Source: a virus
Taxonomy: Duplodnaviria > Heunggongvirae > Uroviricota > Caudoviricetes
Virus record (IMG/VR): IMGVR_UViG_3300040801_001810
Location: 38,194 to 102,193 of that record
DNA length: 64,000 nt
Reading direction: 5' to 3' (one strand)
In this document: positions 1-64,000 of the stretch, piece after piece
How the letters are laid out: each line of letters opens with the position of its first letter
How positions within the stretch are numbered: the stretch's first letter is position 1
The notes under the pieces: generated by a model
The model's input: the letters and a program-made list of their open reading frames with translations, nothing else
Databases searched by the model: none
What the model was told of the DNA's origin: nothing
Translations under genes and position numbers: made by a program

Positions 1-525
1 GCACAACATATAGAAAGACTTATTGACCTTAAACAGATTTCAGATATGAAATTCACATTCTATGATGACGACATAGTAGAACTAAAGAACATACTTTATC
101 AGAATTTTGAGACAAGCGATATTGATTCTAATAAGACAGATGCATTGGCTACCAAGTTTTTTAATATAAATTTTGATACCAAGAGATTAGACCTTGAGGA
201 TCTTAAAGAAAGCGATTTAATAATTCTCTGTGCAGATAATAATAAAATTAGAAAAGAAGCTTGGGAAGCATGGACTAAATATAATATTAAATTTATTGAC
301 TCAAGAGCAAATGGAAGAGCAATTGGTATCTTTTCCAGCGACACTGAAAATTATATTAAAACAATTAGTGATAGCGACAAGCCATCTTCATGCCAGAATC
401 CATTTCAAATAGCTAAGAAAGAAATTGAATATGGTAATGTAGTTATAGCGTCAGCCTTAGCACAAGTTGTATTAAATTACAGTAGATCAAAAAGGTTACC
501 ACCAGACTTTATGATTAACCTATAG
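1..525 (+). CDS. ThiF/MoeB/E1-like adenylating enzyme (5' end outside window)
   Basis: Frame is open from base 1 (AQHIERLIDLKQISD-MKFTF). Contains the ThiF motif YDDDIVELKNILYQNF (D-x-D-x-V-E-x-x-N), then NKTDALA, LIILCADNNKIR, FIDSRANG, candidate catalytic Cys in SSCQ, and closing helix NVVIASALAQ. The GxGxxG loop would lie upstream of the window. Confidence 0.88.
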   Translation, partial: AQHIERLIDLKQISDMKFTFYDDDIVELKNILYQNFETSDIDSNKTDALATKFFNINFDTKRLDLEDLKESDLIILCADNNKIRKEAWEAWTKYNIKFIDSRANGRAIGIFSSDTENYIKTISDSDKPSSCQNPFQIAKKEIEYGNVVIASALAQVVLNYSRSKRLPPDFMINL

Positions 526-536
526 GAATAAGAATA

Positions 537-2915
537 ATGAAATCAAGACCAACAACGAAGACAACATATGATACAATGGGTTTAATAGATCATCTACTTG
601 ATATTAAATTAGACTCTGATAGTTTCGCAACAAACGAAAAAATAATTGATAAAGTAAGCGATGTTATAGATCAAATCGCTAACGTAGAAGGATATTCACT
701 ACTATCTATTACAAAAGACAATAATAGAAAACTAATACTGTTAGCATCATCAGGAAAAACTACCTCATGTTTTACTTGGTCTCTTAAAAATTCAATTGAT
801 ACCAAAGTAGATGCAGAAATATATGAGACAAATTTAAAATCGAATTTATATGAAGTCTTACAACAAGATGGCTGGCATTCTTCTGAAGCATATGCCTCTG
901 CATGTATAGTAGAAACATTAAATGGTTATGCTGTCAATTTAAATCAGTTAGCTAAATTCAAAGATTTTAAACAGACAGACCCAATGAAGCATAGTTCTTT
1001 TATTGTAAGTCATTCAGAAATAGAACATAAAGATGTAGTATTACTAGGAAAAAGAACACTGAGAAAATTAAAAGAAGAAAAAATTAAAACAAAAGAAATT
1101 ATAGAGAACCATACCAATAAAGTATGTAAAGATATTCCATTTGTACTAAAAATTAATAATATATATCCGAAAGAAAAAGGATTTATCTCAGCTAAGATAA
1201 CAGATGTATGGGAAGTTGCTGGCGTAAGATGGTATAGAATGTCAGTCTTAAGATATGATAGTGAAGGTATAGGAACAGCCAATTACTTCCATGGATTCAT
1301 AGTCGGTAAATCATCAGCAGGTGTAACTGGTGACGATATGAATGTCAAACAAATAGGTAATTCATATTGTTGTTTAAATTCAGCCAACAAATGGTCAGGT
1401 ACTCCTGAGCATTATAAAATAGATAACCTAGAAAGAATTCCATTTAATTTAATTGATACAGGAAGATGTTTTCTTGGCTTTAGAACTGATACTTATGACT
1501 GGCATTTATTGATTAGTTCAGATCCAATGGTAGATAAAAATTATCTTGAGACCTTTGAAAAAGACATAGATAAATTTCTATTACAACAAAGTCTTGATAC
1601 TCTAGATATGGAAGAAACAGTAATTGAAAAATCTGATACAAATACATCCATGGAATTTGATTCGTATAAAGATAATCTTAAACAAGAAGAAAATGCTCCT
1701 ACTGGAAGACAGTTAGTTCTTAAGACAATTAAAAAGATGGCTGATGAGTATAATTATATTGTTAAGAAAAATACATCTATTGGAGAAGATGTTACAGTTA
1801 CAGACGCAATTAAGTATAATCATAATGAAGGTAAGATTATATATAATGACTTTAGTATTGCAGTTGATGATGAGTGGATGAAATCCAAGCTACACGAGAT
1901 GTTTCAACGATACTTGGTTGATTTCTATAGAGATAGTAAAACAGAACAACAAGTATTAGACGAAATTACTAATAACTTTTTTAGTAAACTCGAATCAAGA
2001 TTAAAGACTTTACATAGAGAACCAACATTAATACCATTAAAATTAAACGAAGCAATCGATGTTAGTCTAGAGATAAAAGTATCAACTACAAAAAAAGAAG
2101 GATTAGATAATAAGAAACCTGGAGCAAGTTATTACTATTTAAATGGACAACGATTTAATAAAAACGAAATTATTATTGTACTAAAAGAAATGACTTGCTA
2201 TAGAAATCAAGAAGAAGCAAATAGTTTTATTAGAAATATAGGAAGACTAGGACTCTCTGTATACATAGGAATAACAACAGGTTATGAAATCTGTATGAAT
2301 CCTAATGTTGAAGAAGAGGAAGATAAAATATATAGAATATTTAGATTCAAGAAACTAAAAGGTAGATCAAATTATCAATTAGTTTTAGATGGATCATACG
2401 TTCCTATTAAAGGAAAGAAGCTAATTAATATTCTATATAATGACTTCATAGAAGAATATGTTCCTGGATTCGAAGAGAAAATACCAAAACTAATATTAGA
2501 AAGTAGCCAATCAGCTAAAGAATATATAAAATATAAGGTATTAATAGATTCTTCCTATAATTCTTTTAAAGAAAAAGCAAAAGAATTCCTTACCAGAAAA
2601 ATAGATGAAGTAGGAGCTAAGGAAACTAAGTACTTTAATAGAAAAGCACGTAAGATATTAGATGCAATTGAGGTTGATGGAGCATCAAATAATAAGTATA
2701 TTATAGCATATGATACAAAGGATTCTTATGTATTCATTTCACCAGAATACGATGAAGAGAATGAATATTTTAAAGATGGAAAATACATATGTATGATAGA
2801 TCAAAGTAATATCAAATCCAACATTAGCTACGACACAGTAGTAGCTAAGTTATTGGCACTTAAGAATGATTCAAGTATAGCACATACAATATATAATTTG
2901 GAGGAAGAACTATGA
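537..2915 (+). CDS. large hypothetical protein between E1 and Ubl (candidate E2-like or substrate)
   Basis: 792-aa ORF with AGGA RBS. C-terminal DGKYICMIDQ...YDTVVAKLLALKND carries a lone Cys. Stop overlaps the Ubl start (ATGA). Confidence 0.8.
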   Translation: MKSRPTTKTTYDTMGLIDHLLDIKLDSDSFATNEKIIDKVSDVIDQIANVEGYSLLSITKDNNRKLILLASSGKTTSCFTWSLKNSIDTKVDAEIYETNLKSNLYEVLQQDGWHSSEAYASACIVETLNGYAVNLNQLAKFKDFKQTDPMKHSSFIVSHSEIEHKDVVLLGKRTLRKLKEEKIKTKEIIENHTNKVCKDIPFVLKINNIYPKEKGFISAKITDVWEVAGVRWYRMSVLRYDSEGIGTANYFHGFIVGKSSAGVTGDDMNVKQIGNSYCCLNSANKWSGTPEHYKIDNLERIPFNLIDTGRCFLGFRTDTYDWHLLISSDPMVDKNYLETFEKDIDKFLLQQSLDTLDMEETVIEKSDTNTSMEFDSYKDNLKQEENAPTGRQLVLKTIKKMADEYNYIVKKNTSIGEDVTVTDAIKYNHNEGKIIYNDFSIAVDDEWMKSKLHEMFQRYLVDFYRDSKTEQQVLDEITNNFFSKLESRLKTLHREPTLIPLKLNEAIDVSLEIKVSTTKKEGLDNKKPGASYYYLNGQRFNKNEIIIVLKEMTCYRNQEEANSFIRNIGRLGLSVYIGITTGYEICMNPNVEEEEDKIYRIFRFKKLKGRSNYQLVLDGSYVPIKGKKLINILYNDFIEEYVPGFEEKIPKLILESSQSAKEYIKYKVLIDSSYNSFKEKAKEFLTRKIDEVGAKETKYFNRKARKILDAIEVDGASNNKYIIAYDTKDSYVFISPEYDEENEYFKDGKYICMIDQSNIKSNISYDTVVAKLLALKNDSSIAHTIYNLEEEL

Positions 2916-3121
2916 TAAACATAGAAAGAACTACTGAAACAGGGTACTTACAGAAAGAATATGAAAAAGATGAAGCTCTTCAAGTTCTTAATACAGAACT
3001 GGAAAATGACAGAACAATCTGGATCGATGGAAAATTATTCTCTGGAGAAATAATTACTAGTGATGACCTTGATACATGTAAAAAGGGAATCTGTGTAACT
3101 AATAAACTAATTGGTGGATAA
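2912..3121 (+). CDS. ubiquitin-like (ThiS/MoaD-type beta-grasp) protein
   Basis: 69 aa with GGAGG RBS at 2900-2904. Pattern is beta-beta-alpha-beta (TIWIDG) then beta (ICVTNKLIGG-stop), ending exactly in di-glycine, two genes downstream of an E1. Confidence 0.8.
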   Translation: MINIERTTETGYLQKEYEKDEALQVLNTELENDRTIWIDGKLFSGEIITSDDLDTCKKGICVTNKLIGG

Positions 3122-3122
3122 T

Positions 3123-3743
3123 ATGATTTTTAATCTAACAAGCGAAGGAAGTTTTAAAGTGCCATATAATGAGAAAGCTAATGCATGGAATGTAGATTTC
3201 GATGATATCGTCTTATCAAATTCTATGAGAAGTTATTTTAAGGAAGAACTTAAATACAAAAAAGATACTATAAGTCAGACGGAAAGTATTATAAGTCCTA
3301 AGACTCCAGAATATATAGCTTTAAACAATGCTTGTAAGATGTCTATTGGTAATTCATTACGAGTATTAGTGGTTGATGAGAAAGACAAACTCAGAATACC
3401 GCTAATACTCAAGTATAATATAAAAAATAAGTTAACTTTATTTAAAGATTATACAAGTAGACATATGATATCATCTATATTAAAGAATTGTATCATGGAT
3501 TCAAAAGGATCTTTATCAGAAGGAATGCTAAGAGGCATGTACCTTATGTATTACTATTGGTTCTTCCGTAAAGATTCCATTAAAGAAATAACAAGTAATG
3601 TTTGTGTAGATATGGAGAATATGATATCATTAGTAATGGATAAAGCACAGACTTTATATCGATCATATGACACAGTGTCTGTTGTATATAAATTAAGAGA
3701 AAAGCTATCATCAGAGAAGGTGATACTAGCAGGATCAATATGA
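3123..3743 (+). CDS. hypothetical protein
   Basis: ORF in the operon; ATG 3123 directly follows the Ubl stop. Confidence 0.75.
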   Translation: MIFNLTSEGSFKVPYNEKANAWNVDFDDIVLSNSMRSYFKEELKYKKDTISQTESIISPKTPEYIALNNACKMSIGNSLRVLVVDEKDKLRIPLILKYNIKNKLTLFKDYTSRHMISSILKNCIMDSKGSLSEGMLRGMYLMYYYWFFRKDSIKEITSNVCVDMENMISLVMDKAQTLYRSYDTVSVVYKLREKLSSEKVILAGSI

Positions 3744-4114
3744 AATGGGTAGCAGTAGTTAGAGAAGAAAAATTAGTAATTAATAATTCAGAAATAGACT
3801 TTGATACTTTTAGATTCCTAACTAGTAAGAATATAGACTTTAGTAAAAGAATAAATAAGAGAATAATAATTACTAAAGAAAATGGGCACATATATGTTAG
3901 TGATTTTAGCTTCATAAAAGGCGAGACATATACAATGAAGATGCCAAACTTTATGATTGGTGCAAAATCGGATAAAATAATTCATGTTTATAAATGTATT
4001 GAGATAGACAAAGATGATAATGTTTTATTATCGCCAGTAACAGATTCATTTGGAACATTAAGTGTAGTAAATGATGCTCATAGTTGGTATATATATACAA
4101 AAGGAAAAAAATGA
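3740..4114 (+). CDS. hypothetical protein
   Basis: 124-aa ORF with ATGA overlaps at both ends. Confidence 0.75.
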   Translation: MKWVAVVREEKLVINNSEIDFDTFRFLTSKNIDFSKRINKRIIITKENGHIYVSDFSFIKGETYTMKMPNFMIGAKSDKIIHVYKCIEIDKDDNVLLSPVTDSFGTLSVVNDAHSWYIYTKGKK

Positions 4115-6546
4115 AGGTACCATTATCAGTATACTCGGCAGACGAGTATCTACTAATATATAGAAACGGCGGTATAGATAAAGCAGACTTTCCATTCAAA
4201 CCATTCTTACTAATAGAATCAGAACACTTTCCATCTTCTCATTCATCTGAAATTTGGACAAAAGTTCCAGAGAATGAAGAAAGAAAATATAAAAGGATAG
4301 AGTTTAATTCGCAGAAAGAGTTATTTGATTTTAAGAAAAGAAACTCTTCGCTATCTAAATATATAATGTCTAATCAGTATTTAGAACAGCTATATATATC
4401 ACAAGAAGATTTCATGTTAAATTATCCTCATACAAATGATTTAACAATAATGTTCTTTGATATTGAGACTGCTACTTTTGGGGATGGTCTATTTTCTAAG
4501 CCGCTTACCTGTCCAATTTTATGTATTGGTTACAGTATATGGAAGTATACAAACGATGGAAAGAAACATAAAGTACATCAAGAAATATGCAAAGGCTTTG
4601 ATTTAGAAAATATGACAGATAAAGTCATTCTAGATAAATTCTTCGATGGAATACAAGAACATGATCCAGACATCATAGCTGGTTACTATAGCGAAGAATT
4701 CGATATGCCTTACATAGTAGAGAGAGCACAGATAGTTGGCTCTGATCTAAAGAAGATGTGTAGAGGAGGAAGAGAACCATCAATATCAGATAACAAAGGA
4801 AATAGAAAGATAAGACTTCCTGGAAGAATACACTTTGATATACTTACATCAAATTCAGGAGTAGTTAAAGATCAGACACTATTTGGTATTAAATCTAGGT
4901 CATTAAAAGAAATGGCTAGGTGGTATAAGATTAAAAGAACTATTAAAGAAGGCGACCAGTGGATAGAGAAACAATTAGACGACATAGAAATCAAAGAAGA
5001 TATTGAGAATACTATAAATTTATTCAAAACGAATGTTGAAAGACTATATGCATACCAAGACGATGATGTATATAGAACAGAAGGAGTTGGTCACGTATAT
5101 TTAAGAAACTGTATTACACTAGCTGAGATGATGCATGTTCCTCTTGAAAATATTATTAATATGTATTCTAGTTTTGTACCAAAGCTGTTCGTAGCTAGAC
5201 ACATGGAAAAACTAAGATTAATTAATACTGAGACAAATTTTAATAAGTATAATATACAAAACGGATCTATCTCAGAAGTAGGAACAAAGTACGAAGGAGC
5301 TACAGTAGGATTATATAAGGACGGATATTTTGATGCAACATGGAAGCTTGACTTTGCCTCTCAGTATCCATCGTCTATTCAGACATGGAATCTTGGTCCA
5401 GATACTACGTCGCTAGTTAGAGTCGAAGAATATACAGGAACTTATAATTGTATAGTTAAAGGAAACTATAACTGGTACAGAATTCCTACCAAGTTTGAGA
5501 AGGGTAAATATGCCTATGACTTTATAGTCAAGGTACGAAATGATAAAGAAGGATTCCTTGCTAGAGAAATTAAACGACTTAAGGCAGAACGTAAAATAAT
5601 TAAAGCTGAAATGAAAAAAGCAGATGATGAAACTAGGGCTACTCTTAACTCACAACAGAATGCTATTAAGGTAATCATGAACTCGATTTATGGATTCCTT
5701 GGTCTGAAGTCATCAGTATACGGAGAAATGACTAGTGCAGTAATGGTTACAGCTATGTGTCGATGGAGTATTCTAAAATGTATGCAACGTAATGTAGACT
5801 GTCTAGTAGAAACAGACACAGATGGAATAGTAGTCGATAAGTTCTTAGATGCAAAAGAAGAAAATGATTGGCTTGACGAACAAATTAGAAACAAGTTCCA
5901 TGTCAAAGAAAATGCTATGGAATTAGAATTAGAAGGTAACGGAGAACGAGCATATTTTTACTTAATGAAAAACTATGTAATAGAAAATGAACCTGGTGAT
6001 TTTAATATACATGGTTCATCTCTTAAGGCATCTCGAGCAGCAAAGGTAATTGATAGAGCAGTTAACTTAGGTATTGAATATATATTTAATAACAAGTCTC
6101 CAGAAGATGTAATCCTTGAAGCATTTAACTTTTCTAATCTAGAAATGGATGACTTTGTAGAAAGAGTAAAACTATCAAAAGATCCTTCTGCTTACGACGA
6201 TCCATATGATTATAGATTATTCTTAGCTAAGCAAGTAGAAGTTAAGACAGGACAGATTATTACTAAGGGTATACAGATGAGTTATGTGGTAACTAAAGAT
6301 GAGTTACCATATGAACAATTCAAACCTTATTATAAAGAAGGCAAAAATTATACGTTTGTTCAATTTGTAAATTCAAAAGAAGAATTAAATATGAGTTATT
6401 ATAAAGATCTTGTTGATAAGACTCTTATGAAGTTCGGATTATCAGAAAAGAAATGGATGCAAACGGATTTATTTTCAGCAGAAACAATAGATAAGAAACC
6501 AATAAAGTCTAAAGCTTTAGATATAGTACCTATGGAGGAACTATGA
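4111..6546 (+). CDS. polB: family B DNA polymerase with 3'-5' exonuclease
   Basis: ExoI FFDIET, ExoII GYYSEEFDMPYI, ExoIII YQDDDV; polymerase motif A LDFASQYPS, B QNAIKVIMNSIYG, C ETDTDG. Start placed at ATG 4111 after AAGGA. Confidence 0.96.
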   Translation: MKVPLSVYSADEYLLIYRNGGIDKADFPFKPFLLIESEHFPSSHSSEIWTKVPENEERKYKRIEFNSQKELFDFKKRNSSLSKYIMSNQYLEQLYISQEDFMLNYPHTNDLTIMFFDIETATFGDGLFSKPLTCPILCIGYSIWKYTNDGKKHKVHQEICKGFDLENMTDKVILDKFFDGIQEHDPDIIAGYYSEEFDMPYIVERAQIVGSDLKKMCRGGREPSISDNKGNRKIRLPGRIHFDILTSNSGVVKDQTLFGIKSRSLKEMARWYKIKRTIKEGDQWIEKQLDDIEIKEDIENTINLFKTNVERLYAYQDDDVYRTEGVGHVYLRNCITLAEMMHVPLENIINMYSSFVPKLFVARHMEKLRLINTETNFNKYNIQNGSISEVGTKYEGATVGLYKDGYFDATWKLDFASQYPSSIQTWNLGPDTTSLVRVEEYTGTYNCIVKGNYNWYRIPTKFEKGKYAYDFIVKVRNDKEGFLAREIKRLKAERKIIKAEMKKADDETRATLNSQQNAIKVIMNSIYGFLGLKSSVYGEMTSAVMVTAMCRWSILKCMQRNVDCLVETDTDGIVVDKFLDAKEENDWLDEQIRNKFHVKENAMELELEGNGERAYFYLMKNYVIENEPGDFNIHGSSLKASRAAKVIDRAVNLGIEYIFNNKSPEDVILEAFNFSNLEMDDFVERVKLSKDPSAYDDPYDYRLFLAKQVEVKTGQIITKGIQMSYVVTKDELPYEQFKPYYKEGKNYTFVQFVNSKEELNMSYYKDLVDKTLMKFGLSEKKWMQTDLFSAETIDKKPIKSKALDIVPMEEL

Positions 6547-6761
6547 TAACTACTAAGTACTTATATGTATCTCAATCTAAACAATATGGTAAGCTAACCA
6601 CTAGAATGACTTCAACTAAAGGTAATGTAAAGAAGAATGAAATATGTCTTAAGTTAAATATAGATGTACCAAAAGAAGCATTCATTGATAGTACTCCACA
6701 AGTTGATATAGAGATACCAAAAGATTATAAAAAAAGAACTATTAACTTGAGGATGTCATGA
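6543..6761 (+). CDS. hypothetical protein
   Basis: 72 aa, GGAGG RBS, translationally coupled at both ends. Confidence 0.75.
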   Translation: MITTKYLYVSQSKQYGKLTTRMTSTKGNVKKNEICLKLNIDVPKEAFIDSTPQVDIEIPKDYKKRTINLRMS

Positions 6762-7336
6762 TAAAATTTGGAAACCATAAACTAGGAGACGATACTGCTA
6801 TATTTAATATGGGAACAGCAATGGAATGTCCTTCGAGAAAGTTAGGATTATGTTATGCAGTCAACAACAATATCAAATGCTACGCAGAAAAGCCAGAACA
6901 ACAGTATCCAAACACCGTACCAGCTGCAAGAAAGCGCCAAGAGCTTCTCTGGAAATCTAAGAGCGGTCGTGAACTCCTTGAACAATTTAAACAAAAAATT
7001 GATAGAAGACGAAAAGACACCAGATTTTTGCGATATAATGAATCTGGCGATTTCTACAACCAGCAGGACATTGCAAAATTGTCTTATATTGCTGAAGGTC
7101 TTAAGACAATTGGAATCGTTACCTATGGATACACAGCTAGATCAGACTTGGATTTCACAGGAGTCAGCTTTCTGGTCAAAGGAAGTGGACACAATAAAGG
7201 AAATAATGGAACATCTATTATCTTGCGAAACGGAGACGAGTTGCCTAAAGGATTTATTCTATGCCCAGGCAGTTGCAAGCGGTGTAACCTTTGCAAAATA
7301 GATGTACCTCACAACATAGCGTTTAGGAAACACTAA
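6758..7336 (+). CDS. Gp88-like Cys-rich (radical-SAM-related) phage protein
   Basis: ECP..LC..KCYA triad, RYNESGDF, YGYTAR, C-terminal CPGSCKRCNLC...IAFRKH, as in GP88-family proteins. Confidence 0.75.
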   Translation: MIKFGNHKLGDDTAIFNMGTAMECPSRKLGLCYAVNNNIKCYAEKPEQQYPNTVPAARKRQELLWKSKSGRELLEQFKQKIDRRRKDTRFLRYNESGDFYNQQDIAKLSYIAEGLKTIGIVTYGYTARSDLDFTGVSFLVKGSGHNKGNNGTSIILRNGDELPKGFILCPGSCKRCNLCKIDVPHNIAFRKH

Positions 7337-7503
7337 TGAATAAAACTAAAGAATTTTGTAAGTGTGTAAATAAAAAAGTAGAAACAACCATTGAAAGAAA
7401 AGTAGCTCGAGATGGTACATTTAAAGGCTTAGCAACTTATGCTGAGAGATGTTCCAAGTGTGGACATGCGTTCTACACTTGGGGTAAATTTTATAACCAA
7501 TAG
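7336..7503 (+). CDS. small zinc-ribbon protein (not in ORF track)
   Basis: 55 aa, MNKTKEFCKCV...ERCSKCGHAF; starts in a TAATG overlap and fills the gap. Confidence 0.65.
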   Translation: MNKTKEFCKCVNKKVETTIERKVARDGTFKGLATYAERCSKCGHAFYTWGKFYNQ

Positions 7504-7511
7504 GAGAGAGA

Positions 7512-7709
7512 ATGCATTTAGCTATAACAGATATGAGGGCAGTACTACAAGCAAGAACAGCAGGAATGGTAAGTAAGAAAGCATCTGAAGATCCAACAGA
7601 TATCTTGGCTGGAGTCGCAGATATTAGAACTGTACTTAATGAAATGGAAAATTACGCTAACAACTTAATAGTGGAGCGAGAAAAACTTGAACAAGAAACA
7701 AGTGTTTAA
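7512..7709 (+). CDS. hypothetical helical protein
   Basis: 65 aa with AGGAG RBS. Confidence 0.7.
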   Translation: MHLAITDMRAVLQARTAGMVSKKASEDPTDILAGVADIRTVLNEMENYANNLIVEREKLEQETSV

Positions 7710-8124
7710 CTTTGTCAAACAATTCATACCAAGCGATCAGTTTAATATAATATATGCATCTGATATTGTGTGTGAACATGGAGTAGCAGCTGTAGATGAT
7801 GATAATAATATCTACATCAATAAAGAATACTTTAATAAGTATGAAGATATTGAACAACGCTGCGTATTACTACATGAAATCGGACATCTAATATGCGAAG
7901 AAGTAAAATCTCCAGCAGAAAATGAGTATCGAGCACATATGGTTGCAATAGATCTAGCTAAATCTATGAAATTAACTAAAGAAGTATTAGTATTAGATGA
8001 TGCAATAAGAAACTGGCCAAACTATACTTGGAATGAGGACAAAGGCATTTGGAGAAGTCACATTAAAGCAGGAAGGAAATATATAAAACGATATGGAAAC
8101 AGAAAAAAAAGATTATGCAAATAA
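7687..8124 (+). CDS. HEXXH zinc metallopeptidase (ImmA/IrrE-like)
   Basis: IYIN...RCVLLHEIGHL...ENEYRAH zincin pattern. Confidence 0.75.
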   Translation: MNKKQVFNFVKQFIPSDQFNIIYASDIVCEHGVAAVDDDNNIYINKEYFNKYEDIEQRCVLLHEIGHLICEEVKSPAENEYRAHMVAIDLAKSMKLTKEVLVLDDAIRNWPNYTWNEDKGIWRSHIKAGRKYIKRYGNRKKRLCK

Positions 8125-8377
8125 TTCTTATAGTATATTAATTATAACAAAAGAAACACTAACAGATAAGTTAGCTAGCTGTGATAATAAAACAGAAGAA
8201 CTTATTAAAACTATCGATTGGAAAGAAGACACAATTGATGGGAGAGAATGGTGTGTCTTTAGTATAATTACTACTGATGGATTAGAAACAATAAATAATG
8301 AAGATAGAGAAATATGGGATCAGTTCGTAGCTAGTATACATGAAAATGAAAAGATGCTAGTTACAGAAATTTGGTAA
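8093..8377 (+). CDS. hypothetical acidic protein
   Basis: 94-aa ORF in the operon. Confidence 0.65.
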   Translation: METEKKDYANNSYSILIITKETLTDKLASCDNKTEELIKTIDWKEDTIDGREWCVFSIITTDGLETINNEDREIWDQFVASIHENEKMLVTEIW

Positions 8378-8383
8378 GACCTA

Positions 8384-8417
8384 TTGACTTTAAGACCTCT
8401 TTAATGTATATTATATA
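8384..8417 (+). promoter_or_regulatory. sigma70-type early promoter
   Basis: TTGACT (8384-8389), N17, TATATT (8407-8412), ATATA; same architecture as the promoters at 11412 (+) and 11375 (-). Confidence 0.75.
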
Positions 8418-8522
8418 GTATATATAATTAGGGAGGTCTTATGCAAATCTTTGAGGGTTTTGTAGTTAAACTACTCATCAGTGGATTTTTAGAAGGAATA
8501 CGATTCGGAAAGAAATTAAAAT

Positions 8523-8987
8523 ATGAACATAGTAGGTCAGAATATATTCATCGACTTCGACATAATAAAAGAGAGCAACTCAGAGAAATTAAGAGAAGAG
8601 CTTGATACTTTAATTATGTTAAAGAATAGAGTGTATGTATGGAGTAAAACTATTCCACCAGCACAGATGAGACAGTATTGTAAATCAATAAAATTTAATT
8701 TTGAGGAAGAAAAAGAACTTCATACAAAAGTAAAGAAACTTAGACGTGAAAAGAAAACATATAAAGAGATAGAAGAAACTACTAAAGTTCCAGTCAATAA
8801 GATCGGATTCTATCTAGCTACAGATCCAAATAAAACGTGGACATTAGACGATTGGATCCTTGAGTACCATCAAAAAGACTCCATGATTTATTCAAAGGTA
8901 GATTTTGTTATAGATTCTAATGCAAGATTCGTGGATAGATTTCAAATGCGTGGTGCCGATGGTAATGTAATTGAAAGAATAGATTAA
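8523..8987 (+). CDS. HAD-like fold protein with inserted helix-turn-helix
   Basis: IFIDFD, VYVWS and DFVIDS resemble HAD motifs I, II and IV; KKTYKEIEETTKVPVNKIGFYL is HTH-like. Confidence 0.5.
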   Translation: MNIVGQNIFIDFDIIKESNSEKLREELDTLIMLKNRVYVWSKTIPPAQMRQYCKSIKFNFEEEKELHTKVKKLRREKKTYKEIEETTKVPVNKIGFYLATDPNKTWTLDDWILEYHQKDSMIYSKVDFVIDSNARFVDRFQMRGADGNVIERID

Positions 8988-9808
8988 TGAAAAAAGTAAT
9001 ATCTTCAGACTATTTATCTTTAAAAAGAAGTATTAGTTCATACGCAGATAAATTTCCATCACCAGATAGAGAAACAAATAGAGAATGGTTTAGACAGCTA
9101 GCTGAGCTTAAGCCACACAAACATCAAAAAGTAAAAGGCAAAAAATACTACGCAATAAGAGATAAGATAATCTTATCTAATGGAGGATTCGCTATGAAGT
9201 ACGTCATGCGATACAGTAATGTATTAAATGATGACGCATCAATTAGTGAACTATTTCAGGAAGCTACACTAGGAATAATAGAAGCTGTAGATACTTTTGA
9301 TATATCATTAAAAACATCTTTTACAACTTATGCTTACTTTCATATAAGAAAAAGAATAATAGATTTTATAAAACATAACAAACTAGTAAGAGCACCAAGA
9401 GATATAGCTAGAAATATAAAGCATGTTAATGAAGCACAAGATGCTATTATGTCAGTAAAAGGATATGAGCCTACAATATTAGAATTACAAGACGAACTAA
9501 AAAATAAAAAAGGAATCCATTTAAAAGAATCTATCATTAATAGCATCATAGTCCTATTAGAATTAAACTCATCTGGATATGAAGAGTCATTCATAAGCGA
9601 ATACAAAGATCAGTTAAGTACTGATGAAGAAAGTGATCTATTTAGAAATATGGAATTAAATATAATGACTGCAATATCAAACTTTCCAGAAAGAATACAA
9701 GATCTAATAAGAATACGATATGGAATAGGAAGAGAATTTCCTCATAGTCCAGAAGAGGTTCGATTCATGATGAACCCTACAAAAGAAGAAGAACAATATC
9801 TGGAATGA
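8987..9808 (+). CDS. phage RNA polymerase sigma factor (sigma70 family)
   Basis: Region 2 RDKIILSN...ELFQEATLGIIEAVDTFD..KTSFTTYAYFHIRKRI, LVRAP, region 3 GYEPTILEL, region 4 ERIQDLIRIRYGI...SPEEV. Confidence 0.92.
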   Translation: MKKVISSDYLSLKRSISSYADKFPSPDRETNREWFRQLAELKPHKHQKVKGKKYYAIRDKIILSNGGFAMKYVMRYSNVLNDDASISELFQEATLGIIEAVDTFDISLKTSFTTYAYFHIRKRIIDFIKHNKLVRAPRDIARNIKHVNEAQDAIMSVKGYEPTILELQDELKNKKGIHLKESIINSIIVLLELNSSGYEESFISEYKDQLSTDEESDLFRNMELNIMTAISNFPERIQDLIRIRYGIGREFPHSPEEVRFMMNPTKEEEQYLE

Positions 9809-10311
9809 AATATAAACAATCCTGGGAAGAAGGAACAGCAGCAGAACAAGCATATATAACTTCATTAGAAAATGAAGGATATATATACATACGACACGCA
9901 ACACCTACTGAAGATAGACAAGATCATTGGGATCTAATGTTTAAAGATCCAGATGTTGGAGTAACCTTTACAACAGATGTTAAGGCTCAACGACATAAAT
10001 ATAGGGGAGGTCCTTTACTAGAAGATTTCCTAGTAATAGAATGGAAGAATGTAGCAGGAAAAGAAGGATGGATACTCGGCAAAGCATATGAAATAGCTTA
10101 TGAATATTTAGATAATTTTTATGTATTTAATAGAAAAGAATTAATGAACTATGCTTTTATGGTAACAGACTTTTGTAAAATAGTTACTAAATTCTCAGAT
10201 TGTGTACATGGTATATATCAACGTAAAGATAGAAAAGATCAGATGACTCTATTAAAGTTGTCTGATCTTTTATTATCAATAGACTATGGAATTTATCCTA
10301 AGTTAACATAA
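9805..10311 (+). CDS. PD-(D/E)xK-family nuclease
   Basis: G..AE helix, DHWDL, TDVKA, IEWKNVAGKEGW. Confidence 0.7.
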   Translation: MKYKQSWEEGTAAEQAYITSLENEGYIYIRHATPTEDRQDHWDLMFKDPDVGVTFTTDVKAQRHKYRGGPLLEDFLVIEWKNVAGKEGWILGKAYEIAYEYLDNFYVFNRKELMNYAFMVTDFCKIVTKFSDCVHGIYQRKDRKDQMTLLKLSDLLLSIDYGIYPKLT

Positions 10312-11323
10312 TTCCAGAGTCAGCCATACACTTAGTTCTAAATGAACAATAGTCACATTTAAAGTCTCCGCATGGCTCCCCTTTCTTAGCTTTATTATAT
10401 GCTATCTTAGACATTCTACCAATTTTAAATTCTCTATCTATATCTTCCATGTTATAGACCATCTTGTAATCACATGGTGGTAACAAGGAGTTTAAAGAGA
10501 AATCATATACAGAATCAAACTTAGAAAAGATATCATGTATATTTATTCTAATGTCTGCCATTCTCGCTTGATCAGAAGTAGCTTGTTCAGACTTAGCAAG
10601 AAGTTCGTCATAGGATTCTACATTCTTAAGTTCTAAAGTATATAACTCATTGCCATTAGAATCAATAGCAGTAATTATTGGCCAACCATCTTCATCTAAA
10701 TCAACTTTATACCAGAAAGTAGAATTGTCGCTTCTATTAACATAAAGAAGATATACATCGTCAATCTCAGATTTTTTACCTTCATCAATGTTGGTAAAGT
10801 AGTACTTATAAAGCATTGCTTGCATTAAATTATTAGCAGCAGGAAGAGGAAGAGTCCTCTTATCGCCCATAGTCTTTGGTGCTTTCCATGCACTAACAGA
10901 CTTAATTTCAATGCCTTGCTTTCGTCCATTGGATTTGATTACACAATCCATACGACCAGAGACAGCAACTTTATTCTTAGTACTTGGCATGACAAAATTA
11001 ATAGGAACTTGTTCTGATTCAAATATACCAAAGTCTTTAAACTTTTTGATATAATAGTTTTCATACATGTTTCCTGCATCACAAATACTTTTACCTTTAG
11101 GACTCATTGGTTCTGTTGGTGCAATACCAATGATCTTATAGAACATTGATCGTTTACACTCACCAACTGGGAAAGATCCTAGTTGAACCATAGCTTCTGA
11201 TGGCCAAGCAATATTTTGAATTCTTGTTCTAGGCTCACCATTAGATTCTTTGGTAACTTTAGAATCAAATTTTGAAATAGTACTAATAAAATTAGACTGT
11301 TTCCTGATGTTTAATGTACTCAT
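10298..11323 (-). CDS. Cas4-like/RecB-family Fe-S exonuclease
   Basis: WPSE...ECKRSMFY, GRMD, IEIKS, QAMLY, C-terminal CDYCSFRTKC (4-Cys Fe-S staple); AGGAG RBS. Confidence 0.88.
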   Translation of the reverse strand: MSTLNIRKQSNFISTISKFDSKVTKESNGEPRTRIQNIAWPSEAMVQLGSFPVGECKRSMFYKIIGIAPTEPMSPKGKSICDAGNMYENYYIKKFKDFGIFESEQVPINFVMPSTKNKVAVSGRMDCVIKSNGRKQGIEIKSVSAWKAPKTMGDKRTLPLPAANNLMQAMLYKYYFTNIDEGKKSEIDDVYLLYVNRSDNSTFWYKVDLDEDGWPIITAIDSNGNELYTLELKNVESYDELLAKSEQATSDQARMADIRINIHDIFSKFDSVYDFSLNSLLPPCDYKMVYNMEDIDREFKIGRMSKIAYNKAKKGEPCGDFKCDYCSFRTKCMADSGIMLT

Positions 11324-11341
11324 AATTACTCCTTTTTATTT

Positions 11342-11375
11342 ACTATAATATAGTTTATTTTTAGAGGATTGTCAA
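11342..11375 (-). promoter_or_regulatory. sigma70-type promoter for the Cas4-like gene
   Basis: Minus strand TTGACA (11375-11370), N17, TATATT (11352-11347), ATAGT. Confidence 0.75.
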
Positions 11376-11411
11376 GTCTATATAAGGTAGTATAGTGCTC
11401 ATATCTTGTGC

Positions 11412-11445
11412 TTGACTTTGACTGTAGATTGTAGTATATTATATA
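11412..11445 (+). promoter_or_regulatory. sigma70-type promoter for the recombinase/replication operon
   Basis: TTGACT (11412-11417), N17, TATATT (11435-11440), ATATA, followed by AAAGGAGG RBS. Confidence 0.8.
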
Positions 11446-11470
11446 CAGATAATTAACAAAGGAGGCCATA

Positions 11471-12265
11471 ATGGCTATAGATTTATCAGAATTAAAGAAA
11501 GAAATAAACTACAAATATAAGCCCCAATCAATTAAGTTTGGGAAGGCTATAATGGTAGCTTATATCGATGCAAGAGATGCTCAAGACCTACTAGACGAAG
11601 TTGTAGGACCAGAAAATTGGCAAACAGATTATAGTGTAATCAATGGTAATCTATTTTGTAGAGTAGGAATAAATGAGATTGGTGTAGTAGCTAGAAGACA
11701 AGGCGAAATAGCTTCAAATGAAAGATGGATCTGGAAAACGGATTGTGGTACAGAATCCAATCAAGAAAAAGAAAAAGGCGAAAGCTCAGATGCATTTAAG
11801 AGAGCTTGCGTTCAATGGGGTATTGGTCGATTCCTATATAGATTAGGAGTAGTCGAATTACCTACGAAGAAACATACTAATGGTAAAGAATATCCAGCTA
11901 CAAAAGATGGAAAAATACTATGGTCAAATGATGCTATATCTGATTATATTAGATCAATAAAAGGTAAGAGTGTTAATGCTCCAAAAGCACCAGTATCTGC
12001 ACCAGTAAAACCAACACCTAAAAAATATGCCAAAGCGGAAACATCACCAAAGTATAATAAAGTTCAATATAGTGATGAAGTTATAAAGAAGGTTACGAGT
12101 CTAGAACACGAGGGTCTTAAAGGTAAGGAGTGTTTAAATGCTCATTTAGCAGCATATAATACTGCATCCAAGACAGAATATAAAATGATATCAGAACTTA
12201 ATACTGATGAAAAACTTCTAGGATTAATAACCTTTATAGAAAATTTAGTACCAAAAGGTATCTAA
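11471..12265 (+). CDS. Rad52/22-family single-strand annealing protein (Sak-like)
   Basis: AYIDARDAQDLLDEVVGPENWQ and EKEKGESSDAFKRACVQWGIGRFLY signatures; Pro/Ala/Lys-rich linker. Confidence 0.93.
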   Translation: MAIDLSELKKEINYKYKPQSIKFGKAIMVAYIDARDAQDLLDEVVGPENWQTDYSVINGNLFCRVGINEIGVVARRQGEIASNERWIWKTDCGTESNQEKEKGESSDAFKRACVQWGIGRFLYRLGVVELPTKKHTNGKEYPATKDGKILWSNDAISDYIRSIKGKSVNAPKAPVSAPVKPTPKKYAKAETSPKYNKVQYSDEVIKKVTSLEHEGLKGKECLNAHLAAYNTASKTEYKMISELNTDEKLLGLITFIENLVPKGI

Positions 12266-12287
12266 AAGATCTCTGAACTATGCCAAG

Positions 12288-12324
12288 AAGGGGTCAGTTG
12301 CGTCAACAGCTGACCCTTAATTTT
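12288..12324 (+). terminator. stem-loop, probable intrinsic terminator or attenuator
   Basis: GGGTCAGTTG, cgtcaa loop, CAGCTGACCC, then TTAATTTT. Confidence 0.6.
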
Positions 12325-12335
12325 AGGAGAATTAG

Positions 12336-14759
12336 ATGGAAAATGATTTTGACCAGATTACCCAAGTATCAAATGAGTTAAGACCAAAACTACGTGAGTA
12401 TCTAGAACAACAAGGTGTTCAAGTTAGTAACGATGGCTTCATTAGCTGCTTACGTCCAGACCATGCTGATAGAAATCCAAGCTGTTCAATAGGTGGAAAG
12501 TTTGGAGAAGAAGTATTTCATTGTTTTTCATGTGGAGCAGCAGGAAATATATTTAATGCAGTTCATTATCTTGAGGGAAAGCCATTAACAGGAGTAGGGT
12601 TCTATGAAGAAACCTTACCATATTTATGTGCTAAGTTTAATATACCATATGAACCAATTCAAATTAGTAATGAAGCTAGAGATAAATACCAAAAAAGATG
12701 CGCAGTAAAAGATTCAATGAATGTATGTCATTCAATGTCATTTAAAGGAATAGAATTAAATACAGACCATAAAGCTATTAAACATCTTTTAGATAGAGGA
12801 ATAACCGAAGCAAGTATTAAGAAGTTTAAGATAGGATGTATTAGTAGTCACAGCGATTATGTAAAGAAGATGACATCAACAGGATATGAAGATGTTGATT
12901 GGCTAAGTAGGGCAGACTTAGCTAATAAAGGTATATTCAATCCACACGCTATCATATTACCAATCCTAGATGATAAGAAAAGACCAGTTGGATTTGTAAG
13001 CAGAACAACTAAAATGCAACCTAATGATAAGGGGCATTCAAAGTATGTAAACTCAATCAACTCAGATATATATCATAAGAGCGAGATTCTATTTAACTTT
13101 CATACATATGATCCCAAGAATGGACCATTATGGATAGTAGAAGGTTATCTAGATGCTATATACTTAGATCAATGTGGACTTAAGAATGTTTGTGCTATAG
13201 GAGCAACCGCATTAACAGAATCACACGTAGATCTATTAATGAGATCAGGTGTTAAGCATATTAACTTCTGTTATGATGGTGATGACGGCGGTAGAGCAGG
13301 AACCAAACTTGCCATAGAAAGAACTTCTGTTTATCAAGTATTCAAATCTATTAAGATAATTGAATTGCCTGAAGATAGTGATCCAGATAGTTATGTAAGA
13401 GAAAATGGATTACAGGCTCTATTAGATCTAGGATCACCAGAAGTAGCTCTATCTCCATTCGCTTGGACATTGAAGCATTCTACTTTCCAAGATGATCCAA
13501 TTGTAATTGTAGAACAAGCTATTCCTACAATTGCAAGTGAAGAAAGTAATATTAAAAGACTTAAGATGATCAAAGAACTGTCTAAGATAACAGGAATTGG
13601 TCAAGAAGATATACGAAAAGACGTAGATGCAATAGTAAATAAAGATTCAAGTATATTCTTAGATGAGCTAACTGATATTAACAAGTATGTCCAGGTAGCT
13701 CTATCAAGAAAGAAAATTAAAGATACAAAGAATATTATTGGAGAAGCATTAATAAAGATACAGAATCTCGAAAGAAAATTCAATAATAGAATTGATAATA
13801 GAATTACATACGATGAAAAGATAGACAATCTTTGGGAGAAATTAGAGAACGGATTATATAAATATGGTTTAGTTACACCAAAATTTAAGAAGTTCGAAGA
13901 AATATTTGATGGTTTACCTTACAACACATGTATGACTCTAATAGGAGGAAGACCTGGAGCAGGTAAAACAACATGGGCAACAGCATTAGCTATAGATGTT
14001 GTAGAAGAAAATCCAGACACAGCTGTGTTTTATATGTCTATTGATGATACAACAGAATTAATGACTATGAAAATGCTAGCCGCACGAACAGGATTTTCAA
14101 CATCAAAGATTAAAAGAATGCAATCGTTAAGCGTAGATGAACGACAAGTAATTAGAGATGCTCGATCATGGTTAAATAATTTAAAGAAAAGATTTGTCAT
14201 GGTAGATGCGGGAGAAGGAACAACACCAGAAGTAATGGAAGCGCACATCGAATGGTTCTTAAGAGAGTATCACGATAAGAAAAAGATATTCCTATTAGAT
14301 AATTTTCATAAATTAAAGGTACCAACAGCTAATCAAAAGAGCGATGCTATATCTCAGCTATCTGAAAAGATAAAAGAATTAACTAGACTGTATGATATAC
14401 ACATAATGATGACTGTAGAATTAAGAAAGATGGGGGAAAATAGCTCTAGACCAACACCATCTGATCTAAAAGATTCAGTTCAATTAGAGTATGATGCAGA
14501 CGTAATTATCATGGCTCACAATGATAAGCAAGTAAATCAAGACACAACAATAGTTTGGGAAGGAATGTATGGAGATGAAGGTATAAAGACTATGCCTTTC
14601 ATAGAAGTCACAGTTCATAAAAATAAGATGACTGGTAAAACAGGCGGACTAGCATACAAACTTAACTCATACAATCTTCAAATAGAGGAAGACAGTTACT
14701 CAACTATTAAAACCTTAAAAAGCAAAAATGCAAAATCAACATTCACAATAGGGAAATAA
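12336..14759 (+). CDS. DnaG-type primase / DnaB-type helicase fusion
   Basis: Zn finger CLRPDH...CFSC, KYVNS, TOPRIM IVEGYLD, YDGDDGG and DPD; Walker A GRPGAGKT, LDNFHKL, SVQLEYDAD. Confidence 0.95.
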   Translation: MENDFDQITQVSNELRPKLREYLEQQGVQVSNDGFISCLRPDHADRNPSCSIGGKFGEEVFHCFSCGAAGNIFNAVHYLEGKPLTGVGFYEETLPYLCAKFNIPYEPIQISNEARDKYQKRCAVKDSMNVCHSMSFKGIELNTDHKAIKHLLDRGITEASIKKFKIGCISSHSDYVKKMTSTGYEDVDWLSRADLANKGIFNPHAIILPILDDKKRPVGFVSRTTKMQPNDKGHSKYVNSINSDIYHKSEILFNFHTYDPKNGPLWIVEGYLDAIYLDQCGLKNVCAIGATALTESHVDLLMRSGVKHINFCYDGDDGGRAGTKLAIERTSVYQVFKSIKIIELPEDSDPDSYVRENGLQALLDLGSPEVALSPFAWTLKHSTFQDDPIVIVEQAIPTIASEESNIKRLKMIKELSKITGIGQEDIRKDVDAIVNKDSSIFLDELTDINKYVQVALSRKKIKDTKNIIGEALIKIQNLERKFNNRIDNRITYDEKIDNLWEKLENGLYKYGLVTPKFKKFEEIFDGLPYNTCMTLIGGRPGAGKTTWATALAIDVVEENPDTAVFYMSIDDTTELMTMKMLAARTGFSTSKIKRMQSLSVDERQVIRDARSWLNNLKKRFVMVDAGEGTTPEVMEAHIEWFLREYHDKKKIFLLDNFHKLKVPTANQKSDAISQLSEKIKELTRLYDIHIMMTVELRKMGENSSRPTPSDLKDSVQLEYDADVIIMAHNDKQVNQDTTIVWEGMYGDEGIKTMPFIEVTVHKNKMTGKTGGLAYKLNSYNLQIEEDSYSTIKTLKSKNAKSTFTIGK

Positions 14760-14760
14760 A

Positions 14761-15999
14761 ATGTTTGTAATATATGACAAAGAAAAACAACGAATTCCAA
14801 TTAAAGTGTGGCTAGATGATATTAGTCACCTAGAACCAGGATGTTTAGAACAGGCAACTAACCTCTCTAACCTACCCTTTGCTACTAATCATATCTCACT
14901 TATGCCTGATACACATCAAGGTTATGGTATGCCTATCGGGGGTATACTTGCTACGGAAGGAGTTGTAGTTCCTAATGCAGTTGGTGTTGATATCGGATGC
15001 GGCATGGGATTTTTATTAACTAATATTAAATATGAAGATATCAAAGATGTTAAAACTAAAGATAACCAAGACTTAATATGGGCTATCTTAGGAAACATTA
15101 AACGAAATGTTCCAGTAGGATTTAATCACCATAAAGAACCGCAAGTTTGGTCTGGGTTTGATAGTCCACCAGCTTATTATAATGGGAAAACATTAGAAAT
15201 AATTGATCAACAGTTAACAAAAGCTACATATCAACTAGGTACTCTAGGTGGAGGAAACCACTTTGTAGATTTACAAGTAGATAAGGATGGTTATCTAGCC
15301 ATTATGATTCATAGTGGAAGTAGAAATTTTGGTAAACAAATATGTGATTATTATAACCGTAAAGCTCAAGTATTGAATGAAAGATGGAAAACACTCGTAC
15401 CTAAATCAAGTGACCTAGCTTTCTTACCAATTGAAGATGATCTTGGTAAAGAATATATGGACGCAATGAACTATGCTCTTGAATTTGCTAAGCAAAATCG
15501 ACATTTAATTATGGAACGATCTAAAAATGTAGTTCTAAATATGATTCAAAAGTATGCAGGTATTTCCAAAGTAAAAATAACCCAAGAAGTGAATATACAT
15601 CATAACTATGCAGCATGGGAGAATCATTATGGAAAGAACGTCATTATTCACAGGAAGGGCGCAACGCTTGCCCGCTCTAATGGCCTTGGTATTATACCTG
15701 GTTCTATGGGTACCGCTTCTCATATTGTTAGGGGTCGTGGAAATGATGAAAGCTTTAACTCGTGTAGTCATGGTGCTGGTAGATGCATGGGGAGAAGAGC
15801 GGCAACAAGAAAGTACACAGTCCAAGAAGTTATAGAAGATATAGCTAAGCGTGGGGTTCAAGTTATGAAAGATAACAAGAATGATATAGCAGAAGAATGC
15901 CCCTGGTCTTATAAAGATATAGGAACTGTCATGGATAACCAAAAGGATTTGGTTGATATAGTTAATACACTTACACCTATAGGAGTACTAATAGCATGA
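14761..15999 (+). CDS. rtcB: RtcB RNA ligase
   Basis: MPDTHQGYGMPIG, VGVDIGCGM, GTLGGGNHF, HSGSR, HHNYA, HRKGAT, PGSMG, SHGAGR, YKDI. Confidence 0.97.
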   Translation: MFVIYDKEKQRIPIKVWLDDISHLEPGCLEQATNLSNLPFATNHISLMPDTHQGYGMPIGGILATEGVVVPNAVGVDIGCGMGFLLTNIKYEDIKDVKTKDNQDLIWAILGNIKRNVPVGFNHHKEPQVWSGFDSPPAYYNGKTLEIIDQQLTKATYQLGTLGGGNHFVDLQVDKDGYLAIMIHSGSRNFGKQICDYYNRKAQVLNERWKTLVPKSSDLAFLPIEDDLGKEYMDAMNYALEFAKQNRHLIMERSKNVVLNMIQKYAGISKVKITQEVNIHHNYAAWENHYGKNVIIHRKGATLARSNGLGIIPGSMGTASHIVRGRGNDESFNSCSHGAGRCMGRRAATRKYTVQEVIEDIAKRGVQVMKDNKNDIAEECPWSYKDIGTVMDNQKDLVDIVNTLTPIGVLIA

Positions 16000-16571
16000 T
16001 TTGGTTTACATCAGATACACACTTTGGTCACAAAAACATTATTAAATATTGTAATCGACCATTTGAAAATGTAGAAGAAATGGACCAGACTATAATTAAA
16101 AACTGGAATAGTGTTGTAAAAGATAATGATTTAGTATATCATCTAGGTGATTTTATGAGTTGGGCTGGAAATTCTTCTACTATTGAAAGAAGATACAGAC
16201 AATATAGACATGCTCTTAAAGGCAAAATTTTTCTTATAGAAGGTAATCATGATTATAAAATTGGTTCTCCTTTTTCATATGCTCTAGAAGGAAAATGTCC
16301 TTTAATGACTCTTAGATATCAAGGTAGAAAAATAATACTATGTCACTATGCTATGAAAGTATGGGATGCTTCACACTTTGATAGCTGGCATTTATTTGGT
16401 CATAGTCATGGGACATTAGACGCAGTAGGAAAGAGTTGGGATGTTGGAGTTGACTCTAATGAGTTTACTCCAATAAGTTTTAATGATCTAGGAGCTATTA
16501 TGAATAACCAATGTCATAATGAAAATTGGGTAGAAAGGCTACCTGGATATAAAAATGTCAAGTCCAATTAA
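15996..16571 (+). CDS. calcineurin-like metallophosphoesterase
   Basis: SDTHFGH, HLGDF, GNHD, LCHY, GHSH. Confidence 0.93.
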   Translation: MIWFTSDTHFGHKNIIKYCNRPFENVEEMDQTIIKNWNSVVKDNDLVYHLGDFMSWAGNSSTIERRYRQYRHALKGKIFLIEGNHDYKIGSPFSYALEGKCPLMTLRYQGRKIILCHYAMKVWDASHFDSWHLFGHSHGTLDAVGKSWDVGVDSNEFTPISFNDLGAIMNNQCHNENWVERLPGYKNVKSN

Positions 16572-17220
16572 CTGCGAGACATTTTGCAATAGACTTACTA
16601 AGTGTTCTTACTATAAAGAAAAGAATTCCTATGTAAGAAATATCAGATTATTATTTACTAGGATTCTTAAACGATATTCAAAGGATCCTAGTGAATCCTT
16701 CCTAAAAATATTCTCGGAAGAGTTTAGTAAGAGAAGTTACACTGGGCATAACCAAATATATACAGACGATAAGATGACATTTAAGGACTACTGCTTAAAG
16801 TGTGCCTGTCATATGGCAGAATTTCTCCAGAGAGAACCAGTATCTAGATATCAGATTTTTTATTTCTATCAACAGATTAAGGGAAGTATAGATGCAGAGA
16901 TTACAAAAAAGAATCTAAGTATATGTTTTTCTTTTAAAAATGCATTTGATACTGAAAAAGAGCTTGACTTTTATAGTCTTAATAATTATATTTATAATAA
17001 GGTTCACAAGACCACTAACGACTGTCTTGTAATGAGTGTTCCGACGGACTCTTACTTCTTAGTTAAATATGGGGAAACAGACTATACTATGAGGAGGGGA
17101 TTTATTACCTCTAATATAAAAAACAAGTCAAGACGACAGGGACCTTATTGTATTACCTGTCAGAATGATTGTAAACCTTTATTTATTAATGGGTTAGACC
17201 GACTGGAAGGCTTATTATGA
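16555..17220 (+). CDS. degenerate Cas4/PD-(D/E)xK-like protein
   Basis: N-terminal KCSYY, KGSIDAEI, C-terminal GPYCITCQNDC; no clear ExK. Confidence 0.5.
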   Translation: MSSPINCETFCNRLTKCSYYKEKNSYVRNIRLLFTRILKRYSKDPSESFLKIFSEEFSKRSYTGHNQIYTDDKMTFKDYCLKCACHMAEFLQREPVSRYQIFYFYQQIKGSIDAEITKKNLSICFSFKNAFDTEKELDFYSLNNYIYNKVHKTTNDCLVMSVPTDSYFLVKYGETDYTMRRGFITSNIKNKSRRQGPYCITCQNDCKPLFINGLDRLEGLL

Positions 17221-17414
17221 TAGACATTGTAACAAAAAGCGGAAAAAGAATTGGAAGAATATCAGACAGCTTGGACCAAGACGATACTTTAGTTATCGAT
17301 GGTAAAGAAGTAAAATTATCTGATGTGTACGCCGATGATAAAATAAGAATGGCTTTTAACGATCAAGTAAAAGAGCTAAGAGATGACACACAATCAGAAG
17401 ACTCTGATTCCTGA
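17217..17414 (+). CDS. hypothetical protein
   Basis: 65 aa, coupled to neighbours. Confidence 0.7.
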   Translation: MIDIVTKSGKRIGRISDSLDQDDTLVIDGKEVKLSDVYADDKIRMAFNDQVKELRDDTQSEDSDS

Positions 17415-17616
17415 TGAAGTTCAAGACATTGCTTACAAGAAATTTTGCAAATTACCATTAAAACATAAGCTTATTGTTTATGCCAGATTAGTACATGGCA
17501 ATTCATTTAAAGCACAGAATAATGATTTATTCGATCTTAACAGAAGAATAGTTAGTCGTATATTCAGAATATATATCGAATCATTGCGTGATGCTGTTAA
17601 AAAGGCACCAAAATAA
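17383..17616 (+). CDS. stand-alone sigma region-4-like HTH protein
   Basis: KLPLKHKLIVYARLVHGNSF...LFDLNRRIVSRIFRIYIESLR follows the sigma70 r4 pattern. Confidence 0.6.
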   Translation: MTHNQKTLIPDEVQDIAYKKFCKLPLKHKLIVYARLVHGNSFKAQNNDLFDLNRRIVSRIFRIYIESLRDAVKKAPK

Positions 17617-17629
17617 TATTGGTGCCTTT
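17601..17629 (+). terminator. 11-bp inverted repeat at the replication/glycan module boundary
   Basis: AAAGGCACCAA, 7 nt, TTGGTGCCTTT. Confidence 0.6.
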
Positions 17630-17646
17630 AATTATTGGAGACTAAA

Positions 17647-19125
17647 ATGCGGAAGAAAAGAATTTTATTTATATCAGATAGTGTTAAAAGAAAAACTGGA
17701 TACGCTACTGTAGCAAAGAACTTAATAGAACAGCTTTGCAAAGAAGATAAGTATGACATAGCACAACTGGGTCTTGCGGATGTTCCAGCACCTGTTAGAT
17801 TAAATATTGATTATTACTCACAGATAAAAGATCACTCCAAATGTTGTAAGAGAGATCCTATTTTAGAGTATAGAGCAAAAGGAAATCCTGAGATAAAAAT
17901 TCTCGATATGCCTAAAGAAGGAGAAAAAGACTTAAAGTTATCTGCTAACCAGAAGTTTTGTGTTAAAGGACATAATCTACAACAGGATCATTATGCATAT
18001 GATTCAGTATATTTTGTAACTAGACACTTCAAACCAGATATTATTGTACCTATTAATGACCTTTGGGGATTGTATAATATTAACCATCTTAGAAATAGAA
18101 AGTGTTATAAGTTCATTCCATACTTAGCAATCGACAGCGAGTGTCTATTCCCAATGCTAAATCCTCCAGAGGGACGTCCTGGGCTACCACCAATTGATAC
18201 TATACAAAGTGTTGGAGCAACTAATAAGACTATTGTATTTACGGAGTGGGCTAAAGAGGTTATCCAGAAGACATGTCGAGTTGCTACTGGTGGAAAAGAA
18301 TTAAGTAACATAGACGTCATTCCTCATGGAGTGGATATTTCTAAGTGGAAACCACTAAGTCCAGAAGAGAGAAAAGCAGCAAGAAAGAAATACTTTGGTA
18401 TAGAAGACGATACGTTCCTAGTTGGTAGTGTAGCTAGAAACCAGCCTAGAAAAAGACTGGACGCTATCTTCATGACACTAAGAGCATTCATAGATAAGTA
18501 TGAAAAACCAAATAGAAAGATTAAATGTTACTTTCATTGTTCCCTAGAAGATAATCTAGGTTGGGATCTTGGTTGGATGGGTGCTTACTATAATGTACAT
18601 GATAGATGTATATATGATAAGAATCTAAAACCTGGAGTAGGCCCAGATGATGAACAACTAAATGAAGTTATCAATTGCTTTGATGCTCATCTTAGTTTAA
18701 CAAACTCTGAAGGATGGCACCTGCCTGCACTAGAGACAGCAGCTGCTGGAATACCTAATGTTATCACTAAGTACTCTGCTCATGCTGATTGGGGCAAAGA
18801 TGCTCATCTTTTCTGCAAAGTAGCTGGCTGGTATCATGAGCCAAGAACTGGATTCATCAAAGCAGTTGCTGATACCGATCATGCAGCAAAACAATTAAGT
18901 TTACTATATAATAGTAAGAAGATGTGTGAAGAGTATTCTAAGCGTGGTATTAAACTAGGTAAGAAACTTCAATGGAAAAATATTGCCAAAGAATGGATCA
19001 CCTTATTTGATGAAACTGATATATCCGATCTAGAAGAAGGTAGATATGAGAAGGATGACCCAACAGTTAGTCTAGCTCAGAATGCTAATAGTATGGCACT
19101 CAAACATTTCCCAGGAGATGAATAA
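17647..19125 (+). CDS. GT4-like (GT-B) glycosyltransferase
   Basis: TGYATVA, VIPHGVD, VARNQPRKRLD, SEGWHLPALETAAAGIP; GGAG RBS before ATG 17647. Confidence 0.92.
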   Translation: MRKKRILFISDSVKRKTGYATVAKNLIEQLCKEDKYDIAQLGLADVPAPVRLNIDYYSQIKDHSKCCKRDPILEYRAKGNPEIKILDMPKEGEKDLKLSANQKFCVKGHNLQQDHYAYDSVYFVTRHFKPDIIVPINDLWGLYNINHLRNRKCYKFIPYLAIDSECLFPMLNPPEGRPGLPPIDTIQSVGATNKTIVFTEWAKEVIQKTCRVATGGKELSNIDVIPHGVDISKWKPLSPEERKAARKKYFGIEDDTFLVGSVARNQPRKRLDAIFMTLRAFIDKYEKPNRKIKCYFHCSLEDNLGWDLGWMGAYYNVHDRCIYDKNLKPGVGPDDEQLNEVINCFDAHLSLTNSEGWHLPALETAAAGIPNVITKYSAHADWGKDAHLFCKVAGWYHEPRTGFIKAVADTDHAAKQLSLLYNSKKMCEEYSKRGIKLGKKLQWKNIAKEWITLFDETDISDLEEGRYEKDDPTVSLAQNANSMALKHFPGDE

Positions 19126-20024
19126 TGAACATAATACTAGTAGCAGACTTTTTACTAGAAGATATGGTCAGAGGAGCACAGTTAACTGATGAAGCTATGC
19201 TCCTTCATCTTGGCCTAGAAGCAACACAAAGAATAAGATCAAAAGATCTAACTGCAATAGATAATAATACTTTTTATATTCTAAGTAGTTTCTTCCAACT
19301 ATCTGATGCATCTAAGTTTGCTCTTCAACAGTATGGTAACTATATAATCTTTGAACATGACCATGGTTATGTGCCATCTAGAAATCCGTTCATGATTTAT
19401 ACTGCTAAGGGAGAGGTTATAATCAATACTGATGGAAAGGTTTCAAAAGAATATCAGATCCATAGAGAACTATATAAGAAAGCCAAAGCAGTTATATGCC
19501 TAACTAAGTGGCATGAAGATCAGCTCAGTCAAAATCTAGAAGGTACTTTTGACAACATAGGCGGAGCAAGCTGGACAATACAATCATTAGATGATATAGA
19601 TAGCATAAGAGAATCAGCTAATAAGAAATATGAATATTGTTTCTTTAATGATAATACAATGCTTACCTTACCTAATGGTCAACAATACAATCAAGGCGAA
19701 AATATTAAAAATAAGAAGGGTGCTTTAGACTACTGTATAGCTAATAAATTAAAATATAAATTGCTTCCTAGAATCAATAATAATAAAAAATTTCTTTCTA
19801 TTATGTGTAGTTTTAAAGGGTTCATATTCTTCCCTATTATACCTGAAACCTGTTCTCGTATACTTACCGAAGCTAAAATGCTTGGCCTTGAAGTCATAAC
19901 TAATTCTAATAGCGGAGCCTATCATGAATCTTGGTTTGATCTTAACGGACAAGAACTAACTGATCACTTTAGAAACACAGTTATACCACAATCAATAGAA
20001 ATATTCAGAAAGTATTTACCATGA
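19125..20024 (+). CDS. GT-B glycosyltransferase
   Basis: ADF...GAQL, EHDH, FPIIPETCSRILTEAKMLG (E-x7-E type motif). Confidence 0.8.
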   Translation: MNIILVADFLLEDMVRGAQLTDEAMLLHLGLEATQRIRSKDLTAIDNNTFYILSSFFQLSDASKFALQQYGNYIIFEHDHGYVPSRNPFMIYTAKGEVIINTDGKVSKEYQIHRELYKKAKAVICLTKWHEDQLSQNLEGTFDNIGGASWTIQSLDDIDSIRESANKKYEYCFFNDNTMLTLPNGQQYNQGENIKNKKGALDYCIANKLKYKLLPRINNNKKFLSIMCSFKGFIFFPIIPETCSRILTEAKMLGLEVITNSNSGAYHESWFDLNGQELTDHFRNTVIPQSIEIFRKYLP

Positions 20025-20311
20025 AACACCTAAAACAACATAATGTTAACCTATACCTAGCTTGTGAAGAAATGAGCTTATCAAAACCAGAACAACATAT
20101 ATACTTATGTTTACTTGCATCATCTAATGAAAATAATGAAGATAATGTAGCAGAAATAGACTATCGTACATTAGCTCGTTACTCTCGAGTATCAGAGAGT
20201 ACAACTAAAAAAGCAATTAAAAGTCTTAAAGAAAAGAAGATAATAACAGTATCTAAAGGCTGTAGAAAACCTAACAGCTATAGAATTGAACATATACCAA
20301 AAGGCATATAA
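20021..20311 (+). CDS. winged helix-turn-helix protein
   Basis: IDYRTLARYSRVSESTTKKAIKSLKEKKII...PNSYRI. Confidence 0.8.
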   Translation: MKHLKQHNVNLYLACEEMSLSKPEQHIYLCLLASSNENNEDNVAEIDYRTLARYSRVSESTTKKAIKSLKEKKIITVSKGCRKPNSYRIEHIPKGI

Positions 20312-21254
20312 AGTGAACGTAATAGCTATCGTAACTCACGGAAGACCAGAACTATTAAAGATACACTGCGAACAGTTACTAAAGAATCCTGAGCTAGGAG
20401 ATTATCTAGTTCACTTCTTTCCAGACTATGGATTTCATCCAGATGTAATGAAAGTTATTAAATGGTTTAGGTCAGAGCATAAGAATATCAAGATTACTAT
20501 GAGATCAGAAGCTGATAGTAAGAAGTCTCCACTACCTGCCTTTTACAATATCTTCGATGCTTATCGTATCTGTGCTGAAGAAGCTGATGAATATGTTCTT
20601 CCTGCTGAAGAAGATATTGTTCCTACTAATGACTACTTACGATATCACAGAAAAGTATATGATAACTTTTTATCTAAATATGATAAAATATTTTGCGCTA
20701 CTACTAAACGTAGACAGCTAAATGAACAAATTGGTAATCCTGAATTACTAATAGGAGATATGCAAATATGTCAACCTACTATTGTGACATGCAAGGTGAT
20801 AAAGACAATCCTTATTCCTTTAATGGCTTCCAAGAACTTTTGGACTCCGTGGATATTCAATCAGGAGATGTATTCTACATATCGACATCCCCCTCAACAT
20901 CACACGCATCACGACGGCCAGTTAGAAAGAATAGCAGAAACGAACGGAATGTTCAGTCTGAAGCCAGACCAAGCAAGAAGCGCTCATATAGGCGTAGGTG
21001 GCCAGCACTTCGATGGTAAGGTAGAAGGAAGAACATTAGAAGAAAAGGTAGAATATATGAAGTCTATAATGCATAATGGAGACGCACTAAGAGAAGCCTC
21101 TGATAATCCTAAGGACATGTGTTCAGTTAAATTTGACAGTGACCCATGGAAAGAATTATATTTAGATATAGATAGAAATAAAGTCATAACCCAGTCAGCT
21201 GACTTTGATCCTGAAAATAAATTTAAGGAGTACATACAATCATGCCAACATTAA
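20286..21254 (+). CDS. GT-A glycosyltransferase (GT13/GnT-I-like motifs)
   Basis: IVTHGRPELL, EEDIVPTNDYL, PDQARSAHIGVGG; probable start GTG 20313. Confidence 0.7.
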   Translation: MNIYQKAYKVNVIAIVTHGRPELLKIHCEQLLKNPELGDYLVHFFPDYGFHPDVMKVIKWFRSEHKNIKITMRSEADSKKSPLPAFYNIFDAYRICAEEADEYVLPAEEDIVPTNDYLRYHRKVYDNFLSKYDKIFCATTKRRQLNEQIGNPELLIGDMQICQPTIVTCKVIKTILIPLMASKNFWTPWIFNQEMYSTYRHPPQHHTHHDGQLERIAETNGMFSLKPDQARSAHIGVGGQHFDGKVEGRTLEEKVEYMKSIMHNGDALREASDNPKDMCSVKFDSDPWKELYLDIDRNKVITQSADFDPENKFKEYIQSCQH

Positions 21255-21472
21255 AAGATGTAGCAGTAATACCAGAACAAAACAGAGACCAATTTAGAAA
21301 GTATCTACAGATGTTATCTGCGTCAGAACCAGGCGTATCAATAACATTTTCTGTAGAATTATTTAGAAATGGACACAGAAGATTTGATTATACAGCGATA
21401 TGTGATACGCAAGAGATAGCGGTTAAAATTCAACAAAAAATTCGAGATGGAGAACTCGCTCATGGAGGTTGA
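21242..21472 (+). CDS. hypothetical protein
   Basis: 76 aa with AAGGAG RBS. Confidence 0.7.
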   Translation: MPTLKDVAVIPEQNRDQFRKYLQMLSASEPGVSITFSVELFRNGHRRFDYTAICDTQEIAVKIQQKIRDGELAHGG

Positions 21473-21473
21473 T

Positions 21474-21947
21474 ATGAAATATAAGTTAGTAAAACTTACA
21501 CCAAAGCACGATCAGTTAGTAATTAACTTAGTTAAATCCACAATGGGAAAAGAAGTAGGAGAACATTGTGTACAAGCATTTGAAGACGTAAGTGCTTGTG
21601 ATAAAAGATCCCTTTGGGGAGCATTTAATGAAGGATACGAACTAGTAGGATGTTGTGGTATATACGACGGCTTCTATGATAAGAAGAAATGTTACATTAG
21701 TTGGTTCTCAGTAGATGAAAAGCTTCAAAGATCTGGTCTTGGCACTCAGATGATGGATCATATAACTAAGCTGGCTTTGGACGAAGGATTTAATTGGATG
21801 TATGTTGAAACATACGACAATGAACAATTTAGAAAAGCTAATAACTTCTATCGTAAATGCGGCTTCAGTAACGCAGGTTCAATACTAGGATATCTAGAAG
21901 ATGGAAGTGACGCAATGTACTATCGTAAGAGGATTAGAGATGTCTAA
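21474..21947 (+). CDS. GNAT acetyltransferase
   Basis: VDEKLQRSGLGTQMM (motif A), ANNFYRKCGF; GGAGG RBS before ATG 21474. Confidence 0.92.
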   Translation: MKYKLVKLTPKHDQLVINLVKSTMGKEVGEHCVQAFEDVSACDKRSLWGAFNEGYELVGCCGIYDGFYDKKKCYISWFSVDEKLQRSGLGTQMMDHITKLALDEGFNWMYVETYDNEQFRKANNFYRKCGFSNAGSILGYLEDGSDAMYYRKRIRDV

Positions 21948-22758
21948 GAACATTATAGCTGGTCCATGGCTCGGAGAGTTTGGTTGGGAACTTATGAGAT
22001 GGCAAGGCGTGTTCCGTAAACTAGCTTACGATGGCTGGAATGTTTATATGATAGCCAGAGATGGACATCAAGAACTCTATAAAGACTACGTTAAAGAGTT
22101 CATCCCAGCAGAGAGTTTGGGATTTAATACTAAAGGCGAGACCGATGGTTGGAGAATTAATAATGAAGTTCCCTCCCTTACGATGGATCAGAAAAACGCT
22201 ATTTGCTCTAGTGCTAAGTATGTATCTGCGGCTGTCTGTATGCAGATGTCGAAACAAGAATTTATAAAGTATGGTGAAGATTCTTTTTGTCTAAGATACC
22301 CAATTATAATACATGCTAGAGCAACACAAAAAGGCGGAACAGATATTAGGAATTGGCCTAGAGAAAAATGGGAAGAACTAGTAGCTAGATTAGTAAAAAT
22401 AGGAACCTTTCCAATAGCATGTATTGGATCTAAAGAAGGAGCTATGTGTTTTGATAATTGTATAGACAAACGTGGCGAAAATCTAATAAACACAGTTGAT
22501 ATATTACAATGTTGTAACCTAGTTATTGGACCTTCATCGGGACCAATGCATTTAGCTAGTTTATGTGGTACTCCTCACCTGGTGTGGACAGATGACAAGT
22601 TCTGGGGCAGTTGTAACGGCACTAATAGACAAAGATATGAAACAAATTGGAACCCTTTAGGTACAAAAACTATAATATTAGATGAAGATAACTGGCAACC
22701 ATCAGTAGATACAGTAGAAAAAGCAATCAAGGATTTTTTTAATGGACAAGATAAATAA
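21940..22758 (+). CDS. GT9 (heptosyltransferase-like) glycosyltransferase
   Basis: RNWPREKWEELV, DKRG, LVIGPSSGPMHLASLCGTP. Confidence 0.85.
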   Translation: MSKNIIAGPWLGEFGWELMRWQGVFRKLAYDGWNVYMIARDGHQELYKDYVKEFIPAESLGFNTKGETDGWRINNEVPSLTMDQKNAICSSAKYVSAAVCMQMSKQEFIKYGEDSFCLRYPIIIHARATQKGGTDIRNWPREKWEELVARLVKIGTFPIACIGSKEGAMCFDNCIDKRGENLINTVDILQCCNLVIGPSSGPMHLASLCGTPHLVWTDDKFWGSCNGTNRQRYETNWNPLGTKTIILDEDNWQPSVDTVEKAIKDFFNGQDK

Positions 22759-23443
22759 CATACTAGACAACCTACGAGAAGGTGTACCGCAAGCACTTGC
22801 CAGATTTAATGATGGCGAGGCTCAAGCTATAGTTCAACCTGATTGCACAGTAGCTAGAGGAGACCAGTACGTATCACCAGGACTATCAAATGCATTACAC
22901 GAAGCTATACAGTATGAACAAGAAAACTATTGGATAGGTCTACCATGTGATGTATGTGCAACTGAAAAATGGTATCACAAAATTAAGCATCTTGTAAGAC
23001 CAGATTATGAGTATCTAACTAAAGCTGTAGTAACTACCAATCGTAATTGGAAATTATTTACTGAAGAACTCCCAAAAATACTCAAAAATAAACCAGTACA
23101 TTGGGTCGGATCAAAAGAACAACAATTAAATAAACTACCATTCAAAGTATATAACCATATTCATACTAACAGTCAAAATGCTTGGGAACAATACAAAGAT
23201 ATAATATCTTGGGCAACAGATATATATCCAACAAGAGATGACAACGACGTTCACTATCTAGGTGAAGGAGAAATAGTAATTTTAGCTTGTGGTCCTCTAT
23301 CTAGAGTATTAGTAAGACATTGGTTTGAGAAAAGACCGAATTGTACTTTCCTAGATGTAGGAAGCGCTTTTGATCCATGGACCAGAAATGTATGGCATAA
23401 TTGTCACAAAGGAACCTTAGGCCCTTGTAAAGGATGTAACTAA
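22742..23443 (+). CDS. GT-D fold (DUF1792-like) glycosyltransferase
   Basis: ALARFNDGE, ILACGPLSR, LDVGSAFD. Confidence 0.75.
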   Translation: MDKINNILDNLREGVPQALARFNDGEAQAIVQPDCTVARGDQYVSPGLSNALHEAIQYEQENYWIGLPCDVCATEKWYHKIKHLVRPDYEYLTKAVVTTNRNWKLFTEELPKILKNKPVHWVGSKEQQLNKLPFKVYNHIHTNSQNAWEQYKDIISWATDIYPTRDDNDVHYLGEGEIVILACGPLSRVLVRHWFEKRPNCTFLDVGSAFDPWTRNVWHNCHKGTLGPCKGCN

Positions 23444-24423
23444 TGATACAATATTCACACCCAAACTTCACAGTAGATGAATCCTTAAAGAATTGGTTAG
23501 GAGATATTCTAGATGGTGGTTGGGTTAGCATTGGAACATATACAAATCAGTTAGAAGAAACAGTAGCAGATAGATTCAAAGTAAAGCATGTAATAGCTTG
23601 TGCTAATGCAACGACAGGATTAATTATTGCACTTAAGGCAGCAGGTATAACTAATCTTAAAATAGAAGTACCAGCATTTACCTGGCCAAGTACAATTTAT
23701 GCATTAGTTTGTAATGGAAATACACCAATATATACAGATATAAAAAAAGATACTTGGACTATAGATACAACTACACAAAGATATGTACTACCTGTAGATA
23801 CATTTGGAGCATCAGCTGGGAAATATGCTAATGCTGTCTATGATGCTGCCCATGCATGGGATGTGCCTGATCTAGGACATAGGGGAATTGCAGAAGTACT
23901 ATCATTATCTTTTACTAAGGTGGTTACAGCTACAGAAGGCGGGCTTATCTTAACAAATGATGATGAAGTAGCAGAAACATGTAGAGAACTAAGAAGACTG
24001 TCAGGAAGACTAGAAGAAGTAAATGCATTTATTGCGCTGAGATCGATTGATTACTGGGATACTGAAGCCAAGGAGCATAGACAATATCTTGTTAATAGCT
24101 ATAAAAAGGCATTTGATTTTAACTTTAGTGTGCAAGAAGGAAATATAAATAACAGCGTATTTAGTATTGTATTACCTACTCCAGCCATGAGAGACAAAAT
24201 ACTAAAAGAACTAAGTTTAAAACAAATAGAAACAAAAATATATTATGAGCCTCTTATTGATGGTTTAGAAACAACTGACTATATCTATTCACAAAGCATA
24301 GCTCTTCCATTAAATAGATTCATTACAGACGAACAAATCAAAGAGATAGCAGACATAGCAAATATGGCAGTTAAAGGCTGTCCAGGAAAAGATTATCTAA
24401 ATAGATACATTGGGAGAATATAA
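23443..24423 (+). CDS. DegT/DnrJ/EryC1/StrS NDP-sugar aminotransferase
   Basis: NATTGL, VPAFTW, YDAAHA, SLSFTKVVTATEGGLILTND (PLP lysine). Confidence 0.93.
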   Translation: MIQYSHPNFTVDESLKNWLGDILDGGWVSIGTYTNQLEETVADRFKVKHVIACANATTGLIIALKAAGITNLKIEVPAFTWPSTIYALVCNGNTPIYTDIKKDTWTIDTTTQRYVLPVDTFGASAGKYANAVYDAAHAWDVPDLGHRGIAEVLSLSFTKVVTATEGGLILTNDDEVAETCRELRRLSGRLEEVNAFIALRSIDYWDTEAKEHRQYLVNSYKKAFDFNFSVQEGNINNSVFSIVLPTPAMRDKILKELSLKQIETKIYYEPLIDGLETTDYIYSQSIALPLNRFITDEQIKEIADIANMAVKGCPGKDYLNRYIGRI

Positions 24424-25649
24424 TGAATGTAGTATATGTACAACCTTACTACCATAATATATGGGAAGCTTTAGGTATAGGATACATAGAATCTTATTGT
24501 AGAAAACATTATAAAGGATATTTAGAAACCTCATTCTATCAAGGATACTTTGATAACGATGATCGTATAGTAAATGCCTGTACGCACGCAAATATAGTTG
24601 CTTTCTCGTGCACATCAACTGCAATAGCTCCAGCTAAGAAGCTAACTGAGAGAATAAAAAAGATTAATCCTAATGTTAAAATAGTTGTAGGCGGATGGCA
24701 TGTAACAGCAACTAAGCAAAAACCTGAATGGGCTGACCAAATAGTTATTGGTGAAGGAGAGAAAGCTTTTCTAAGAATACTAGAAGGGGAAGAAGCCCCT
24801 ATAGTATTAGGAGAAAAGTTACCTTTCTCAGAACTTCCTCATCCAGATAGATGCACTATAAAAAACTCTAGAACAGTAGATCTATGTGAAAAGATGATTG
24901 GTAAGAGAGTATTAAGTCTTCAATCAAATAGAGGATGCCCAATGAATTGTGCTTACTGCTCTGAAGTATGTATGACTGGTAAATTAAATAAAGCAACTAA
25001 TCCTATTAGAAGCAGAGACCCTAAAGATGTTTGTGACGAATTAGAATCTCTAATCAAGATAGAGGATATAGATCAATTTAAATTTGTAGATGCTACATTT
25101 GATATATCAGAAGAATATGTAGAAGCCTTTTGCAATGAGAAAATTAGTAGAGGAATTACTATAGAATGGGAATGCCTAGTTCATGCTGCATTTGCTACAG
25201 AAAAGATGATGGCAAAATTAGCTGAAGCTAATTGTGTTCAGATTAATGTTGGTTGTGAAAGTGGAAGTCCTAAGGTTTTAAAACAAATACGAAAAGGCGT
25301 AACAATAGATAAAGTTAAACAAGTATTTGAGTGGGCAAAAAAGTATAATATAGGTAGACGAGCATTCTTTATCTTAGGTATGCCAGATGAAACCGAAGAA
25401 GATATTAGGATGACAGAAACTTTAGCAGATCAGCTAGATGCAGACGTAGTTGGTTTCACTATATTATGTCCTTATCCAGGCAGCGATTTCTATGATCCAA
25501 TCAGACACAAATACATTAGCTGGGATAAGACAGATGAATATGGTAATGACTTCTGGAAATCAAATCATCTAGAGAACTGGGAGCTACATAAATGGCAAGA
25601 ATATCTTACTAAGAAATACGAAAATAAACTATGCGAGAGGCAGAAATGA
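24423..25649 (+). CDS. cobalamin-binding radical SAM enzyme
   Basis: N-terminal B12 domain (ALGIGYI, VVGGWHVT, IGEGE); RGCPMNCAYC, GCESGS, ILGMPDET, PYPGS. Confidence 0.93.
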   Translation: MNVVYVQPYYHNIWEALGIGYIESYCRKHYKGYLETSFYQGYFDNDDRIVNACTHANIVAFSCTSTAIAPAKKLTERIKKINPNVKIVVGGWHVTATKQKPEWADQIVIGEGEKAFLRILEGEEAPIVLGEKLPFSELPHPDRCTIKNSRTVDLCEKMIGKRVLSLQSNRGCPMNCAYCSEVCMTGKLNKATNPIRSRDPKDVCDELESLIKIEDIDQFKFVDATFDISEEYVEAFCNEKISRGITIEWECLVHAAFATEKMMAKLAEANCVQINVGCESGSPKVLKQIRKGVTIDKVKQVFEWAKKYNIGRRAFFILGMPDETEEDIRMTETLADQLDADVVGFTILCPYPGSDFYDPIRHKYISWDKTDEYGNDFWKSNHLENWELHKWQEYLTKKYENKLCERQK

Positions 25650-26341
25650 AAATAGCAATAGAAATTTCAGGACAACTAAGATCCTATAAAAAAACATATA
25701 AAATATTTAAAGAAAAATTTATGAATAAAGATACTGATATATTTATTCATACATGGAATAATAAAGGAATATCAACAAAAGATAGAAAGTATGTAGAAAA
25801 TACTTGTTGTCTTGTTTACTCCGATAAGCCAGACGAAGAAGTAAAGCATAGTGATATTGAATCTTTATATAATCCAATAGATTTTCAAATAGAAAATTTT
25901 GATAAGAATATGGGGTTCGAACTAAATGGAATTAGATTACCAAAGTACTTATATAGAAATGAAGAATTAGATTCAGACCAATTATCAAATTTGCCGTTGT
26001 TTTATGGAATGTGGAAAGCCAGTAAATTAAGAAGAGCCTACAAAAAAGATTACGATCTAGTAATTAGAACAAGAGCAGATCTAAATTTTTCTTTAATAAA
26101 CATTAATTTTGAAACACTAGATAAATCAAAAGTTTATGTTTTTCCTCATTTAACAAATGATAAAGTCAGTGATAAATTCGCAATTGGATGTCCTTCTTTA
26201 ATGAATATATATACAGAAGTATTCTTAAATTTACAAGAGTACTGGTACGGGAATATTAAATTAAGGGAAAGATTAAGACATTATGAATGCTTATTAAAAT
26301 ATCATCTAGAACAACATAATATACAGGTAAAACTAATATGA
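25646..26341 (+). CDS. putative glycosyltransferase (SGQLR...IRTRAD family)
   Basis: KIAIEISGQLR, DIFIHTW, YDLVIRTRAD, DKFAIG; paralog of 28219..28953. Confidence 0.7.
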   Translation: MKIAIEISGQLRSYKKTYKIFKEKFMNKDTDIFIHTWNNKGISTKDRKYVENTCCLVYSDKPDEEVKHSDIESLYNPIDFQIENFDKNMGFELNGIRLPKYLYRNEELDSDQLSNLPLFYGMWKASKLRRAYKKDYDLVIRTRADLNFSLININFETLDKSKVYVFPHLTNDKVSDKFAIGCPSLMNIYTEVFLNLQEYWYGNIKLRERLRHYECLLKYHLEQHNIQVKLI

Positions 26342-27042
26342 AACTAGGAATATTTACACGAGCTGATAACAGTATCAGTCCAATGACGTCAATAACACAT
26401 CCAATACTAAAAGAATACGCAAAGAGATGTAATGCTGACTTTAGATTAATTGAAGGAGATCCCCCAGTTATAACAGATGACGGACATCCACACTGGAGAA
26501 TAGCTAACTTATATAACTATTATGATGAGTATGATAGAATATTATGTATAGATTCTGATGTTTTAGTACTACCAAATTGTCCAAATCTATTTGATGAGGT
26601 ACCAGAAAAATGCATCGGATCCAGCTTCGAAGATATAGGATCAAGAGCAGGCCCACGTAGACAATCAATCCAAAATATACAGAAACAATTTGGTGATATA
26701 GGCTGGAAGCAGGGATATATTAACACAGGAGTACTAGTTACATCCAAAATGCATAGAGATGTATTTACTTCAGTAGACGGTAGATGGTATACAAACTTTG
26801 GAAGTGACGATGTACATATTGGATATAAAGCATTTAAGCTTAATTTTAAAATTCATCAGCTAAGTTATAAGTTTAATCATATGACTATGTTCTCAGAACC
26901 ATGGAACAATAACGCAGATAGATTTGAATCTTACATTATTCATTATGCTGGAAGAGGACAATTCAATCTTAGACTCGATAGAATCTCTAACATAAGAGAA
27001 GACGCTAAGAGAATAGAGGAGCTATATGAAAACAGTAAGTAA
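26338..27042 (+). CDS. GT8-like glycosyltransferase
   Basis: YDRILCIDSDVLV, PNLFD, YINTGVLV, IIHYAG. Confidence 0.85.
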   Translation: MKLGIFTRADNSISPMTSITHPILKEYAKRCNADFRLIEGDPPVITDDGHPHWRIANLYNYYDEYDRILCIDSDVLVLPNCPNLFDEVPEKCIGSSFEDIGSRAGPRRQSIQNIQKQFGDIGWKQGYINTGVLVTSKMHRDVFTSVDGRWYTNFGSDDVHIGYKAFKLNFKIHQLSYKFNHMTMFSEPWNNNADRFESYIIHYAGRGQFNLRLDRISNIREDAKRIEELYENSK

Positions 27043-27571
27043 ATTATGGGAGGACTTTTATGCCAGAATAGATAATAATAAAGAGCAGGTAATAAGAGAG
27101 ACAATGACCCCTAATAGATATGCCTCTGAAGCTCAGCTGGTTTTAAATTCGATACCTGATAATATAAAGACTGTATTAGAAATAGGATGCGGATATGGGG
27201 GATTAGCTAACGAGCTATTAAAGTTAAAACCTTTCACATATACAGTCATAGATAATCCTCAAATGTTAAAGCTAACACAAGAAACTTTAGAAGATAGAGT
27301 ATGTTATATACCAACTGATAAGTTACAATCTTCGATTACTCCTTCCTTTGACCTACTTATAACAAACAATTGTTTATCAGAAACTCCTCCTGAATACCAA
27401 CTCTGGATTGCTAATAATATTTTTCCTAAATGCGATTTTCTATTTTCAATAGATGATACTACTATGGAAGAAGAATTTAAAAAGTATTTTTTATTTTCAA
27501 AAGAGCAATATTTAAACTATCCCAATATATTTATATTTAAAGGGGAAAGAGATGGTAGCATTAATTCATAG
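27026..27571 (+). CDS. class I SAM-dependent (sugar O-)methyltransferase
   Basis: VLEIGCGYGGLA, YTVID, FDLLITNNCLSE. Confidence 0.85.
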   Translation: MKTVSKLWEDFYARIDNNKEQVIRETMTPNRYASEAQLVLNSIPDNIKTVLEIGCGYGGLANELLKLKPFTYTVIDNPQMLKLTQETLEDRVCYIPTDKLQSSITPSFDLLITNNCLSETPPEYQLWIANNIFPKCDFLFSIDDTTMEEEFKKYFLFSKEQYLNYPNIFIFKGERDGSINS

Positions 27572-28229
27572 TGGAGACAAAAACTCCTGGGTATGGAAAT
27601 ACTGGAAGTACTACTACGCTAAGTACTGGGATTTTAGAATACCAACAGTATTTTTATCAGAGGAAAAGGATCTTAATTGGGACCAGGTAATCAATATAAA
27701 ATCTGGTACTGGACCATGGGCCACCACACTACTAAATTCACTAGATAAAATACATACAGAATATATTATCTACATGCATGAAGACGTATTCCTCACAAAT
27801 CATATCGAATATAATACTTTAATTGAATTATATAAGTTGATGAAAACAAATGACTTACAATTAATTAAATGTAGTGGACATGATGCTGGATGGCGTGAAG
27901 CAGAAAATAACCTACCAAAAACAGACATGAAAGTAAATGAAGAGCCAATTTACCTATATCCAAATCATATAGATTATTTAGTCAGTCATCAAATTTCTAT
28001 TTGGAACAAAGAATTTTTTAAGTCTACACTTAAGTGCGGTGAATCTCCATGGCAACATGAACTAGAAGGAACAAAAAGGCTACGAGCACGTAACATTTCT
28101 ATACATGCATTTTGTAGTGAAGAAAACGAACCAAACTCGAGACCAATCCCCCACATAGAAGCAGTTAGAGCAGGGAAACCTAGAACCAAACTAGCAATAG
28201 AAATGTTTAAGAAGGTAGATGATGATTAA
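27552..28229 (+). CDS. GT-A (GT2-like) glycosyltransferase
   Basis: YIIYMHEDVFL, QISIWNKEF, SPWQHE. Confidence 0.7.
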   Translation: MVALIHSGDKNSWVWKYWKYYYAKYWDFRIPTVFLSEEKDLNWDQVINIKSGTGPWATTLLNSLDKIHTEYIIYMHEDVFLTNHIEYNTLIELYKLMKTNDLQLIKCSGHDAGWREAENNLPKTDMKVNEEPIYLYPNHIDYLVSHQISIWNKEFFKSTLKCGESPWQHELEGTKRLRARNISIHAFCSEENEPNSRPIPHIEAVRAGKPRTKLAIEMFKKVDDD

Positions 28230-28953
28230 AGCAGCCGTATGTATATCAGGATTACCAAGATCGTTTAAAAGAACCCATAAAATGCTAGTAGATAATGTAC
28301 TATCTGCATTTGATAAGGTAGATTGTTTTATTAGTACATGGAATCCAATTGGAGGGGACTTAGGTAGATCAAACTCTAGCCATCATGATGGAACTGCTAA
28401 AGAGTTAATTGATTTATATAATACAAAGCTATATAAAATAGAAGACTATGATTCTAATATGCAAAATAAACTATTAGATAAAATAGGTCGTTCTGCATTA
28501 AGAAACGCAACACTAGCTATGTTTTATAAGATAGAAGACGTTAATAACTTAAGACTTCAGTATGAAAAAAACAATAATGTTAAGTATGACATAGTTATTA
28601 GAACTAGACCTGATCTTAACTTCTTTAACAAGATATCTCAGGACGAAATCAATGATGTTCTTACAAATGGCGGTATATATATGCGAAGAAATTGTGAAGT
28701 ATTCAAAGATGCCTGCGGAATAATAATCAATGATTGTTTTGCATTTGGCCGACCAGAAGAAATGACTACCTACTCAAATATATATAGTAATCTAAGAAAA
28801 ACATTGAATGATCCAAATATAATATGGAATAAAAAACATAGGCTAGGTGGTGATATTAGTCCAGAGAACGTATTTAGATGTTATCTACTTAATAACAATC
28901 TAAATCTTAAATGCTCAAGTATTAAACATAATGTCAAACGGGATGGAGAGTAA
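28219..28953 (+). CDS. putative glycosyltransferase (SGLPR...IRTRPD family)
   Basis: AVCISGLPR, DCFISTW, YDIVIRTRPD, NDCFAFG, SPE. Confidence 0.7.
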   Translation: MMIKAAVCISGLPRSFKRTHKMLVDNVLSAFDKVDCFISTWNPIGGDLGRSNSSHHDGTAKELIDLYNTKLYKIEDYDSNMQNKLLDKIGRSALRNATLAMFYKIEDVNNLRLQYEKNNNVKYDIVIRTRPDLNFFNKISQDEINDVLTNGGIYMRRNCEVFKDACGIIINDCFAFGRPEEMTTYSNIYSNLRKTLNDPNIIWNKKHRLGGDISPENVFRCYLLNNNLNLKCSSIKHNVKRDGE

Positions 28954-29642
28954 TGTTAAATCATTTTTTCTACGAGCTAAAAGATAAATATAAGGGACAA
29001 TCAGTTGCAGTATGTGGGAACGGCCCAACATTTAATGAATTTGATGCAACAAAAAAAGTAGTTACATTTGGTTGTAATCAACATGTTAAGTGTGACTGGA
29101 TAGACTTTGACTACTACTTCATTGGTGATGCTGAATCCCCTAGAAAAGGATACAACAACAATCCAGAACTATATCATGATTACCTAATTAATAAGCACCC
29201 AAAAGGCAATTATATCAGAATAAACGGATATACACCAAACACAGCCAGGTGTGCCCAAGTAAAAAGAGATATACCAACTTGTAATTATTATATAGCAGAT
29301 AAAATGTTTGTAGATGAACATACTATGTCACTAAATCCTTGTGAATCTATGGCTGTTGGAGCAAGTATTGTATTTGATAGTTTACAGGTAGCATTATATA
29401 CTAGACCAAAAAATTTATATCTAGTTGGAATGGACTGCACATTAAACTTAGGCACATTTGTAGACGAAACAACTAACTCTACTAATATAACTGACTCTAA
29501 TAATTTAGCTAATATACATTGGATGGATGTAAAGAAATTTATTACTAGACATTACCCTGACATTAATGTATATTGTATTAATCCAGTCAACATGAGACTG
29601 TTTGAAGAAAAAACTATGGAGGAAATAGTTGAAAACATTTAA
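28953..29642 (+). CDS. sialyltransferase/Maf-like CMP-sugar transferase
   Basis: VAVCGNGPT, FGCN, DYYFIGD, LYLVGMDC, as in the Cst/GT42/Maf-related fold. Confidence 0.7.
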   Translation: MLNHFFYELKDKYKGQSVAVCGNGPTFNEFDATKKVVTFGCNQHVKCDWIDFDYYFIGDAESPRKGYNNNPELYHDYLINKHPKGNYIRINGYTPNTARCAQVKRDIPTCNYYIADKMFVDEHTMSLNPCESMAVGASIVFDSLQVALYTRPKNLYLVGMDCTLNLGTFVDETTNSTNITDSNNLANIHWMDVKKFITRHYPDINVYCINPVNMRLFEEKTMEEIVENI

Positions 29643-30255
29643 GATACAACAATATGCCACTGGTGGAATGATATCAGACATAATAGATGAAGAGAATATA
29701 GAAAACGCTCAAAGAAAAAATAATCAGTTCATTCCAACACTAGACAATACAAAGATTTGTGGTAGAATTAAGACAGTTACTCTAAGAGAAGGTAATGAGC
29801 CATCAATTAGTGTAGATGATATATTTAATTCAACAATGGCAGGAGACGTACTAGTAATTGAAGGATCAATGAAGTGGGCTTACTGGGGCAGAATAATGTC
29901 ATCGTTTGCAAAAATGAAATGCCTTGCAGGAACAGTCATATTAGGATGTAGCAGAGACAAAGCAGATATAGCTGAACTAGATTATCCTGTCTATGCTAAG
30001 GATTTCTTTGGTGTTGATATTAAAAATAGAGGATACGTAGCAGAAATAGGATCAATAATTAATTTTGAAGGAATAACTTATAGACCAAATGATTATCTAT
30101 TCATAGATCAAGAACTACTAACAACTCTACCAGCAAATAGCATTGATTTAATATATAATAAAGTAAATAAACTTAAGCTAAAAGAAGACGAATTAGTTTT
30201 TAAAATCTTTCAAGAAAGAGACGTAAATCTTTTAGTAAAGGAACATAACTTATGA
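29629..30255 (+). CDS. RraA-like / HMG aldolase-family protein
   Basis: ISD, GRIKTV, GDVLVIEG, AYWGRIMS, GCSRD, YPVYA; TTG start after GGAGG. Confidence 0.88.
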   Translation: MKTFKIQQYATGGMISDIIDEENIENAQRKNNQFIPTLDNTKICGRIKTVTLREGNEPSISVDDIFNSTMAGDVLVIEGSMKWAYWGRIMSSFAKMKCLAGTVILGCSRDKADIAELDYPVYAKDFFGVDIKNRGYVAEIGSIINFEGITYRPNDYLFIDQELLTTLPANSIDLIYNKVNKLKLKEDELVFKIFQERDVNLLVKEHNL

Positions 30256-31124
30256 AAAAACCAGAAATAATTTCAATAGACAAAGCAACATCAAGCATAA
30301 CAGACTTTGCGAATGTACTACTAAGAGTAGAGACAACATCAAAGTGTAATAGATCATGTTGGTTCTGTCCACATAGCGAACTTAAAAGACCTAAAGAAAA
30401 CATGAACAGAGACTTGTATAATAAGATAATTAATGATGCAAGTGAAGCTGGAATTAACTCTATGGACATTAGAAATTTTGGTGAACCTTTACTAGATAAA
30501 GATCTAGAAAACAAAATTAAATATGCTAAGGATAGAGGATTTAAGTATGTTGAAATTTATACAAATGGAATACTATTAACTCCAGAAAGATATTCATCTT
30601 TATGTGAAGCAGGAATAACTAGAATAAGAACTAGTTTAATCACAGACCAAGAATATAATACAACTCTTCTAAAAAATCTTGCAGACATTAAACCAAAAGA
30701 AAATATAATATCAATAGAGCTAATAAATATGCCTGAGTCAATGGGAAATTATATCACCATCCTAAGAAAATTAATTGATCTAGAAGTAACTAAAGTTCGT
30801 ATTGTCCCACCTCATAATTGGGGAGATTGGACAACAGAAAACGTAGATAACTCTGGTAAGTGGTGTCATAGATTATGGAGTTCTGTTAATGTATTAACCA
30901 ATGGTCAAGTAGTACTATGTTGTATGGACTATGAAGGAATATATGATCTAGGTAATTGTAATGATCAATCAATTAAAGAAATACTTAACTCAGATAAGTT
31001 TAAAGAATATAGACAAAATCATCTATCTGGAAAACTAGAACCAATTTGTGAAGGATGTCTTAAACCACAACAGGATGAAGCGGGATTACCAATTGAAGTT
31101 TTTCTAAAAGGAATCGAATTATGA
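30252..31124 (+). CDS. radical SAM/SPASM-domain enzyme
   Basis: CNRSCWFC, FGEPLL, YTNG, SPASM/Twitch WCHRLW...VLCCMD...CEGC. Confidence 0.93.
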   Translation: MKKPEIISIDKATSSITDFANVLLRVETTSKCNRSCWFCPHSELKRPKENMNRDLYNKIINDASEAGINSMDIRNFGEPLLDKDLENKIKYAKDRGFKYVEIYTNGILLTPERYSSLCEAGITRIRTSLITDQEYNTTLLKNLADIKPKENIISIELINMPESMGNYITILRKLIDLEVTKVRIVPPHNWGDWTTENVDNSGKWCHRLWSSVNVLTNGQVVLCCMDYEGIYDLGNCNDQSIKEILNSDKFKEYRQNHLSGKLEPICEGCLKPQQDEAGLPIEVFLKGIEL

Positions 31125-31780
31125 AAAAAGTAGTAGCATATATCCACGCTAAGGGTGAAAGCACAAGACTTCCCAATAAAAATATGAAGCTATTAAATGG
31201 AAAGCCTCTTGTATCCTACGCAATAATAGCTGCAATGGAAGCATCACTAGTAACAGAAGTATGTGTAGACAGTGACTCAGAAGAAATCCTAGATGTAGGA
31301 AGAAACCTAGGAGCTAGAGTACTTAAAAGACCAAAGGAGTTAGCTAATAATAACATATCTGGCGATGATTTAATTTGTTGGCAAGCATATAATGCAATAG
31401 ACTCGGACTGTATAGTACAGGTTGTCCCAACATGTCCTTTTACAAAGTCGTCCAGCATCAATAACGCAATAGCATTAATGGAACAGGATCCTTGCCTAAC
31501 ATCAGTAATAGGTGTTAGAAAAGAACCATTATATACTTGGGTAAACGGAAACCCATCATATAGAAAGGGAGGAAGATTACCAACAAGTAATACTCTTCAA
31601 AGAACTATATATGAAACAATGGGACTTTATGTCACAAGGACTAAAAATATTATTACAGAAAAAGTTAGAGTAACCAACGCTTGTCAGCTACTAGAGTTAT
31701 CAGCAATAGAAGCTATTGATATCAACACTGAAGAAGACTTTGAATTTGCAGAAATAGTAGCAAGAGGAATGTCTAAATGA
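31121..31780 (+). CDS. neuA: acylneuraminate/Kdo-type cytidylyltransferase (CMP-ulosonate synthetase)
   Basis: HAKGESTRLPNKNMKLLNGKPL, DSDS, RPKELA, PTCPF, IDINTEEDF. Confidence 0.9.
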   Translation: MKKVVAYIHAKGESTRLPNKNMKLLNGKPLVSYAIIAAMEASLVTEVCVDSDSEEILDVGRNLGARVLKRPKELANNNISGDDLICWQAYNAIDSDCIVQVVPTCPFTKSSSINNAIALMEQDPCLTSVIGVRKEPLYTWVNGNPSYRKGGRLPTSNTLQRTIYETMGLYVTRTKNIITEKVRVTNACQLLELSAIEAIDINTEEDFEFAEIVARGMSK

Positions 31781-32424
31781 ATTTTACCTTTGGAATAATA
31801 ACGGCTGGATCAGATCCAACAATTAGTACTATTGCTACTACAATACGTGAGTTATGTATTCCAAACTATGAAATTATAGTTGTAGGTAACTGCAACCTAA
31901 AAGCTAATGATATTAAAGTTCTAGATTTTGACGAGAGCAAAAAGAGAAGCTGGATTACCAAGAAGAAAAACATGATAACAGAAGCAGCAAGTTATGAAAA
32001 TATTGTGTATCTACATGACTATATAGCATTTGATAAAGATTGGTATAAAGGCTTTAAACTATTTGGAAATGACTTCAAAGTAGTAACTAATATTATACTA
32101 GATAGTAAAGGAAACCGATTCAGAGACTGGGTTGTAGAATACAAAGGAGAAGTTCGCTTTATACCATATGATGTAACAGACCTAAGTAGATTCATGTACA
32201 TTTCTGGTGCATACTTTGTAGCAAAAAAGGACTTCATGTTAGCTAACCCATTAAATGAAAAGCTTTCTTGGGGAGAAGGAGAAGACTGTGAGTGGTCTTA
32301 TAGAGTCAGAAATATAACAGACTTTAAAATTAATCCGCACTCAAAAGTTTTGTTCATTAAACTCAAACAAAATAATACAATATATGCATCGCTAAACGAC
32401 ATTGCTGAAATGAGAAAACTATGA
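31777..32424 (+). CDS. GT2-like glycosyltransferase
   Basis: FTFGIIT, YEIIVVG, YENIVYLHDY, ISGAYFVAK, GEDCEWS. Confidence 0.8.
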   Translation: MNFTFGIITAGSDPTISTIATTIRELCIPNYEIIVVGNCNLKANDIKVLDFDESKKRSWITKKKNMITEAASYENIVYLHDYIAFDKDWYKGFKLFGNDFKVVTNIILDSKGNRFRDWVVEYKGEVRFIPYDVTDLSRFMYISGAYFVAKKDFMLANPLNEKLSWGEGEDCEWSYRVRNITDFKINPHSKVLFIKLKQNNTIYASLNDIAEMRKL

Positions 32425-33761
32425 TTAAGCTAATTATATTTGACTTAGATGGGGTTCTAATTGAGTCAAAAGATATACACTATAAAGCACTTAATAAAGC
32501 TTTAGAAGAATTTAATTATCAACCAATTTCATATAAAGATCACATATCAAAGTTCGATGGAAAATCAACTAGGACAAAACTAACTTTGCTAAATCTAAGT
32601 GAAGACATAGATGATATTAATTCTTTAAAACAAATGTTTACAAAAGAATTACTAAAAAAACATATCGAACCTAAACAGTATACAATTGATCTAATAGTAA
32701 AATTAAAGAATAAGGGGTATAAGATTGCTTGTGCTTCTAATTCTGTAAGAGAGACAATAGATATATCCCTAGAAAAACTAGGTCTCTTACATCTATTTGA
32801 TTATTCTATATCTAATCAAGACGTTAGACAATCAAAACCTAATCCAGAAATGTATCTAAAGTGTATGTTACATTTTGGTGTTGGACCAAGAGAAACATTA
32901 ATAATAGAAGATTCGTATGTAGGAAGACAAGGAGCATTTAATTCTGGAGCAGCAGTGTGTGAAGTAAACAATCCAGATGATGTTGTTTTTAGAAGAATAA
33001 AAAGTGCAATTCGAAAAGCAGAGGGGAAAAAGCTAATGTGGAGAGACGAGAAATTAAATATATTAATACCAATGGCTGGAGCAGGTAGTAGATTTGCCAA
33101 TGCAGGTTACACGTTTCCTAAACCATTAATTGAGGTTAATGGAAAACCAATGATACAAGTAGTTAAAGATAATTTAGCAATGGATGGACAATTTATATTC
33201 ATTGTTAATAGTGAACATTATACTAAATATAATCTAGAGTATATGTTAAATGCTATTTCTCCTAACTGTAAAATTATAACTGTTAATACCTTAACAGAAG
33301 GAGCGGCTTGCACAACACTACTAGCTAAAGAACTAATAGATAATGATTGTCAATTACTAATAGCTAACTCGGATCAATATATAGACTGGAATAGCTCTGA
33401 ATTTATGTACTCTCTTCAAGGAGAACATGTTGATGGAGGAATTCTTACATTTGAAAATAGTCACCCTAAATGGTCATATGCTAAAACAAAAGACGGTTTT
33501 GTAACTACTGTCCAGGAAAAGAAAGTTATATCTAATGAAGCAACAGTAGGTATATACCATTGGAAAAAGGGATCAGATTATGTTAAATATGCAGAACAGA
33601 TGATTACTAAAGATATTAGAGTTAATAATGAGTTCTACGTAGCACCTGTATATAATGAAGCAATAGAAGATGGCAAGAAATTTAAGACATACAAAGTAGA
33701 CGCAATGTATGGTCTAGGTACGCCAGAAGATCTAACAACTTTTTTAAAGAAAAAGCAATGA
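32421..33761 (+). CDS. HAD phosphatase / sugar nucleotidyltransferase fusion
   Basis: FDLDGVL, ASNS, KPNPE, IIEDS; then IPMAGAGSRF..GYTFPKPLI, TEGAACT, ANSDQ, NNEFYVAP, LGTPEDL. Confidence 0.92.
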   Translation: MIKLIIFDLDGVLIESKDIHYKALNKALEEFNYQPISYKDHISKFDGKSTRTKLTLLNLSEDIDDINSLKQMFTKELLKKHIEPKQYTIDLIVKLKNKGYKIACASNSVRETIDISLEKLGLLHLFDYSISNQDVRQSKPNPEMYLKCMLHFGVGPRETLIIEDSYVGRQGAFNSGAAVCEVNNPDDVVFRRIKSAIRKAEGKKLMWRDEKLNILIPMAGAGSRFANAGYTFPKPLIEVNGKPMIQVVKDNLAMDGQFIFIVNSEHYTKYNLEYMLNAISPNCKIITVNTLTEGAACTTLLAKELIDNDCQLLIANSDQYIDWNSSEFMYSLQGEHVDGGILTFENSHPKWSYAKTKDGFVTTVQEKKVISNEATVGIYHWKKGSDYVKYAEQMITKDIRVNNEFYVAPVYNEAIEDGKKFKTYKVDAMYGLGTPEDLTTFLKKKQ

Positions 33762-34357
33762 TACATTGTATAGGAAATAGTCACGTAAGAGCATTTTCAG
33801 CAAGCAACATAGCAGCTCATCACATTGGACCAGTAATAGCCTATAATTTTTTAGAACATCATTTCTTTAAAATAAAAGGACATTTACGATTAATATCTAA
33901 TAATGATTATGTTTCTTTAATAGCTGGAGAAGTAGATTGTAGATATCATTTACCGCTACAAGCTGATACACAAGGGAAAACAGATATAGAAGTTACAACT
34001 GACTGTGTTGATAGATTCTTTAGATGTTTTAAGATATTAAAAGATGAAAACTATAACCTAATTGCATTTGCTACACACCCAACCACTACGGAACCTCATG
34101 ATATGAGTGACCCTACAAATAAACCTATATATTCCTCTTGCATTCGACGTAACAATATATGTATATTATGGAACAGAAGATTAAAAGAGCTATGTGATAA
34201 TGAAGATATACCATTTATATCGATATACGAAAAGCTAGTTGATGAAAACAACATAACTAAGATGGAATACTTTGAAGATTATTGTCACTTAGATGGAGAG
34301 AAAGTTAAACCTTTAATAGAAGAAGCTTTAAGAGATGCACACATTAAAATTGTCTGA
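33758..34357 (+). CDS. SGNH-hydrolase-fold protein (acyl esterase or transferase)
   Basis: IGNSHV, GEVDCR, DYCHL. Confidence 0.7.
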   Translation: MIHCIGNSHVRAFSASNIAAHHIGPVIAYNFLEHHFFKIKGHLRLISNNDYVSLIAGEVDCRYHLPLQADTQGKTDIEVTTDCVDRFFRCFKILKDENYNLIAFATHPTTTEPHDMSDPTNKPIYSSCIRRNNICILWNRRLKELCDNEDIPFISIYEKLVDENNITKMEYFEDYCHLDGEKVKPLIEEALRDAHIKIV

Positions 34358-34664
34358 TATGATTAAAGGTTGGTTCGTAGGCAACTTCGATCAGACCGCC
34401 CTCAAAACAGATGCTTGTGAAGTAGCAGTTAAGAATTATACTGCTGGTGACTACGACCAAGCACACTACCATAAAATAGCAACAGAAGTAACGGTTATAT
34501 CTAAAGGTATGGTTCAAATGAATGAAATGGACTATGTTGCAGGAGATATAATTGTTATTGAACCAAACGATGTAACAGATTTCAAAGCACTAACAGACGC
34601 TCAAACAGTAGTAGTAAAAATTCCTGGCGAATTGGATGATAAGTATGAAGTTGATCGCTCATAG
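34335..34664 (+). CDS. cupin-domain protein (sugar isomerase-like)
   Basis: MIKGWFVGNF, HYHKIATEVTVISKG, GDIIVIEP. Confidence 0.85.
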   Translation: MHTLKLSDMIKGWFVGNFDQTALKTDACEVAVKNYTAGDYDQAHYHKIATEVTVISKGMVQMNEMDYVAGDIIVIEPNDVTDFKALTDAQTVVVKIPGELDDKYEVDRS

Positions 34665-35103
34665 GGGAAATATCAAAGGTTCTTCTGTAAAAGAAAATAC
34701 AATAGACCATATACTAACGGCACTAGATTTAAAATTAGATGTTGAAGTCGATGTGTGGTGTATTAATAAAATATTTTGGCTGGGTCACGATAAACCTAAA
34801 GAAGTGATGCCTAAATGGTTACTAGATAAATATAAAAATCAACTTTGGTTTCATGCAAAAGATATTTCTACACTGGATAAGCTTTTAGAGTTTGAAACAA
34901 CTTGTTTTTTTCATAACATCGACGATTGTACTCTAACATCTAATGGATATATTTGGACTTACCCAAATAAAGAACTAGTAGGAAAACGATCAATTGCTGT
35001 TATTAATAACAAATTAGATTTATATAGCAAGACAGACCTTAAAAAATGTTATGCTATCTGTACTGATTACCCTAAACAACTAAAAGAGGAATTAAATGAT
35101 TAA
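34636..35103 (+). CDS. glycerophosphodiester-phosphodiesterase-like protein
   Basis: IAHRGN, ENT, VEVDVW, LGHD, WFHAK, ICTDYP. Confidence 0.8.
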   Translation: MISMKLIAHRGNIKGSSVKENTIDHILTALDLKLDVEVDVWCINKIFWLGHDKPKEVMPKWLLDKYKNQLWFHAKDISTLDKLLEFETTCFFHNIDDCTLTSNGYIWTYPNKELVGKRSIAVINNKLDLYSKTDLKKCYAICTDYPKQLKEELND

Positions 35104-36250
35104 TATTTATGCCCCAATTAACAACCTTGGCTATGGTATACATGCCAACAATATGATAAAAGCTTTATATGAAGCTGGAGAAGACATGAACCTATCAACA
35201 ATAGGACAAGTACAAAGCGATCCATACTTTGAACCATTCTGGAAGCCTGCAGCAGAGAATTTAATTAACTTTGACTCTAAGGCACCATCACTATTTATTT
35301 TCCATGATGAGCATAGTAATAGATCTTGTGGCTCACCAAACCTTGTTTTTTCTGTATTCGAGACAACTAAACTAAAACTATTATCTCAAAAAATGTTAAA
35401 CAATGGTCCTGCTGATATAGTATTAACCACAACTAAAGAACATAAAGAGTTATTATCTACACAGATAGATAAACCAATTCATGTAGTTAATGAAGGAGTA
35501 GACGATAGTATCTTTAATACCATACCAGTAGACCCTTATATTGATACTGGTAAGTTCACATATGTCACTGTTGGTAAACAAGAAGAGCGTAAGAACACAG
35601 ACATGATTATTAAAGAGTTCTTAACTACTATGAAAGACAAAGAAGTAGCCCTAATATGTCATTCTTTTAATATGTTCCTACATACAGATCAAAAGGAACA
35701 TCCTTTTACTAATCTATCATGTTGGACAGGAATCAATCCTATCTCTCATAACTTTGAGTATAAAGGATTCGATGGAAAAGCTCATAAATTCACATATGAT
35801 AAGTGTGATATTTATTTTACGGCACCAGTTATACCCACCCCTCAGATGGGTTCTCTATATCATTCAGCTAATGTTGGTATCCAAATCAGTAGAGCTGAAG
35901 GCTGGGATCTACCTCTAACAGAGATGCTTGCCACAGGAATGCCTGTAATAGCCTCTAAATGCATTGGACATAATGAGTACCTAGATAGTGCTCCAGAAGA
36001 CCAACAGCGCTTAAACGTAGCCCTAGATGGTCTAGAAGAAGCCAAGGACAATATGTGGTTTAAAGATGGAGGAGTAGGTGCTTGGGGAAAGGTTAATCCT
36101 GTTGATCTAAGAGAGAAACTAATTACTACTTTTGATAATCAAGAGATATATACTGGTAAAAACGACATAATCGCAGACTATATGAGTGAGAATTTTTCCT
36201 GGAAAAAATCCGTTGTAAAATTAATGGAGATAATTAACGCTGCTAAATAA
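35096..36250 (+). CDS. GT4-like glycosyltransferase
   Basis: LGYGIH, FETT, EGVD, GKQEERKN, SRAEGWDLPLTEMLATGMPVI. Confidence 0.9.
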   Translation: MINIYAPINNLGYGIHANNMIKALYEAGEDMNLSTIGQVQSDPYFEPFWKPAAENLINFDSKAPSLFIFHDEHSNRSCGSPNLVFSVFETTKLKLLSQKMLNNGPADIVLTTTKEHKELLSTQIDKPIHVVNEGVDDSIFNTIPVDPYIDTGKFTYVTVGKQEERKNTDMIIKEFLTTMKDKEVALICHSFNMFLHTDQKEHPFTNLSCWTGINPISHNFEYKGFDGKAHKFTYDKCDIYFTAPVIPTPQMGSLYHSANVGIQISRAEGWDLPLTEMLATGMPVIASKCIGHNEYLDSAPEDQQRLNVALDGLEEAKDNMWFKDGGVGAWGKVNPVDLREKLITTFDNQEIYTGKNDIIADYMSENFSWKKSVVKLMEIINAAK

Positions 36251-36281
36251 TATACTAATTAGGTATTTAAAGGATTAAATT

Positions 36282-36569
36282 ATGAATACTAAAAGAAAAA
36301 AAGTAATAGATACAATCTATAATAAAAGAACAGAGATACATTATAATAGATGGTTCATTAGACCAGCAAAAGATAAAAAGGTTAAAATTGAACTTCAAGG
36401 TAAAATTAAATGCCCTCTATTAAATACTAATATTTCTTCATTAGTATGTTCTAAGCTAATGGATAGAGATGATTGGCCACGAGGCATTGATGATACAGTA
36501 TGCAAAGAATGCAATTGTTTCATTAATCTTTCAATCCAAAAGTTTCAGGATAAAAAGAAAAAGGAATAA
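36282..36569 (+). CDS. hypothetical Cys-containing protein
   Basis: 95 aa, AAGGA RBS, CP...C...CKECNC. Confidence 0.7.
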   Translation: MNTKRKKVIDTIYNKRTEIHYNRWFIRPAKDKKVKIELQGKIKCPLLNTNISSLVCSKLMDRDDWPRGIDDTVCKECNCFINLSIQKFQDKKKKE

Positions 36570-36571
36570 TT

Positions 36572-37114
36572 ATGGGACAGGGAGAATCCAAAAAGACTGA
36601 CAGTAAAAAAATTGTTTACATCGTAGGAGAAGTAAATGAGGGAACCACAGAACAAATCTTAAGAGAAGTAGTTGAAACAAATTGGAAGGAAGATTCAATT
36701 AAAGAGTTAGACATTTATATTGTATCTGAAGGAGGCTACTTAAGAGACTGTTTTGCAATTATAGATCTTATTACTCTACTAAGAAAAGAGAAAAATATCA
36801 CTGTCAATACTTATGGACTAGGTGAGATAGCTAGTGCAGGATTCTTCCTTTTCCTTTTAGGAGATAAACGATTTTTATATCCAAGTTGCCGAGTATTCGT
36901 ACATGAACACATAACCATTAATGATGAAAAAACATATGGCGAAAGATTAAAAGCTGATAGGACAGAAGAAAAAGAAGTATACGATAACTACGTTAGTTTT
37001 ACAGCAAGTAGATTAGATATCTCTATAACAAAAGCTAAAAACCTATTAAAGAAAAATAAATGGCTGACTAAAAAAGAAATAGAGAAGCATAATATTAAAA
37101 ATGTGGGGATATAA
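36572..37114 (+). CDS. clpP: ClpP-like serine protease
   Basis: IYIVSEGG, FAIID, GEIASAG (Ser), KRFLYPSCRVFVHE (His). Confidence 0.88.
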   Translation: MGQGESKKTDSKKIVYIVGEVNEGTTEQILREVVETNWKEDSIKELDIYIVSEGGYLRDCFAIIDLITLLRKEKNITVNTYGLGEIASAGFFLFLLGDKRFLYPSCRVFVHEHITINDEKTYGERLKADRTEEKEVYDNYVSFTASRLDISITKAKNLLKKNKWLTKKEIEKHNIKNVGI

Positions 37115-37341
37115 TGGAAATTGATATACTAGATGCACTATTAGGAAAAGAAAATGCTATTATAGAACATGAAGCCAAAGAATTAGCTATGCCTAAAAGG
37201 TGCAGTACATGTAAATGTGCTCCAATATGTAGTTTTTTACCAACATTTATTAACATTTCCAAGTATGGAATCTATCTAGGGGTAGAAGAATGTCATTTTT
37301 ACAGCCAAGAAACAAAGACGGAATCAACGAAAAAAGGGTAA
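37114..37341 (+). CDS. small Cys-rich (Zn-binding) protein
   Basis: CSTCKCAPIC...ECHFY. Confidence 0.65.
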   Translation: MEIDILDALLGKENAIIEHEAKELAMPKRCSTCKCAPICSFLPTFINISKYGIYLGVEECHFYSQETKTESTKKG

Positions 37342-37565
37342 TCGCTGCTCTTAAGAAACAAGTAGCAAGAGTTAGACATAAGTTTGACTCTCCAGCTGCA
37401 TTGTTTACATCTATAAGAGGTAACTTTAGCAGACTAGAATTAATGATAATAGATTCTGCTTTAAAGAATATGTCAATGGATAACCTCGATAGAACGCTAT
37501 TATTGAAACACGATCAGTACTTCGAACTGTGTCAATCTGTAACAGATAAGCTTAAACCATTATAA
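37290..37565 (+). CDS. hypothetical protein
   Basis: 91-aa ORF filling the operon. Confidence 0.6.
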   Translation: MSFLQPRNKDGINEKRVIAALKKQVARVRHKFDSPAALFTSIRGNFSRLELMIIDSALKNMSMDNLDRTLLLKHDQYFELCQSVTDKLKPL

Positions 37566-37566
37566 A

Positions 37567-37610
37567 AATCAATGACTTACGTAGCACCAAAAACTGGCAC
37601 GGTTTTTGAG
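37567..37610 (+). promoter_or_regulatory. IHF site plus sigma54 (-24/-12) promoter
   Basis: AATCAATGACTTA (37567-37579) matches WATCAANNNNTTR; TGGCAC-GGTTT-TTGA (37595-37609) matches TGGCAC-N5-TTGC except at the last base. Confidence 0.7.
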
Positions 37611-37622
37611 GTATTATAACAT

Positions 37623-38138
37623 ATGAACATAGGATCAAAATATACCCATTTAGATGGAAAGTTAATAACTCATAGGAGATATAACACCATCAAAAAACAA
37701 AGGAATAAAAATATTCCTAAACTAAAATGGTCAAAAAATTTTGCTTATATTTATGGGTTATATAGTCCTATATTAAACAAATACTTTTACGTAGGTATAT
37801 CACAAAATCCAAGAGTTAGGTACTATCAACATCTTAGATACGATAGTAGCAATTCTGATAAGAATAACCATATTGAAAGATTAAAACTAAAAAACTTAGC
37901 TCCAAGATTAGACATATTAGCTCAGGTACCAGTTGAATATGGTTTAAAATGGGAGAGAGAGTATATTAGATATATACAATCAATTGGACATCCTTTAGTG
38001 AATAAAAGTAAAGAGTTTAATAGTCAAGATTTATTTAAAATATCTGATGAAGACATAGAAATATTAAGTGTATTAAATGACGAAGAAGATATATCTATAA
38101 GCAAAATAGACCATATTAATTTTTTACAAAACTTATAG
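37623..38138 (+). CDS. GIY-YIG endonuclease (free-standing, homing-endonuclease-like)
   Basis: YIYGL...FYVGISQNPRVRYYQH...WEREYI...LVN. Confidence 0.85.
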   Translation: MNIGSKYTHLDGKLITHRRYNTIKKQRNKNIPKLKWSKNFAYIYGLYSPILNKYFYVGISQNPRVRYYQHLRYDSSNSDKNNHIERLKLKNLAPRLDILAQVPVEYGLKWEREYIRYIQSIGHPLVNKSKEFNSQDLFKISDEDIEILSVLNDEEDISISKIDHINFLQNL

Positions 38139-38147
38139 GAGAAAATT

Positions 38148-38480
38148 ATGAGTATGTTTTTAAGCACAGATCTATCTGAAATGATAGACGATTTACAATC
38201 ATTATTTGGATATCATTATAAGTATGATGTTAAACTAAAACCAGTATCAGAAATCCAGCTAGAATTGCCTGGGGTAGCAAAAGAGTGTATAAAATCCCAC
38301 GTAAAGAATGAAATATTAGTAGTTCAGTGGTTAGATAGACATCAACATGAACAAAGAAAAGAATACTATGTCGGAAAGATAGATGCAACAGAAGCTACAT
38401 ATAAAGACGGACTTTTAAGTATTAAAATTACTAAACAAAAAGAATCCGAAGGTGTGGAGATAAAAATTAAAGGGGCTTAA
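38148..38480 (+). CDS. Hsp20 small heat-shock protein
   Basis: LELPGVAKECI, ILVV, EATYKDGLLSIKITK, EIKIK (alpha-crystallin domain with IxI); AGGAG RBS. Confidence 0.88.
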   Translation: MSMFLSTDLSEMIDDLQSLFGYHYKYDVKLKPVSEIQLELPGVAKECIKSHVKNEILVVQWLDRHQHEQRKEYYVGKIDATEATYKDGLLSIKITKQKESEGVEIKIKGA

Positions 38481-38496
38481 AGCCCCTTTTTAATTT
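38463..38496. terminator. bidirectional intrinsic terminator at the strand switch
   Basis: AAAGGGGCT, taa loop, AGCCCCTTT flanked by A and T tracts, between convergent genes. Confidence 0.85.
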
Positions 38497-38851
38497 ATAG
38501 ATTTGAAGAATAAGCTACTAAGTTTTTATATAATTTTTCAAATGATATCATCATAGCCTTAAGTTGGTTAAAGTTTGATTGGAAGTCAGTAACCTCTCCT
38601 TCACTTAAATAAAATCGAGTCTCTTCAGGAAGAATAACCTTAGCAAGTTTCTCTTCTAAGTTAGTAATAAGAGTACCATTATCTGATATAAGTGATCTAA
38701 GCTCAGTATTATTCCTATTAGCATCGACAACATTAGTCTTACTATTTACTTCAGTAGTTACATTATTAATTTTAGTAACCAAACCTTTAATTTGAGTTTC
38801 CAAATTCAAAACTTTCATTTCTAATTGTTCAGTTGTTAGTGTAGTGGACAT
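38495..38851 (-). CDS. coiled-coil virion-associated protein
   Basis: Heptad-rich 118-aa ORF at the end of the structural operon. Confidence 0.7.
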   Translation of the reverse strand: MSTTLTTEQLEMKVLNLETQIKGLVTKINNVTTEVNSKTNVVDANRNNTELRSLISDNGTLITNLEEKLAKVILPEETRFYLSEGEVTDFQSNFNQLKAMMISFEKLYKNLVAYSSNL

Positions 38852-40035
38852 TATAATACCTCTCTATAATCTAATTTCGCTCCCTTAAACATAGGAGTCG
38901 TAAGATTTACTTCATTCATAACTACTTTTAAGTATAAAGCATTATCGCTGGTAACTGTGTCAACAGCAGGATCTTGGTCAACTGATATTGTAGTAGTATT
39001 AATTAGCTGTCTTCCAGGTTTTCTTTGAAGTATAACTTTTCCATCATCTGTAGTAGGATTAGTAACTAATGATATCTCTGATATAAATTTATCATAATTA
39101 TTATCAATAATACCATCAACAAAGAAGTCTAAATTAATAGCAACTGGAGAAATAGAATCGATAGGATTATCAGCATGATCATTTCCAGTTGGTACATTCT
39201 CAAATTTAAAATAACATGTAGTAATATTATCTGTATAATCAATACTACATATATCAATCTTAGAAAAACCTACTGTATTAATTCCATCAAGACACTCAAC
39301 AGTAAACTTAATAGTATTATTGAATTCTTTAGGAGATAAGTGTAAGACAATCGGCGTGCTAGAATTGTAAAAAGAACTAGAACTATCATAAATAGTAGTA
39401 GCTACACTTTGTAGATCATAGTATTCGATCTTAGTAATATTCATTCCAAATACTGGAAATGGATTAGCTTCAACATAGTTAAATGTTCTTTTAACTGAAG
39501 GAGGAAGTCTAACTTCAATAGTATGTACTCCAGAAGCCATTGTTTCTATCCAAAAAGTAGTATCATCACCATCAAGAATGTTATATACTGGATCAGTTTG
39601 TGGTCTATATACATCGTCAACATATATCTCTACATTTGGAGATAAGGTATCTTCATATATAGGTATCTTTGATATCTTTTTATTATCATCCCAGCTAAGG
39701 GTGATAATTCCTGCATTTTTATTCTGTCTACCATTAGTTACATCGCCATACCCAGTAGAAAAACATACTCCACCATAGAAACCAGATGGGATATCATATG
39801 GTTCTGGATACGAATTGTATATCTGATTACTTCTAGCTAATGATGTATATGCTGATACAATACCAAGATTTAATCTATTCATTTGTTGTTCTAATTCTGA
39901 ACTTCTCATTATAGATCTTAACACAGACTCTTCAATAGATCGGAGCATCTCATTTAATTTCTTAGAATCTATTTTAGACCTGTAATCTATTTCTTCAACA
40001 ATTGGGTACGCCAGCAATTGATCTTTATTAGCCAT
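38851..40035 (-). CDS. putative baseplate/tail structural protein
   Basis: N-terminal helix DSKKLNEML, NILDGDDTTFW (discoidin/F5-8-like), beta-rich; start MANK after GGAG. Confidence 0.65.
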   Translation of the reverse strand: MANKDQLLAYPIVEEIDYRSKIDSKKLNEMLRSIEESVLRSIMRSSELEQQMNRLNLGIVSAYTSLARSNQIYNSYPEPYDIPSGFYGGVCFSTGYGDVTNGRQNKNAGIITLSWDDNKKISKIPIYEDTLSPNVEIYVDDVYRPQTDPVYNILDGDDTTFWIETMASGVHTIEVRLPPSVKRTFNYVEANPFPVFGMNITKIEYYDLQSVATTIYDSSSSFYNSSTPIVLHLSPKEFNNTIKFTVECLDGINTVGFSKIDICSIDYTDNITTCYFKFENVPTGNDHADNPIDSISPVAINLDFFVDGIIDNNYDKFISEISLVTNPTTDDGKVILQRKPGRQLINTTTISVDQDPAVDTVTSDNALYLKVVMNEVNLTTPMFKGAKLDYREVL

Positions 40036-40303
40036 TATTTTTCTCCAAATATCTAATTTGATTATAGTGTGTTCTATATATGTAATCAAATTTAAGCATA
40101 GTTAATACTCGCTGATTTATAGAACTAGGAAGGCCGCTTGGACTAATAACATATGCTGTCCCAGACGAATCTATTTGTTCTAATATACCAGAGTAATGTG
40201 TTTGACCTTCTTTTTCAAAGCCAAGTAGCTCAATTAAATTATCATAGGCCAATAATAATTTATCATTAATTTCTTGTGATAATAAGCTATACGAATTTCT
40301 CAT
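40028..40303 (-). CDS. hypothetical structural-module protein
   Basis: 91 aa, coupled to neighbours. Confidence 0.7.
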   Translation of the reverse strand: MRNSYSLLSQEINDKLLLAYDNLIELLGFEKEGQTHYSGILEQIDSSGTAYVISPSGLPSSINQRVLTMLKFDYIYRTHYNQIRYLEKNNG

Positions 40304-43300
40304 TATGTGTCCCTATTTACTATAAATTTAAGAGAGTCAACTCTTGGAGCTAGACTGCCTTCTTCATCACTCTGTAATTCTAGTTTATATAAGAATCTAC
40401 TATTAGTATCGTCTATAGAAGATACTTTCCTGTATGAAATAGAGTAGAAAGCTGGAAGATTCTCAGCTGTAGGGTAAAATAAAAATCCATTATTATCATC
40501 AGTAACAGAAACATATCCAGTTGAACTATATTCAGCTATATCTGAAGCTGTTGCTTGAGCAAGCCAAGCTCCGCACCCAACTCTAGAATCTGTATACAAG
40601 GCTCTAGGATCATAATCACCAGAATATAATAGATATGTATGTGTAGGACTAAAATCTATATTCAAAGGATGACCAAAAGTACTATGATGATTATAAAAAG
40701 ATACCCCAGTATAGTTAGGATAGTCTGGTAAAACAGCACCTTGATTCCAAGTATTATCGATAACACTTCTATCTCTTTTGTATATAACGCCACTAGAATC
40801 AGACCCAGTTGTGTAAATTATTGGTCCTAATGTGGTCCATCCTGAAACACCAGAATAAGTAATTGTGCCTTCTCTAATCCAGTGACCAATATTTTTAGTT
40901 CTTGCATTATTACTTAGATAATATCTTTTATTAATAGAATCAAAATAGTATCCAGGAAATATATCCTTTGATGGAGCCTTTACTACAACAAACTTTTCTC
41001 CTCGGGAATTCTGTTGTATAGCAGCACGATTGTTATTATTCATAGGAGTATCGTATATTAGAGTACTTAAATCTACCATTGATATTGCTGTAATTTTGGA
41101 TACTAATTTAACATAGGGAGTCACTGATATAGTACTCTCTTGGAAACGATCACTTTCATATGGAACCCAGTTATTAGCACAGAAACCAGTATCTTCATCA
41201 CTAGCACAAAAGATTGTAACTTTAAAATGTTGATCACCAGTAGTATTTTCATCTAGGGCAAAGGCTATTGTAAATAGATTTCCATCAGGATCAATAGTAT
41301 CTATCTTTCCTGTCTGTAGATTCTCTACAGTTATAGTCTTAATAATAGGAATATTTCTTTGATCTGTTACATTATTGTTCTCTATTGTAACTTGAGGATC
41401 AGTTGCTCCTGGTGATATAATAGCATATCCAGTCCAAGTAGATAGATAATTGTTTCTAATTCTATATTGATATTTATAGTCAAAAGTAACTGTAGTTGGA
41501 TCCAAGTCACCCCTAGTGGAATCTAAATTACTTAGTTTAATTCCAGTTAAGGTACCATCCGTGTACTGAAGCTGATCTTTGTATTCTGAATCTTCTAAAA
41601 CCACAGAGGTACCATTAACCTTAATCTCAGATATTGAATCTACTACATATTCCTCATTAGTTCTTAGATTATCAGTTATTTTAAGTGTATAACCAGACCA
41701 AGTAGAACCAGTACCAGAAGGAGTAACATTATTTTTAACTCCTATCTCGTCTATCCAGCTAGATTTATAGCTCCAAGCAAAGTTAACAGGATAATATTTA
41801 TCGTTTCCTATAACAGGTCTTTCTTGATAGGCAAATAATTTAACAGTATTGTCAATAATAACATCATTATATCCAAACTTATATATTTTATAGTAAGGAA
41901 TATTATTGAAATAATAGTCGGGTAAGTTCTCTTCTGCTAAAACAAGTCCACTTATATTTATAGTTGATAATCCAGTAGGAGTCACATAGTCAGAATATGG
42001 TCTCCACCATCCATTAATAGATGAATCGTATTCACCAAATCTAATAGTTCTACCAGTAGAACCCACATAACCAAAAGGATATCCTGCATTATACTCGTAG
42101 CCAATCCATTGTCCAGAATAAAGCACATTAGCTGTAATAGCAGGGTTTAATGTTCCGTCTATATCTTCAATATCATCCCAATCAATACTCTCTAAGGCAG
42201 CTACATCTACTCCAGATATCAAGACACCACTATCTACTAGAGGCTCTAAGGTAGCCCAGTCTGGGTTTGATGTATTAACCCATCCACTTACATATACACC
42301 AGAGTAATCATTATCACCAAATAATAGGTAAGAATCTATAGTAAAGATCGAATTATTTAATTTATCATGTTTAATTGTATTATCAAACTCTACTTTTTCT
42401 GGTATTTTACTTCCTTTTTCTCCTTTAAATTGGAGAGGAATCCAGTTAAAATCTACATTTTTATATAATTCTACACCGCTCACAGTATTTTCTGCATTCC
42501 ATATATCTGATAAGAATACTTTACCAGAATAGGTAGGAGAGAATTCATATATGTATGGTGACTTTGGATCAACTAAGTTTCCACGACTATCTAAAAACCC
42601 ACCACTAATAGTCATATCCTGAGCGACATATAAACTAGCTGCACAATTAGTTGGAAGCTGATATCTACCAGATGCCTCAATAGTAGCTACTACTGGGACT
42701 TCGTTACTATATTTATCAAAGGTAATTGGATTAGAATAAAGAACTGCTTTCTTTCTAGATGTTCCACGAGATATGGCTAGATTATTAATGACATATTGAT
42801 ATGTATTTGTTTCTGGAATATCAGGAGCATTTTTAATAAAGTCTAATTTGATGTGTGTTGTTTTAGTTTTAGGAAATGAGAATTTAACTTTATCATTTTT
42901 AATATCTTGAATAGAATTATTCTTAACGTCTTTCCATTGGAACCCGTCTTTATAATATAACCTAATAGAACCATGAGATATATCAGAATCAACATCTAAA
43001 GTTACAGCATTTATATCAATTTCTCGAGCATCAGCTGTAAGTTGTAGACTGACGGAAGTAACCAGTCTAGTTGGTCCATTGGTTGTAATTTTATAGAATA
43101 GTTGACGAGGATCCTGCTGATCAAGCATAGTCCCAGCATCTGTAGAACCAACATAACCATTCTCTATAATACGAGAATAGTTTTCTACTACATTAAACTC
43201 TAGTTTGGTACCGATATAATGATATAAAGAAAGAACATTTTCGTTCTCTCTTCTTATGGTAAATATACCAGCATCTGTATTAATTGGATCACTTCTATAT

Positions 43301-43719
43301 GCATTTATATTAGATAATTCATCAAAGTTTTCAGTAAAATTATATTCGAGATATTCTTCGCCTAGTTTACCATCTTCGATATCCTTAGCTCTAGTACCAA
43401 TTCGTCTTAGCTCTCGCTTTGAGCCATTATGTTCTTTAAGTGAGTTGGTTAATTGATCAAGAATATCTTTAGACTCGGCTTCTACAGAATCAAATAAAAT
43501 ATCTAGGTCATCAATAATATTAGAAAAGTTCTTTCTAATTTTATCGATATCAATGTCCTTCATTTTCTCATTTTTAGTAAGAGGTATGTAGTCAGTAGAA
43601 GTAATTTCTTCCATTTTCTTTAGAACTTCGCTTTTAGCAGGGATTTTTGGAGGACCATAATCACCTTTAATAAAAGCAGTGTATATCTTATCATATAAAT
43701 TTTTTTGTTTATAGTTCAT
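40303..43719 (-). CDS. large baseplate/tail structural protein
   Basis: 1138 aa; N-terminal coiled coil (IIDDLDILF), beta-rich body, C-terminal LAPRVDSLKF. Confidence 0.7.
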   Translation of the reverse strand: MNYKQKNLYDKIYTAFIKGDYGPPKIPAKSEVLKKMEEITSTDYIPLTKNEKMKDIDIDKIRKNFSNIIDDLDILFDSVEAESKDILDQLTNSLKEHNGSKRELRRIGTRAKDIEDGKLGEEYLEYNFTENFDELSNINAYRSDPINTDAGIFTIRRENENVLSLYHYIGTKLEFNVVENYSRIIENGYVGSTDAGTMLDQQDPRQLFYKITTNGPTRLVTSVSLQLTADAREIDINAVTLDVDSDISHGSIRLYYKDGFQWKDVKNNSIQDIKNDKVKFSFPKTKTTHIKLDFIKNAPDIPETNTYQYVINNLAISRGTSRKKAVLYSNPITFDKYSNEVPVVATIEASGRYQLPTNCAASLYVAQDMTISGGFLDSRGNLVDPKSPYIYEFSPTYSGKVFLSDIWNAENTVSGVELYKNVDFNWIPLQFKGEKGSKIPEKVEFDNTIKHDKLNNSIFTIDSYLLFGDNDYSGVYVSGWVNTSNPDWATLEPLVDSGVLISGVDVAALESIDWDDIEDIDGTLNPAITANVLYSGQWIGYEYNAGYPFGYVGSTGRTIRFGEYDSSINGWWRPYSDYVTPTGLSTINISGLVLAEENLPDYYFNNIPYYKIYKFGYNDVIIDNTVKLFAYQERPVIGNDKYYPVNFAWSYKSSWIDEIGVKNNVTPSGTGSTWSGYTLKITDNLRTNEEYVVDSISEIKVNGTSVVLEDSEYKDQLQYTDGTLTGIKLSNLDSTRGDLDPTTVTFDYKYQYRIRNNYLSTWTGYAIISPGATDPQVTIENNNVTDQRNIPIIKTITVENLQTGKIDTIDPDGNLFTIAFALDENTTGDQHFKVTIFCASDEDTGFCANNWVPYESDRFQESTISVTPYVKLVSKITAISMVDLSTLIYDTPMNNNNRAAIQQNSRGEKFVVVKAPSKDIFPGYYFDSINKRYYLSNNARTKNIGHWIREGTITYSGVSGWTTLGPIIYTTGSDSSGVIYKRDRSVIDNTWNQGAVLPDYPNYTGVSFYNHHSTFGHPLNIDFSPTHTYLLYSGDYDPRALYTDSRVGCGAWLAQATASDIAEYSSTGYVSVTDDNNGFLFYPTAENLPAFYSISYRKVSSIDDTNSRFLYKLELQSDEEGSLAPRVDSLKFIVNRDT

Positions 43720-43727
43720 AACATACC

Positions 43728-45098
43728 TTATAGATTAAAAAATTGATTTTTATCAAATACTAAACATTTATAATCATGAACCTCAGGAGGAGCAAATTGA
43801 TTATTAGTTAATTTAGATAGATCAAAAACAATCTTAACTCTAAAATTATTAATAGTAGATCCATAATCTATATATTTAATACTACTATTTTCTACATCAG
43901 TTTCAGGAGCGGCATCAAATATAAATAGTTTAGGTACTAAAACTCCATCTATTAGTTCATCATTCCTAGTAATAGGTGATATTGGTTCCCATTGATTTGC
44001 ATTAAATTCAACATAATATTTAATAACGTCATATGACATAATATTTGGATAAGTAGGAATAATTTCTTGAACCTTAAGAGAAAAAGTATACATCTCAAAG
44101 TCCAATGCATATTGATTAGAGATATATGTACCCTGTTTTTGATAGGAATTCTCTTTGATCGCTATATCATCTATTCCTAAACTTAGTCTTCTTCTATCTA
44201 TAATATAAGGATTGTCAATAGTAATATCGTCTATTAGTTTAATTTGATCTCTGTTTGGATTTGTAAAAGTTTGATTATCTAAGTTACCAAGATAGTCTGT
44301 TCCAATTAGTTTCTGATGATTTATCTCTATCTTAGCTATATCTGACTGAAGTAATGTAGGTCCCATATTAGCAAGACTAAAAGTATAAATTGCTGGAATT
44401 TTGGAGCCAGATATCTGGTCATTATAAAACGGAAGACCAAACGAAATACCACTACTCATAATACCAGACGCATGACTCTGCCAGTCAGTGAAACCACTTG
44501 CATATACACCATTAGCAGAATATTTAACTTCTATTTGATAGGGATAACCATGAGGAACACCACTATATGCAACATCATTAGAATTTGCGATTGTTCCCCA
44601 TTTAACATTATATGTTATTTGGTTTTGATTAACCATATATCCACTAATTACTACGTTTTCTGGTCTAAGATTACCAGGATAGGAATATACTCCACTAGTA
44701 TTACTTCCAAAAGACTGATATACATCTAATTTCTGAATCCAGAATAGATCAAAAGATGTATTTTCCCAAGTTCTATCTTCGATTTTAATTGGATTAACTA
44801 TTAATTGATCAGTTTCATCAGTATTATTAATTATAGTAGTAAAATAAAATCCGCTATTTAAATCAGTAGATCTATTAGTTCTGGTAAGATAACCGCTAGC
44901 CTGAAGATCAGAAACACTTGCACTATGAGGAGCAATCATTATTCTAACTTCTTCAGTAGGATTAATATCAAAAGGAATAGTTGTTCCACTTGGTACAACA
45001 TCAAAATAGATATAAGAATCGCTTTTATTTCTAGGAGCGAGCTTTAATCTAAGATCAGCTATATCTGTTCCAAGAGTTACATTAAAGAAATTTGCCAT
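43728..45098 (-). CDS. putative baseplate/tail structural protein
   Basis: 456 aa; IKYYVEFN..WEPISP, C-terminal PPEVHDYK; Ser-Gly-rich N-terminal half. Confidence 0.65.
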   Translation of the reverse strand: MANFFNVTLGTDIADLRLKLAPRNKSDSYIYFDVVPSGTTIPFDINPTEEVRIMIAPHSASVSDLQASGYLTRTNRSTDLNSGFYFTTIINNTDETDQLIVNPIKIEDRTWENTSFDLFWIQKLDVYQSFGSNTSGVYSYPGNLRPENVVISGYMVNQNQITYNVKWGTIANSNDVAYSGVPHGYPYQIEVKYSANGVYASGFTDWQSHASGIMSSGISFGLPFYNDQISGSKIPAIYTFSLANMGPTLLQSDIAKIEINHQKLIGTDYLGNLDNQTFTNPNRDQIKLIDDITIDNPYIIDRRRLSLGIDDIAIKENSYQKQGTYISNQYALDFEMYTFSLKVQEIIPTYPNIMSYDVIKYYVEFNANQWEPISPITRNDELIDGVLVPKLFIFDAAPETDVENSSIKYIDYGSTINNFRVKIVFDLSKLTNNQFAPPEVHDYKCLVFDKNQFFNL

Positions 45099-45101
45099 AG
45101 T

Positions 45102-48100
45102 TTAATTACCTAATGGGAAGTTATATGTAGTTGGATTAGTTAAGCACCAATTTGAGAACTGACCAAATTCATCCTCAATACTTACAAATACTCTATAATT
45201 ATCTGATTCTTCTATATTTACAGTCATTACTTTATCTACTAGTAAGACGCCAGTTCCTGGAAGATATTCCCCAGTAGCAGTGACTCCCTCAAGCGATAGC
45301 TCTCCTGTCCATAACTGTTTAATAATGTTATTATCAACTTCAATGTTAGGATAGGTCGATACATTATCATATGGGGTAAACTTTGATTCTACGAAATAAT
45401 CTAAGAAATTAGAAGTTTTAGTAACAGCAACCATATAAATACCAGACATAGCTGGATATACCTGGTTGCCAGAGTATTGTGGTCTTGCAGATTCAAAGTC
45501 AGTAATATCCCAATCTTCATGTGTAACATTTAAAATCGTTTTAAAAGTAACCCCACTAGCTTCACTATTTATATATAAATAAGGATTAGAACTAGATATA
45601 GTAGACATTATATCAGAACCATATAAACCAGTTACACCAATGTATAGTTCTGCATCTGAAATATTATATCGTGCACCAATACAGTTAGTTACACAGTTTG
45701 TAACAGCTATTCCATTATTAAGTGCTGTGCCTGGCTTGATACCATGAAGTTTTGGTTCGTATTCTATCCAGTAATAGCTACCTCTTGGTAAGTTATTAGC
45801 AATAGTAATGGATCCATTAGCCACTCCATTGTTTTTAAAAGAGTATGGATTAGTGCTCTGTGTAAATCCTGTATCAACATTAATTGATTTATTTGTTATA
45901 TTCCATAGCTCAGTATAATCAGAAGCATTTCTTTTTTGTTCTCTTTGCCATGTATGTGCTATAGTTGATTGTATTGTTTTGTATATATTATTAACAGTTG
46001 ATATACTTCCGTCCGAATTTGGCGGATTAATATCTATTGAAAGTTCCTTAGACGCTATGATTCCGCCAGTATTATTCAACACCTTAACATTCATTATACA
46101 TCCACTTATTGCAAAATCTGGATGAGTATAATCTACGAGACCACCTGCATTATTCATATCAAGAGTAAGAGGAACATATAAATTAAAGTATCCTGTATCA
46201 TCATAATGCCATACAGAACCCTGCACATTCTTTTCAGTATCCCCACCAAAAAGCAAGCTATCTCCTCCAGAGTTTTTAAAGCTAACTTTAACTGGACTTT
46301 CGATTAAAGCAGTATATCCACCTCCCCAAGATGTATATAATTCTTTATAAGAAGTTTGACGACCACCATACCTAAAATTAATATCAGGTCTAGCACTTTT
46401 ATCTATTTCTATTCCGCCTTCTTCATTATCACTAACTCTTGGAGTTAAAGTTGTATCAAAAGAATTAATTGTAAGAGGTTGAGTTTTGCTATAGATACCA
46501 AAGCAGCCAGTTATGTTAATCATTAATCTAGTTCCAGTTCTATCTTCTTCAGCAATTCCAGTATATTCTTCTTCACCAAAGGCTGGGTCTCTCCAGTATT
46601 CGACAACAGCATTTCCAAGAGTCATTTCAGCTGGAGCAAACTTCTTAACTTTTATATCTGTAACTCCTGCTGTTGCTTTAATATCTGCATATCCATAATG
46701 TCCAGAACCAAAACCATCATCATATTTAGACTTAATATATCCAATAGTCCATCCATTAGGCGCTTTATCAGATACAGGAGTACTAAGATCTTTAAATCTA
46801 TATGCGTGCATGTCTGGATGATCATGAGCATCCATATGTATCATAGCCATATTATCATTGACATCTACATATATAGCGCTTCCTTTAATATATCCTGCAC
46901 CTTCAATAGAAGATGTATCTTGTGTTTTAATATCAACTAGATGATTCTCTTTAGCTTTAGCTAATCTAAAATCAATAGATGGATAACCGCCATAAGAGAA
47001 TGATTCAAAGTCTAATACTTCATATGTTAGATTTGCTTTAAAGAAGTTATCAGCTTGTGTAGGAGTAAATCTATTAAAAGAACCAATAGTATTTAAGAAT
47101 GTACCATCAATTGTTGGAAATTTAAACATTTTCATTTCACTAGAGAGATTAGTATATTTAAAATGTAGCTCTCCATTATTAACAATTAAATCACCATAAC
47201 CACAGTCGGATATTATAATTAAAGATTTCAGTACTAAGCTAGAATCATGTATAGCAAGTTGAAGATACTTTTTCTGATCTGTCTTTGTCCACTTATCTAT
47301 AGTGTAACTTGATTTAAGAGTAACATAGTGAGAATCAACATACTCACAAGCAAGATGACTAGCTATGGTATATTCGGGTGGATTGTTATCTATTATTTTT
47401 GATAGAGTCGGCTTAACAAAACTATTTGTACCAAAAATCATCTTGTTAATAGAATTCTTTTGACGATAAGGGTTAGTAGTTGTATCAGGATTAGTTATAT
47501 CTGAGTAACACTTTCCAAAACATGTATGAGTTCCAATTGTATCTGTTGTAACATATGTACTATCTGTTATACAGCCATACTGAACAGGAAAGAATATTCC
47601 ATTAACTTCATGCCCAGAAATAATTCTATAATTCCATAGATCATTTTCAAATCCACTATCACTTACAGTAGACGTTATTCTATTAGCAGTACTAGTTCTA
47701 TCATTAGAAAGAGGATATCCCCATGATGTAGGATTAATTTTTAGTTTGCCTGTATTAGTAATAGACGCCTTAGTAATTTGATATTTTAATACAATAGGAA
47801 CAGCATAGAACTGATGCTTATACTCGCTACTACCATTAAAGTTTTGTTCTGCCCATACATCAACTCTTGCTGTTACAGATAAATATAACCAGTCATATAA
47901 ATCTGGATCACTGCTATCTAATTTTACTTGTATAGAAGCCTGTGTATCAGATGCAAACAAACTATTGATTTTCTGTGATAGATAGTTACTTCCATTAGAT
48001 TGTACAGAATGACTTACCTCAGTAGTTATATATTTAATCTGATCACGCTCAATATTGAATTCAATATATTTAGTATTTCCATTAGTAAAGGCAGTCGGCA

Positions 48101-48617
48101 TTGTGAGGGTGGATCCAACTACATCAACTCCTGGATTAAATAGTAATTCCCCACTAGCAATTGGTTGTTTAAGTGTTGAAGCTTTAAGATATGTATTAAA
48201 AAAGGAACTATCATTTAACATAATCCTGTAAGGAATATTGGGTACCAGGATTTTACCTTCTAATAGATTTTCCCCAGAAGTATTATAATATGTTTTAATT
48301 ATTACCTGAGATCCAGTTGAAGTATCTTGACTACTAACAGCATAACATCTATTTCCAGCAGTTGCGTCATAAGTGAAAGTAAATCCTTTCTTATTATTAA
48401 CACAACCAAATGTCTTACCGCCTTTTTTAGGATCTTCTGGATCTCTAGATTGGAATATAGTAGTAGTGCTAGGTCTATCTGTAAAACTTTTAAACACAGA
48501 AATAGGATTACCTAGAGCAACACCGACCGCATTCTTATTGCTGGTTCCAGTTAATAGTTTGGTAGCTGATACAGGATTACCTAAAAGTGTTCCTACTAAG
48601 TTTCTTAAAAATCCCAT
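45102..48617 (-). CDS. large virion structural protein (tail/fibre-like)
   Basis: 1171 aa, rich in T/S/N/G/Y, beta-type composition, within the structural operon. Confidence 0.65.
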   Translation of the reverse strand: MGFLRNLVGTLLGNPVSATKLLTGTSNKNAVGVALGNPISVFKSFTDRPSTTTIFQSRDPEDPKKGGKTFGCVNNKKGFTFTYDATAGNRCYAVSSQDTSTGSQVIIKTYYNTSGENLLEGKILVPNIPYRIMLNDSSFFNTYLKASTLKQPIASGELLFNPGVDVVGSTLTMPTAFTNGNTKYIEFNIERDQIKYITTEVSHSVQSNGSNYLSQKINSLFASDTQASIQVKLDSSDPDLYDWLYLSVTARVDVWAEQNFNGSSEYKHQFYAVPIVLKYQITKASITNTGKLKINPTSWGYPLSNDRTSTANRITSTVSDSGFENDLWNYRIISGHEVNGIFFPVQYGCITDSTYVTTDTIGTHTCFGKCYSDITNPDTTTNPYRQKNSINKMIFGTNSFVKPTLSKIIDNNPPEYTIASHLACEYVDSHYVTLKSSYTIDKWTKTDQKKYLQLAIHDSSLVLKSLIIISDCGYGDLIVNNGELHFKYTNLSSEMKMFKFPTIDGTFLNTIGSFNRFTPTQADNFFKANLTYEVLDFESFSYGGYPSIDFRLAKAKENHLVDIKTQDTSSIEGAGYIKGSAIYVDVNDNMAMIHMDAHDHPDMHAYRFKDLSTPVSDKAPNGWTIGYIKSKYDDGFGSGHYGYADIKATAGVTDIKVKKFAPAEMTLGNAVVEYWRDPAFGEEEYTGIAEEDRTGTRLMINITGCFGIYSKTQPLTINSFDTTLTPRVSDNEEGGIEIDKSARPDINFRYGGRQTSYKELYTSWGGGYTALIESPVKVSFKNSGGDSLLFGGDTEKNVQGSVWHYDDTGYFNLYVPLTLDMNNAGGLVDYTHPDFAISGCIMNVKVLNNTGGIIASKELSIDINPPNSDGSISTVNNIYKTIQSTIAHTWQREQKRNASDYTELWNITNKSINVDTGFTQSTNPYSFKNNGVANGSITIANNLPRGSYYWIEYEPKLHGIKPGTALNNGIAVTNCVTNCIGARYNISDAELYIGVTGLYGSDIMSTISSSNPYLYINSEASGVTFKTILNVTHEDWDITDFESARPQYSGNQVYPAMSGIYMVAVTKTSNFLDYFVESKFTPYDNVSTYPNIEVDNNIIKQLWTGELSLEGVTATGEYLPGTGVLLVDKVMTVNIEESDNYRVFVSIEDEFGQFSNWCLTNPTTYNFPLGN

Positions 48618-50017
48618 TATTTACTCCTTAAAAGAAGAACATCCAATGCTCTTGATTTTTCTAACTCTGCGTTAGGTTCAGCATCAACAAAGACATCATA
48701 AGTTTTCTTAAGTATTAATGATACATCGCCAAAAGTTGATTGTGGTAAAACATAATTCTTAACAGCATTATAAATATAGTGACTCATTTTCCAAGAGAAG
48801 GGAACCCATTGTTGTGAATCAGCACCATACTCTAAAATCAATTCCATTCTTGAAGGCTTTACAAACCCATTCTGAATTACGCATTTGTACTCACCATTTT
48901 CAGGTATATTAGTCGTAGCTGGTTTAACAAATTTATAAGCTACATCTGTCCCATTTGAATTTGAATATATTTTTGATTGATTCCAATTAATCTTTGGTAA
49001 AAAGCCATTTGAATTGCTTTCAAAAGATACCATTATTTCATTCGTAAATGGAGCACTTGATGTAAATGGAATTGTTAATTTATATTTATGATTTCTTTGT
49101 CCAGGAGATACTGATGTAATATACTTGCCCTGTAAAGAATTTGGTATATCAATATAAAGCAGCTCTTCATCTTTAACAAAATGCTTACCAATAAACTTTT
49201 TAATTGCTAGAAGTTTACTCTCTTGTTCGTTATCTGGTATATATGTTCTTACAGATTCAAATTCACACCAACCAATACCAGTATTACTATTAGGATCATC
49301 TATCATCATATATTTATATGCATCCGTTGCAGATCTATCAGTAAGATCTACATGATGAGCTAATGGAATCCCGCTTATCTTCCAATGACTACCAAGTTCT
49401 AATATCTTATTATTAGGATATATCTTAAATGAGTTAGGCAAAACATCACTAGAGAAGAATATCTTAACATTACGAATATCGATTGGCTTAACTACTTTTG
49501 TATCATAGTTAAGAGTAAGTACTCTTCTTGTTTCTTCAATCTTTACATTACTTGAATCATCACTAAGATTATCTGCGCTAGAGAATGGATTGTCTGATGG
49601 AATAATTACTTCTCCATTAACTAATTTTCTATTCTTAATATATATAGAGTATACTTTTTGTTGAGTAGATGTTAGGTTCTCATATGTTCTTTGTCTTTGA
49701 CTAGAATTAAAATTAAGAAGATTATTAAGATCATTCTCAATTAATTTTTGCGCAGTATAAAGTTTATCTAGATCAATAGCTATATCTTCAATTAGTTTAT
49801 TAAATTGCTTAGAATCAGGATAATCTGTTCTACCTGGAATGTCAGATTTAGATGAAACTCTTCCTCCAATATAAGAAAATAGCCTATTTAATTCTTTAAA
49901 TAGAGATCGAAGAAAGGTTCTATCACTACTAATCCCCTCAGTTTTAAATCTTTTAATAACAGAGTTAGAGAAGTTTTCAAGATATTTTCTATTAATTTTA
50001 AAGAAGTAGTTTTTCAT
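48617..50017 (-). CDS. putative baseplate structural protein
   Basis: 466 aa; DSKQFNKLIEDIAIDLDKLY motif shared with neighbours. Confidence 0.65.
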   Translation of the reverse strand: MKNYFFKINRKYLENFSNSVIKRFKTEGISSDRTFLRSLFKELNRLFSYIGGRVSSKSDIPGRTDYPDSKQFNKLIEDIAIDLDKLYTAQKLIENDLNNLLNFNSSQRQRTYENLTSTQQKVYSIYIKNRKLVNGEVIIPSDNPFSSADNLSDDSSNVKIEETRRVLTLNYDTKVVKPIDIRNVKIFFSSDVLPNSFKIYPNNKILELGSHWKISGIPLAHHVDLTDRSATDAYKYMMIDDPNSNTGIGWCEFESVRTYIPDNEQESKLLAIKKFIGKHFVKDEELLYIDIPNSLQGKYITSVSPGQRNHKYKLTIPFTSSAPFTNEIMVSFESNSNGFLPKINWNQSKIYSNSNGTDVAYKFVKPATTNIPENGEYKCVIQNGFVKPSRMELILEYGADSQQWVPFSWKMSHYIYNAVKNYVLPQSTFGDVSLILKKTYDVFVDAEPNAELEKSRALDVLLLRSK

Positions 50018-50018
50018 A

Positions 50019-50777
50019 TTATCCTCTTAAGTACTGCCCATTTAATTTAGTAATAAAGTAATCAACTGTTGGAGTCATATATGCGTCTTTACCTTGATTA
50101 GCTTTCATTCTACATTTAATAGATACTTCCTTAGAGACAGTATAGCAATATATTTTAATTTGCTTTGCATCAAATTCATTTAAATTTTGGTTTGTGTATA
50201 TTCTATTACTAGATGGATCATAGTAAAATTCTTTATTCTGTTCAGGCATTAAACTAGTTAGATTGTAGTCTGTCTGTTGTCCATATACAGTTTTATCTGC
50301 TAGTATCTCTCCATTAATAGTTATTATAATTGGTGCACCAGTATACATTTTAATTGAGTCAGGTCTAGCAAATGTATTGGCATAGAAACCAAGCTCTTTA
50401 CCTCCTTCTTCTCTTAGAAGATCAGTTGGATCAAATGCTTTTTCTAGAAAATCATAGTAGTTACCAAAGTCCCACATTGGGGAAACAGCCCATTCAGCAT
50501 CATTAGTTCTATATATTCTATAAGGAAACCCTTGGTCGTCATACCAAAACCATTCTTTAGTTTCTGTATCGAATTTACTTAGATTAATAAAAGGAAATAT
50601 CAATTCATTATTACCATCAGTATTTTCTATTGATAGATTGATTACTGATGTTAGTCCATTTGGTCCTATCTCTAATGCTTTAAAATGTTCAGAACAATTA
50701 AAGATTTGCTTTACTGGAAGTTGATAGAATGGAATGAACACATGATTAAGTAAAACTGATTCTGGTAAATAATTCAT
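50019..50777 (-). CDS. putative baseplate structural protein
   Basis: 252 aa; C-terminal MTPTVDYFITKL like neighbouring paralogs. Confidence 0.6.
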   Translation of the reverse strand: MNYLPESVLLNHVFIPFYQLPVKQIFNCSEHFKALEIGPNGLTSVINLSIENTDGNNELIFPFINLSKFDTETKEWFWYDDQGFPYRIYRTNDAEWAVSPMWDFGNYYDFLEKAFDPTDLLREEGGKELGFYANTFARPDSIKMYTGAPIIITINGEILADKTVYGQQTDYNLTSLMPEQNKEFYYDPSSNRIYTNQNLNEFDAKQIKIYCYTVSKEVSIKCRMKANQGKDAYMTPTVDYFITKLNGQYLRG

Positions 50778-53038
50778 TATAGATTCCTAGTAATATTTAA
50801 TGGAGCAATATTTGCGTATGCGCTTAGAATACCAAGATCAGCATATCCGCCTGTGCCGCCCGCATAATGATTGTTTGCATCAATAATAGTAGAGCCAACC
50901 TTTGATTGACCTAAGTTAATTGTATTTGAAAAGTTATCATAGTTATTAGTAGAAGTAACATCTATAAGACTAATAATTTCATCAGCTATAAATATACATC
51001 TAGCAAAGTCAGTACCAAACCAAGTAGCTGCCTCACTTTTAGTAGCCAGAGAGCTAACTACAACAAAGTCTTCTTTTAATAATCTGCTAGTATTGCCAGA
51101 ATATCCAACATTTTCTATAAATGATTGTAGTGCCTCTTTTCTAGCAGATACGATACCAAATGATATTTTATTAAAACTACTCTCTTGAGAAGAAGGCTTA
51201 ATTGCTAATGAGTACAAGATAACAGAATTATTAAGTGCACAAGAATATCTTAGAACAAAATTAGCTCGTTCAGAATCTGTGATATCATGCATATATAATA
51301 GTCTACTATTAAGAAAAGATATTTTTGAATATATCTCTTCATTATATGTACCATTAGTATATATGCCAATTGTATCAGCAAGATAAGGATCAATAGGAAG
51401 ATCTAATAATATAAATGTTCCTGGTCCCCAGTCACTAAAGTTACTATAAGAACTAAGATCTATTTTATAGATTGGTTCTTTTCTTATATGATAATTATTT
51501 TCAACAATAGGAACATCCTTATTCTTAACATTAATATACCAGTTACATGTTGTAGGACCAGGAGTCTGTTGACTAGTAATTAATGATGCAGAAATTAATG
51601 CCTTATCATTAAGTTTATATCCAACTGAATCAAAGGCTGCTTCTTTTGTAACGTATCGTTCTCTCTTTGGTTCAATTGACCAAGATCCAACCTCAAATTT
51701 AACAGTGTTTTCAAATGAATACTCTACAATATTAACAGGTGGGAGAATAACTTTTTCTATCTCTTGTAGTATCTCTTCTATATTTCTTGTCTCTTCGATT
51801 AAAGTAACAATCTTATTATACAGAGATGTATTACTATCATTAATAGGAGTAGCTAGATTTTCATCTAGACTAGATCCAAACTTAATAAGTTCATATCTTC
51901 TATCACCCAAATCATTTTGTATTTTTGAGTCAACACTTGATTCTTTATTAGATGCCGAATCTAAGAAAGTATATTCTTCTTGATTAAATACTATTCGTAA
52001 TTGCTTGACTTTAATCTTTGTAATGTTATTAAACATTAGTAAATCAAATGATCGACCCCTTACAGAATAATTAGTAACATCCCATGTAGAAGGATTAGTA
52101 GTTAATAGTGGATCCTGAGCTACAAACTCAGCAACTTTCCACTCATCACTATCATTCTCTTTATATAATACTGCATCTATAGTAACTGCTTTATCACCAT
52201 AAGTATCTATATCCAATCTATTAATTTCATTTGGATAGTTATAATTAATATCAACAAGAGAAACTATACCTCTATAATTTCGATTAATGGGTACATCTGA
52301 CGAACCAATATTAACAATCATTAATGGAATTTCTGGACTTAGTACTTCTTCTTTCCATAGACCATTAGCTAGCATATCTTTTGGTCCACTATTAGAATAG
52401 TTATCCTCAAAAGTATTTAGAGTATTAGTTGTATGAATTATATTAGATCTATCGCTCTGTTCTGGATATGTTGTAGAAGAAACACTTTTAATAAGATATG
52501 ACTTATTCTGAATGTCTACCTCCAACGGATTTAAGTACATAAATCCGCTCTTTTTATCTATCCATATATTTCTAGTTAGATTTGCGCTAATATCTGTATA
52601 GAATGATTCATAGTATGATTCATCTGAAGGACTAGCATCATGTATAAAAGATCTAGTAAGATTAAGTTTATTCCAAAGATCTCTAATTCTCTTCTTAATA
52701 ATCAAGAAGTAATTCTTATTTCTTTGTAAGTTAAGAGATAATACTTTATCTACTAATTCAAGATCAGAATATAAAGAAGCTAGATCTATATATAGATTTT
52801 CAAACATATCATTAAGATCGTCTGATCTAACAACAGTTTTAGACTTAGCTATATATTTGCCTACGTTAAATAACATTCCTCCTATAGCATTAAATCTATC
52901 CATATAAGAAGAAATAACTGCATCTATAGCTTCTTCGGATCTAAGTAATTCCATATTGGAAACATCTCTAATATTTTGAGATATTATATTATTTTGGACA
53001 TTCTTAATGCTACTTTGAAAGTTAAAAGTTTGATTCAT
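50777..53038 (-). CDS. putative baseplate structural protein
   Basis: 753 aa; SDDLNDMFENLYIDLASLY motif. Confidence 0.65.
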   Translation of the reverse strand: MNQTFNFQSSIKNVQNNIISQNIRDVSNMELLRSEEAIDAVISSYMDRFNAIGGMLFNVGKYIAKSKTVVRSDDLNDMFENLYIDLASLYSDLELVDKVLSLNLQRNKNYFLIIKKRIRDLWNKLNLTRSFIHDASPSDESYYESFYTDISANLTRNIWIDKKSGFMYLNPLEVDIQNKSYLIKSVSSTTYPEQSDRSNIIHTTNTLNTFEDNYSNSGPKDMLANGLWKEEVLSPEIPLMIVNIGSSDVPINRNYRGIVSLVDINYNYPNEINRLDIDTYGDKAVTIDAVLYKENDSDEWKVAEFVAQDPLLTTNPSTWDVTNYSVRGRSFDLLMFNNITKIKVKQLRIVFNQEEYTFLDSASNKESSVDSKIQNDLGDRRYELIKFGSSLDENLATPINDSNTSLYNKIVTLIEETRNIEEILQEIEKVILPPVNIVEYSFENTVKFEVGSWSIEPKRERYVTKEAAFDSVGYKLNDKALISASLITSQQTPGPTTCNWYINVKNKDVPIVENNYHIRKEPIYKIDLSSYSNFSDWGPGTFILLDLPIDPYLADTIGIYTNGTYNEEIYSKISFLNSRLLYMHDITDSERANFVLRYSCALNNSVILYSLAIKPSSQESSFNKISFGIVSARKEALQSFIENVGYSGNTSRLLKEDFVVVSSLATKSEAATWFGTDFARCIFIADEIISLIDVTSTNNYDNFSNTINLGQSKVGSTIIDANNHYAGGTGGYADLGILSAYANIAPLNITRNL

Positions 53039-54978
53039 TATCTAAGCTCCATAATTTGTCCATTAAATTCACCAGATGAAGTAGGTAGAAGTACATAGTT
53101 AGTCCCAGCTGATATATATTTTCTAATAACTTTGTCTAGATAGTAATTAAACTCAGAGAGACCTTTCTTTTCAGCATCTGTATTATTTAAAAAGCCTTTA
53201 TAATGATTAATCCATTTTTGCTTTTCAATTTCTATTAATTCTACAGGAAGATGTATCATTACTATACTTCCATGCGGTAGAGCATCTCCATCGTAGTATC
53301 CGATATCAGCATACCATTGCTTTTCTTTACTATGTTCTCCAAGAAGAGATACAAACCACGAATCTAGTTGATTAAAATCATCTATGCCGCCAGCAGATCG
53401 TCTTGCGTCTGTAAGTTTTACTATGTCAGGACTAAGTCTATTAAGATCCAGATCACATATAGTAAAGAAGTCTGCTCCTGTCCACGATACACCTACTGTG
53501 TCCTCCTCACCAAGAGGCAATAAAGCGTAAGCTGTTCTAGATGCTTCGGCTACTGATGAATCGTATATATACGGATAATATGTTCCTGATGTTCCATCCC
53601 ATGGTTTAACTGCAATACCAAGACCGTCTCTATACCCAGAAATATGATATGAGCTGATAGAATCATTAACTTTTGGATTAAGCTCAAGGTTTTCTATTAG
53701 TATCCATCCGCTACTATCAAGATAAAATGATAATTCTATCTCGTCTGTTGGATCAATATCTTTATTAAGAGCAATAAATCCTTTCTTCCTATCTATAGAA
53801 GAAATCTTAATATCAGACCTAGTAACACCATTTACATCAATAGCCCAAGTTCCAGAAGGAGATGTATATAATAATGATTCTTTATCATATAGATCGACTG
53901 TATAGTTAGGGTACGTATAAATAGATTCATTAAGATAAATTGGTGCTTCTTTAACTTTCAGTATATTAGAATCAATTATTCTAGGAACTATATTAGTTAA
54001 AGGAATATATTCCCCAGATGTGTAATTATCTTCCATGTTATAAAATTTTTCAGTTGACCCAGTATAAAAACCAGAAGCCTCAAGGAAAGAACCTATATTC
54101 AGTCTAAGCTTCCATTGAGTTTCTTTATCAGTTAAATATGAATCTTGCCCTTTAATAGATATTAGATCTAGAGCATGAAGTCTTTTATAAGGGTCCTTAA
54201 CAATATGCAGAGGAGTTCCAGTATTCTGTATTGTGCTTGCTGGGGGAATAACTAGTCCAGAAGATGTAATACTAAAATCATTAATAGTATATATAGGTCT
54301 AATTTCTATAAGTTCTTTTTGATAAGAAGAAATATTATTAACTATCTTATTATATTCTATTGTATAGAATGTCTCTTTATTATAAAACTCATAAGGCAGA
54401 AGGACTCTAATCCTATGAGCACTTACCTGTCGGCTAGTGCTCCAAGTAGTAGAAGAGTATCTAGAGTTAGACTGACTAAGAAGATCGTAGCTATACTGTA
54501 TTTTATATTCTGTTGGTTTTAGTTTTGTCTCATTATTTTTGTATATGTTAACATTAACTATACCAGAAAGAGAAGAGTAGACGTCGAATAGTGGTTCATA
54601 TTGATAAAATAATGGTTTACCATTTTGCCCAGCTGAATTAAACTCTGTTACTAAATAATGTAATTTATAATTATATGAATTAGAATAAGGATAATGATAT
54701 ACTGGGTATAAGCCACTATTTTCATTGTAATAGATGGTTTCTACAATCTGATAGTCAGTTGTATTTTCATATATCTCTTCATCTCGTTTAATAAATGATA
54801 TAATTTTATTAGGACTAAACCCAGTATACTCTAGGGCAGCTATAGGAAAGTCGCCAGGATTGTATGGTGTATTTTCTACAACAAGATATGGATTATGTGT
54901 GTAAGGTTTACCAAAATTAACATAATAATCAGGAGATCCCACACCAACTACATTTCCTGTAATTGTAACAGTGCTCAT
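53038..54978 (-). CDS. putative baseplate/tail structural protein
   Basis: 646 aa; C-terminal DARRSAGG...DIGYYDG...IHLP...IRKYISAG, a pattern recalled from large-myovirus baseplate-region proteins (not search-verified). Confidence 0.65.
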   Translation of the reverse strand: MSTVTITGNVVGVGSPDYYVNFGKPYTHNPYLVVENTPYNPGDFPIAALEYTGFSPNKIISFIKRDEEIYENTTDYQIVETIYYNENSGLYPVYHYPYSNSYNYKLHYLVTEFNSAGQNGKPLFYQYEPLFDVYSSLSGIVNVNIYKNNETKLKPTEYKIQYSYDLLSQSNSRYSSTTWSTSRQVSAHRIRVLLPYEFYNKETFYTIEYNKIVNNISSYQKELIEIRPIYTINDFSITSSGLVIPPASTIQNTGTPLHIVKDPYKRLHALDLISIKGQDSYLTDKETQWKLRLNIGSFLEASGFYTGSTEKFYNMEDNYTSGEYIPLTNIVPRIIDSNILKVKEAPIYLNESIYTYPNYTVDLYDKESLLYTSPSGTWAIDVNGVTRSDIKISSIDRKKGFIALNKDIDPTDEIELSFYLDSSGWILIENLELNPKVNDSISSYHISGYRDGLGIAVKPWDGTSGTYYPYIYDSSVAEASRTAYALLPLGEEDTVGVSWTGADFFTICDLDLNRLSPDIVKLTDARRSAGGIDDFNQLDSWFVSLLGEHSKEKQWYADIGYYDGDALPHGSIVMIHLPVELIEIEKQKWINHYKGFLNNTDAEKKGLSEFNYYLDKVIRKYISAGTNYVLLPTSSGEFNGQIMELR

Positions 54979-54990
54979 TATCTTTCCTTA

Positions 54991-55413
54991 TTAAATATCA
55001 CTATCTTGAAAGTACTTTGGTGTTATGTTAAGGATGTCTCCGCTTGTTTTTGGACCAGCTAGATTAAGAGGATATAACTCTGTCCATAAAGCATCATTAC
55101 CAGATATAGTAGTACTAACAAAATATCCATTCACGCTTGACCAAGTACCTGAAGCGTTAAAGACTACGTTGTCGCCTTGTATATAAGGACTTACACCTGA
55201 GTTTACAAGCCATGTAGTACATAACTGGCGAGCATATCCTACTCCAGATACTTCAGTAATACCAGAGGCTGTTGGCAATTGATATGTTTCTGCTGGTCTA
55301 GTAGTATTAGTTAGAAGTCCAACGTAAACTCCACTAGTAACAGTAGCAATATAATTTTTAATTGCGTCAAGAATAAATACTTGACCATTTTGTAATAAAA
55401 TACCACTTGCCAT
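54991..55413 (-). CDS. phage tail-fibre-associated small structural protein
   Basis: YVGLLT..P...TEVSGVGYARQ...VVFNASGTW...SGD pattern common in phage tail modules. Confidence 0.75.
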   Translation of the reverse strand: MASGILLQNGQVFILDAIKNYIATVTSGVYVGLLTNTTRPAETYQLPTASGITEVSGVGYARQLCTTWLVNSGVSPYIQGDNVVFNASGTWSSVNGYFVSTTISGNDALWTELYPLNLAGPKTSGDILNITPKYFQDSDI

Positions 55414-55422
55414 TTAGTCTCC

Positions 55423-55800
55423 TTAGTATTCTAGTATTGGCTCTAATGCCACTAAGTCATTGGCGCTCAGTAACTTAGCCATGCTATCAGATGTTTTAAA
55501 TTTATTATTAATTGGTAACTCTATATCTTTATTAAACAATTCATCTACTTTGGCAAAAAGTTCTGGAGTTTTGCTTTTATCTTCCATCTGAGGAATATTA
55601 CCATCCCATCCAGTAACACCGTAATTGGTAAACATATCGTCTCTAACTTTAAATATTAAAGTAGCCTCTTCTCTAATATGTTTAATTACCTTAGCCAGTG
55701 CTATTGTATCAGATATTGAATCAAGCGTTATATTACTTAGTTTATTTAGCGCTTCTCCAAATGACTTATCAAAAATCAAATTTGTTTTAATTGTAACCAT
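55423..55800 (-). CDS. phage protein (DUF1617-like, possible tail-fibre chaperone)
   Basis: ALNKL...IALAKVIKHI...ELFNKDIEL...LSANDLVALEPI; AAGGAG RBS favours ATG 55800. Confidence 0.6.
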   Translation of the reverse strand: MVTIKTNLIFDKSFGEALNKLSNITLDSISDTIALAKVIKHIREEATLIFKVRDDMFTNYGVTGWDGNIPQMEDKSKTPELFAKVDELFNKDIELPINNKFKTSDSMAKLLSANDLVALEPILEY

Positions 55801-55886
55801 TCGCATCTCCTTATAGTATAAGTATATTAAAATTTTCGCTATACAGCGATTTAAATATAGTATAATTCTTTGTTCATCAATAACTA

Positions 55887-58628
55887 TTAATATAATGTAT
55901 TAACAGACCCACCCGAATCTTTATATACAAGGGCACTTTGTGTAGTAGAATAATATATTGAATTATTAACAGCACCAGCATCAGTTAGTTCGACTGGTTG
56001 TATACTTCCGTCGCCTCTAATTAACATACCTGTGGCACGACTTTCATATATTTTAAAATGGTCTTCCACTGGTTTAATACCAATAGTAGGAGCATACGTT
56101 CTACTAATTTTTACATAATAACCACTAGCTATGTCTGATGCTACCTCTGCTGTTTCTCCAGCAGCCCATGCTCCAGGAGCATTAAATGATATTTGACCAG
56201 GTTGTTGGAAGCCATTTGTACCATCTGATAGTATTGTAAGGGTAGCCCATGTACCATCACCAGTAGAATACTGAAAAGTAGGAACAATGCTTTTAGAACT
56301 ATTAGTTGCTAAGTCTACCTCGATTAATTCAAATGTACCAGAGGCTCCAATTAAAATATAATCATTTACAGCATTAAATAAAGTAATATCATCAGAGCTA
56401 GCCTCTAAGAAGGCAGTTCCTGAAGTAGGAGTACCAGTAACTCTATCATATACATTACCAGTAGCATCAGTTATATTATAGCCAAAATCAGGATCTATTG
56501 GCTGTGCTCCTTGTACTTCTAGCGCATTAGAAAAGCCAGGTAATACTTTATATGCTGTGGTTGTAATAGAAGAACCGTTGGCTATTCTTGCTAGATATGC
56601 TGAAACTTCAGTAGTACTATCTCCAGTAGCCTCGGTTGTTACAACTCTAGATACTATTCCATTACCAATAAGTCCTGAACCTAGAGGACCACTTAAATAT
56701 TCAGAATATATTGAGGTTATATTACCATAACCATTTGCCTCTGCTTCAAAAAAGCCTCCACGAAGAAGATTTGCTCCAGCTTCTAATTCAACCTCAAATA
56801 AATTATTAGTATAATTATTACCTTTCCAATCTACAGAATGTAAGTCAAAGTGGCCGCTATTACTTAACATAAATTCCATATGATATCCATCACCAATTAC
56901 AACTTGAGGATGCTCGATAATATAATAACCAAAATTAGAAATGTCAAAATCCCAACCCATAGTGTGTAAAATAGCATTACCAGAATCTATGACATCAGTA
57001 ATTTCTGCCATTGCTCCTTGATATTCACCAGTTCTAATTATAATCCATTTTCCTAAATATCCAGAATTAAACACTCCACTTGGATCAGTCATTAAAGCAT
57101 CATAAGTTCCACCAGTATAATCATAACTGGCAAGATTAGAAGAAAGATCAGCGTCAACAACTAGTCCTTCTTCAGGCCATAACATTAAGCTTCCTCCGCC
57201 AACGATTGCGTCAGATCTAATACCATTGGATGTATAAATTCTACCATTAGCTTGTACATATGCTTGGGCAACACCTGAACTATTAACCCATGTTTGTAAA
57301 TGGCTTACCTGACCAGAAGCACCTACCACAGACATAGGAACTTCGTTAGTAGCAAGTGAAAGAACTTGTAGATTACCAGAGGATATTATATTATTATCAA
57401 AAAGAAACGTATGCTCATCTTCTAACCATGTTAAAGTTCCAGAAGAATTATATCCAATAAAAGAAAGACCATAATCAACTCCATTACTGCCTATTCCTAC
57501 GCTTAACGCATTACTAGCAATAACAGTTCCGCCTTCTAGATAGATATCTTTACTACTATTTGTATCTATTCTTAAAGTTCCATCGGCTTGAGCATAAAAT
57601 AGACCAAAGTTTGTATTATCATATGCTAAACATAATTGAGCAGTTCCATCATCCTGAATCTGCAATACGCCTTGGTTTGGAGTACAATTGATACCAACCC
57701 AGCCATCACCATCAACCTTAATCCCTTTTGAATTACTCCCAGCACTAGAGATTACCTGGTTTCCTAGTGCTATTCCACTACCAGTAGTAAGCTTATCTAC
57801 AGTTAGTAGTGTTCCGCTAACGGTTACGTTATCAACAAAGCTAAAGGGGGATCCAGCAAAGTATGATTGACTGGACATGACAAATTGTTGTTCTACTGTT
57901 TCATTAAATATGTCAAAGGTATTAATAGCAAATTCGCCATTAACAGTATCATTACCATGGTATGTTTTAATTCTAGAACCAACATAAACTGCGCCTTCAG
58001 ATGTTTCTTCAAGAGCAAAGTCAAGAGCAACACCAAGACCAGCTCCAGGAGAACTAGTAGATGCTCGTGCTAATACTAATGCAGTCTTAACATCATTAAT
58101 CCCATCTTCAATACCAATCTGTAATGCACCACTTTGGTTATATAATTGGTCTCCAATAAATACTGTATCTGCATCTTGATATATTAAACTATCTGTTAAT
58201 GTTCCTGAAGAAGTCCATAGAGGAAGATAATTTAAGGTTCCAGACCCAAAGGAACCAATAGCTCCTATGTCAGAAAGAACTTCAGCAGCAGTTCTGTATT
58301 GAATAAAACCACCAGAATGAACTAGAAATGCATCAACATTAACTGGGCAAGCATCAGCAGTTAATTTTAAATTACCATGAATGTTGGCATAAAGTCCACT
58401 ATCGGATATAATAGAATTACGAAGTGTAGTTCCTCCCCATTTAGATAGATATCCAGAAGTCATTATAGATGGATCATATAAATTAAAATACACTATACCA
58501 GAATTAGAAGTCATATATCTCATTAAACCAGAGTCAGTATCGTATACAGTTTCTCTAGGTCTTTGCTTCAAGTTACACTGGGCAGTAGTGCCTTCATATC
58601 CTAAGTAAATACCTGAATAGCTAGCCAT
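55887..58628 (-). CDS. tail fibre protein
   Basis: 913 aa, G/S/T rich; repeated SG(Y/T)L..W...TL.(N/D)S.I units; DGWVGINCTP..LQI fibre motif. Confidence 0.75.
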   Translation of the reverse strand: MASYSGIYLGYEGTTAQCNLKQRPRETVYDTDSGLMRYMTSNSGIVYFNLYDPSIMTSGYLSKWGGTTLRNSIISDSGLYANIHGNLKLTADACPVNVDAFLVHSGGFIQYRTAAEVLSDIGAIGSFGSGTLNYLPLWTSSGTLTDSLIYQDADTVFIGDQLYNQSGALQIGIEDGINDVKTALVLARASTSSPGAGLGVALDFALEETSEGAVYVGSRIKTYHGNDTVNGEFAINTFDIFNETVEQQFVMSSQSYFAGSPFSFVDNVTVSGTLLTVDKLTTGSGIALGNQVISSAGSNSKGIKVDGDGWVGINCTPNQGVLQIQDDGTAQLCLAYDNTNFGLFYAQADGTLRIDTNSSKDIYLEGGTVIASNALSVGIGSNGVDYGLSFIGYNSSGTLTWLEDEHTFLFDNNIISSGNLQVLSLATNEVPMSVVGASGQVSHLQTWVNSSGVAQAYVQANGRIYTSNGIRSDAIVGGGSLMLWPEEGLVVDADLSSNLASYDYTGGTYDALMTDPSGVFNSGYLGKWIIIRTGEYQGAMAEITDVIDSGNAILHTMGWDFDISNFGYYIIEHPQVVIGDGYHMEFMLSNSGHFDLHSVDWKGNNYTNNLFEVELEAGANLLRGGFFEAEANGYGNITSIYSEYLSGPLGSGLIGNGIVSRVVTTEATGDSTTEVSAYLARIANGSSITTTAYKVLPGFSNALEVQGAQPIDPDFGYNITDATGNVYDRVTGTPTSGTAFLEASSDDITLFNAVNDYILIGASGTFELIEVDLATNSSKSIVPTFQYSTGDGTWATLTILSDGTNGFQQPGQISFNAPGAWAAGETAEVASDIASGYYVKISRTYAPTIGIKPVEDHFKIYESRATGMLIRGDGSIQPVELTDAGAVNNSIYYSTTQSALVYKDSGGSVNTLY

Positions 58629-59139
58629 TGTTTTCCACCTTCTTCATATATCTTTCGATTCCATACGATGCTAAGAGAGCTTCATCTCGTTCTACTACGT
58701 AAGAACTATCATAACAATCGGAGTCAAAATAATTAACCTTTTTAACTCTAATGATTTTTCTAAACCACCAACGAATATCTTCTAGATTTCGTTGTTTCTT
58801 TTCTGGATATAAAGACTTAAAAAAATCAGTACAACCATTAACATATAACATCATTTCATCTGGAGTTCCAGAGGGGTGCTTCTTAAAATAAGGAAGACCA
58901 TTTTCTATTATTTTAGGAAAAGCGAATAGCTCAATATCACAATCAATGTAAAATAAATTAGGATTAGAGCAACATAAATCTAATATGTAATCGTGTCGAT
59001 CTTTTATAATATCTGAAACTGGCCTACGTTTATTTATTTTATATGAGTGTCCAAGACTAGTTACTATTTTCTTAGTCCCAGCCATCCTCATCTTCGTAGC
59101 TTCCGATAATCGACCGTGTGTCACTTGTATGATTTCCAT
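58621..59139 (-). CDS. small GT32-like DxD glycosyltransferase (paralog B)
   Basis: PNLFYIDCDIE, PYF, YVN..FFK, EK.QRN, KIIR.KKVN; start MEIIQ after GAGAGG. Confidence 0.6.
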   Translation of the reverse strand: MEIIQVTHGRLSEATKMRMAGTKKIVTSLGHSYKINKRRPVSDIIKDRHDYILDLCCSNPNLFYIDCDIELFAFPKIIENGLPYFKKHPSGTPDEMMLYVNGCTDFFKSLYPEKKQRNLEDIRWWFRKIIRVKKVNYFDSDCYDSSYVVERDEALLASYGIERYMKKVENNG

Positions 59140-59617
59140 GAATAAGTGCCTCTCTTGCAGTAGATGTAAATCTAAAATGCATATATAATTCTGTATCAAT
59201 AATATTAACTTTCTTAGTTCTTATTATTTTAATTGGCCACCCAAATACAGTTTGAATATTTCTTTGTTCTTTTTCTTTAAATATATCTTTAAAGAATTTC
59301 ATATTTTCATTAACATAAAAAAGACAATGATTAACTTTGCCATGAGCAGTTCCAAAGTATGGTTGGCCGTCTTTAAAGTCAAATTTAGGAACTTCATTAA
59401 AAACAATATCGTCATCTATATATAACATGTTAGGTCTTTTACATGCTAGCTCGTTACGTAAGGTATCAGTAGTTATAATTGGGTGTTCGTTTTCAACTTC
59501 AGGAATAAAAATACGCTCATAGTTAGGAAACATTTCTCTAATTTGGTCCATACAGTATTCGTAATTTCTAAAATTAGCTCCTTTATCTCCACACCAAATT
59601 TGGACTGTTTCCAACAT
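59072..59617 (-). CDS. small GT32-like DxD glycosyltransferase (paralog A)
   Basis: VQIWCG, YCMDQIREMFPNYE, TDTLR, PNMLYIDDDI; start MLETV at 59617. Confidence 0.7.
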   Translation of the reverse strand: MLETVQIWCGDKGANFRNYEYCMDQIREMFPNYERIFIPEVENEHPIITTDTLRNELACKRPNMLYIDDDIVFNEVPKFDFKDGQPYFGTAHGKVNHCLFYVNENMKFFKDIFKEKEQRNIQTVFGWPIKIIRTKKVNIIDTELYMHFRFTSTAREALIHGNHTSDTRSIIGSYEDEDGWD

Positions 59618-59618
59618 A

Positions 59619-61274
59619 TTAATACATCCTATCATAAGTATTATTTCTATCCATTGCATCAAATATATCAAATAATGATCTATCAGCATCTTCAAGACTG
59701 GCATCTATTATATATTCAAATGTTTCTGACTTAACTCCGTATATAAAGTTAAATCTAACTATATTAGAATCGTATGTTTTTCCTTGCCAAGTAACTCGGG
59801 CAAAACCTAAACAGTTATCTATGGAAGGAATAAAGTCACATTCATGATGAATTATTTTTGTACCAAACCTATTGGTAGTATAGTCCCCCCACTTGCGCCA
59901 GCCACCAAGGTAATTAAACCAGAGTTCTATAGGAAGATTAGGGACATTAATTAGCCTATTTCTTCTATAAATAGCTACTTTGGCTTGTATATTATCAACC
60001 CCAGACTTATATGGAGACACTCTTTGATTAGTTAAAACAATAGAAATTGGTTGGGTTATTCTTTGAGTTGGGGCAGTATATATAGGAATGGTAGTTACTT
60101 CATATTGGTAACAACCAATAGAATAAATTCCTTCTCCTATACTATAAAGATTACCATCTAAATCAGTTAAAGATAAAGCTGGTGCCGATCCTAAATTCCA
60201 AAGACCAGCAGATAGTCCTTCAGTGGATCCATTTAATCGTAAATAATTAGCGTTTCCTGATTCAATTGACTTAAATTCTACCGTAGGATCTACATTATTT
60301 CCAATATCTGTCCATGGAAAACTTACTCCAAGGTTTGATCCAAATGCACAACCAGAGTATCCCCAATCATAAATATCTTGGGAGTCATAACAATTTGTTG
60401 CATATCCAGTAAGATCAGATGCATCATACATTGATCCTCCCCAAGAATCTCCAGAAAAATCTGGAGAGCAACTAACGACTATATTATCTAGATAGTAGTT
60501 AGTATTAGTATCATCACTCAAATTTAAAGCATAATAATATACATTAAAGAAAGTACAATGTTCTATGTATGCTTCATACGCACCAATAGTACCATGCAAA
60601 TAATTGAACATGGTAATTCCATCATCAGCGATGTTACTAAACCTACAAGAAGAAATAAAAATATTTCCAGAACTTTCAGCGTCATAATTTCTATAATCTA
60701 TTCCATCATCCGATACTTTATCAAATTCACAGCGAGTAATATTAACTGTATCTATTCCACCAGCAGCATTTATAATCCATAAAGAATCTGCTACTACCCA
60801 ACCTTCTGGATAAGGCATATTTTCTTCAGTAAATCTACAATCTTCAAAAGTTATTGTTTTAACTCCTTCAAGATATATTAAATCGTCTCCCCAATCTGAT
60901 TCATTACTAAATATTATATTTCGAGCAGTAAAACTGAGAGGAGAATCTTCATAATTACTTCCTCCCCATTGATATATGGCAGCACCAAAATCATAATCAG
61001 TTACAGTATATCTATATCTAGAAGTATTTGGTCTAGATTGAATTGTAAGAGAATATCCTGAAAAATTTGTATAATCTTGATCATATACTCCACTACATTC
61101 CACATCAGAAATTAATTCAAATATCATATCATCAGTAACAGTAGCATCATATCCTCCAGAAGGAGAATTACACCAATTACTCATACTAGCAAATAACCCA
61201 CTGTATTCGCCTTGTTCTAAAGGGGTTAAATTATTCCAAGCAGTTATGGTACCTAATGCTATCTTTATCGACAT
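59619..61274 (-). CDS. right-handed beta-helix (pectin-lyase-like) virion protein
   Basis: Repeating ITFEDCRF, VNITRCEFDKVSDDGI, ISSCRFSNIADDGI, IEHCTF rungs; SIGCYQY; separate basic C-terminal domain. Confidence 0.75.
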   Translation of the reverse strand: MSIKIALGTITAWNNLTPLEQGEYSGLFASMSNWCNSPSGGYDATVTDDMIFELISDVECSGVYDQDYTNFSGYSLTIQSRPNTSRYRYTVTDYDFGAAIYQWGGSNYEDSPLSFTARNIIFSNESDWGDDLIYLEGVKTITFEDCRFTEENMPYPEGWVVADSLWIINAAGGIDTVNITRCEFDKVSDDGIDYRNYDAESSGNIFISSCRFSNIADDGITMFNYLHGTIGAYEAYIEHCTFFNVYYYALNLSDDTNTNYYLDNIVVSCSPDFSGDSWGGSMYDASDLTGYATNCYDSQDIYDWGYSGCAFGSNLGVSFPWTDIGNNVDPTVEFKSIESGNANYLRLNGSTEGLSAGLWNLGSAPALSLTDLDGNLYSIGEGIYSIGCYQYEVTTIPIYTAPTQRITQPISIVLTNQRVSPYKSGVDNIQAKVAIYRRNRLINVPNLPIELWFNYLGGWRKWGDYTTNRFGTKIIHHECDFIPSIDNCLGFARVTWQGKTYDSNIVRFNFIYGVKSETFEYIIDASLEDADRSLFDIFDAMDRNNTYDRMY

Positions 61275-61429
61275 TATTTTCTATCTTTTAGTTTAATAAT
61301 AATTGAATCAATTTCTGTTTTAATATTATTTGATATTTCATCTATTGATTCCCCTTGTTTAATTCTTCTTTTAACTTCTATAAGTAACCGTGGGTTAAGT
61401 CTAGTTTTTTGCTTTTTTTGTTCATTCAT
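61274..61429 (-). CDS. small HTH-like protein (not in ORF track)
   Basis: 51 aa, MNEQKKQKTRLNPRLLIEVKRRIKQGESIDEISNNIK...; AGGAG RBS; TAATG overlap with the next gene. Confidence 0.6.
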   Translation of the reverse strand: MNEQKKQKTRLNPRLLIEVKRRIKQGESIDEISNNIKTEIDSIIIKLKDRK

Positions 61430-61431
61430 AA

Positions 61432-62964
61432 TTATCTCCTATTAGAGTCAGTTGCTAGGTATACAAAGAACTTGTCGAAAGCTAGGTTTTGTTCATTTAA
61501 TGGATTAAAGTCATAATGTAATAAAGCCCCACTTGGAACTAAAGTATGGTCCCACACTAAGGTTGCTTCCGTATAGTCACTTGGTAGATTAGCTGTTATT
61601 TTCTTTGTTCTATAATCAATTCTATAGTCGCCCATATTAAGAGGTAATTCAAACCCGCCTTTTATAGTAGAGATATTAGGTCTTTTTCTATATATGTTAT
61701 ACCAAAACTTATCTCCATCTGGTCCAGTAAAGTAGCAGTAGTCTTCATATATACCAGAAAGATATTCATCTCTTTCTACATTCATATAGCTATCGTAGTA
61801 CCCACTCTTAGCTAGTATCGTATACATCCCTTTTTCTAATCCACTTGGAATATCTGCTTCTAAATATCCTGATACAGGGCTAAAGTTAATCTGATTAATT
61901 CTCTTATCTTCAAAATGATAATATGGAAGCCCGTCTACATAAAATTTTCCTGGGTATAATTTAAGATACCATTCCTGAGTTTCGCCTGACTGCTCTACTA
62001 GTTGTTCAGGATAAAAAGTATATGATAGTGGTTCTACTCCACCTCTAAAGTTATTAAATACCACCCCGCTGGTGAATGTATTATTAGGTGATAGTGCATC
62101 ATAAAAACTTGGGATCTCTCCACTACCATAGTTCCTATGTACATCCCATATAACAGTTCCTGTTCTAGCTTTATCCCATGTATGCCTAAACTTCTTATCA
62201 ATCCATTCTTTAAGAGAGTAGGTAAAGCTTTTAGCTATGCCTGTGGTCTTATCGTAATAAGTCTCATCTTTAATAGTAGTTGGAATTTCATTTAGAGTAT
62301 AGAGAACAACCTGACCAGAAAGATTAGGATCATTATTTGCAATTCTATATGTAAATCTATCATCTAAAGTATCTGTTTGATTATTCATATCTGTATATCT
62401 AACAAGAGTAGATACATTATCTTCGTTCTTTATCTCTCTCCAATACTCAAACTTAACCTGTGTTTGATCTGCTAGAGGAGCAAGAACTTCTACAATATTT
62501 GAATAACTATAATTTTTATATCCAGATATATTAGCAAATCTAGAATTCTGCCAAACTATAAATCCTTCTTGATTACTCTTAGCAAGCTCATACTCAGCTG
62601 ACCATATCTGAGGACCTATGTTTTGCCAGTTACCACTAGAGTCTTTATAAAACCCTGATATATCTTGGTTTGTAACATTCCCTGAAGGTATTGGTTTATA
62701 TGATAACTCAAAGATAGTTTTATTAATTACGTTATAAGGAGTAAGGCCAAACTCGCTGCTTACACCATTAAGTAATCCTTGCTTATCAACATCTCCTGGA
62801 TAATCATGATTAGCATAAATTCTATCCTTGATCTCAAGATTGTTCTCAAATGGTTTTCTAACATAGCGAAGAGATTTATATTGATCATCCCATGTAGCTA
62901 TACCATTGACTAAACCGAACACATCGATATTAGACCAAGTTTGCTTCTTATTTGGTTTTGGCAT
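61432..62964 (-). CDS. putative tail/baseplate structural protein
   Basis: 510 aa in the structural operon; Ser-Gly and aromatic rich. Confidence 0.65.
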   Translation of the reverse strand: MPKPNKKQTWSNIDVFGLVNGIATWDDQYKSLRYVRKPFENNLEIKDRIYANHDYPGDVDKQGLLNGVSSEFGLTPYNVINKTIFELSYKPIPSGNVTNQDISGFYKDSSGNWQNIGPQIWSAEYELAKSNQEGFIVWQNSRFANISGYKNYSYSNIVEVLAPLADQTQVKFEYWREIKNEDNVSTLVRYTDMNNQTDTLDDRFTYRIANNDPNLSGQVVLYTLNEIPTTIKDETYYDKTTGIAKSFTYSLKEWIDKKFRHTWDKARTGTVIWDVHRNYGSGEIPSFYDALSPNNTFTSGVVFNNFRGGVEPLSYTFYPEQLVEQSGETQEWYLKLYPGKFYVDGLPYYHFEDKRINQINFSPVSGYLEADIPSGLEKGMYTILAKSGYYDSYMNVERDEYLSGIYEDYCYFTGPDGDKFWYNIYRKRPNISTIKGGFELPLNMGDYRIDYRTKKITANLPSDYTEATLVWDHTLVPSGALLHYDFNPLNEQNLAFDKFFVYLATDSNRR

Positions 62965-62982
62965 TAAAATAATCCTTAACTA

Positions 62983-63999
62983 TTAAGAGTATGTAGTACA
63001 CTTTAATGTATTGCCATCTGAAACATCACACCAGACTTGATATTCTCCAGTAGGAGTTGTAGTTGGTAATGATTTAAATTCAAGATAGTTACCAGCATTC
63101 AAAGTTATTGTATTAACAGCAGTTAAACCAATATAACCATTACCTTGTAATGAATACAAATTAACATAAGGAGCAGTAAGAGACATGAATCCATCTGTTC
63201 CATGACAACCAACATCAAATCTAGTACCATATCCATAAATATTTACATTCATATGAGCATACCAAGTTTCAATATACATTTGATCATAAGACTTTAATTT
63301 AAGTCTACCACTAGCTATTAGTTGTAATTGACCTGATGCTCTCATATCTATGGCATCATCAACCATTTTCATATAAGTTTGATTATTAGTAGTATAAAAT
63401 TCTGATGATACTCCACTAGCATAAATAGAATTTGAATATAATGTACTAGATGCTTTAATATTCCCATTAACATGCAGAACTTCATCTGGGGTTCCAGTTG
63501 ATCCAAATAGAGTTTTTCCATCAGGAAATATTTTCATTCTAACAACATTATCAGTCTTTAATGCTACATATCCGCTACCATTAATAACTACTTGACCAGG
63601 AGATTGTAAAAACCCTGAAGCCTCATTGCCCCAAATACCAATCCAACCACCTCGTGATATAGTAGTATTTCCTCCACCACATAAATATAAAGTACCATTA
63701 TCAGACCCATCATCAGTATCTGGTTTAATTATATATGAATTAATACTAAAGATAGGATCCCAGGTAGCAACATGTTTCCATGTTATAGTTCCATCAGTAA
63801 CATATATATTACTTAAATAACCAGAGTTAACTGGAACTTCTGATCGTCCTAGAAAGTGGCTATTGACAAAGTTTTGAACTAGAGAAAGTTGATATCCTAA
63901 GGAATTTCTCATCGAGTTCTTATTAATTGGTGTCTGATCGTCTCTAATATATGTTACAACATTTTCTGGTGTATATTGACCACTAGTCCAAATTGTGTC
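62983..63999 (-). CDS. tail fibre-like protein (5' end outside window)
   Basis: Frame is open to the window edge (DTIWTSGQYTPENV...MRNS). RMKIFPDGKTLFGSTGTPDEVLHVNGNIKAS fibre motif. Confidence 0.7.
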   Translation of the reverse strand, partial: DTIWTSGQYTPENVVTYIRDDQTPINKNSMRNSLGYQLSLVQNFVNSHFLGRSEVPVNSGYLSNIYVTDGTITWKHVATWDPIFSINSYIIKPDTDDGSDNGTLYLCGGGNTTISRGGWIGIWGNEASGFLQSPGQVVINGSGYVALKTDNVVRMKIFPDGKTLFGSTGTPDEVLHVNGNIKASSTLYSNSIYASGVSSEFYTTNNQTYMKMVDDAIDMRASGQLQLIASGRLKLKSYDQMYIETWYAHMNVNIYGYGTRFDVGCHGTDGFMSLTAPYVNLYSLQGNGYIGLTAVNTITLNAGNYLEFKSLPTTTPTGEYQVWCDVSDGNTLKCTTYS

Positions 64000-64000
64000 C

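Follow-up and report, generated by a model that had tools for sequence, protein, structure and literature searches.

The genes for an E1-like enzyme, a 792-aa protein and a 69-aa ubiquitin-like protein (Ubl), which adjoin the DNA polymerase gene in the complete 230-kb genome of an uncultured phage, stand about an even chance of forming a module, owned by the phage, for activating and transferring a ubiquitin-like protein. The E1-like enzyme and the Ubl are very probably a cognate activation pair; protein conjugation as the end point of the cassette is an evenly balanced proposal, and the 792-aa protein can only tentatively be seen as a thioester carrier. The cassette looks like a virus-owned protein-tagging kit, and we found no description of such a cassette in the searchable literature. 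The sequence-only reading had claimed three open reading frames at this place and all of them were confirmed where it had put them, on the plus strand of the window (the whole stretch of 64,000 nucleotides analysed). The E1-like gene, for a minimal adenylase of the ThiF family, occupies positions 1..525, which hold residues 17-190 of 190; the 792-aa protein, from a phage-restricted family without a name, is encoded at 537..2915 and the Ubl, which ends in Gly-Gly, at 2912..3121. The presence of this set far exceeds chance.

Conserved synteny across phage genomes had been proposed as a check, and the order E1, ~780-aa protein, Ubl was kept in all 10 of the distinct long loci, surviving divergence of the large protein down to 28% identity and, in two of these loci, insertion of a Cpn10 gene. 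Four short contigs also have the C-terminus of the large protein directly ahead of the Ubl gene. In the window the E1-like and 792-aa genes are separated by 11 nt, the 792-aa and Ubl genes share an ATGA overlap, the Ubl stop is followed by the next gene after 1 nt, and no plus-strand terminator lies within the cassette stretch; the cassette genes are translationally coupled. The earlier description of a tightly coupled operon running into the family B polymerase gene (polB) stands for the coupling, but two conserved genes, both recurring in related loci, intervene before polB. They encode proteins of 206 aa (3123..3743, plus strand) and 124 aa (3740..4114, plus strand), neither of which gave a match in family profile searches, and the 206-aa gene came next after the Ubl wherever the gene table of a long locus was inspected. 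Its most likely start is ATG 3123 and not TTG 3111, as had been supposed. polB itself (4084..6546, plus strand; Pfam DNA_pol_B 2.8e-25, exo1 1.5e-17; PHROG 262) is considered here as genomic context of the cassette and not as a member of the module. It lies less than 5 kb from the cassette in most long loci; the link is not strict, because one of them (L015) has no polB within this distance. The fixed place among replication genes suggests a role in early or middle infection. Directly upstream of the E1-like gene, where a look for a JAB or E2 gene had been advised, the upstream sequence (L002) encodes instead a PDDEXK-like nuclease, a UDG-like protein and proteins without assigned function; in one relative, a radical SAM gene is directly upstream of E1.

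The Ubl was first noticed as a 69-aa protein with its own ribosome-binding site, a beta-grasp-like pattern and a terminal LIGG, and each of these traits was borne out. Its ribosome-binding site, GGAGGA (2900..2905, plus strand), is placed 7 nt ahead of the ATG, within Leu-Glu-Glu codons of the 792-aa protein's tail. The AlphaFold2 model (pLDDT 89) has the order beta-beta-alpha-beta-alpha-beta, the best 50 Foldseek matches in the PDB are all ubiquitin, NEDD8 or SUMO (probability 0.89-0.99, TM ~0.5), and in VIA-align (Z 4-5.3) nearly every row is a beta-grasp, with residues 1-69 matching ISG15 (Z 5.0), MoaD (Z 4.6-4.7) and the Ubl of the Bil system (8tyz_B, Z 4.1). The beta-grasp fold, whose absence would have refuted the earlier reading, is confidently predicted. 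The chain ends LIGG, with the glycine codons GGT GGA at 3113-3118 and the stop at 3119-3121. It had been cautioned that these codons could merely be the ribosome-binding site of the next gene. All 22 members of the family (the window Ubl and 21 homologues) end exactly in N-x-L-x-G-G, the invariant residues of the alignment being N64, L66, G68 and G69; across 11 loci the Gly-Gly codons vary among GGT, GGA and GGC, and in one locus (L009) the GG persists although 69 nt separate the Ubl from the next conserved gene and the Ubl stop is succeeded by an AAGGAGG box. Because the codons vary synonymously and GG persists even ahead of a gene with a distant site of its own, the terminal GG is not merely a ribosome-binding site. 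The pairing of E1 with a Gly-Gly Ubl, as first proposed, is backed by the fold, the invariant terminus and the synteny.

The full-length E1-like protein has 190 aa. Its gene begins 48 nt upstream of the window (L002:11953-12525) and its N-terminus, taken from the upstream sequence, reads MQKVKVIGCGGIGS, from which it follows that the GxGxxG loop, for which a look upstream had been advised, is present. Pfam ThiF (PF00899, gathering cut-off 28.1 bits) matched the window fragment with 34.8 bits (E 1.2e-8) and, in the genome-wide search, the E1 with 48.4 bits (E 6.6e-14); with the nucleotide-site residues invariant in the homologues, the initial call of a ThiF/E1 adenylase holds. Alignment was made with E. 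coli ThiF, other solved E1-like proteins and 26 homologues (54-100% identity), in which GxGGIG (G8-G13), Asp38/Asp40, Lys61 (window 133-135, plus strand as for all codons given here), Asp95-Asn96 (Asp95 at 235-237), Arg100 and Ser146-Cys147-Gln148 are invariant. G8-G13, D38/D40, K61 and D95-N96 align with E. coli ThiF and are, by the ThiF/MoeB numbering, the GxGxxG nucleotide loop, the ribose-binding Asp, the phosphate Lys and the Mg-binding Asp. The cysteine of SSCQ, already named as the catalytic candidate, is the invariant Cys147 (391-393), which may be equivalent to ThiF Cys184 as judged by spacing only. The invariant Tyr49 (97-99) stands where the ThiF family has the Arg of [SN]NLxRQ, the phage KNILYQNF forming a gapless alignment with SNLQRQ of ThiF and SNLNRQNY of 9egc. 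Lys45 (85-87), also invariant and in place of Ser beside the motif, could offset the lost Arg.

ThiF/MoeB-type E1s of sulfur pathways have a pair of CxxC zinc motifs and end in a beta domain of ~60 aa, which in MoeB and ThiF binds the Ubl. The phage chain stops ~43 residues past Cys147 and has no such domain; the absence of CxxC pairs, reported earlier for the visible part, extends to the full-length protein. The first residue is 3 before strand 1, and the N-terminal helix bearing the trans Arg finger is therefore missing as well. To judge from its sequence, the phage E1 is a minimal, unusually reduced core. Because the Arg-finger helix and the C-terminal domain are lacking and Tyr49 replaces the Arg, we infer adenylation by this enzyme rather than take it as assured.

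The 792-aa protein belongs to a ~780-aa family almost confined to phage-sized contigs. Its 68 homologues share 28-48% identity and none of them has a Pfam domain. Only two cysteines are invariant in the family, Cys554 (2196-2198) and Cys752 (2790-2792), and the invariant tail is IYNLEEEL; conservation, lowest in the N-terminal half (0.28-0.41), reaches 0.66 over residues 656-780 and 0.84 for the tail. The AlphaFold2 model (pLDDT 77.5) folds residues 660-776 into a helix, a four-strand meander, an extended segment with Cys752 and, 13 residues on, another helix, which in the model is the element order of the UBC core. VIA-align matches to this domain are enriched in UBC/RWD/UEV proteins, but weak: a KMN RWD domain (Z 5.2), FANCL (4.4), the Vps23 UEV (4.4), a Plasmodium E2 (4.1), the Knl1 RWD (3.9) and, for residues 679-784, the E2 domain of Cap2 (7to3_A residues 9-152, Z 4.2), where, according to the tool, matches at Z 4-5 can reflect a common arrangement. 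Pfam searches of 28 C-terminal domains, taken to E 10, detected no Prok-E2 or UQ_con signal, PDB sequences searched by profile gave nothing relevant, and an HPN-type motif and an invariant His are absent from the family alignment. Divergent prokaryotic E2s are often without the HPN-type motif and the E2 sequence-family signal. The predicted C-terminal domain (~656-780) is possibly UBC/RWD-like and only weakly E2-like.

The phage E1 probably adenylates the free Gly-Gly carboxylate of the Ubl in an ATP-dependent step, and if the three genes do form an activation and transfer module, the activated Ubl would be handed on as a thioester, perhaps via Cys147 of the E1, to Cys752 of the 792-aa protein. 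In its C-terminal domain this protein would play the part that the UBC domain has in E2 enzymes or E2/E3 hybrids, its fast-evolving N-terminal half may pick the target, and the Ubl would end isopeptide-linked to a phage protein, a host protein or the 792-aa protein itself. Since the chain ends at GG, the Ubl would be made ready to use. The earlier view that no maturation protease is needed is consistent with the absence of JAB-type peptidases: searches for JAB and Prok-JAB in the phage's own 230-kb genome, and for Prok-JAB in whole records of three related phages, came back empty. These four genomes yielded no deconjugating peptidase that would trim or remove the Ubl, a lack that counts against the module. 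To choose among host, defence or decoy roles for the targets would be pure conjecture. That a lineage of large phages owns a complete Ubl conjugation pathway, with the smallest known E1, working without the canonical arginine, a GG Ubl and a 780-aa enzyme resembling an E2/E3 hybrid whose fast-evolving N-terminal half selects phage targets or host ones such as defence or replication factors, seems to us possible, though on balance doubtful.

The main rival explanation, which we hold to be unlikely, takes the Ubl as a sulfur carrier after the manner of ThiF/ThiS, MoeB/MoaD and TtuC/TtuB: the E1 would adenylate it, a host persulfide would convert it to the thiocarboxylate, and the 792-aa protein would draw on this sulfur for the thiolation of a nucleic acid, a nucleotide or a metabolite. 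The fold of the Ubl cannot tell a modifier from a sulfur carrier, because MoaD matched as well as the ubiquitin-type proteins, and this tie speaks for a sulfur carrier together with the proteins that match the E1 best in sequence (ThiF, MoeB and PRTRC-ThiF, not Uba-type E1s), its single small adenylation domain, as in sulfur-pathway enzymes, the failure to find either a sequence-detectable E2 or a JAB, and the position of the cassette amid nucleic-acid enzymes, with the radical SAM gene of one relative. However, rhodanese, Aminotran_5 cysteine desulfurase and PP-loop thiolases are all missing from the whole 230-kb genome, whose sole PP-loop match is NadE, so that the lack of sulfur-pathway partners noted earlier for the window holds genome-wide for these three; ThiG and MoaE are not seen within the window. 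Moreover, the E1 is without the CxxC and rhodanese modules usual for sulfur-relay E1s, none of the 22 Ubl members gives a ThiS/MoaD (PF02597) Pfam signal at E up to 10, family profile searches detected no known sulfur-insertion motif in the 792-aa protein, and the variable N-terminal half of this protein resembles a recognition module more than a metabolic enzyme.

The lack of an E2 at the sequence level would also suit a cassette in which the E1 alone attaches the Ubl, as for SAMP/UbaA and Urm1, and regulates replication, the 792-aa protein being substrate or scaffold and the acceptor a lysine of this protein or a replisome protein. E2-independent conjugation is established for archaeal SAMPs and Urm1 (PMC9574740). 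A candidate acceptor is loop 401-420 of the 792-aa protein, which is predicted to be disordered (pLDDT 40-49) yet is highly conserved (0.65) and has conserved Lys residues, and the frequent proximity of polB points the same way, L015 being an exception. A mere substrate, however, needs neither an invariant Cys752 in the best-conserved domain nor a UBC-like element order in the model, and we regard this explanation as rather improbable. Least probable of all appears a decoy or sponge built around an impaired E1, which would block host Bil, Bub or CBASS Cap2 non-catalytically, perhaps by sequestering Ubl, E1 or E2. Host Ubl systems that attack phages do exist (PMC11601596; 10.1101/2023.09.04.556158), the phage E1 lacks the ATP-contacting Arg and the N-terminal helix, and its residues 2-77 give partial PADLOC matches to Cap2 E1-E2 models. 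Against impairment stand the invariance of GxGGIG, Asp38/40, Lys61, Asp95 and Cys147, the compensation that Lys45 could provide, and the rank of the E1 as the best conserved of the trio (54-73% identity), which is typical of catalytic constraint; the exact, invariant free GG terminus is likewise hard to explain in a mere binder.

To our knowledge, accounts of Ubl conjugation in bacteria have until now presented it as a means by which hosts fight phages (Bil, Bub, CBASS Cap2). If an E1-Ubl cassette is conserved in phages and restricted to them, bacterial viruses would be turning the same chemistry to their own ends, and a complete conjugation pathway, if true, would be without precedent as a Ubl conjugation machinery owned by a virus in the prokaryotic world, mirroring the immunity of the hosts (Bil, Bub and Cap2). 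What is new here is the minimal-core E1 with its invariant Tyr, the weak UBC/RWD/UEV leanings around Cys752, and the genome-wide absence of JAB and sulfur partners. A 190-aa E1 without two elements thought essential would inform on the minimal needs of Ubl activation and on protein-ligation tools, and the new ~780-aa family may include an E2, or an E2/E3 hybrid, of a kind not seen before.

Among known systems, Bil (BilABCD) is likewise an operon of a beta-grasp Ubl and an E1-family enzyme, its solved Ubl is among the fold matches given above, and the Cys-bearing phage partner might serve as E2. Bil, however, includes a JAB peptidase (BilC), and its E1 (BilD) is multidomain, whereas the phage has no JAB in four whole genomes, a single-domain E1 of 190 aa, a 792-aa partner without E2 sequence signal, and a phage and not a host as owner; membership in Bil is ruled out by the single-domain E1 and the lack of Prok-JAB/JAB. 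By sequence the E1 is related most closely to ThiF and MoeB (profile E 1.2e-4 for E. coli ThiF), and ThiF/ThiS and MoeB/MoaD, with TtuC/TtuB as the conjugating variant, also combine a small single-domain E1 with a GG-ended beta-grasp partner, which in the case of MoaD is a fold match to the phage Ubl. They differ in the Arg-finger helix, CxxC, C-terminal beta domain and NLxRQ Arg of the E1, in the ThiS/MoaD sequence signal of the Ubl, and in partners, of which ThiG and MoaE were not seen in the window and TtuA, rhodanese and desulfurase were not detected in the phage. The PRTRC cassettes of plasmids and ICEs, which comprise ParB and PRTRC proteins A, B, C, E and F besides a ThiF, share carriage on mobile elements, and of the NCBIfam models it is their ThiF (TIGR03736, E 1.4e-10) that the phage E1 matches best, but with 40.9 bits against a cut-off of 144.75 bits and no other PRTRC model matching the 792-aa, 69-aa or flanking proteins, membership was rejected.

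Cap2 and Bub resemble the phage set in having reduced, non-canonical prokaryotic E2 and E1 domains, and the weak fold matches of the 792-aa protein include the E2 domain of Cap2. Cap2, in contrast, has fused E2-E1 domains and conjugates a CD-NTase rather than a Ubl; PADLOC E1-E2 models cover only the Rossmann start of the phage E1 (E 3e-7 or weaker), there is no fusion, and gene tables of related loci list no CD-NTase gene, and membership in CBASS was dismissed. Bub (6E/DUF6527) demonstrates that the chemistry of E1 and E2 enzymes is not tied to the canonical residues (PMC11601596); its Tyr/Ser oxyesters, JAB-E1 fusion and DUF6527 protease have no counterpart in the phage. The layout of the 792-aa protein, with its putative UBC-like fold, may by analogy be compared to another group, to which it shows no detectable homology. 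These are the eukaryotic E2/E3 hybrids UBE2O and BIRC6, large proteins in which regions that recognise the substrate precede a UBC-type domain close to the C-terminus. The sole phage-encoded Ubl theme in the classical survey is TAPI, the tail assembly protein I of lambda and T1 (PMC1779556). There the Ubl is fused to another domain, presumably cut by the JAB protein TAPK, and belongs to a tail-assembly module without E1, whereas the present cassette, with no JAB, has an E1 and lies in a replication-gene context.

The three genes of the cassette encode a 190-aa E1-like protein of the ThiF family, a 792-aa big protein and a 69-aa ubiquitin-like protein (Ubl; window 2912-3121, plus strand). They follow in this order in every long locus examined, 10 distinct loci including the window, with E1 lengths of 188-196 aa and Ubl lengths of 68-75 aa. 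A Cpn10 (GroES) gene lies between the big protein and Ubl genes in two divergent relatives (L005:7369-7659 and L014:7308-7589), and small extra ORFs are found in one locus. Searches from the Ubl side gave four short contigs with a big-protein end of the form IYNLE[ED]EL directly 5' of the Ubl gene. All three ORFs were confirmed at the positions proposed in the sequence-only reading and are real, and the possibility that they are chance ORFs was rejected; positions in L002, which includes DNA upstream of the window, are converted to window positions by subtracting 12000. The surrounding virus record is 230,193 bp long, has direct terminal repeats, is rated 100% complete, and shows a GC content of about 30% with rightward transcription over the first 38 kb. 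The E1 and 792-aa genes are separated by 11 nt, the 792-aa and Ubl genes are joined by an ATGA overlap, the Ubl start is preceded 7 nt 5' by a GGAGGA box within the codons of the 792-aa tail, and a single nucleotide separates the Ubl stop from the ATG of the next gene at 3123. Of the coupled operon said to run into polB, the family B DNA polymerase gene, the tight coupling of the cassette genes stands but the direct run does not, as two conserved genes of 206 and 124 aa intervene; in most long loci polB lies no more than 5 kb downstream, the related locus L015 being an exception. No plus-strand terminator-like site was found in the cassette region, promoter-like sites were not enriched there, and no RNA run is listed among the public runs holding this sequence. 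The DNA runs listed bear the labels microbial mat metagenome or unspecified metagenome, and a lake-water run contains only a small share of it.

The gene of the E1-like protein is cut by the window edge. The full-length protein has 190 aa and the N-terminus MQKVKVIGCGGIGS, and the upstream sequence, when read for a GxGxxG motif as had been suggested, does supply the Rossmann loop; the lack of CxxC in the visible part extends to the whole protein. The ~30 N-terminal residues that precede this loop in ThiF/MoeB are missing, and the C-terminus comes ~43 residues past the SSCQ cysteine. Scores against Pfam ThiF were 34.8 and 48.4 bits (cut-off 28.1), and the protein is a bona fide member of the ThiF family. 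The best named relatives, PRTRC-ThiF, ThiF and MoeB, were each far under their family cut-off, and the PADLOC Cap2 models matched only the first 77 residues. Homologues are 54-73% identical to the E1, a conservation far above that of the big protein or the Ubl, and the invariant residues include G8, G10-G13, D38, D40, K45, N46, Y49, Q50, K61, D95, N96, R100 and S146-C147-Q148. In ungapped alignment with E. coli ThiF and another solved ThiF-type protein, Tyr49 falls on the superfamily Arg of [SN]NLxRQ and Lys45 on the superfamily Ser, and by inference Lys45 might stand in for the lost Arg. The spacing of Cys147 to the following helix presumably resembles that of ThiF Cys184 and MoeB Cys187. To our knowledge no E1-like protein is more reduced than this one, with its Tyr49 and its missing N-terminal helix and C-terminal domain. 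In one related locus a radical SAM gene lies directly 5' of the E1 gene (L003:3280-4191), a position where the window's phage has none.

The Ubl was proposed to be a beta-grasp protein, and in its AlphaFold2 model (pLDDT 89) the elements follow the beta-beta-alpha-beta-alpha-beta order of that fold. The best 50 Foldseek matches in the PDB were ubiquitin, NEDD8 or SUMO throughout (probability 0.89-0.99, TM ~0.5, E ~1e-2), and VIA-align matched residues 1-69 at Z 4-5.3 to ISG15, Fubi, MoaD, SUMO, RA/RBD/PB1 domains and a bacterial Bil Ubl, scores which identify the fold class and do not separate a modifier from a sulfur carrier. Searched exhaustively with HMMER, 1.84 billion representatives yielded 18 small homologues, each aligned through the last residue; no family member matched any Pfam family, ThiS included. 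The weak long matches P0087 to P0089 were unrelated repeat proteins and were discarded. In an alignment of 22 sequences, made of these 18, three read from related loci and the window Ubl, only N64, L66, G68 and G69 are invariant, and the stop directly follows the Gly-Gly in 22 of 22. The window Ubl ends NK-LIGG, from which trypsin would leave LIGG, and not the usual diGly, on a modified lysine. It had been cautioned that the codons GGTGGA could merely be the RBS of the next gene. This is ruled out, because the two terminal Gly codons are drawn from GGT, GGA and GGC in combinations that differ among 11 loci, and because the related locus L009, in which the next conserved gene lies 69 nt 3' of the Ubl with an AAGGAGG box beyond the Ubl stop, keeps the Gly-Gly all the same. 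Synonymous variation of the codons together with L009 therefore indicates selection on the two amino acids.

Nothing credible was found in Pfam, PHROGs, NCBIfam or PADLOC for the Ubl, the 792-aa protein or the 206-aa and 124-aa proteins. For the 792-aa protein 68 homologues were detectable, ~755-812 aa long with 28-48% identity and many of them on contigs of 100-440 kb, and none of the 68 contains a Pfam domain. Its AF2 model (pLDDT 77.5) consists of several domains. Conservation is 0.41 in residues 1-135, 0.28-0.33 in 136-400, 0.52-0.55 in 421-655, 0.66 in 656-780 and 0.84 in the tail. Cys554 and Cys752 are the only invariant cysteines, and the lack of any invariant His in the family argues against a JAB or Cys-His protease. 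The whole model had no Foldseek match in the PDB at E <= 0.001; in BFVD it matched, at probability 1.0, three viral proteins of 416-452 aa that have neither a name nor a function assigned. The ESM Atlas shape search stayed at TM <= 0.33 throughout, with one row a Prok-JAB-containing cluster that we distrust in a family without invariant His, and the Atlas feature searches were empty. Weak VIA-align matches were PAS-like domains for residues 1-132 (Z about 4), class II aldolase-like proteins for 160-400 (Z 4.2-4.8), YkuJ for 477-555 (Z 5.9) and several members of the UBC superfamily for 679-785 (Z 3.9-5.2). The last are a kinetochore RWD domain (5.2), FANCL (4.4), the Vps23 UEV domain (4.4), the Cap2 E2 domain (4.2), a Plasmodium E2 (4.1) and the Knl1 RWD domain (3.9), all in the range that by VIA-align's own account may reflect a common arrangement. 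In the AF2 model residues 660-776 begin with a long helix, continue through a meander of four strands into an extended segment that ends G-K-Y-I-C752-M-I-D-Q-S, and reach a helix 13 residues on, a predicted order that resembles the UBC core; bacterial E2s of a reduced type are without the last two helices (PMC11601596). No E2 signal was found at the sequence level in the C-terminal domain of the family. Its profile matched nothing among PDB sequences except an Ig-domain look-alike ('DxGxYxC') that we regard as spurious, and a search for a stand-alone form gave only same-family fragments from short contigs. From the model the domain may be E2-like, a possibility we hold at clearly less than an even chance.

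The 792-aa protein terminates in the acidic sequence IYNLEEEL (window 2879-2915), which is invariant, and this end of the gene may be under dual constraint, from the acidic tail and from the GGAGGA RBS of the Ubl gene. The C-terminus of polB is DIVPMEEL (window 6517-6546), with similar, less conserved tails in its relatives. The C-termini TINLRMS, TINLRKD and TINLRRD occur in small proteins encoded close to the cassette (window 6543-6761; L003:4786-5001 and 7325-7522), possibly as a docking peptide common to them.

A single ThiF gene and no JAB or Prok-JAB were found in the complete genome, and three related whole records are likewise free of Prok-JAB, so the phage brings no peptidase of its own for trimming or removal. 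This fits the proposal that a Ubl made with a free Gly-Gly needs no maturation protease. The lack of a rhodanese, a cysteine desulfurase and a thiolase, noted for the window, extends to the complete genome: there is no rhodanese and no Aminotran_5, and the sole PP-loop match is an NAD synthase adjoining NAPRTase. The phage thus supplies no sulfur-relay partner. The adjoining NAPRTase (E 4e-37), NadE (E 2e-39) and Thy1-like genes lie outside the window (G000:C1 ~207,900-211,000; L010:45-2990). By their annotation they would serve phage NAD salvage or regeneration, and possibly counter NAD-depleting defence.

From these results the E1 and the Ubl very probably form a cognate activation pair. We favour protein conjugation, in which the 792-aa protein would act as both carrier and selector, and put its chances at about even, because an invariant Cys lies in the best-conserved domain of that protein, which has UBC-like order, because its N-terminal half is variable, because the linkage of the three genes is strict and because sulfur-pathway context is absent. 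That same absence speaks against the main rival, a thiocarboxylate carrier system, which the MoaD match would suit and which we consider unlikely.

Somewhat less likely again is tagging that proceeds independently of an E2 with the big protein as its substrate. The loop of residues 401-420 (window 1737-1796), predicted to be disordered (pLDDT 40-49) yet strongly conserved, may serve for docking or as an acceptor: it is Lys-rich with conserved Lys residues, E404, Y407 and G416 are invariant and D418 is nearly so. The invariant Cys752 points rather to a carrier. The loss of the motif Arg would be compatible with a decoy that acts non-catalytically on host Ubl immunity, and the nucleotide site of the E1 is mostly retained; we regard such a decoy as improbable, the least favoured of these explanations.

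The cassette region had no megablast match among GenBank phages, and tblastn with the 792-aa protein found no homologue there. In IMG/VR a single-sequence scan with this protein gave 0 loci and an alignment-based scan three. Among 185,579 species-representative genomes the family is present on two contigs only, of 136-197 kb, in MAGs labelled discordantly Bathyarchaeia and Omnitrophota, which we read as mis-binned phage DNA. In two relatives polB has ~1130-1140 aa (L004:8444-11863 and L014:9518-12304), and faint LAGLIDADG and Hom_end matches in that of L004 suggest an intein or homing-endonuclease insertion.

The literature searched describes the Bil, Bub and Cap2 systems of hosts and a phage tail TAPI/JAB theme, and no phage E1-Ubl cassette of this kind, which alone is no proof of absence. 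Cultured phages (Bacillus WH1, Xanthomonas PhiXhv-15 and crAss-like phages) carry distantly related ThiF genes in contexts that differ from the cassette. In the 229-kb Xanthomonas phage PhiXhv-15 (L013, PV764602.1 81072-89500) a distant 227-aa ThiF-like gene, whose product is also missing the motif Arg (HNLPNQ), is flanked on one side by an 892-aa Cys-rich unknown and on the other by a 70-aa ORF, and topoisomerase genes adjoin. Unlike the cassette Ubl, the 70-aa ORF does not end in Gly-Gly, and these genes may be a different phage E1-like module. Bacillus phage vB_BceM_WH1 (L012, LC597490.1 180020-188412) has a 285-aa ThiF gene that retains the motif Arg. Its neighbours are a gene whose product has a weak Prok-JAB match (E 0.003), a NADAR gene and one for SPFH/Band 7, and to judge from its gene content this locus is a further type of phage E1 cassette, one that contains a JAB.

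Follow-up and report, generated by a model that had tools for sequence, protein, structure and literature searches.

Ser-Gly pairs on the outer virion proteins of environmental jumbo phages are probably attachment sites for a virus-made sugar coat

To our knowledge, only in a few actinobacteriophages has it been shown by experiment that the particles are glycosylated by enzymes of the phage itself. Phage-encoded glycosyltransferases (GTs) are reported to glycosylate the virions of mycobacteriophages Che8, Corndog and Myrna (Freeman et al. 2023, Cell Host Microbe, as summarised in PMC12363180 and PMC13313380). As in those phages, soluble GTs of the phage's own are proposed here to coat the proteins of capsid and tail with sugar, shielding the particle; unlike them, the phage studied here is an uncultured low-GC jumbo myovirus with other hosts, and its system is predicted from genes. 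In our case a two-residue motif, Ser-Gly (SG), runs across at least 14 families, and a large sugar island differs from lineage to lineage. A literature search found no acceptor signal for phage-encoded virion glycosylation.

AAH and TibC are cytoplasmic, GT9-like heptosyltransferases that O-glycosylate many serines in short inter-strand loops of the all-beta passengers of AIDA-I and TibA. The serines of SG pairs likewise lie in short loops between beta-strands in predicted models, whereas the conserved enzymes of our phage are of the GT-B/GT4 type. No homolog of its GT9-like gene (21901-22758) occurs in the SG-rich relatives G001, G002, G003, G006 and G007, and a heptosyltransferase of the AAH/TibC type was rejected as the protein modifier on this ground. 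The eukaryotic glycosaminoglycan signal is a Ser-Gly with acidic flanks, read by xylosyltransferases. It shares with our proposal the use of the dipeptide as a signal for O-glycosylation, but here the flanks are hydrophobic and belong to strands, the enzymes are unrelated, and the reaction would take place in the cytoplasm, on behalf of a phage; the parallel drawn in a preliminary description of this DNA therefore extends to the dipeptide, fails at the acidic flanks (D/E are mildly raised at −4 and −2 only), and is an analogy only. We know of no simple sequon for flagellins, and chlorovirus glycans are N-linked. Flagellin glycosylation islands carry Maf transferases, and capsids are glycosylated by chlorovirus and giant-virus enzymes (PMC11339370; PMC9614988). 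Like the flagellin and chlorovirus systems, the proposed one combines exposed Ser/Thr of a self-assembling structure with dedicated soluble enzymes beside variable sugar genes, and the best solved relative of one conserved GT of the phage (gene 17635) is itself a chlorovirus GT (NY-2A B736L, 3oy2, E 1e-6). A Maf-type (MptE-like, PF01973) transferase was rejected: with 22.9 bits the only match falls short of the cut-off of 34.6, and it covers just a part of gene 28953, a gene that lacks homologs in the relatives.

The window analysed is a stretch of 64,000 nucleotides (positions 38,194 to 102,193 of IMG/VR record IMGVR_UViG_3300040801_001810). It encodes the following virion proteins, for which SG counts are given as observed/expected from composition:

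40028..40303, minus strand: 91-aa protein, SG 3/0.66
40303..43719, minus strand: 1138-aa fibre/baseplate-distal protein, SG 16/6.2
43728..45098, minus strand: 456-aa virion protein, SG 10/2.0, with every pair in the first 230 aa
45102..53038, minus strand: four virion proteins without SG excess, the internal controls (45102, 10/8.3; 48617, 1/1.9; 50019, 0/0.7; 50777, 3/3.2)
53038..54978, minus strand: 646-aa virion protein, SG 10/3.8
54991..55413, minus strand: 140-aa fibre/neck-accessory-like protein, SG 8/1.3
55887..58628, minus strand: 913-aa Gly-rich fibre, SG 25/11.2
59619..61274, minus strand: 551-aa right-handed beta-helix (tailspike-like) protein, SG 9/4.3
61432..62964, minus strand: 510-aa virion protein, SG 13/2.3
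62983..64000, minus strand: virion protein of about 350 aa running off the window end, SG 7/3.6 over the whole ORF

Pooled over the nine enriched proteins of the window, SG occurs 100 times where 35.1 are expected (z=11), and no other of the 400 dipeptides deviates nearly as much; the remaining window proteins hold 27 with 37 expected. Residue shuffles give p<=0.0005 in six SG-rich proteins, and the enrichment noted in the preliminary description thus survives correction for composition. The hand counts given there proved exact on recount (54991, 43728, 61432, 53038, 40303 and 55887), as did the figures of about one SG each in the PolB-like protein 4084 and the primase-helicase 12336 (1 each) and of 1-3 in 48617 and 50777 (1 and 3, respectively). 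The excess is specific to Ser before Gly: in the same nine proteins the observed/expected counts are 36/35.1 for GS, 30/30.6 for TG, 16/19.9 for AG, 28/27.8 for NG and 28/26.7 for DG, and GG, a general turn former like NG, DG and TG, is not enriched in them either. At SG sites both Ser and Gly use a mix of codons, just as elsewhere in the genes, which places the excess at the amino-acid level and not in a DNA motif. The SG-rich proteins, compared with each other, are not paralogs; within them the sites are dispersed, and at 66 of 100 the Gly is followed by V, I, L, Y, F or T, both as originally described.

The excess had been assigned to positions 40303-63999; it is present there, but the feature is larger and continues in the genome past the window, and with these further genes at least 14 unrelated virion protein families are enriched. 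Outer tail, baseplate, sheath and head-decoration proteins of the phage and its relatives carry SG at two to six times expectation: the excess is found in fibres, in peripheral baseplate proteins, in a Big_5 Ig-like head protein and in an outer insertion of the sheath (residues 197-466), which holds 12 of the 14 SG sites of that protein. All SG sites of the 40303 protein fall within residues 350-1033, with none in the first 349. In the portal the excess is missing or SG stays under expectation, the three giant internal proteins together have 21/36.7, and observed/expected ratios are 0.58-0.97 in control virion families and 0.95-1.08 in non-late proteins. Enrichment is therefore confined, as had been suggested for a subset of exposed virion proteins, to outward-facing proteins or domains, and across an entire clade of environmental jumbo phages the outer surface bears this two-residue signature. 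SG is not avoided in non-virion proteins, which counts against the reading of SG as a sequon.

In five relatives (G000, G001, G002, G003 and G006), SG ranks first among dipeptides over the whole genome (z 5.8-7.6). Among database homologs, 33 of the 37 representatives of one family are enriched, as are all 56 homologs of the 40303 protein (1.5-3.0x). Orthologs in relatives show the same for 43728 (7/1.7, 6/1.4 and 5/1.9), 53038 (13/3.3 and 18/3.8) and 61432 (14/4.7, 9/2.5, 15/3.4 and 12/2.7), and small ORFs orthologous to 40028 in L133/L135 have 3/1.0 and 4/0.5; the 55887 fibre has no ortholog among the relatives compared. Orthologs of the four internal controls are not enriched in any genome compared. 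Individual sites are far less stable: in a family of 31 sequences, 63 SG columns are singletons vs 12 hot columns, and the conservation of Ser in SG is 0.45 vs 0.32 for other Ser. A few SG columns are conserved, and most turn over while the density stays. The SG signature is kept by selection while single sites turn over.

Part of the SG signal is a beta-turn feature. In the AF2 model of the 140-aa 54991 protein (pLDDT 80.7), in which 8 of 13 Ser sit in SG, 8/8 SG pairs are in coil, and in the model of a 761-aa protein 18/20 are. Predicted models also place the glycines 0-2 residues ahead of a strand start in 45% of cases vs a background of 17-19%, and put many sites in strand-strand connections directly before the next strand. 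A type I turn with a Gly bulge would place the pair exactly here, and a structural origin of the motif is therefore real. The best fold match of the 54991 model is GP4 fibre I (8jou; weak), and the protein has a Pfam Gp80 match below cut-off.

It is possible, but rather unlikely, that the excess is purely structural or compositional: Ser-Gly would be the clade's preferred tight turn before beta-strands, its serines unmodified, and the link to GTs a coincidence. Besides the coil and pre-strand positions, this reading has in its favour the flank pattern [A/P]-S-G-[V/Y/T/I]-[L/Y/V/F], with W also among the residues two after Gly, which matches known turn-then-strand residue preferences. It also accounts for the conservation of the glycines: orthologs lacking SG at a site carry TG, DG, NG or a gap, and the Gly of SG is conserved like any other. 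In the alignment of 54991 with 14 homologs, Gly is almost invariant, Ser is its commonest partner, and one SG is invariant. However, NG, DG and TG, and GG too, would be expected to rise with SG and do not; most sites are lineage-specific at a kept density, unlike fixed structural positions; and the baseplate, sheath and fibre proteins of T4 have an SG ratio of 1.08. In two lineages (L145; L147/P0126), orthologs of the same folds have SG at about 1.0. P0016, P0031 and P0126 have ratios of 0.8-1.0 and carry N/E/D-Gly at the hot columns, and in L145, a 437-kb phage, the orthologs of 40303, 43728 and 53038 have 6/3.6, 1/1.3 and 3/2.4. These folds accordingly do not need the Ser, and enrichment is not equal in all homologs, contrary to what a plain turn preference would give; of that alternative, the Gly stands as a structural turn residue, and only the preference for Ser is lineage-specific. 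The lineages poor in SG have some of the lowest GC contents (24-27%), but G002, at 27.7% GC and sister to the SG-null L145 (support 98/94 and 92/92), is fully SG-rich, and GC content is therefore no explanation.

The phage encodes GTs of its own in a module on the early/middle strand, among replication genes:

17635..19125, plus strand: conserved GT-B glycosyltransferase at the left border of the sugar island, with a weak Pfam Glycos_transf_1 match
19125..35096, plus strand: lineage-specific island of about 16 kb for sugar biosynthesis and glycosyl transfer, with almost no homologs in relatives
35096..36250, plus strand: conserved GT4 glycosyltransferase at the right border of the island, adjoining a 95-aa gene and ClpP

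The island encodes a GNAT, GT9, DegT, B12-radical SAM, a GT8-like protein, a methyltransferase and an MptE-like protein (weak match), together with an RraA-type aldolase, a radical SAM-SPASM protein, a CMP-type cytidylyltransferase and a HAD protein. The preliminary description had made the phage's GT cluster the reader of SG. Most of this cluster of about 18 kb is lineage-specific. Only the two GT-B genes 17635 and 35096 are common to the SG-rich relatives, and they alone could be the common reader. Both fall in virus-specific GT4 clusters; homologs of 17635 are present in all SG-enriched long contigs, and the 35096 GT4 is found at 34-61% identity across all SG-enriched lineages seen. Homology does not reveal the acceptor of either; 17635 is a candidate priming or core enzyme.

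The SG-null 437-kb phage keeps synteny, but its syntenic site, in the 39 kb examined, is without the GT–island–GT4 segment: the 35096 GT4 is missing, and tblastn with 17635 gives no match in these 39 kb, although GTs could lie elsewhere in the contig. In G007, only 1.5 kb separates the two GTs and the excess is weakest (2.0x vs 2.7-3.5x). G007 and G017 nevertheless retain the GT pair around a short island and reach about 2x, and the dose relation is therefore loose; in the second SG-null lineage (L147/P0126), the contigs stop short of the GT site. The suggested tracking of SG with GT clusters thus holds in one clean contrast (L145 vs G002) and one graded contrast (G007), very few independent events, which also leaves room for the purely structural reading.

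Two further explanations bear on this module. There is a small chance that it glycosylates phage DNA or the host cell surface and is unrelated to virion proteins. Hypermodification of DNA with diverse glycans is a known activity of phage GT clusters (10.1101/2023.12.21.572611; PMC13326640), and the location among replication genes would suit such a role. The hydroxylated pyrimidine that receives DNA sugars is made by a ThyA homolog, or by a C5 methylase with a TET-like oxygenase (PMC13326640). Profile searches of the complete 230-kb genome detected both positive controls and found neither a ThyA homolog (PF00303) nor a C5 methylase (PF00145); the absence of these known precursor enzymes makes the DNA route unlikely, and neither target would explain why the SG excess vanishes where the module is missing. 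We consider it similarly improbable that SG is read by something other than a GT, be it another Ser modification (phosphorylation, acylation, ADP-ribosylation), a phage chaperone or assembly factor, or escape from a host sensor or protease. The data show selection just for Ser before Gly on exposed turns in some lineages, which does not by itself identify the reader, and ClpP adjoins the GT4 in the genome; but we found no kinase or other Ser-modifying candidate that tracks with the excess, and the GT module is the sole block seen missing at this locus in the SG-null sister lineage.

Probably, though this is not proven, a virus-made sugar coat is attached at the SG pairs; that SG is the preferred acceptor context of a phage-encoded protein O-glycosyltransferase has, in our judgement, about an even chance. 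Here we infer glycosylation of the SG serines, the enzyme responsible and the purpose of the coat. In the mechanism that we propose, the acceptor would be a Ser-Gly pair in a tight turn, at its tip and directly ahead of a beta-strand. A soluble enzyme, most likely 17635 or 35096, would recognise it in the cytoplasm on virion proteins that are folded or still folding; starting from this first sugar, the variable island enzymes would then build a glycan specific to the lineage. A dense coat would be favoured by selection, which would maintain many SG pairs on outward domains and keep making new ones, and upon loss of the enzymes Ser would give way by drift to Asn, Asp or Glu, with the structural Gly left in place. 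More tentatively, uncultured phages may use a simple, sequence-readable O-glycosylation code, in which a conserved phage GT-B recognises Ser-Gly at the tips of exposed turns and the glycan varies between lineages as much as bacterial O-antigen does. If the serines are glycosylated, the system offers a sequon, two enzymes as candidates and, in the 140-aa protein, a small substrate with eight sites; if the proposal is true, the extent of a phage's sugar coat would be predictable from genome sequence alone, and glycan shields could be read from metagenomes.

A sugar pathway that differs per lineage is the pattern expected of an exposed glycan, and the lineage-specific islands would, should the coat be real, point to an arms race over phage surface chemistry. 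Relatives carry different sugar genes at the same place between the two GTs: GDP-sugar dehydratases in G001, a three-gene UDP-GlcNAc-modifying set in G003, and a formyltransferase with a GFO/IDH/MocA-family oxidoreductase in L157. The island of the phage studied here encodes a CMP-sugar route.

A recount over every ORF in the window, which is part of the complete 230,193-bp genome (terminal repeats, ~33% GC) of an uncultured jumbo myovirus, reproduced exactly the Ser-Gly (SG) counts made by hand for the preliminary description.

SG counts (observed/expected) of proteins encoded in the window; genes are named by window start coordinate
54991 (140-aa protein): 8/1.3
43728: 10/2.0
61432 (510-aa protein): 13/2.3
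53038: 10/3.8
40303: 16/6.2
55887 (fibre): 25/11.2
polymerase and primase-helicase: 1 SG each

The excess outlasts correction for composition: the nine SG-rich proteins pooled contain 100 SG against 35.1 expected (z=11), and SG lies furthest from expectation among the 400 dipeptides, with GS (36/35.1), TG (30/30.6), AG, NG and DG all occurring as expected. The rest of the window's proteins hold 27/37. The sequence context approximates [A/P]-S-G-[V/Y/T/I]-[L/Y/V/F], and Thr at position −2 is enriched only 1.8-fold. A DNA-level motif was ruled out, since the Ser codons at SG sites (TCT, AGT, AGC and TCA) are mixed much as they are elsewhere, as are the Gly codons; the signal is therefore at the protein level. 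A common paralogous domain was likewise ruled out: the SG-rich proteins are not related to one another, and a ~100-aa segment is common to just one pair of them. Next after SG, Thr-Trp is the most over-represented dipeptide in the SG-rich set at 40303-63999 (18/6.1), partly as S-G-T-W; this excess is weaker in relatives (1.2-1.9-fold), with none in the related genome G007.

In a whole-genome count, the SG excess runs on past the window edge.

SG counts (observed/expected) of enriched proteins in the whole-genome count
two baseplate proteins directly beyond the window edge: 21/6.4 and 20/5.2
tail sheath: 14/7.0
Big_5 Ig-like protein adjoining the capsid gene: 7/1.6
141-aa neighbour: 5/0.9
856-aa fibre: 18/8.2

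The same count shows no enrichment in the portal (2/2.7), the capsid protein (4/2.2) or three proteins of 2,000-2,400 aa (21/36.7 together). Within the sheath, 12 of the 14 SG sites fall in a variable insertion (residues 197-466) and only two in the conserved core (623-915), a distribution repeated in three relatives. No SG avoidance was seen in non-virion proteins, the non-late proteins of four genomes standing at 0.95-1.08; in T4, the pooled baseplate, sheath, head and fibre proteins give 77/71.2 (1.08), and SG ranks 96th. The three giant proteins (2,027-2,389 aa) are encoded consecutively in the virion module at 109197-129684 of the phage genome (G000; L001/L002), past the window, and each is SG-depleted (7/10.1, 5/12.5 and 9/14.1); their orthologs in relatives are at or under expectation, and they are probably internal or ejected.

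Relatives were located by capsid-based searches, and several lie on long contigs that were fetched whole. Genome-wide, no dipeptide ranks above SG in this phage or in its relatives G001, G002, G003 and G006 (z 5.8-7.6), in which the pooled SG ratio over nine families is 3.2, 3.0, 3.5, 2.8 and 2.7, respectively; in G007 it is 2.0. SG-rich proteins have SG-rich orthologs, and non-enriched ones have non-enriched orthologs. A 761-aa baseplate protein has only 55 relatives among 1.84 billion representatives searched, and 33 of the 37 long members of its family are enriched 2.4-5.5-fold; the 40303 protein has 56 homologs, every one of them at 1.5-3.0-fold. The 510-aa protein had no tblastn match in deposited phage genomes and no match in an IMG/VR pattern scan.

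In alignments, the Ser of SG is more conserved than other Ser (0.45 vs. 0.32), and the Gly is conserved about as other Gly. AlphaFold (pLDDT 74.8) places 18 of the 20 SG sites of the 761-aa protein in coil, and 45% of SG glycines precede the start of a strand by 0-2 residues, a position taken by 17-19% of other Gly, of other Ser and of residues overall; all eight sites of the 140-aa protein map to coil in its model (pLDDT 80.7), mostly at strand-strand connections. The Gly is thus a structural turn residue. A fold search with the 140-aa protein returned weak matches only, all to peripheral fibre, neck or baseplate accessory proteins (best, GP4 fibre I). Sites also turn over: a 31-sequence family has ~12 hot columns (in one of them, 28 of the 31 members have SG) and 63 columns with SG in a single member; orthologs without SG at a site mostly have TG, DG, NG or a gap. 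What is to be explained is a lineage-wide preference for Ser ahead of the turn Gly, together with continual new sites.

Structure alone could favour the SG position, and a purely structural habit is a possible, if rather unlikely, source of the excess. Two SG-null lineages bear on this explanation. In the first, a 437-kb phage (contig L145, 24% GC), protein P0016 is at expectation (SG 2/2.4; NG 13/4.8) and retains Gly at the hot columns, the Ser being replaced by N, E or D; in the second, known from contigs of 9-15 kb only, P0031 and P0126 (57% identical) have SG 3/3.0 each. To judge from these sequences, the same folds do without Ser before Gly. The preliminary description would have counted against its reading an equal enrichment in homologs from phages without glycosyltransferases (GTs); all baseplate and fibre orthologs of the 437-kb phage, which has neither conserved GT of this clade in the 39 kb read, come to ~1.1 (29/26.1, a hand sum of per-gene values), compared to ~2.5 in this phage and ~2.3 in G002 for the same region and hand sum. 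In trees of three proteins, the 437-kb phage is sister to SG-rich G002 (support 98/94 and 92/92), and both main branches of the clade contain SG-rich genomes; this points to an SG-rich ancestor and two or more later losses. GC content was ruled out as the driver, as G002 is fully SG-rich at 27.7% GC. The 437-kb phage also carries a radical SAM gene (L145:17322-18527) within its baseplate/fibre module; none is there in G000.

The phage's own GT cluster, proposed earlier as the source of the modification, is borne out in part: the cluster (~18 kb of the window) is sugar-related, and two of its GT genes, 17635 (GT-B) and 35096 (GT4), are conserved, but by BLAST almost nothing else of it is common to relatives. 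These two genes border a sugar island that is lineage-specific in length and content, sugar pathways differing from island to island.

Islands between the two conserved GT genes
this phage: 16 kb; a CMP-sugar route, only here
G001: 16 kb; GDP-sugar dehydratase/epimerase genes, B12-radical SAM enzymes
G006: 27 kb
G003: 9 kb; three-gene UDP-GlcNAc-modifying set (CapD-like Polysacc_synt_2 dehydratase, UDP-GlcNAc 2-epimerase, RmlD-like reductase), besides a GT2
G016: 7 kb
G002: 6 kb; amidotransferase
G007 (weakest SG excess): 1.5 kb
L157 (contig of a relative): formyltransferase, GFO/IDH/MocA-family oxidoreductase

The G003 set resembles an L-FucNAc-type route. An intein with a LAGLIDADG homing endonuclease lies within its dehydratase gene (L039:2702-4777), as indicated by Pfam Intein_splicing and LAGLIDADG_2 matches inside the split dehydratase match. 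GT4-anchored scans mostly returned contigs too short to span both island and fibres.

The SG-null 437-kb phage keeps synteny on both sides (homologs of 40303, 38851 and 38495, then of ClpP and 36282, then a few small ORFs and a 16555 homolog), and the GT–island–GT4 segment is missing at the syntenic site; tblastn found neither GT in the 39 kb read of that contig. The association of GTs with SG excess consists of one clean contrast (the 437-kb phage, 39 kb of its contig covered) and one graded contrast (G007). It seems improbable to us that something other than a GT reads the motif. The excess is Ser-specific, limited to outer surfaces, maintained through turnover and, in a sister lineage, lost along with the GT module; the reading that best fits this combination, whose prospects we put at about even, is that SG would be the acceptor motif for phage-encoded O-glycosylation of virion proteins. 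Alternatively, the GTs might have an unrelated role such as DNA glycosylation. Known systems of that kind use hydroxylated bases supplied by thymidylate-synthase homologs and C5 methylases (PMC13326640); the genome has neither, which weakens this alternative and leaves it hardly probable.

Some mycobacteriophages are established to glycosylate their virions with enzymes of their own (summaries in PMC12363180 and PMC13313380). Our literature searches turned up no Ser-Gly sequon in O-glycosylation by bacteria or phages, and the eukaryotic glycosaminoglycan signal, invoked in the preliminary description, is a parallel by analogy only. The geometry of the SG sites resembles that of autotransporter heptosyltransferase acceptors, but the GT9-like gene of this phage is not conserved in relatives.

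Searching solved structures by sequence yielded no acceptor for either conserved GT; the 17635 enzyme has its best solved relative in a chlorovirus GT, and both GTs belong to large virus-specific GT4 clusters. In relatives, the conserved GTs occur as fusions, the 17635-type GT within proteins of 1,253, 1,232 and 873 aa and the GT4 of G003 within one of 786 aa (G001 80286-84047, G002 92068-95766, G003 117243-119864 and 128737-131097); their additional domains might serve to bind the acceptor. A diverged GT4 paralog directly adjoins the GT4 in clade-B and low-GC lineages (L138, L140, G007 92905-93501, G016 18665-19741, G017 2703-3575), so that even short-island forms have three consecutive GT-B genes. 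The stretch from the GT4 to the fibre genes holds a gene for a ClpP-family protease and another with weak or faint HSP20 matches among its homologs (window 36572-37114 and 38148-38480), an arrangement conserved clade-wide, the SG-null phage included.
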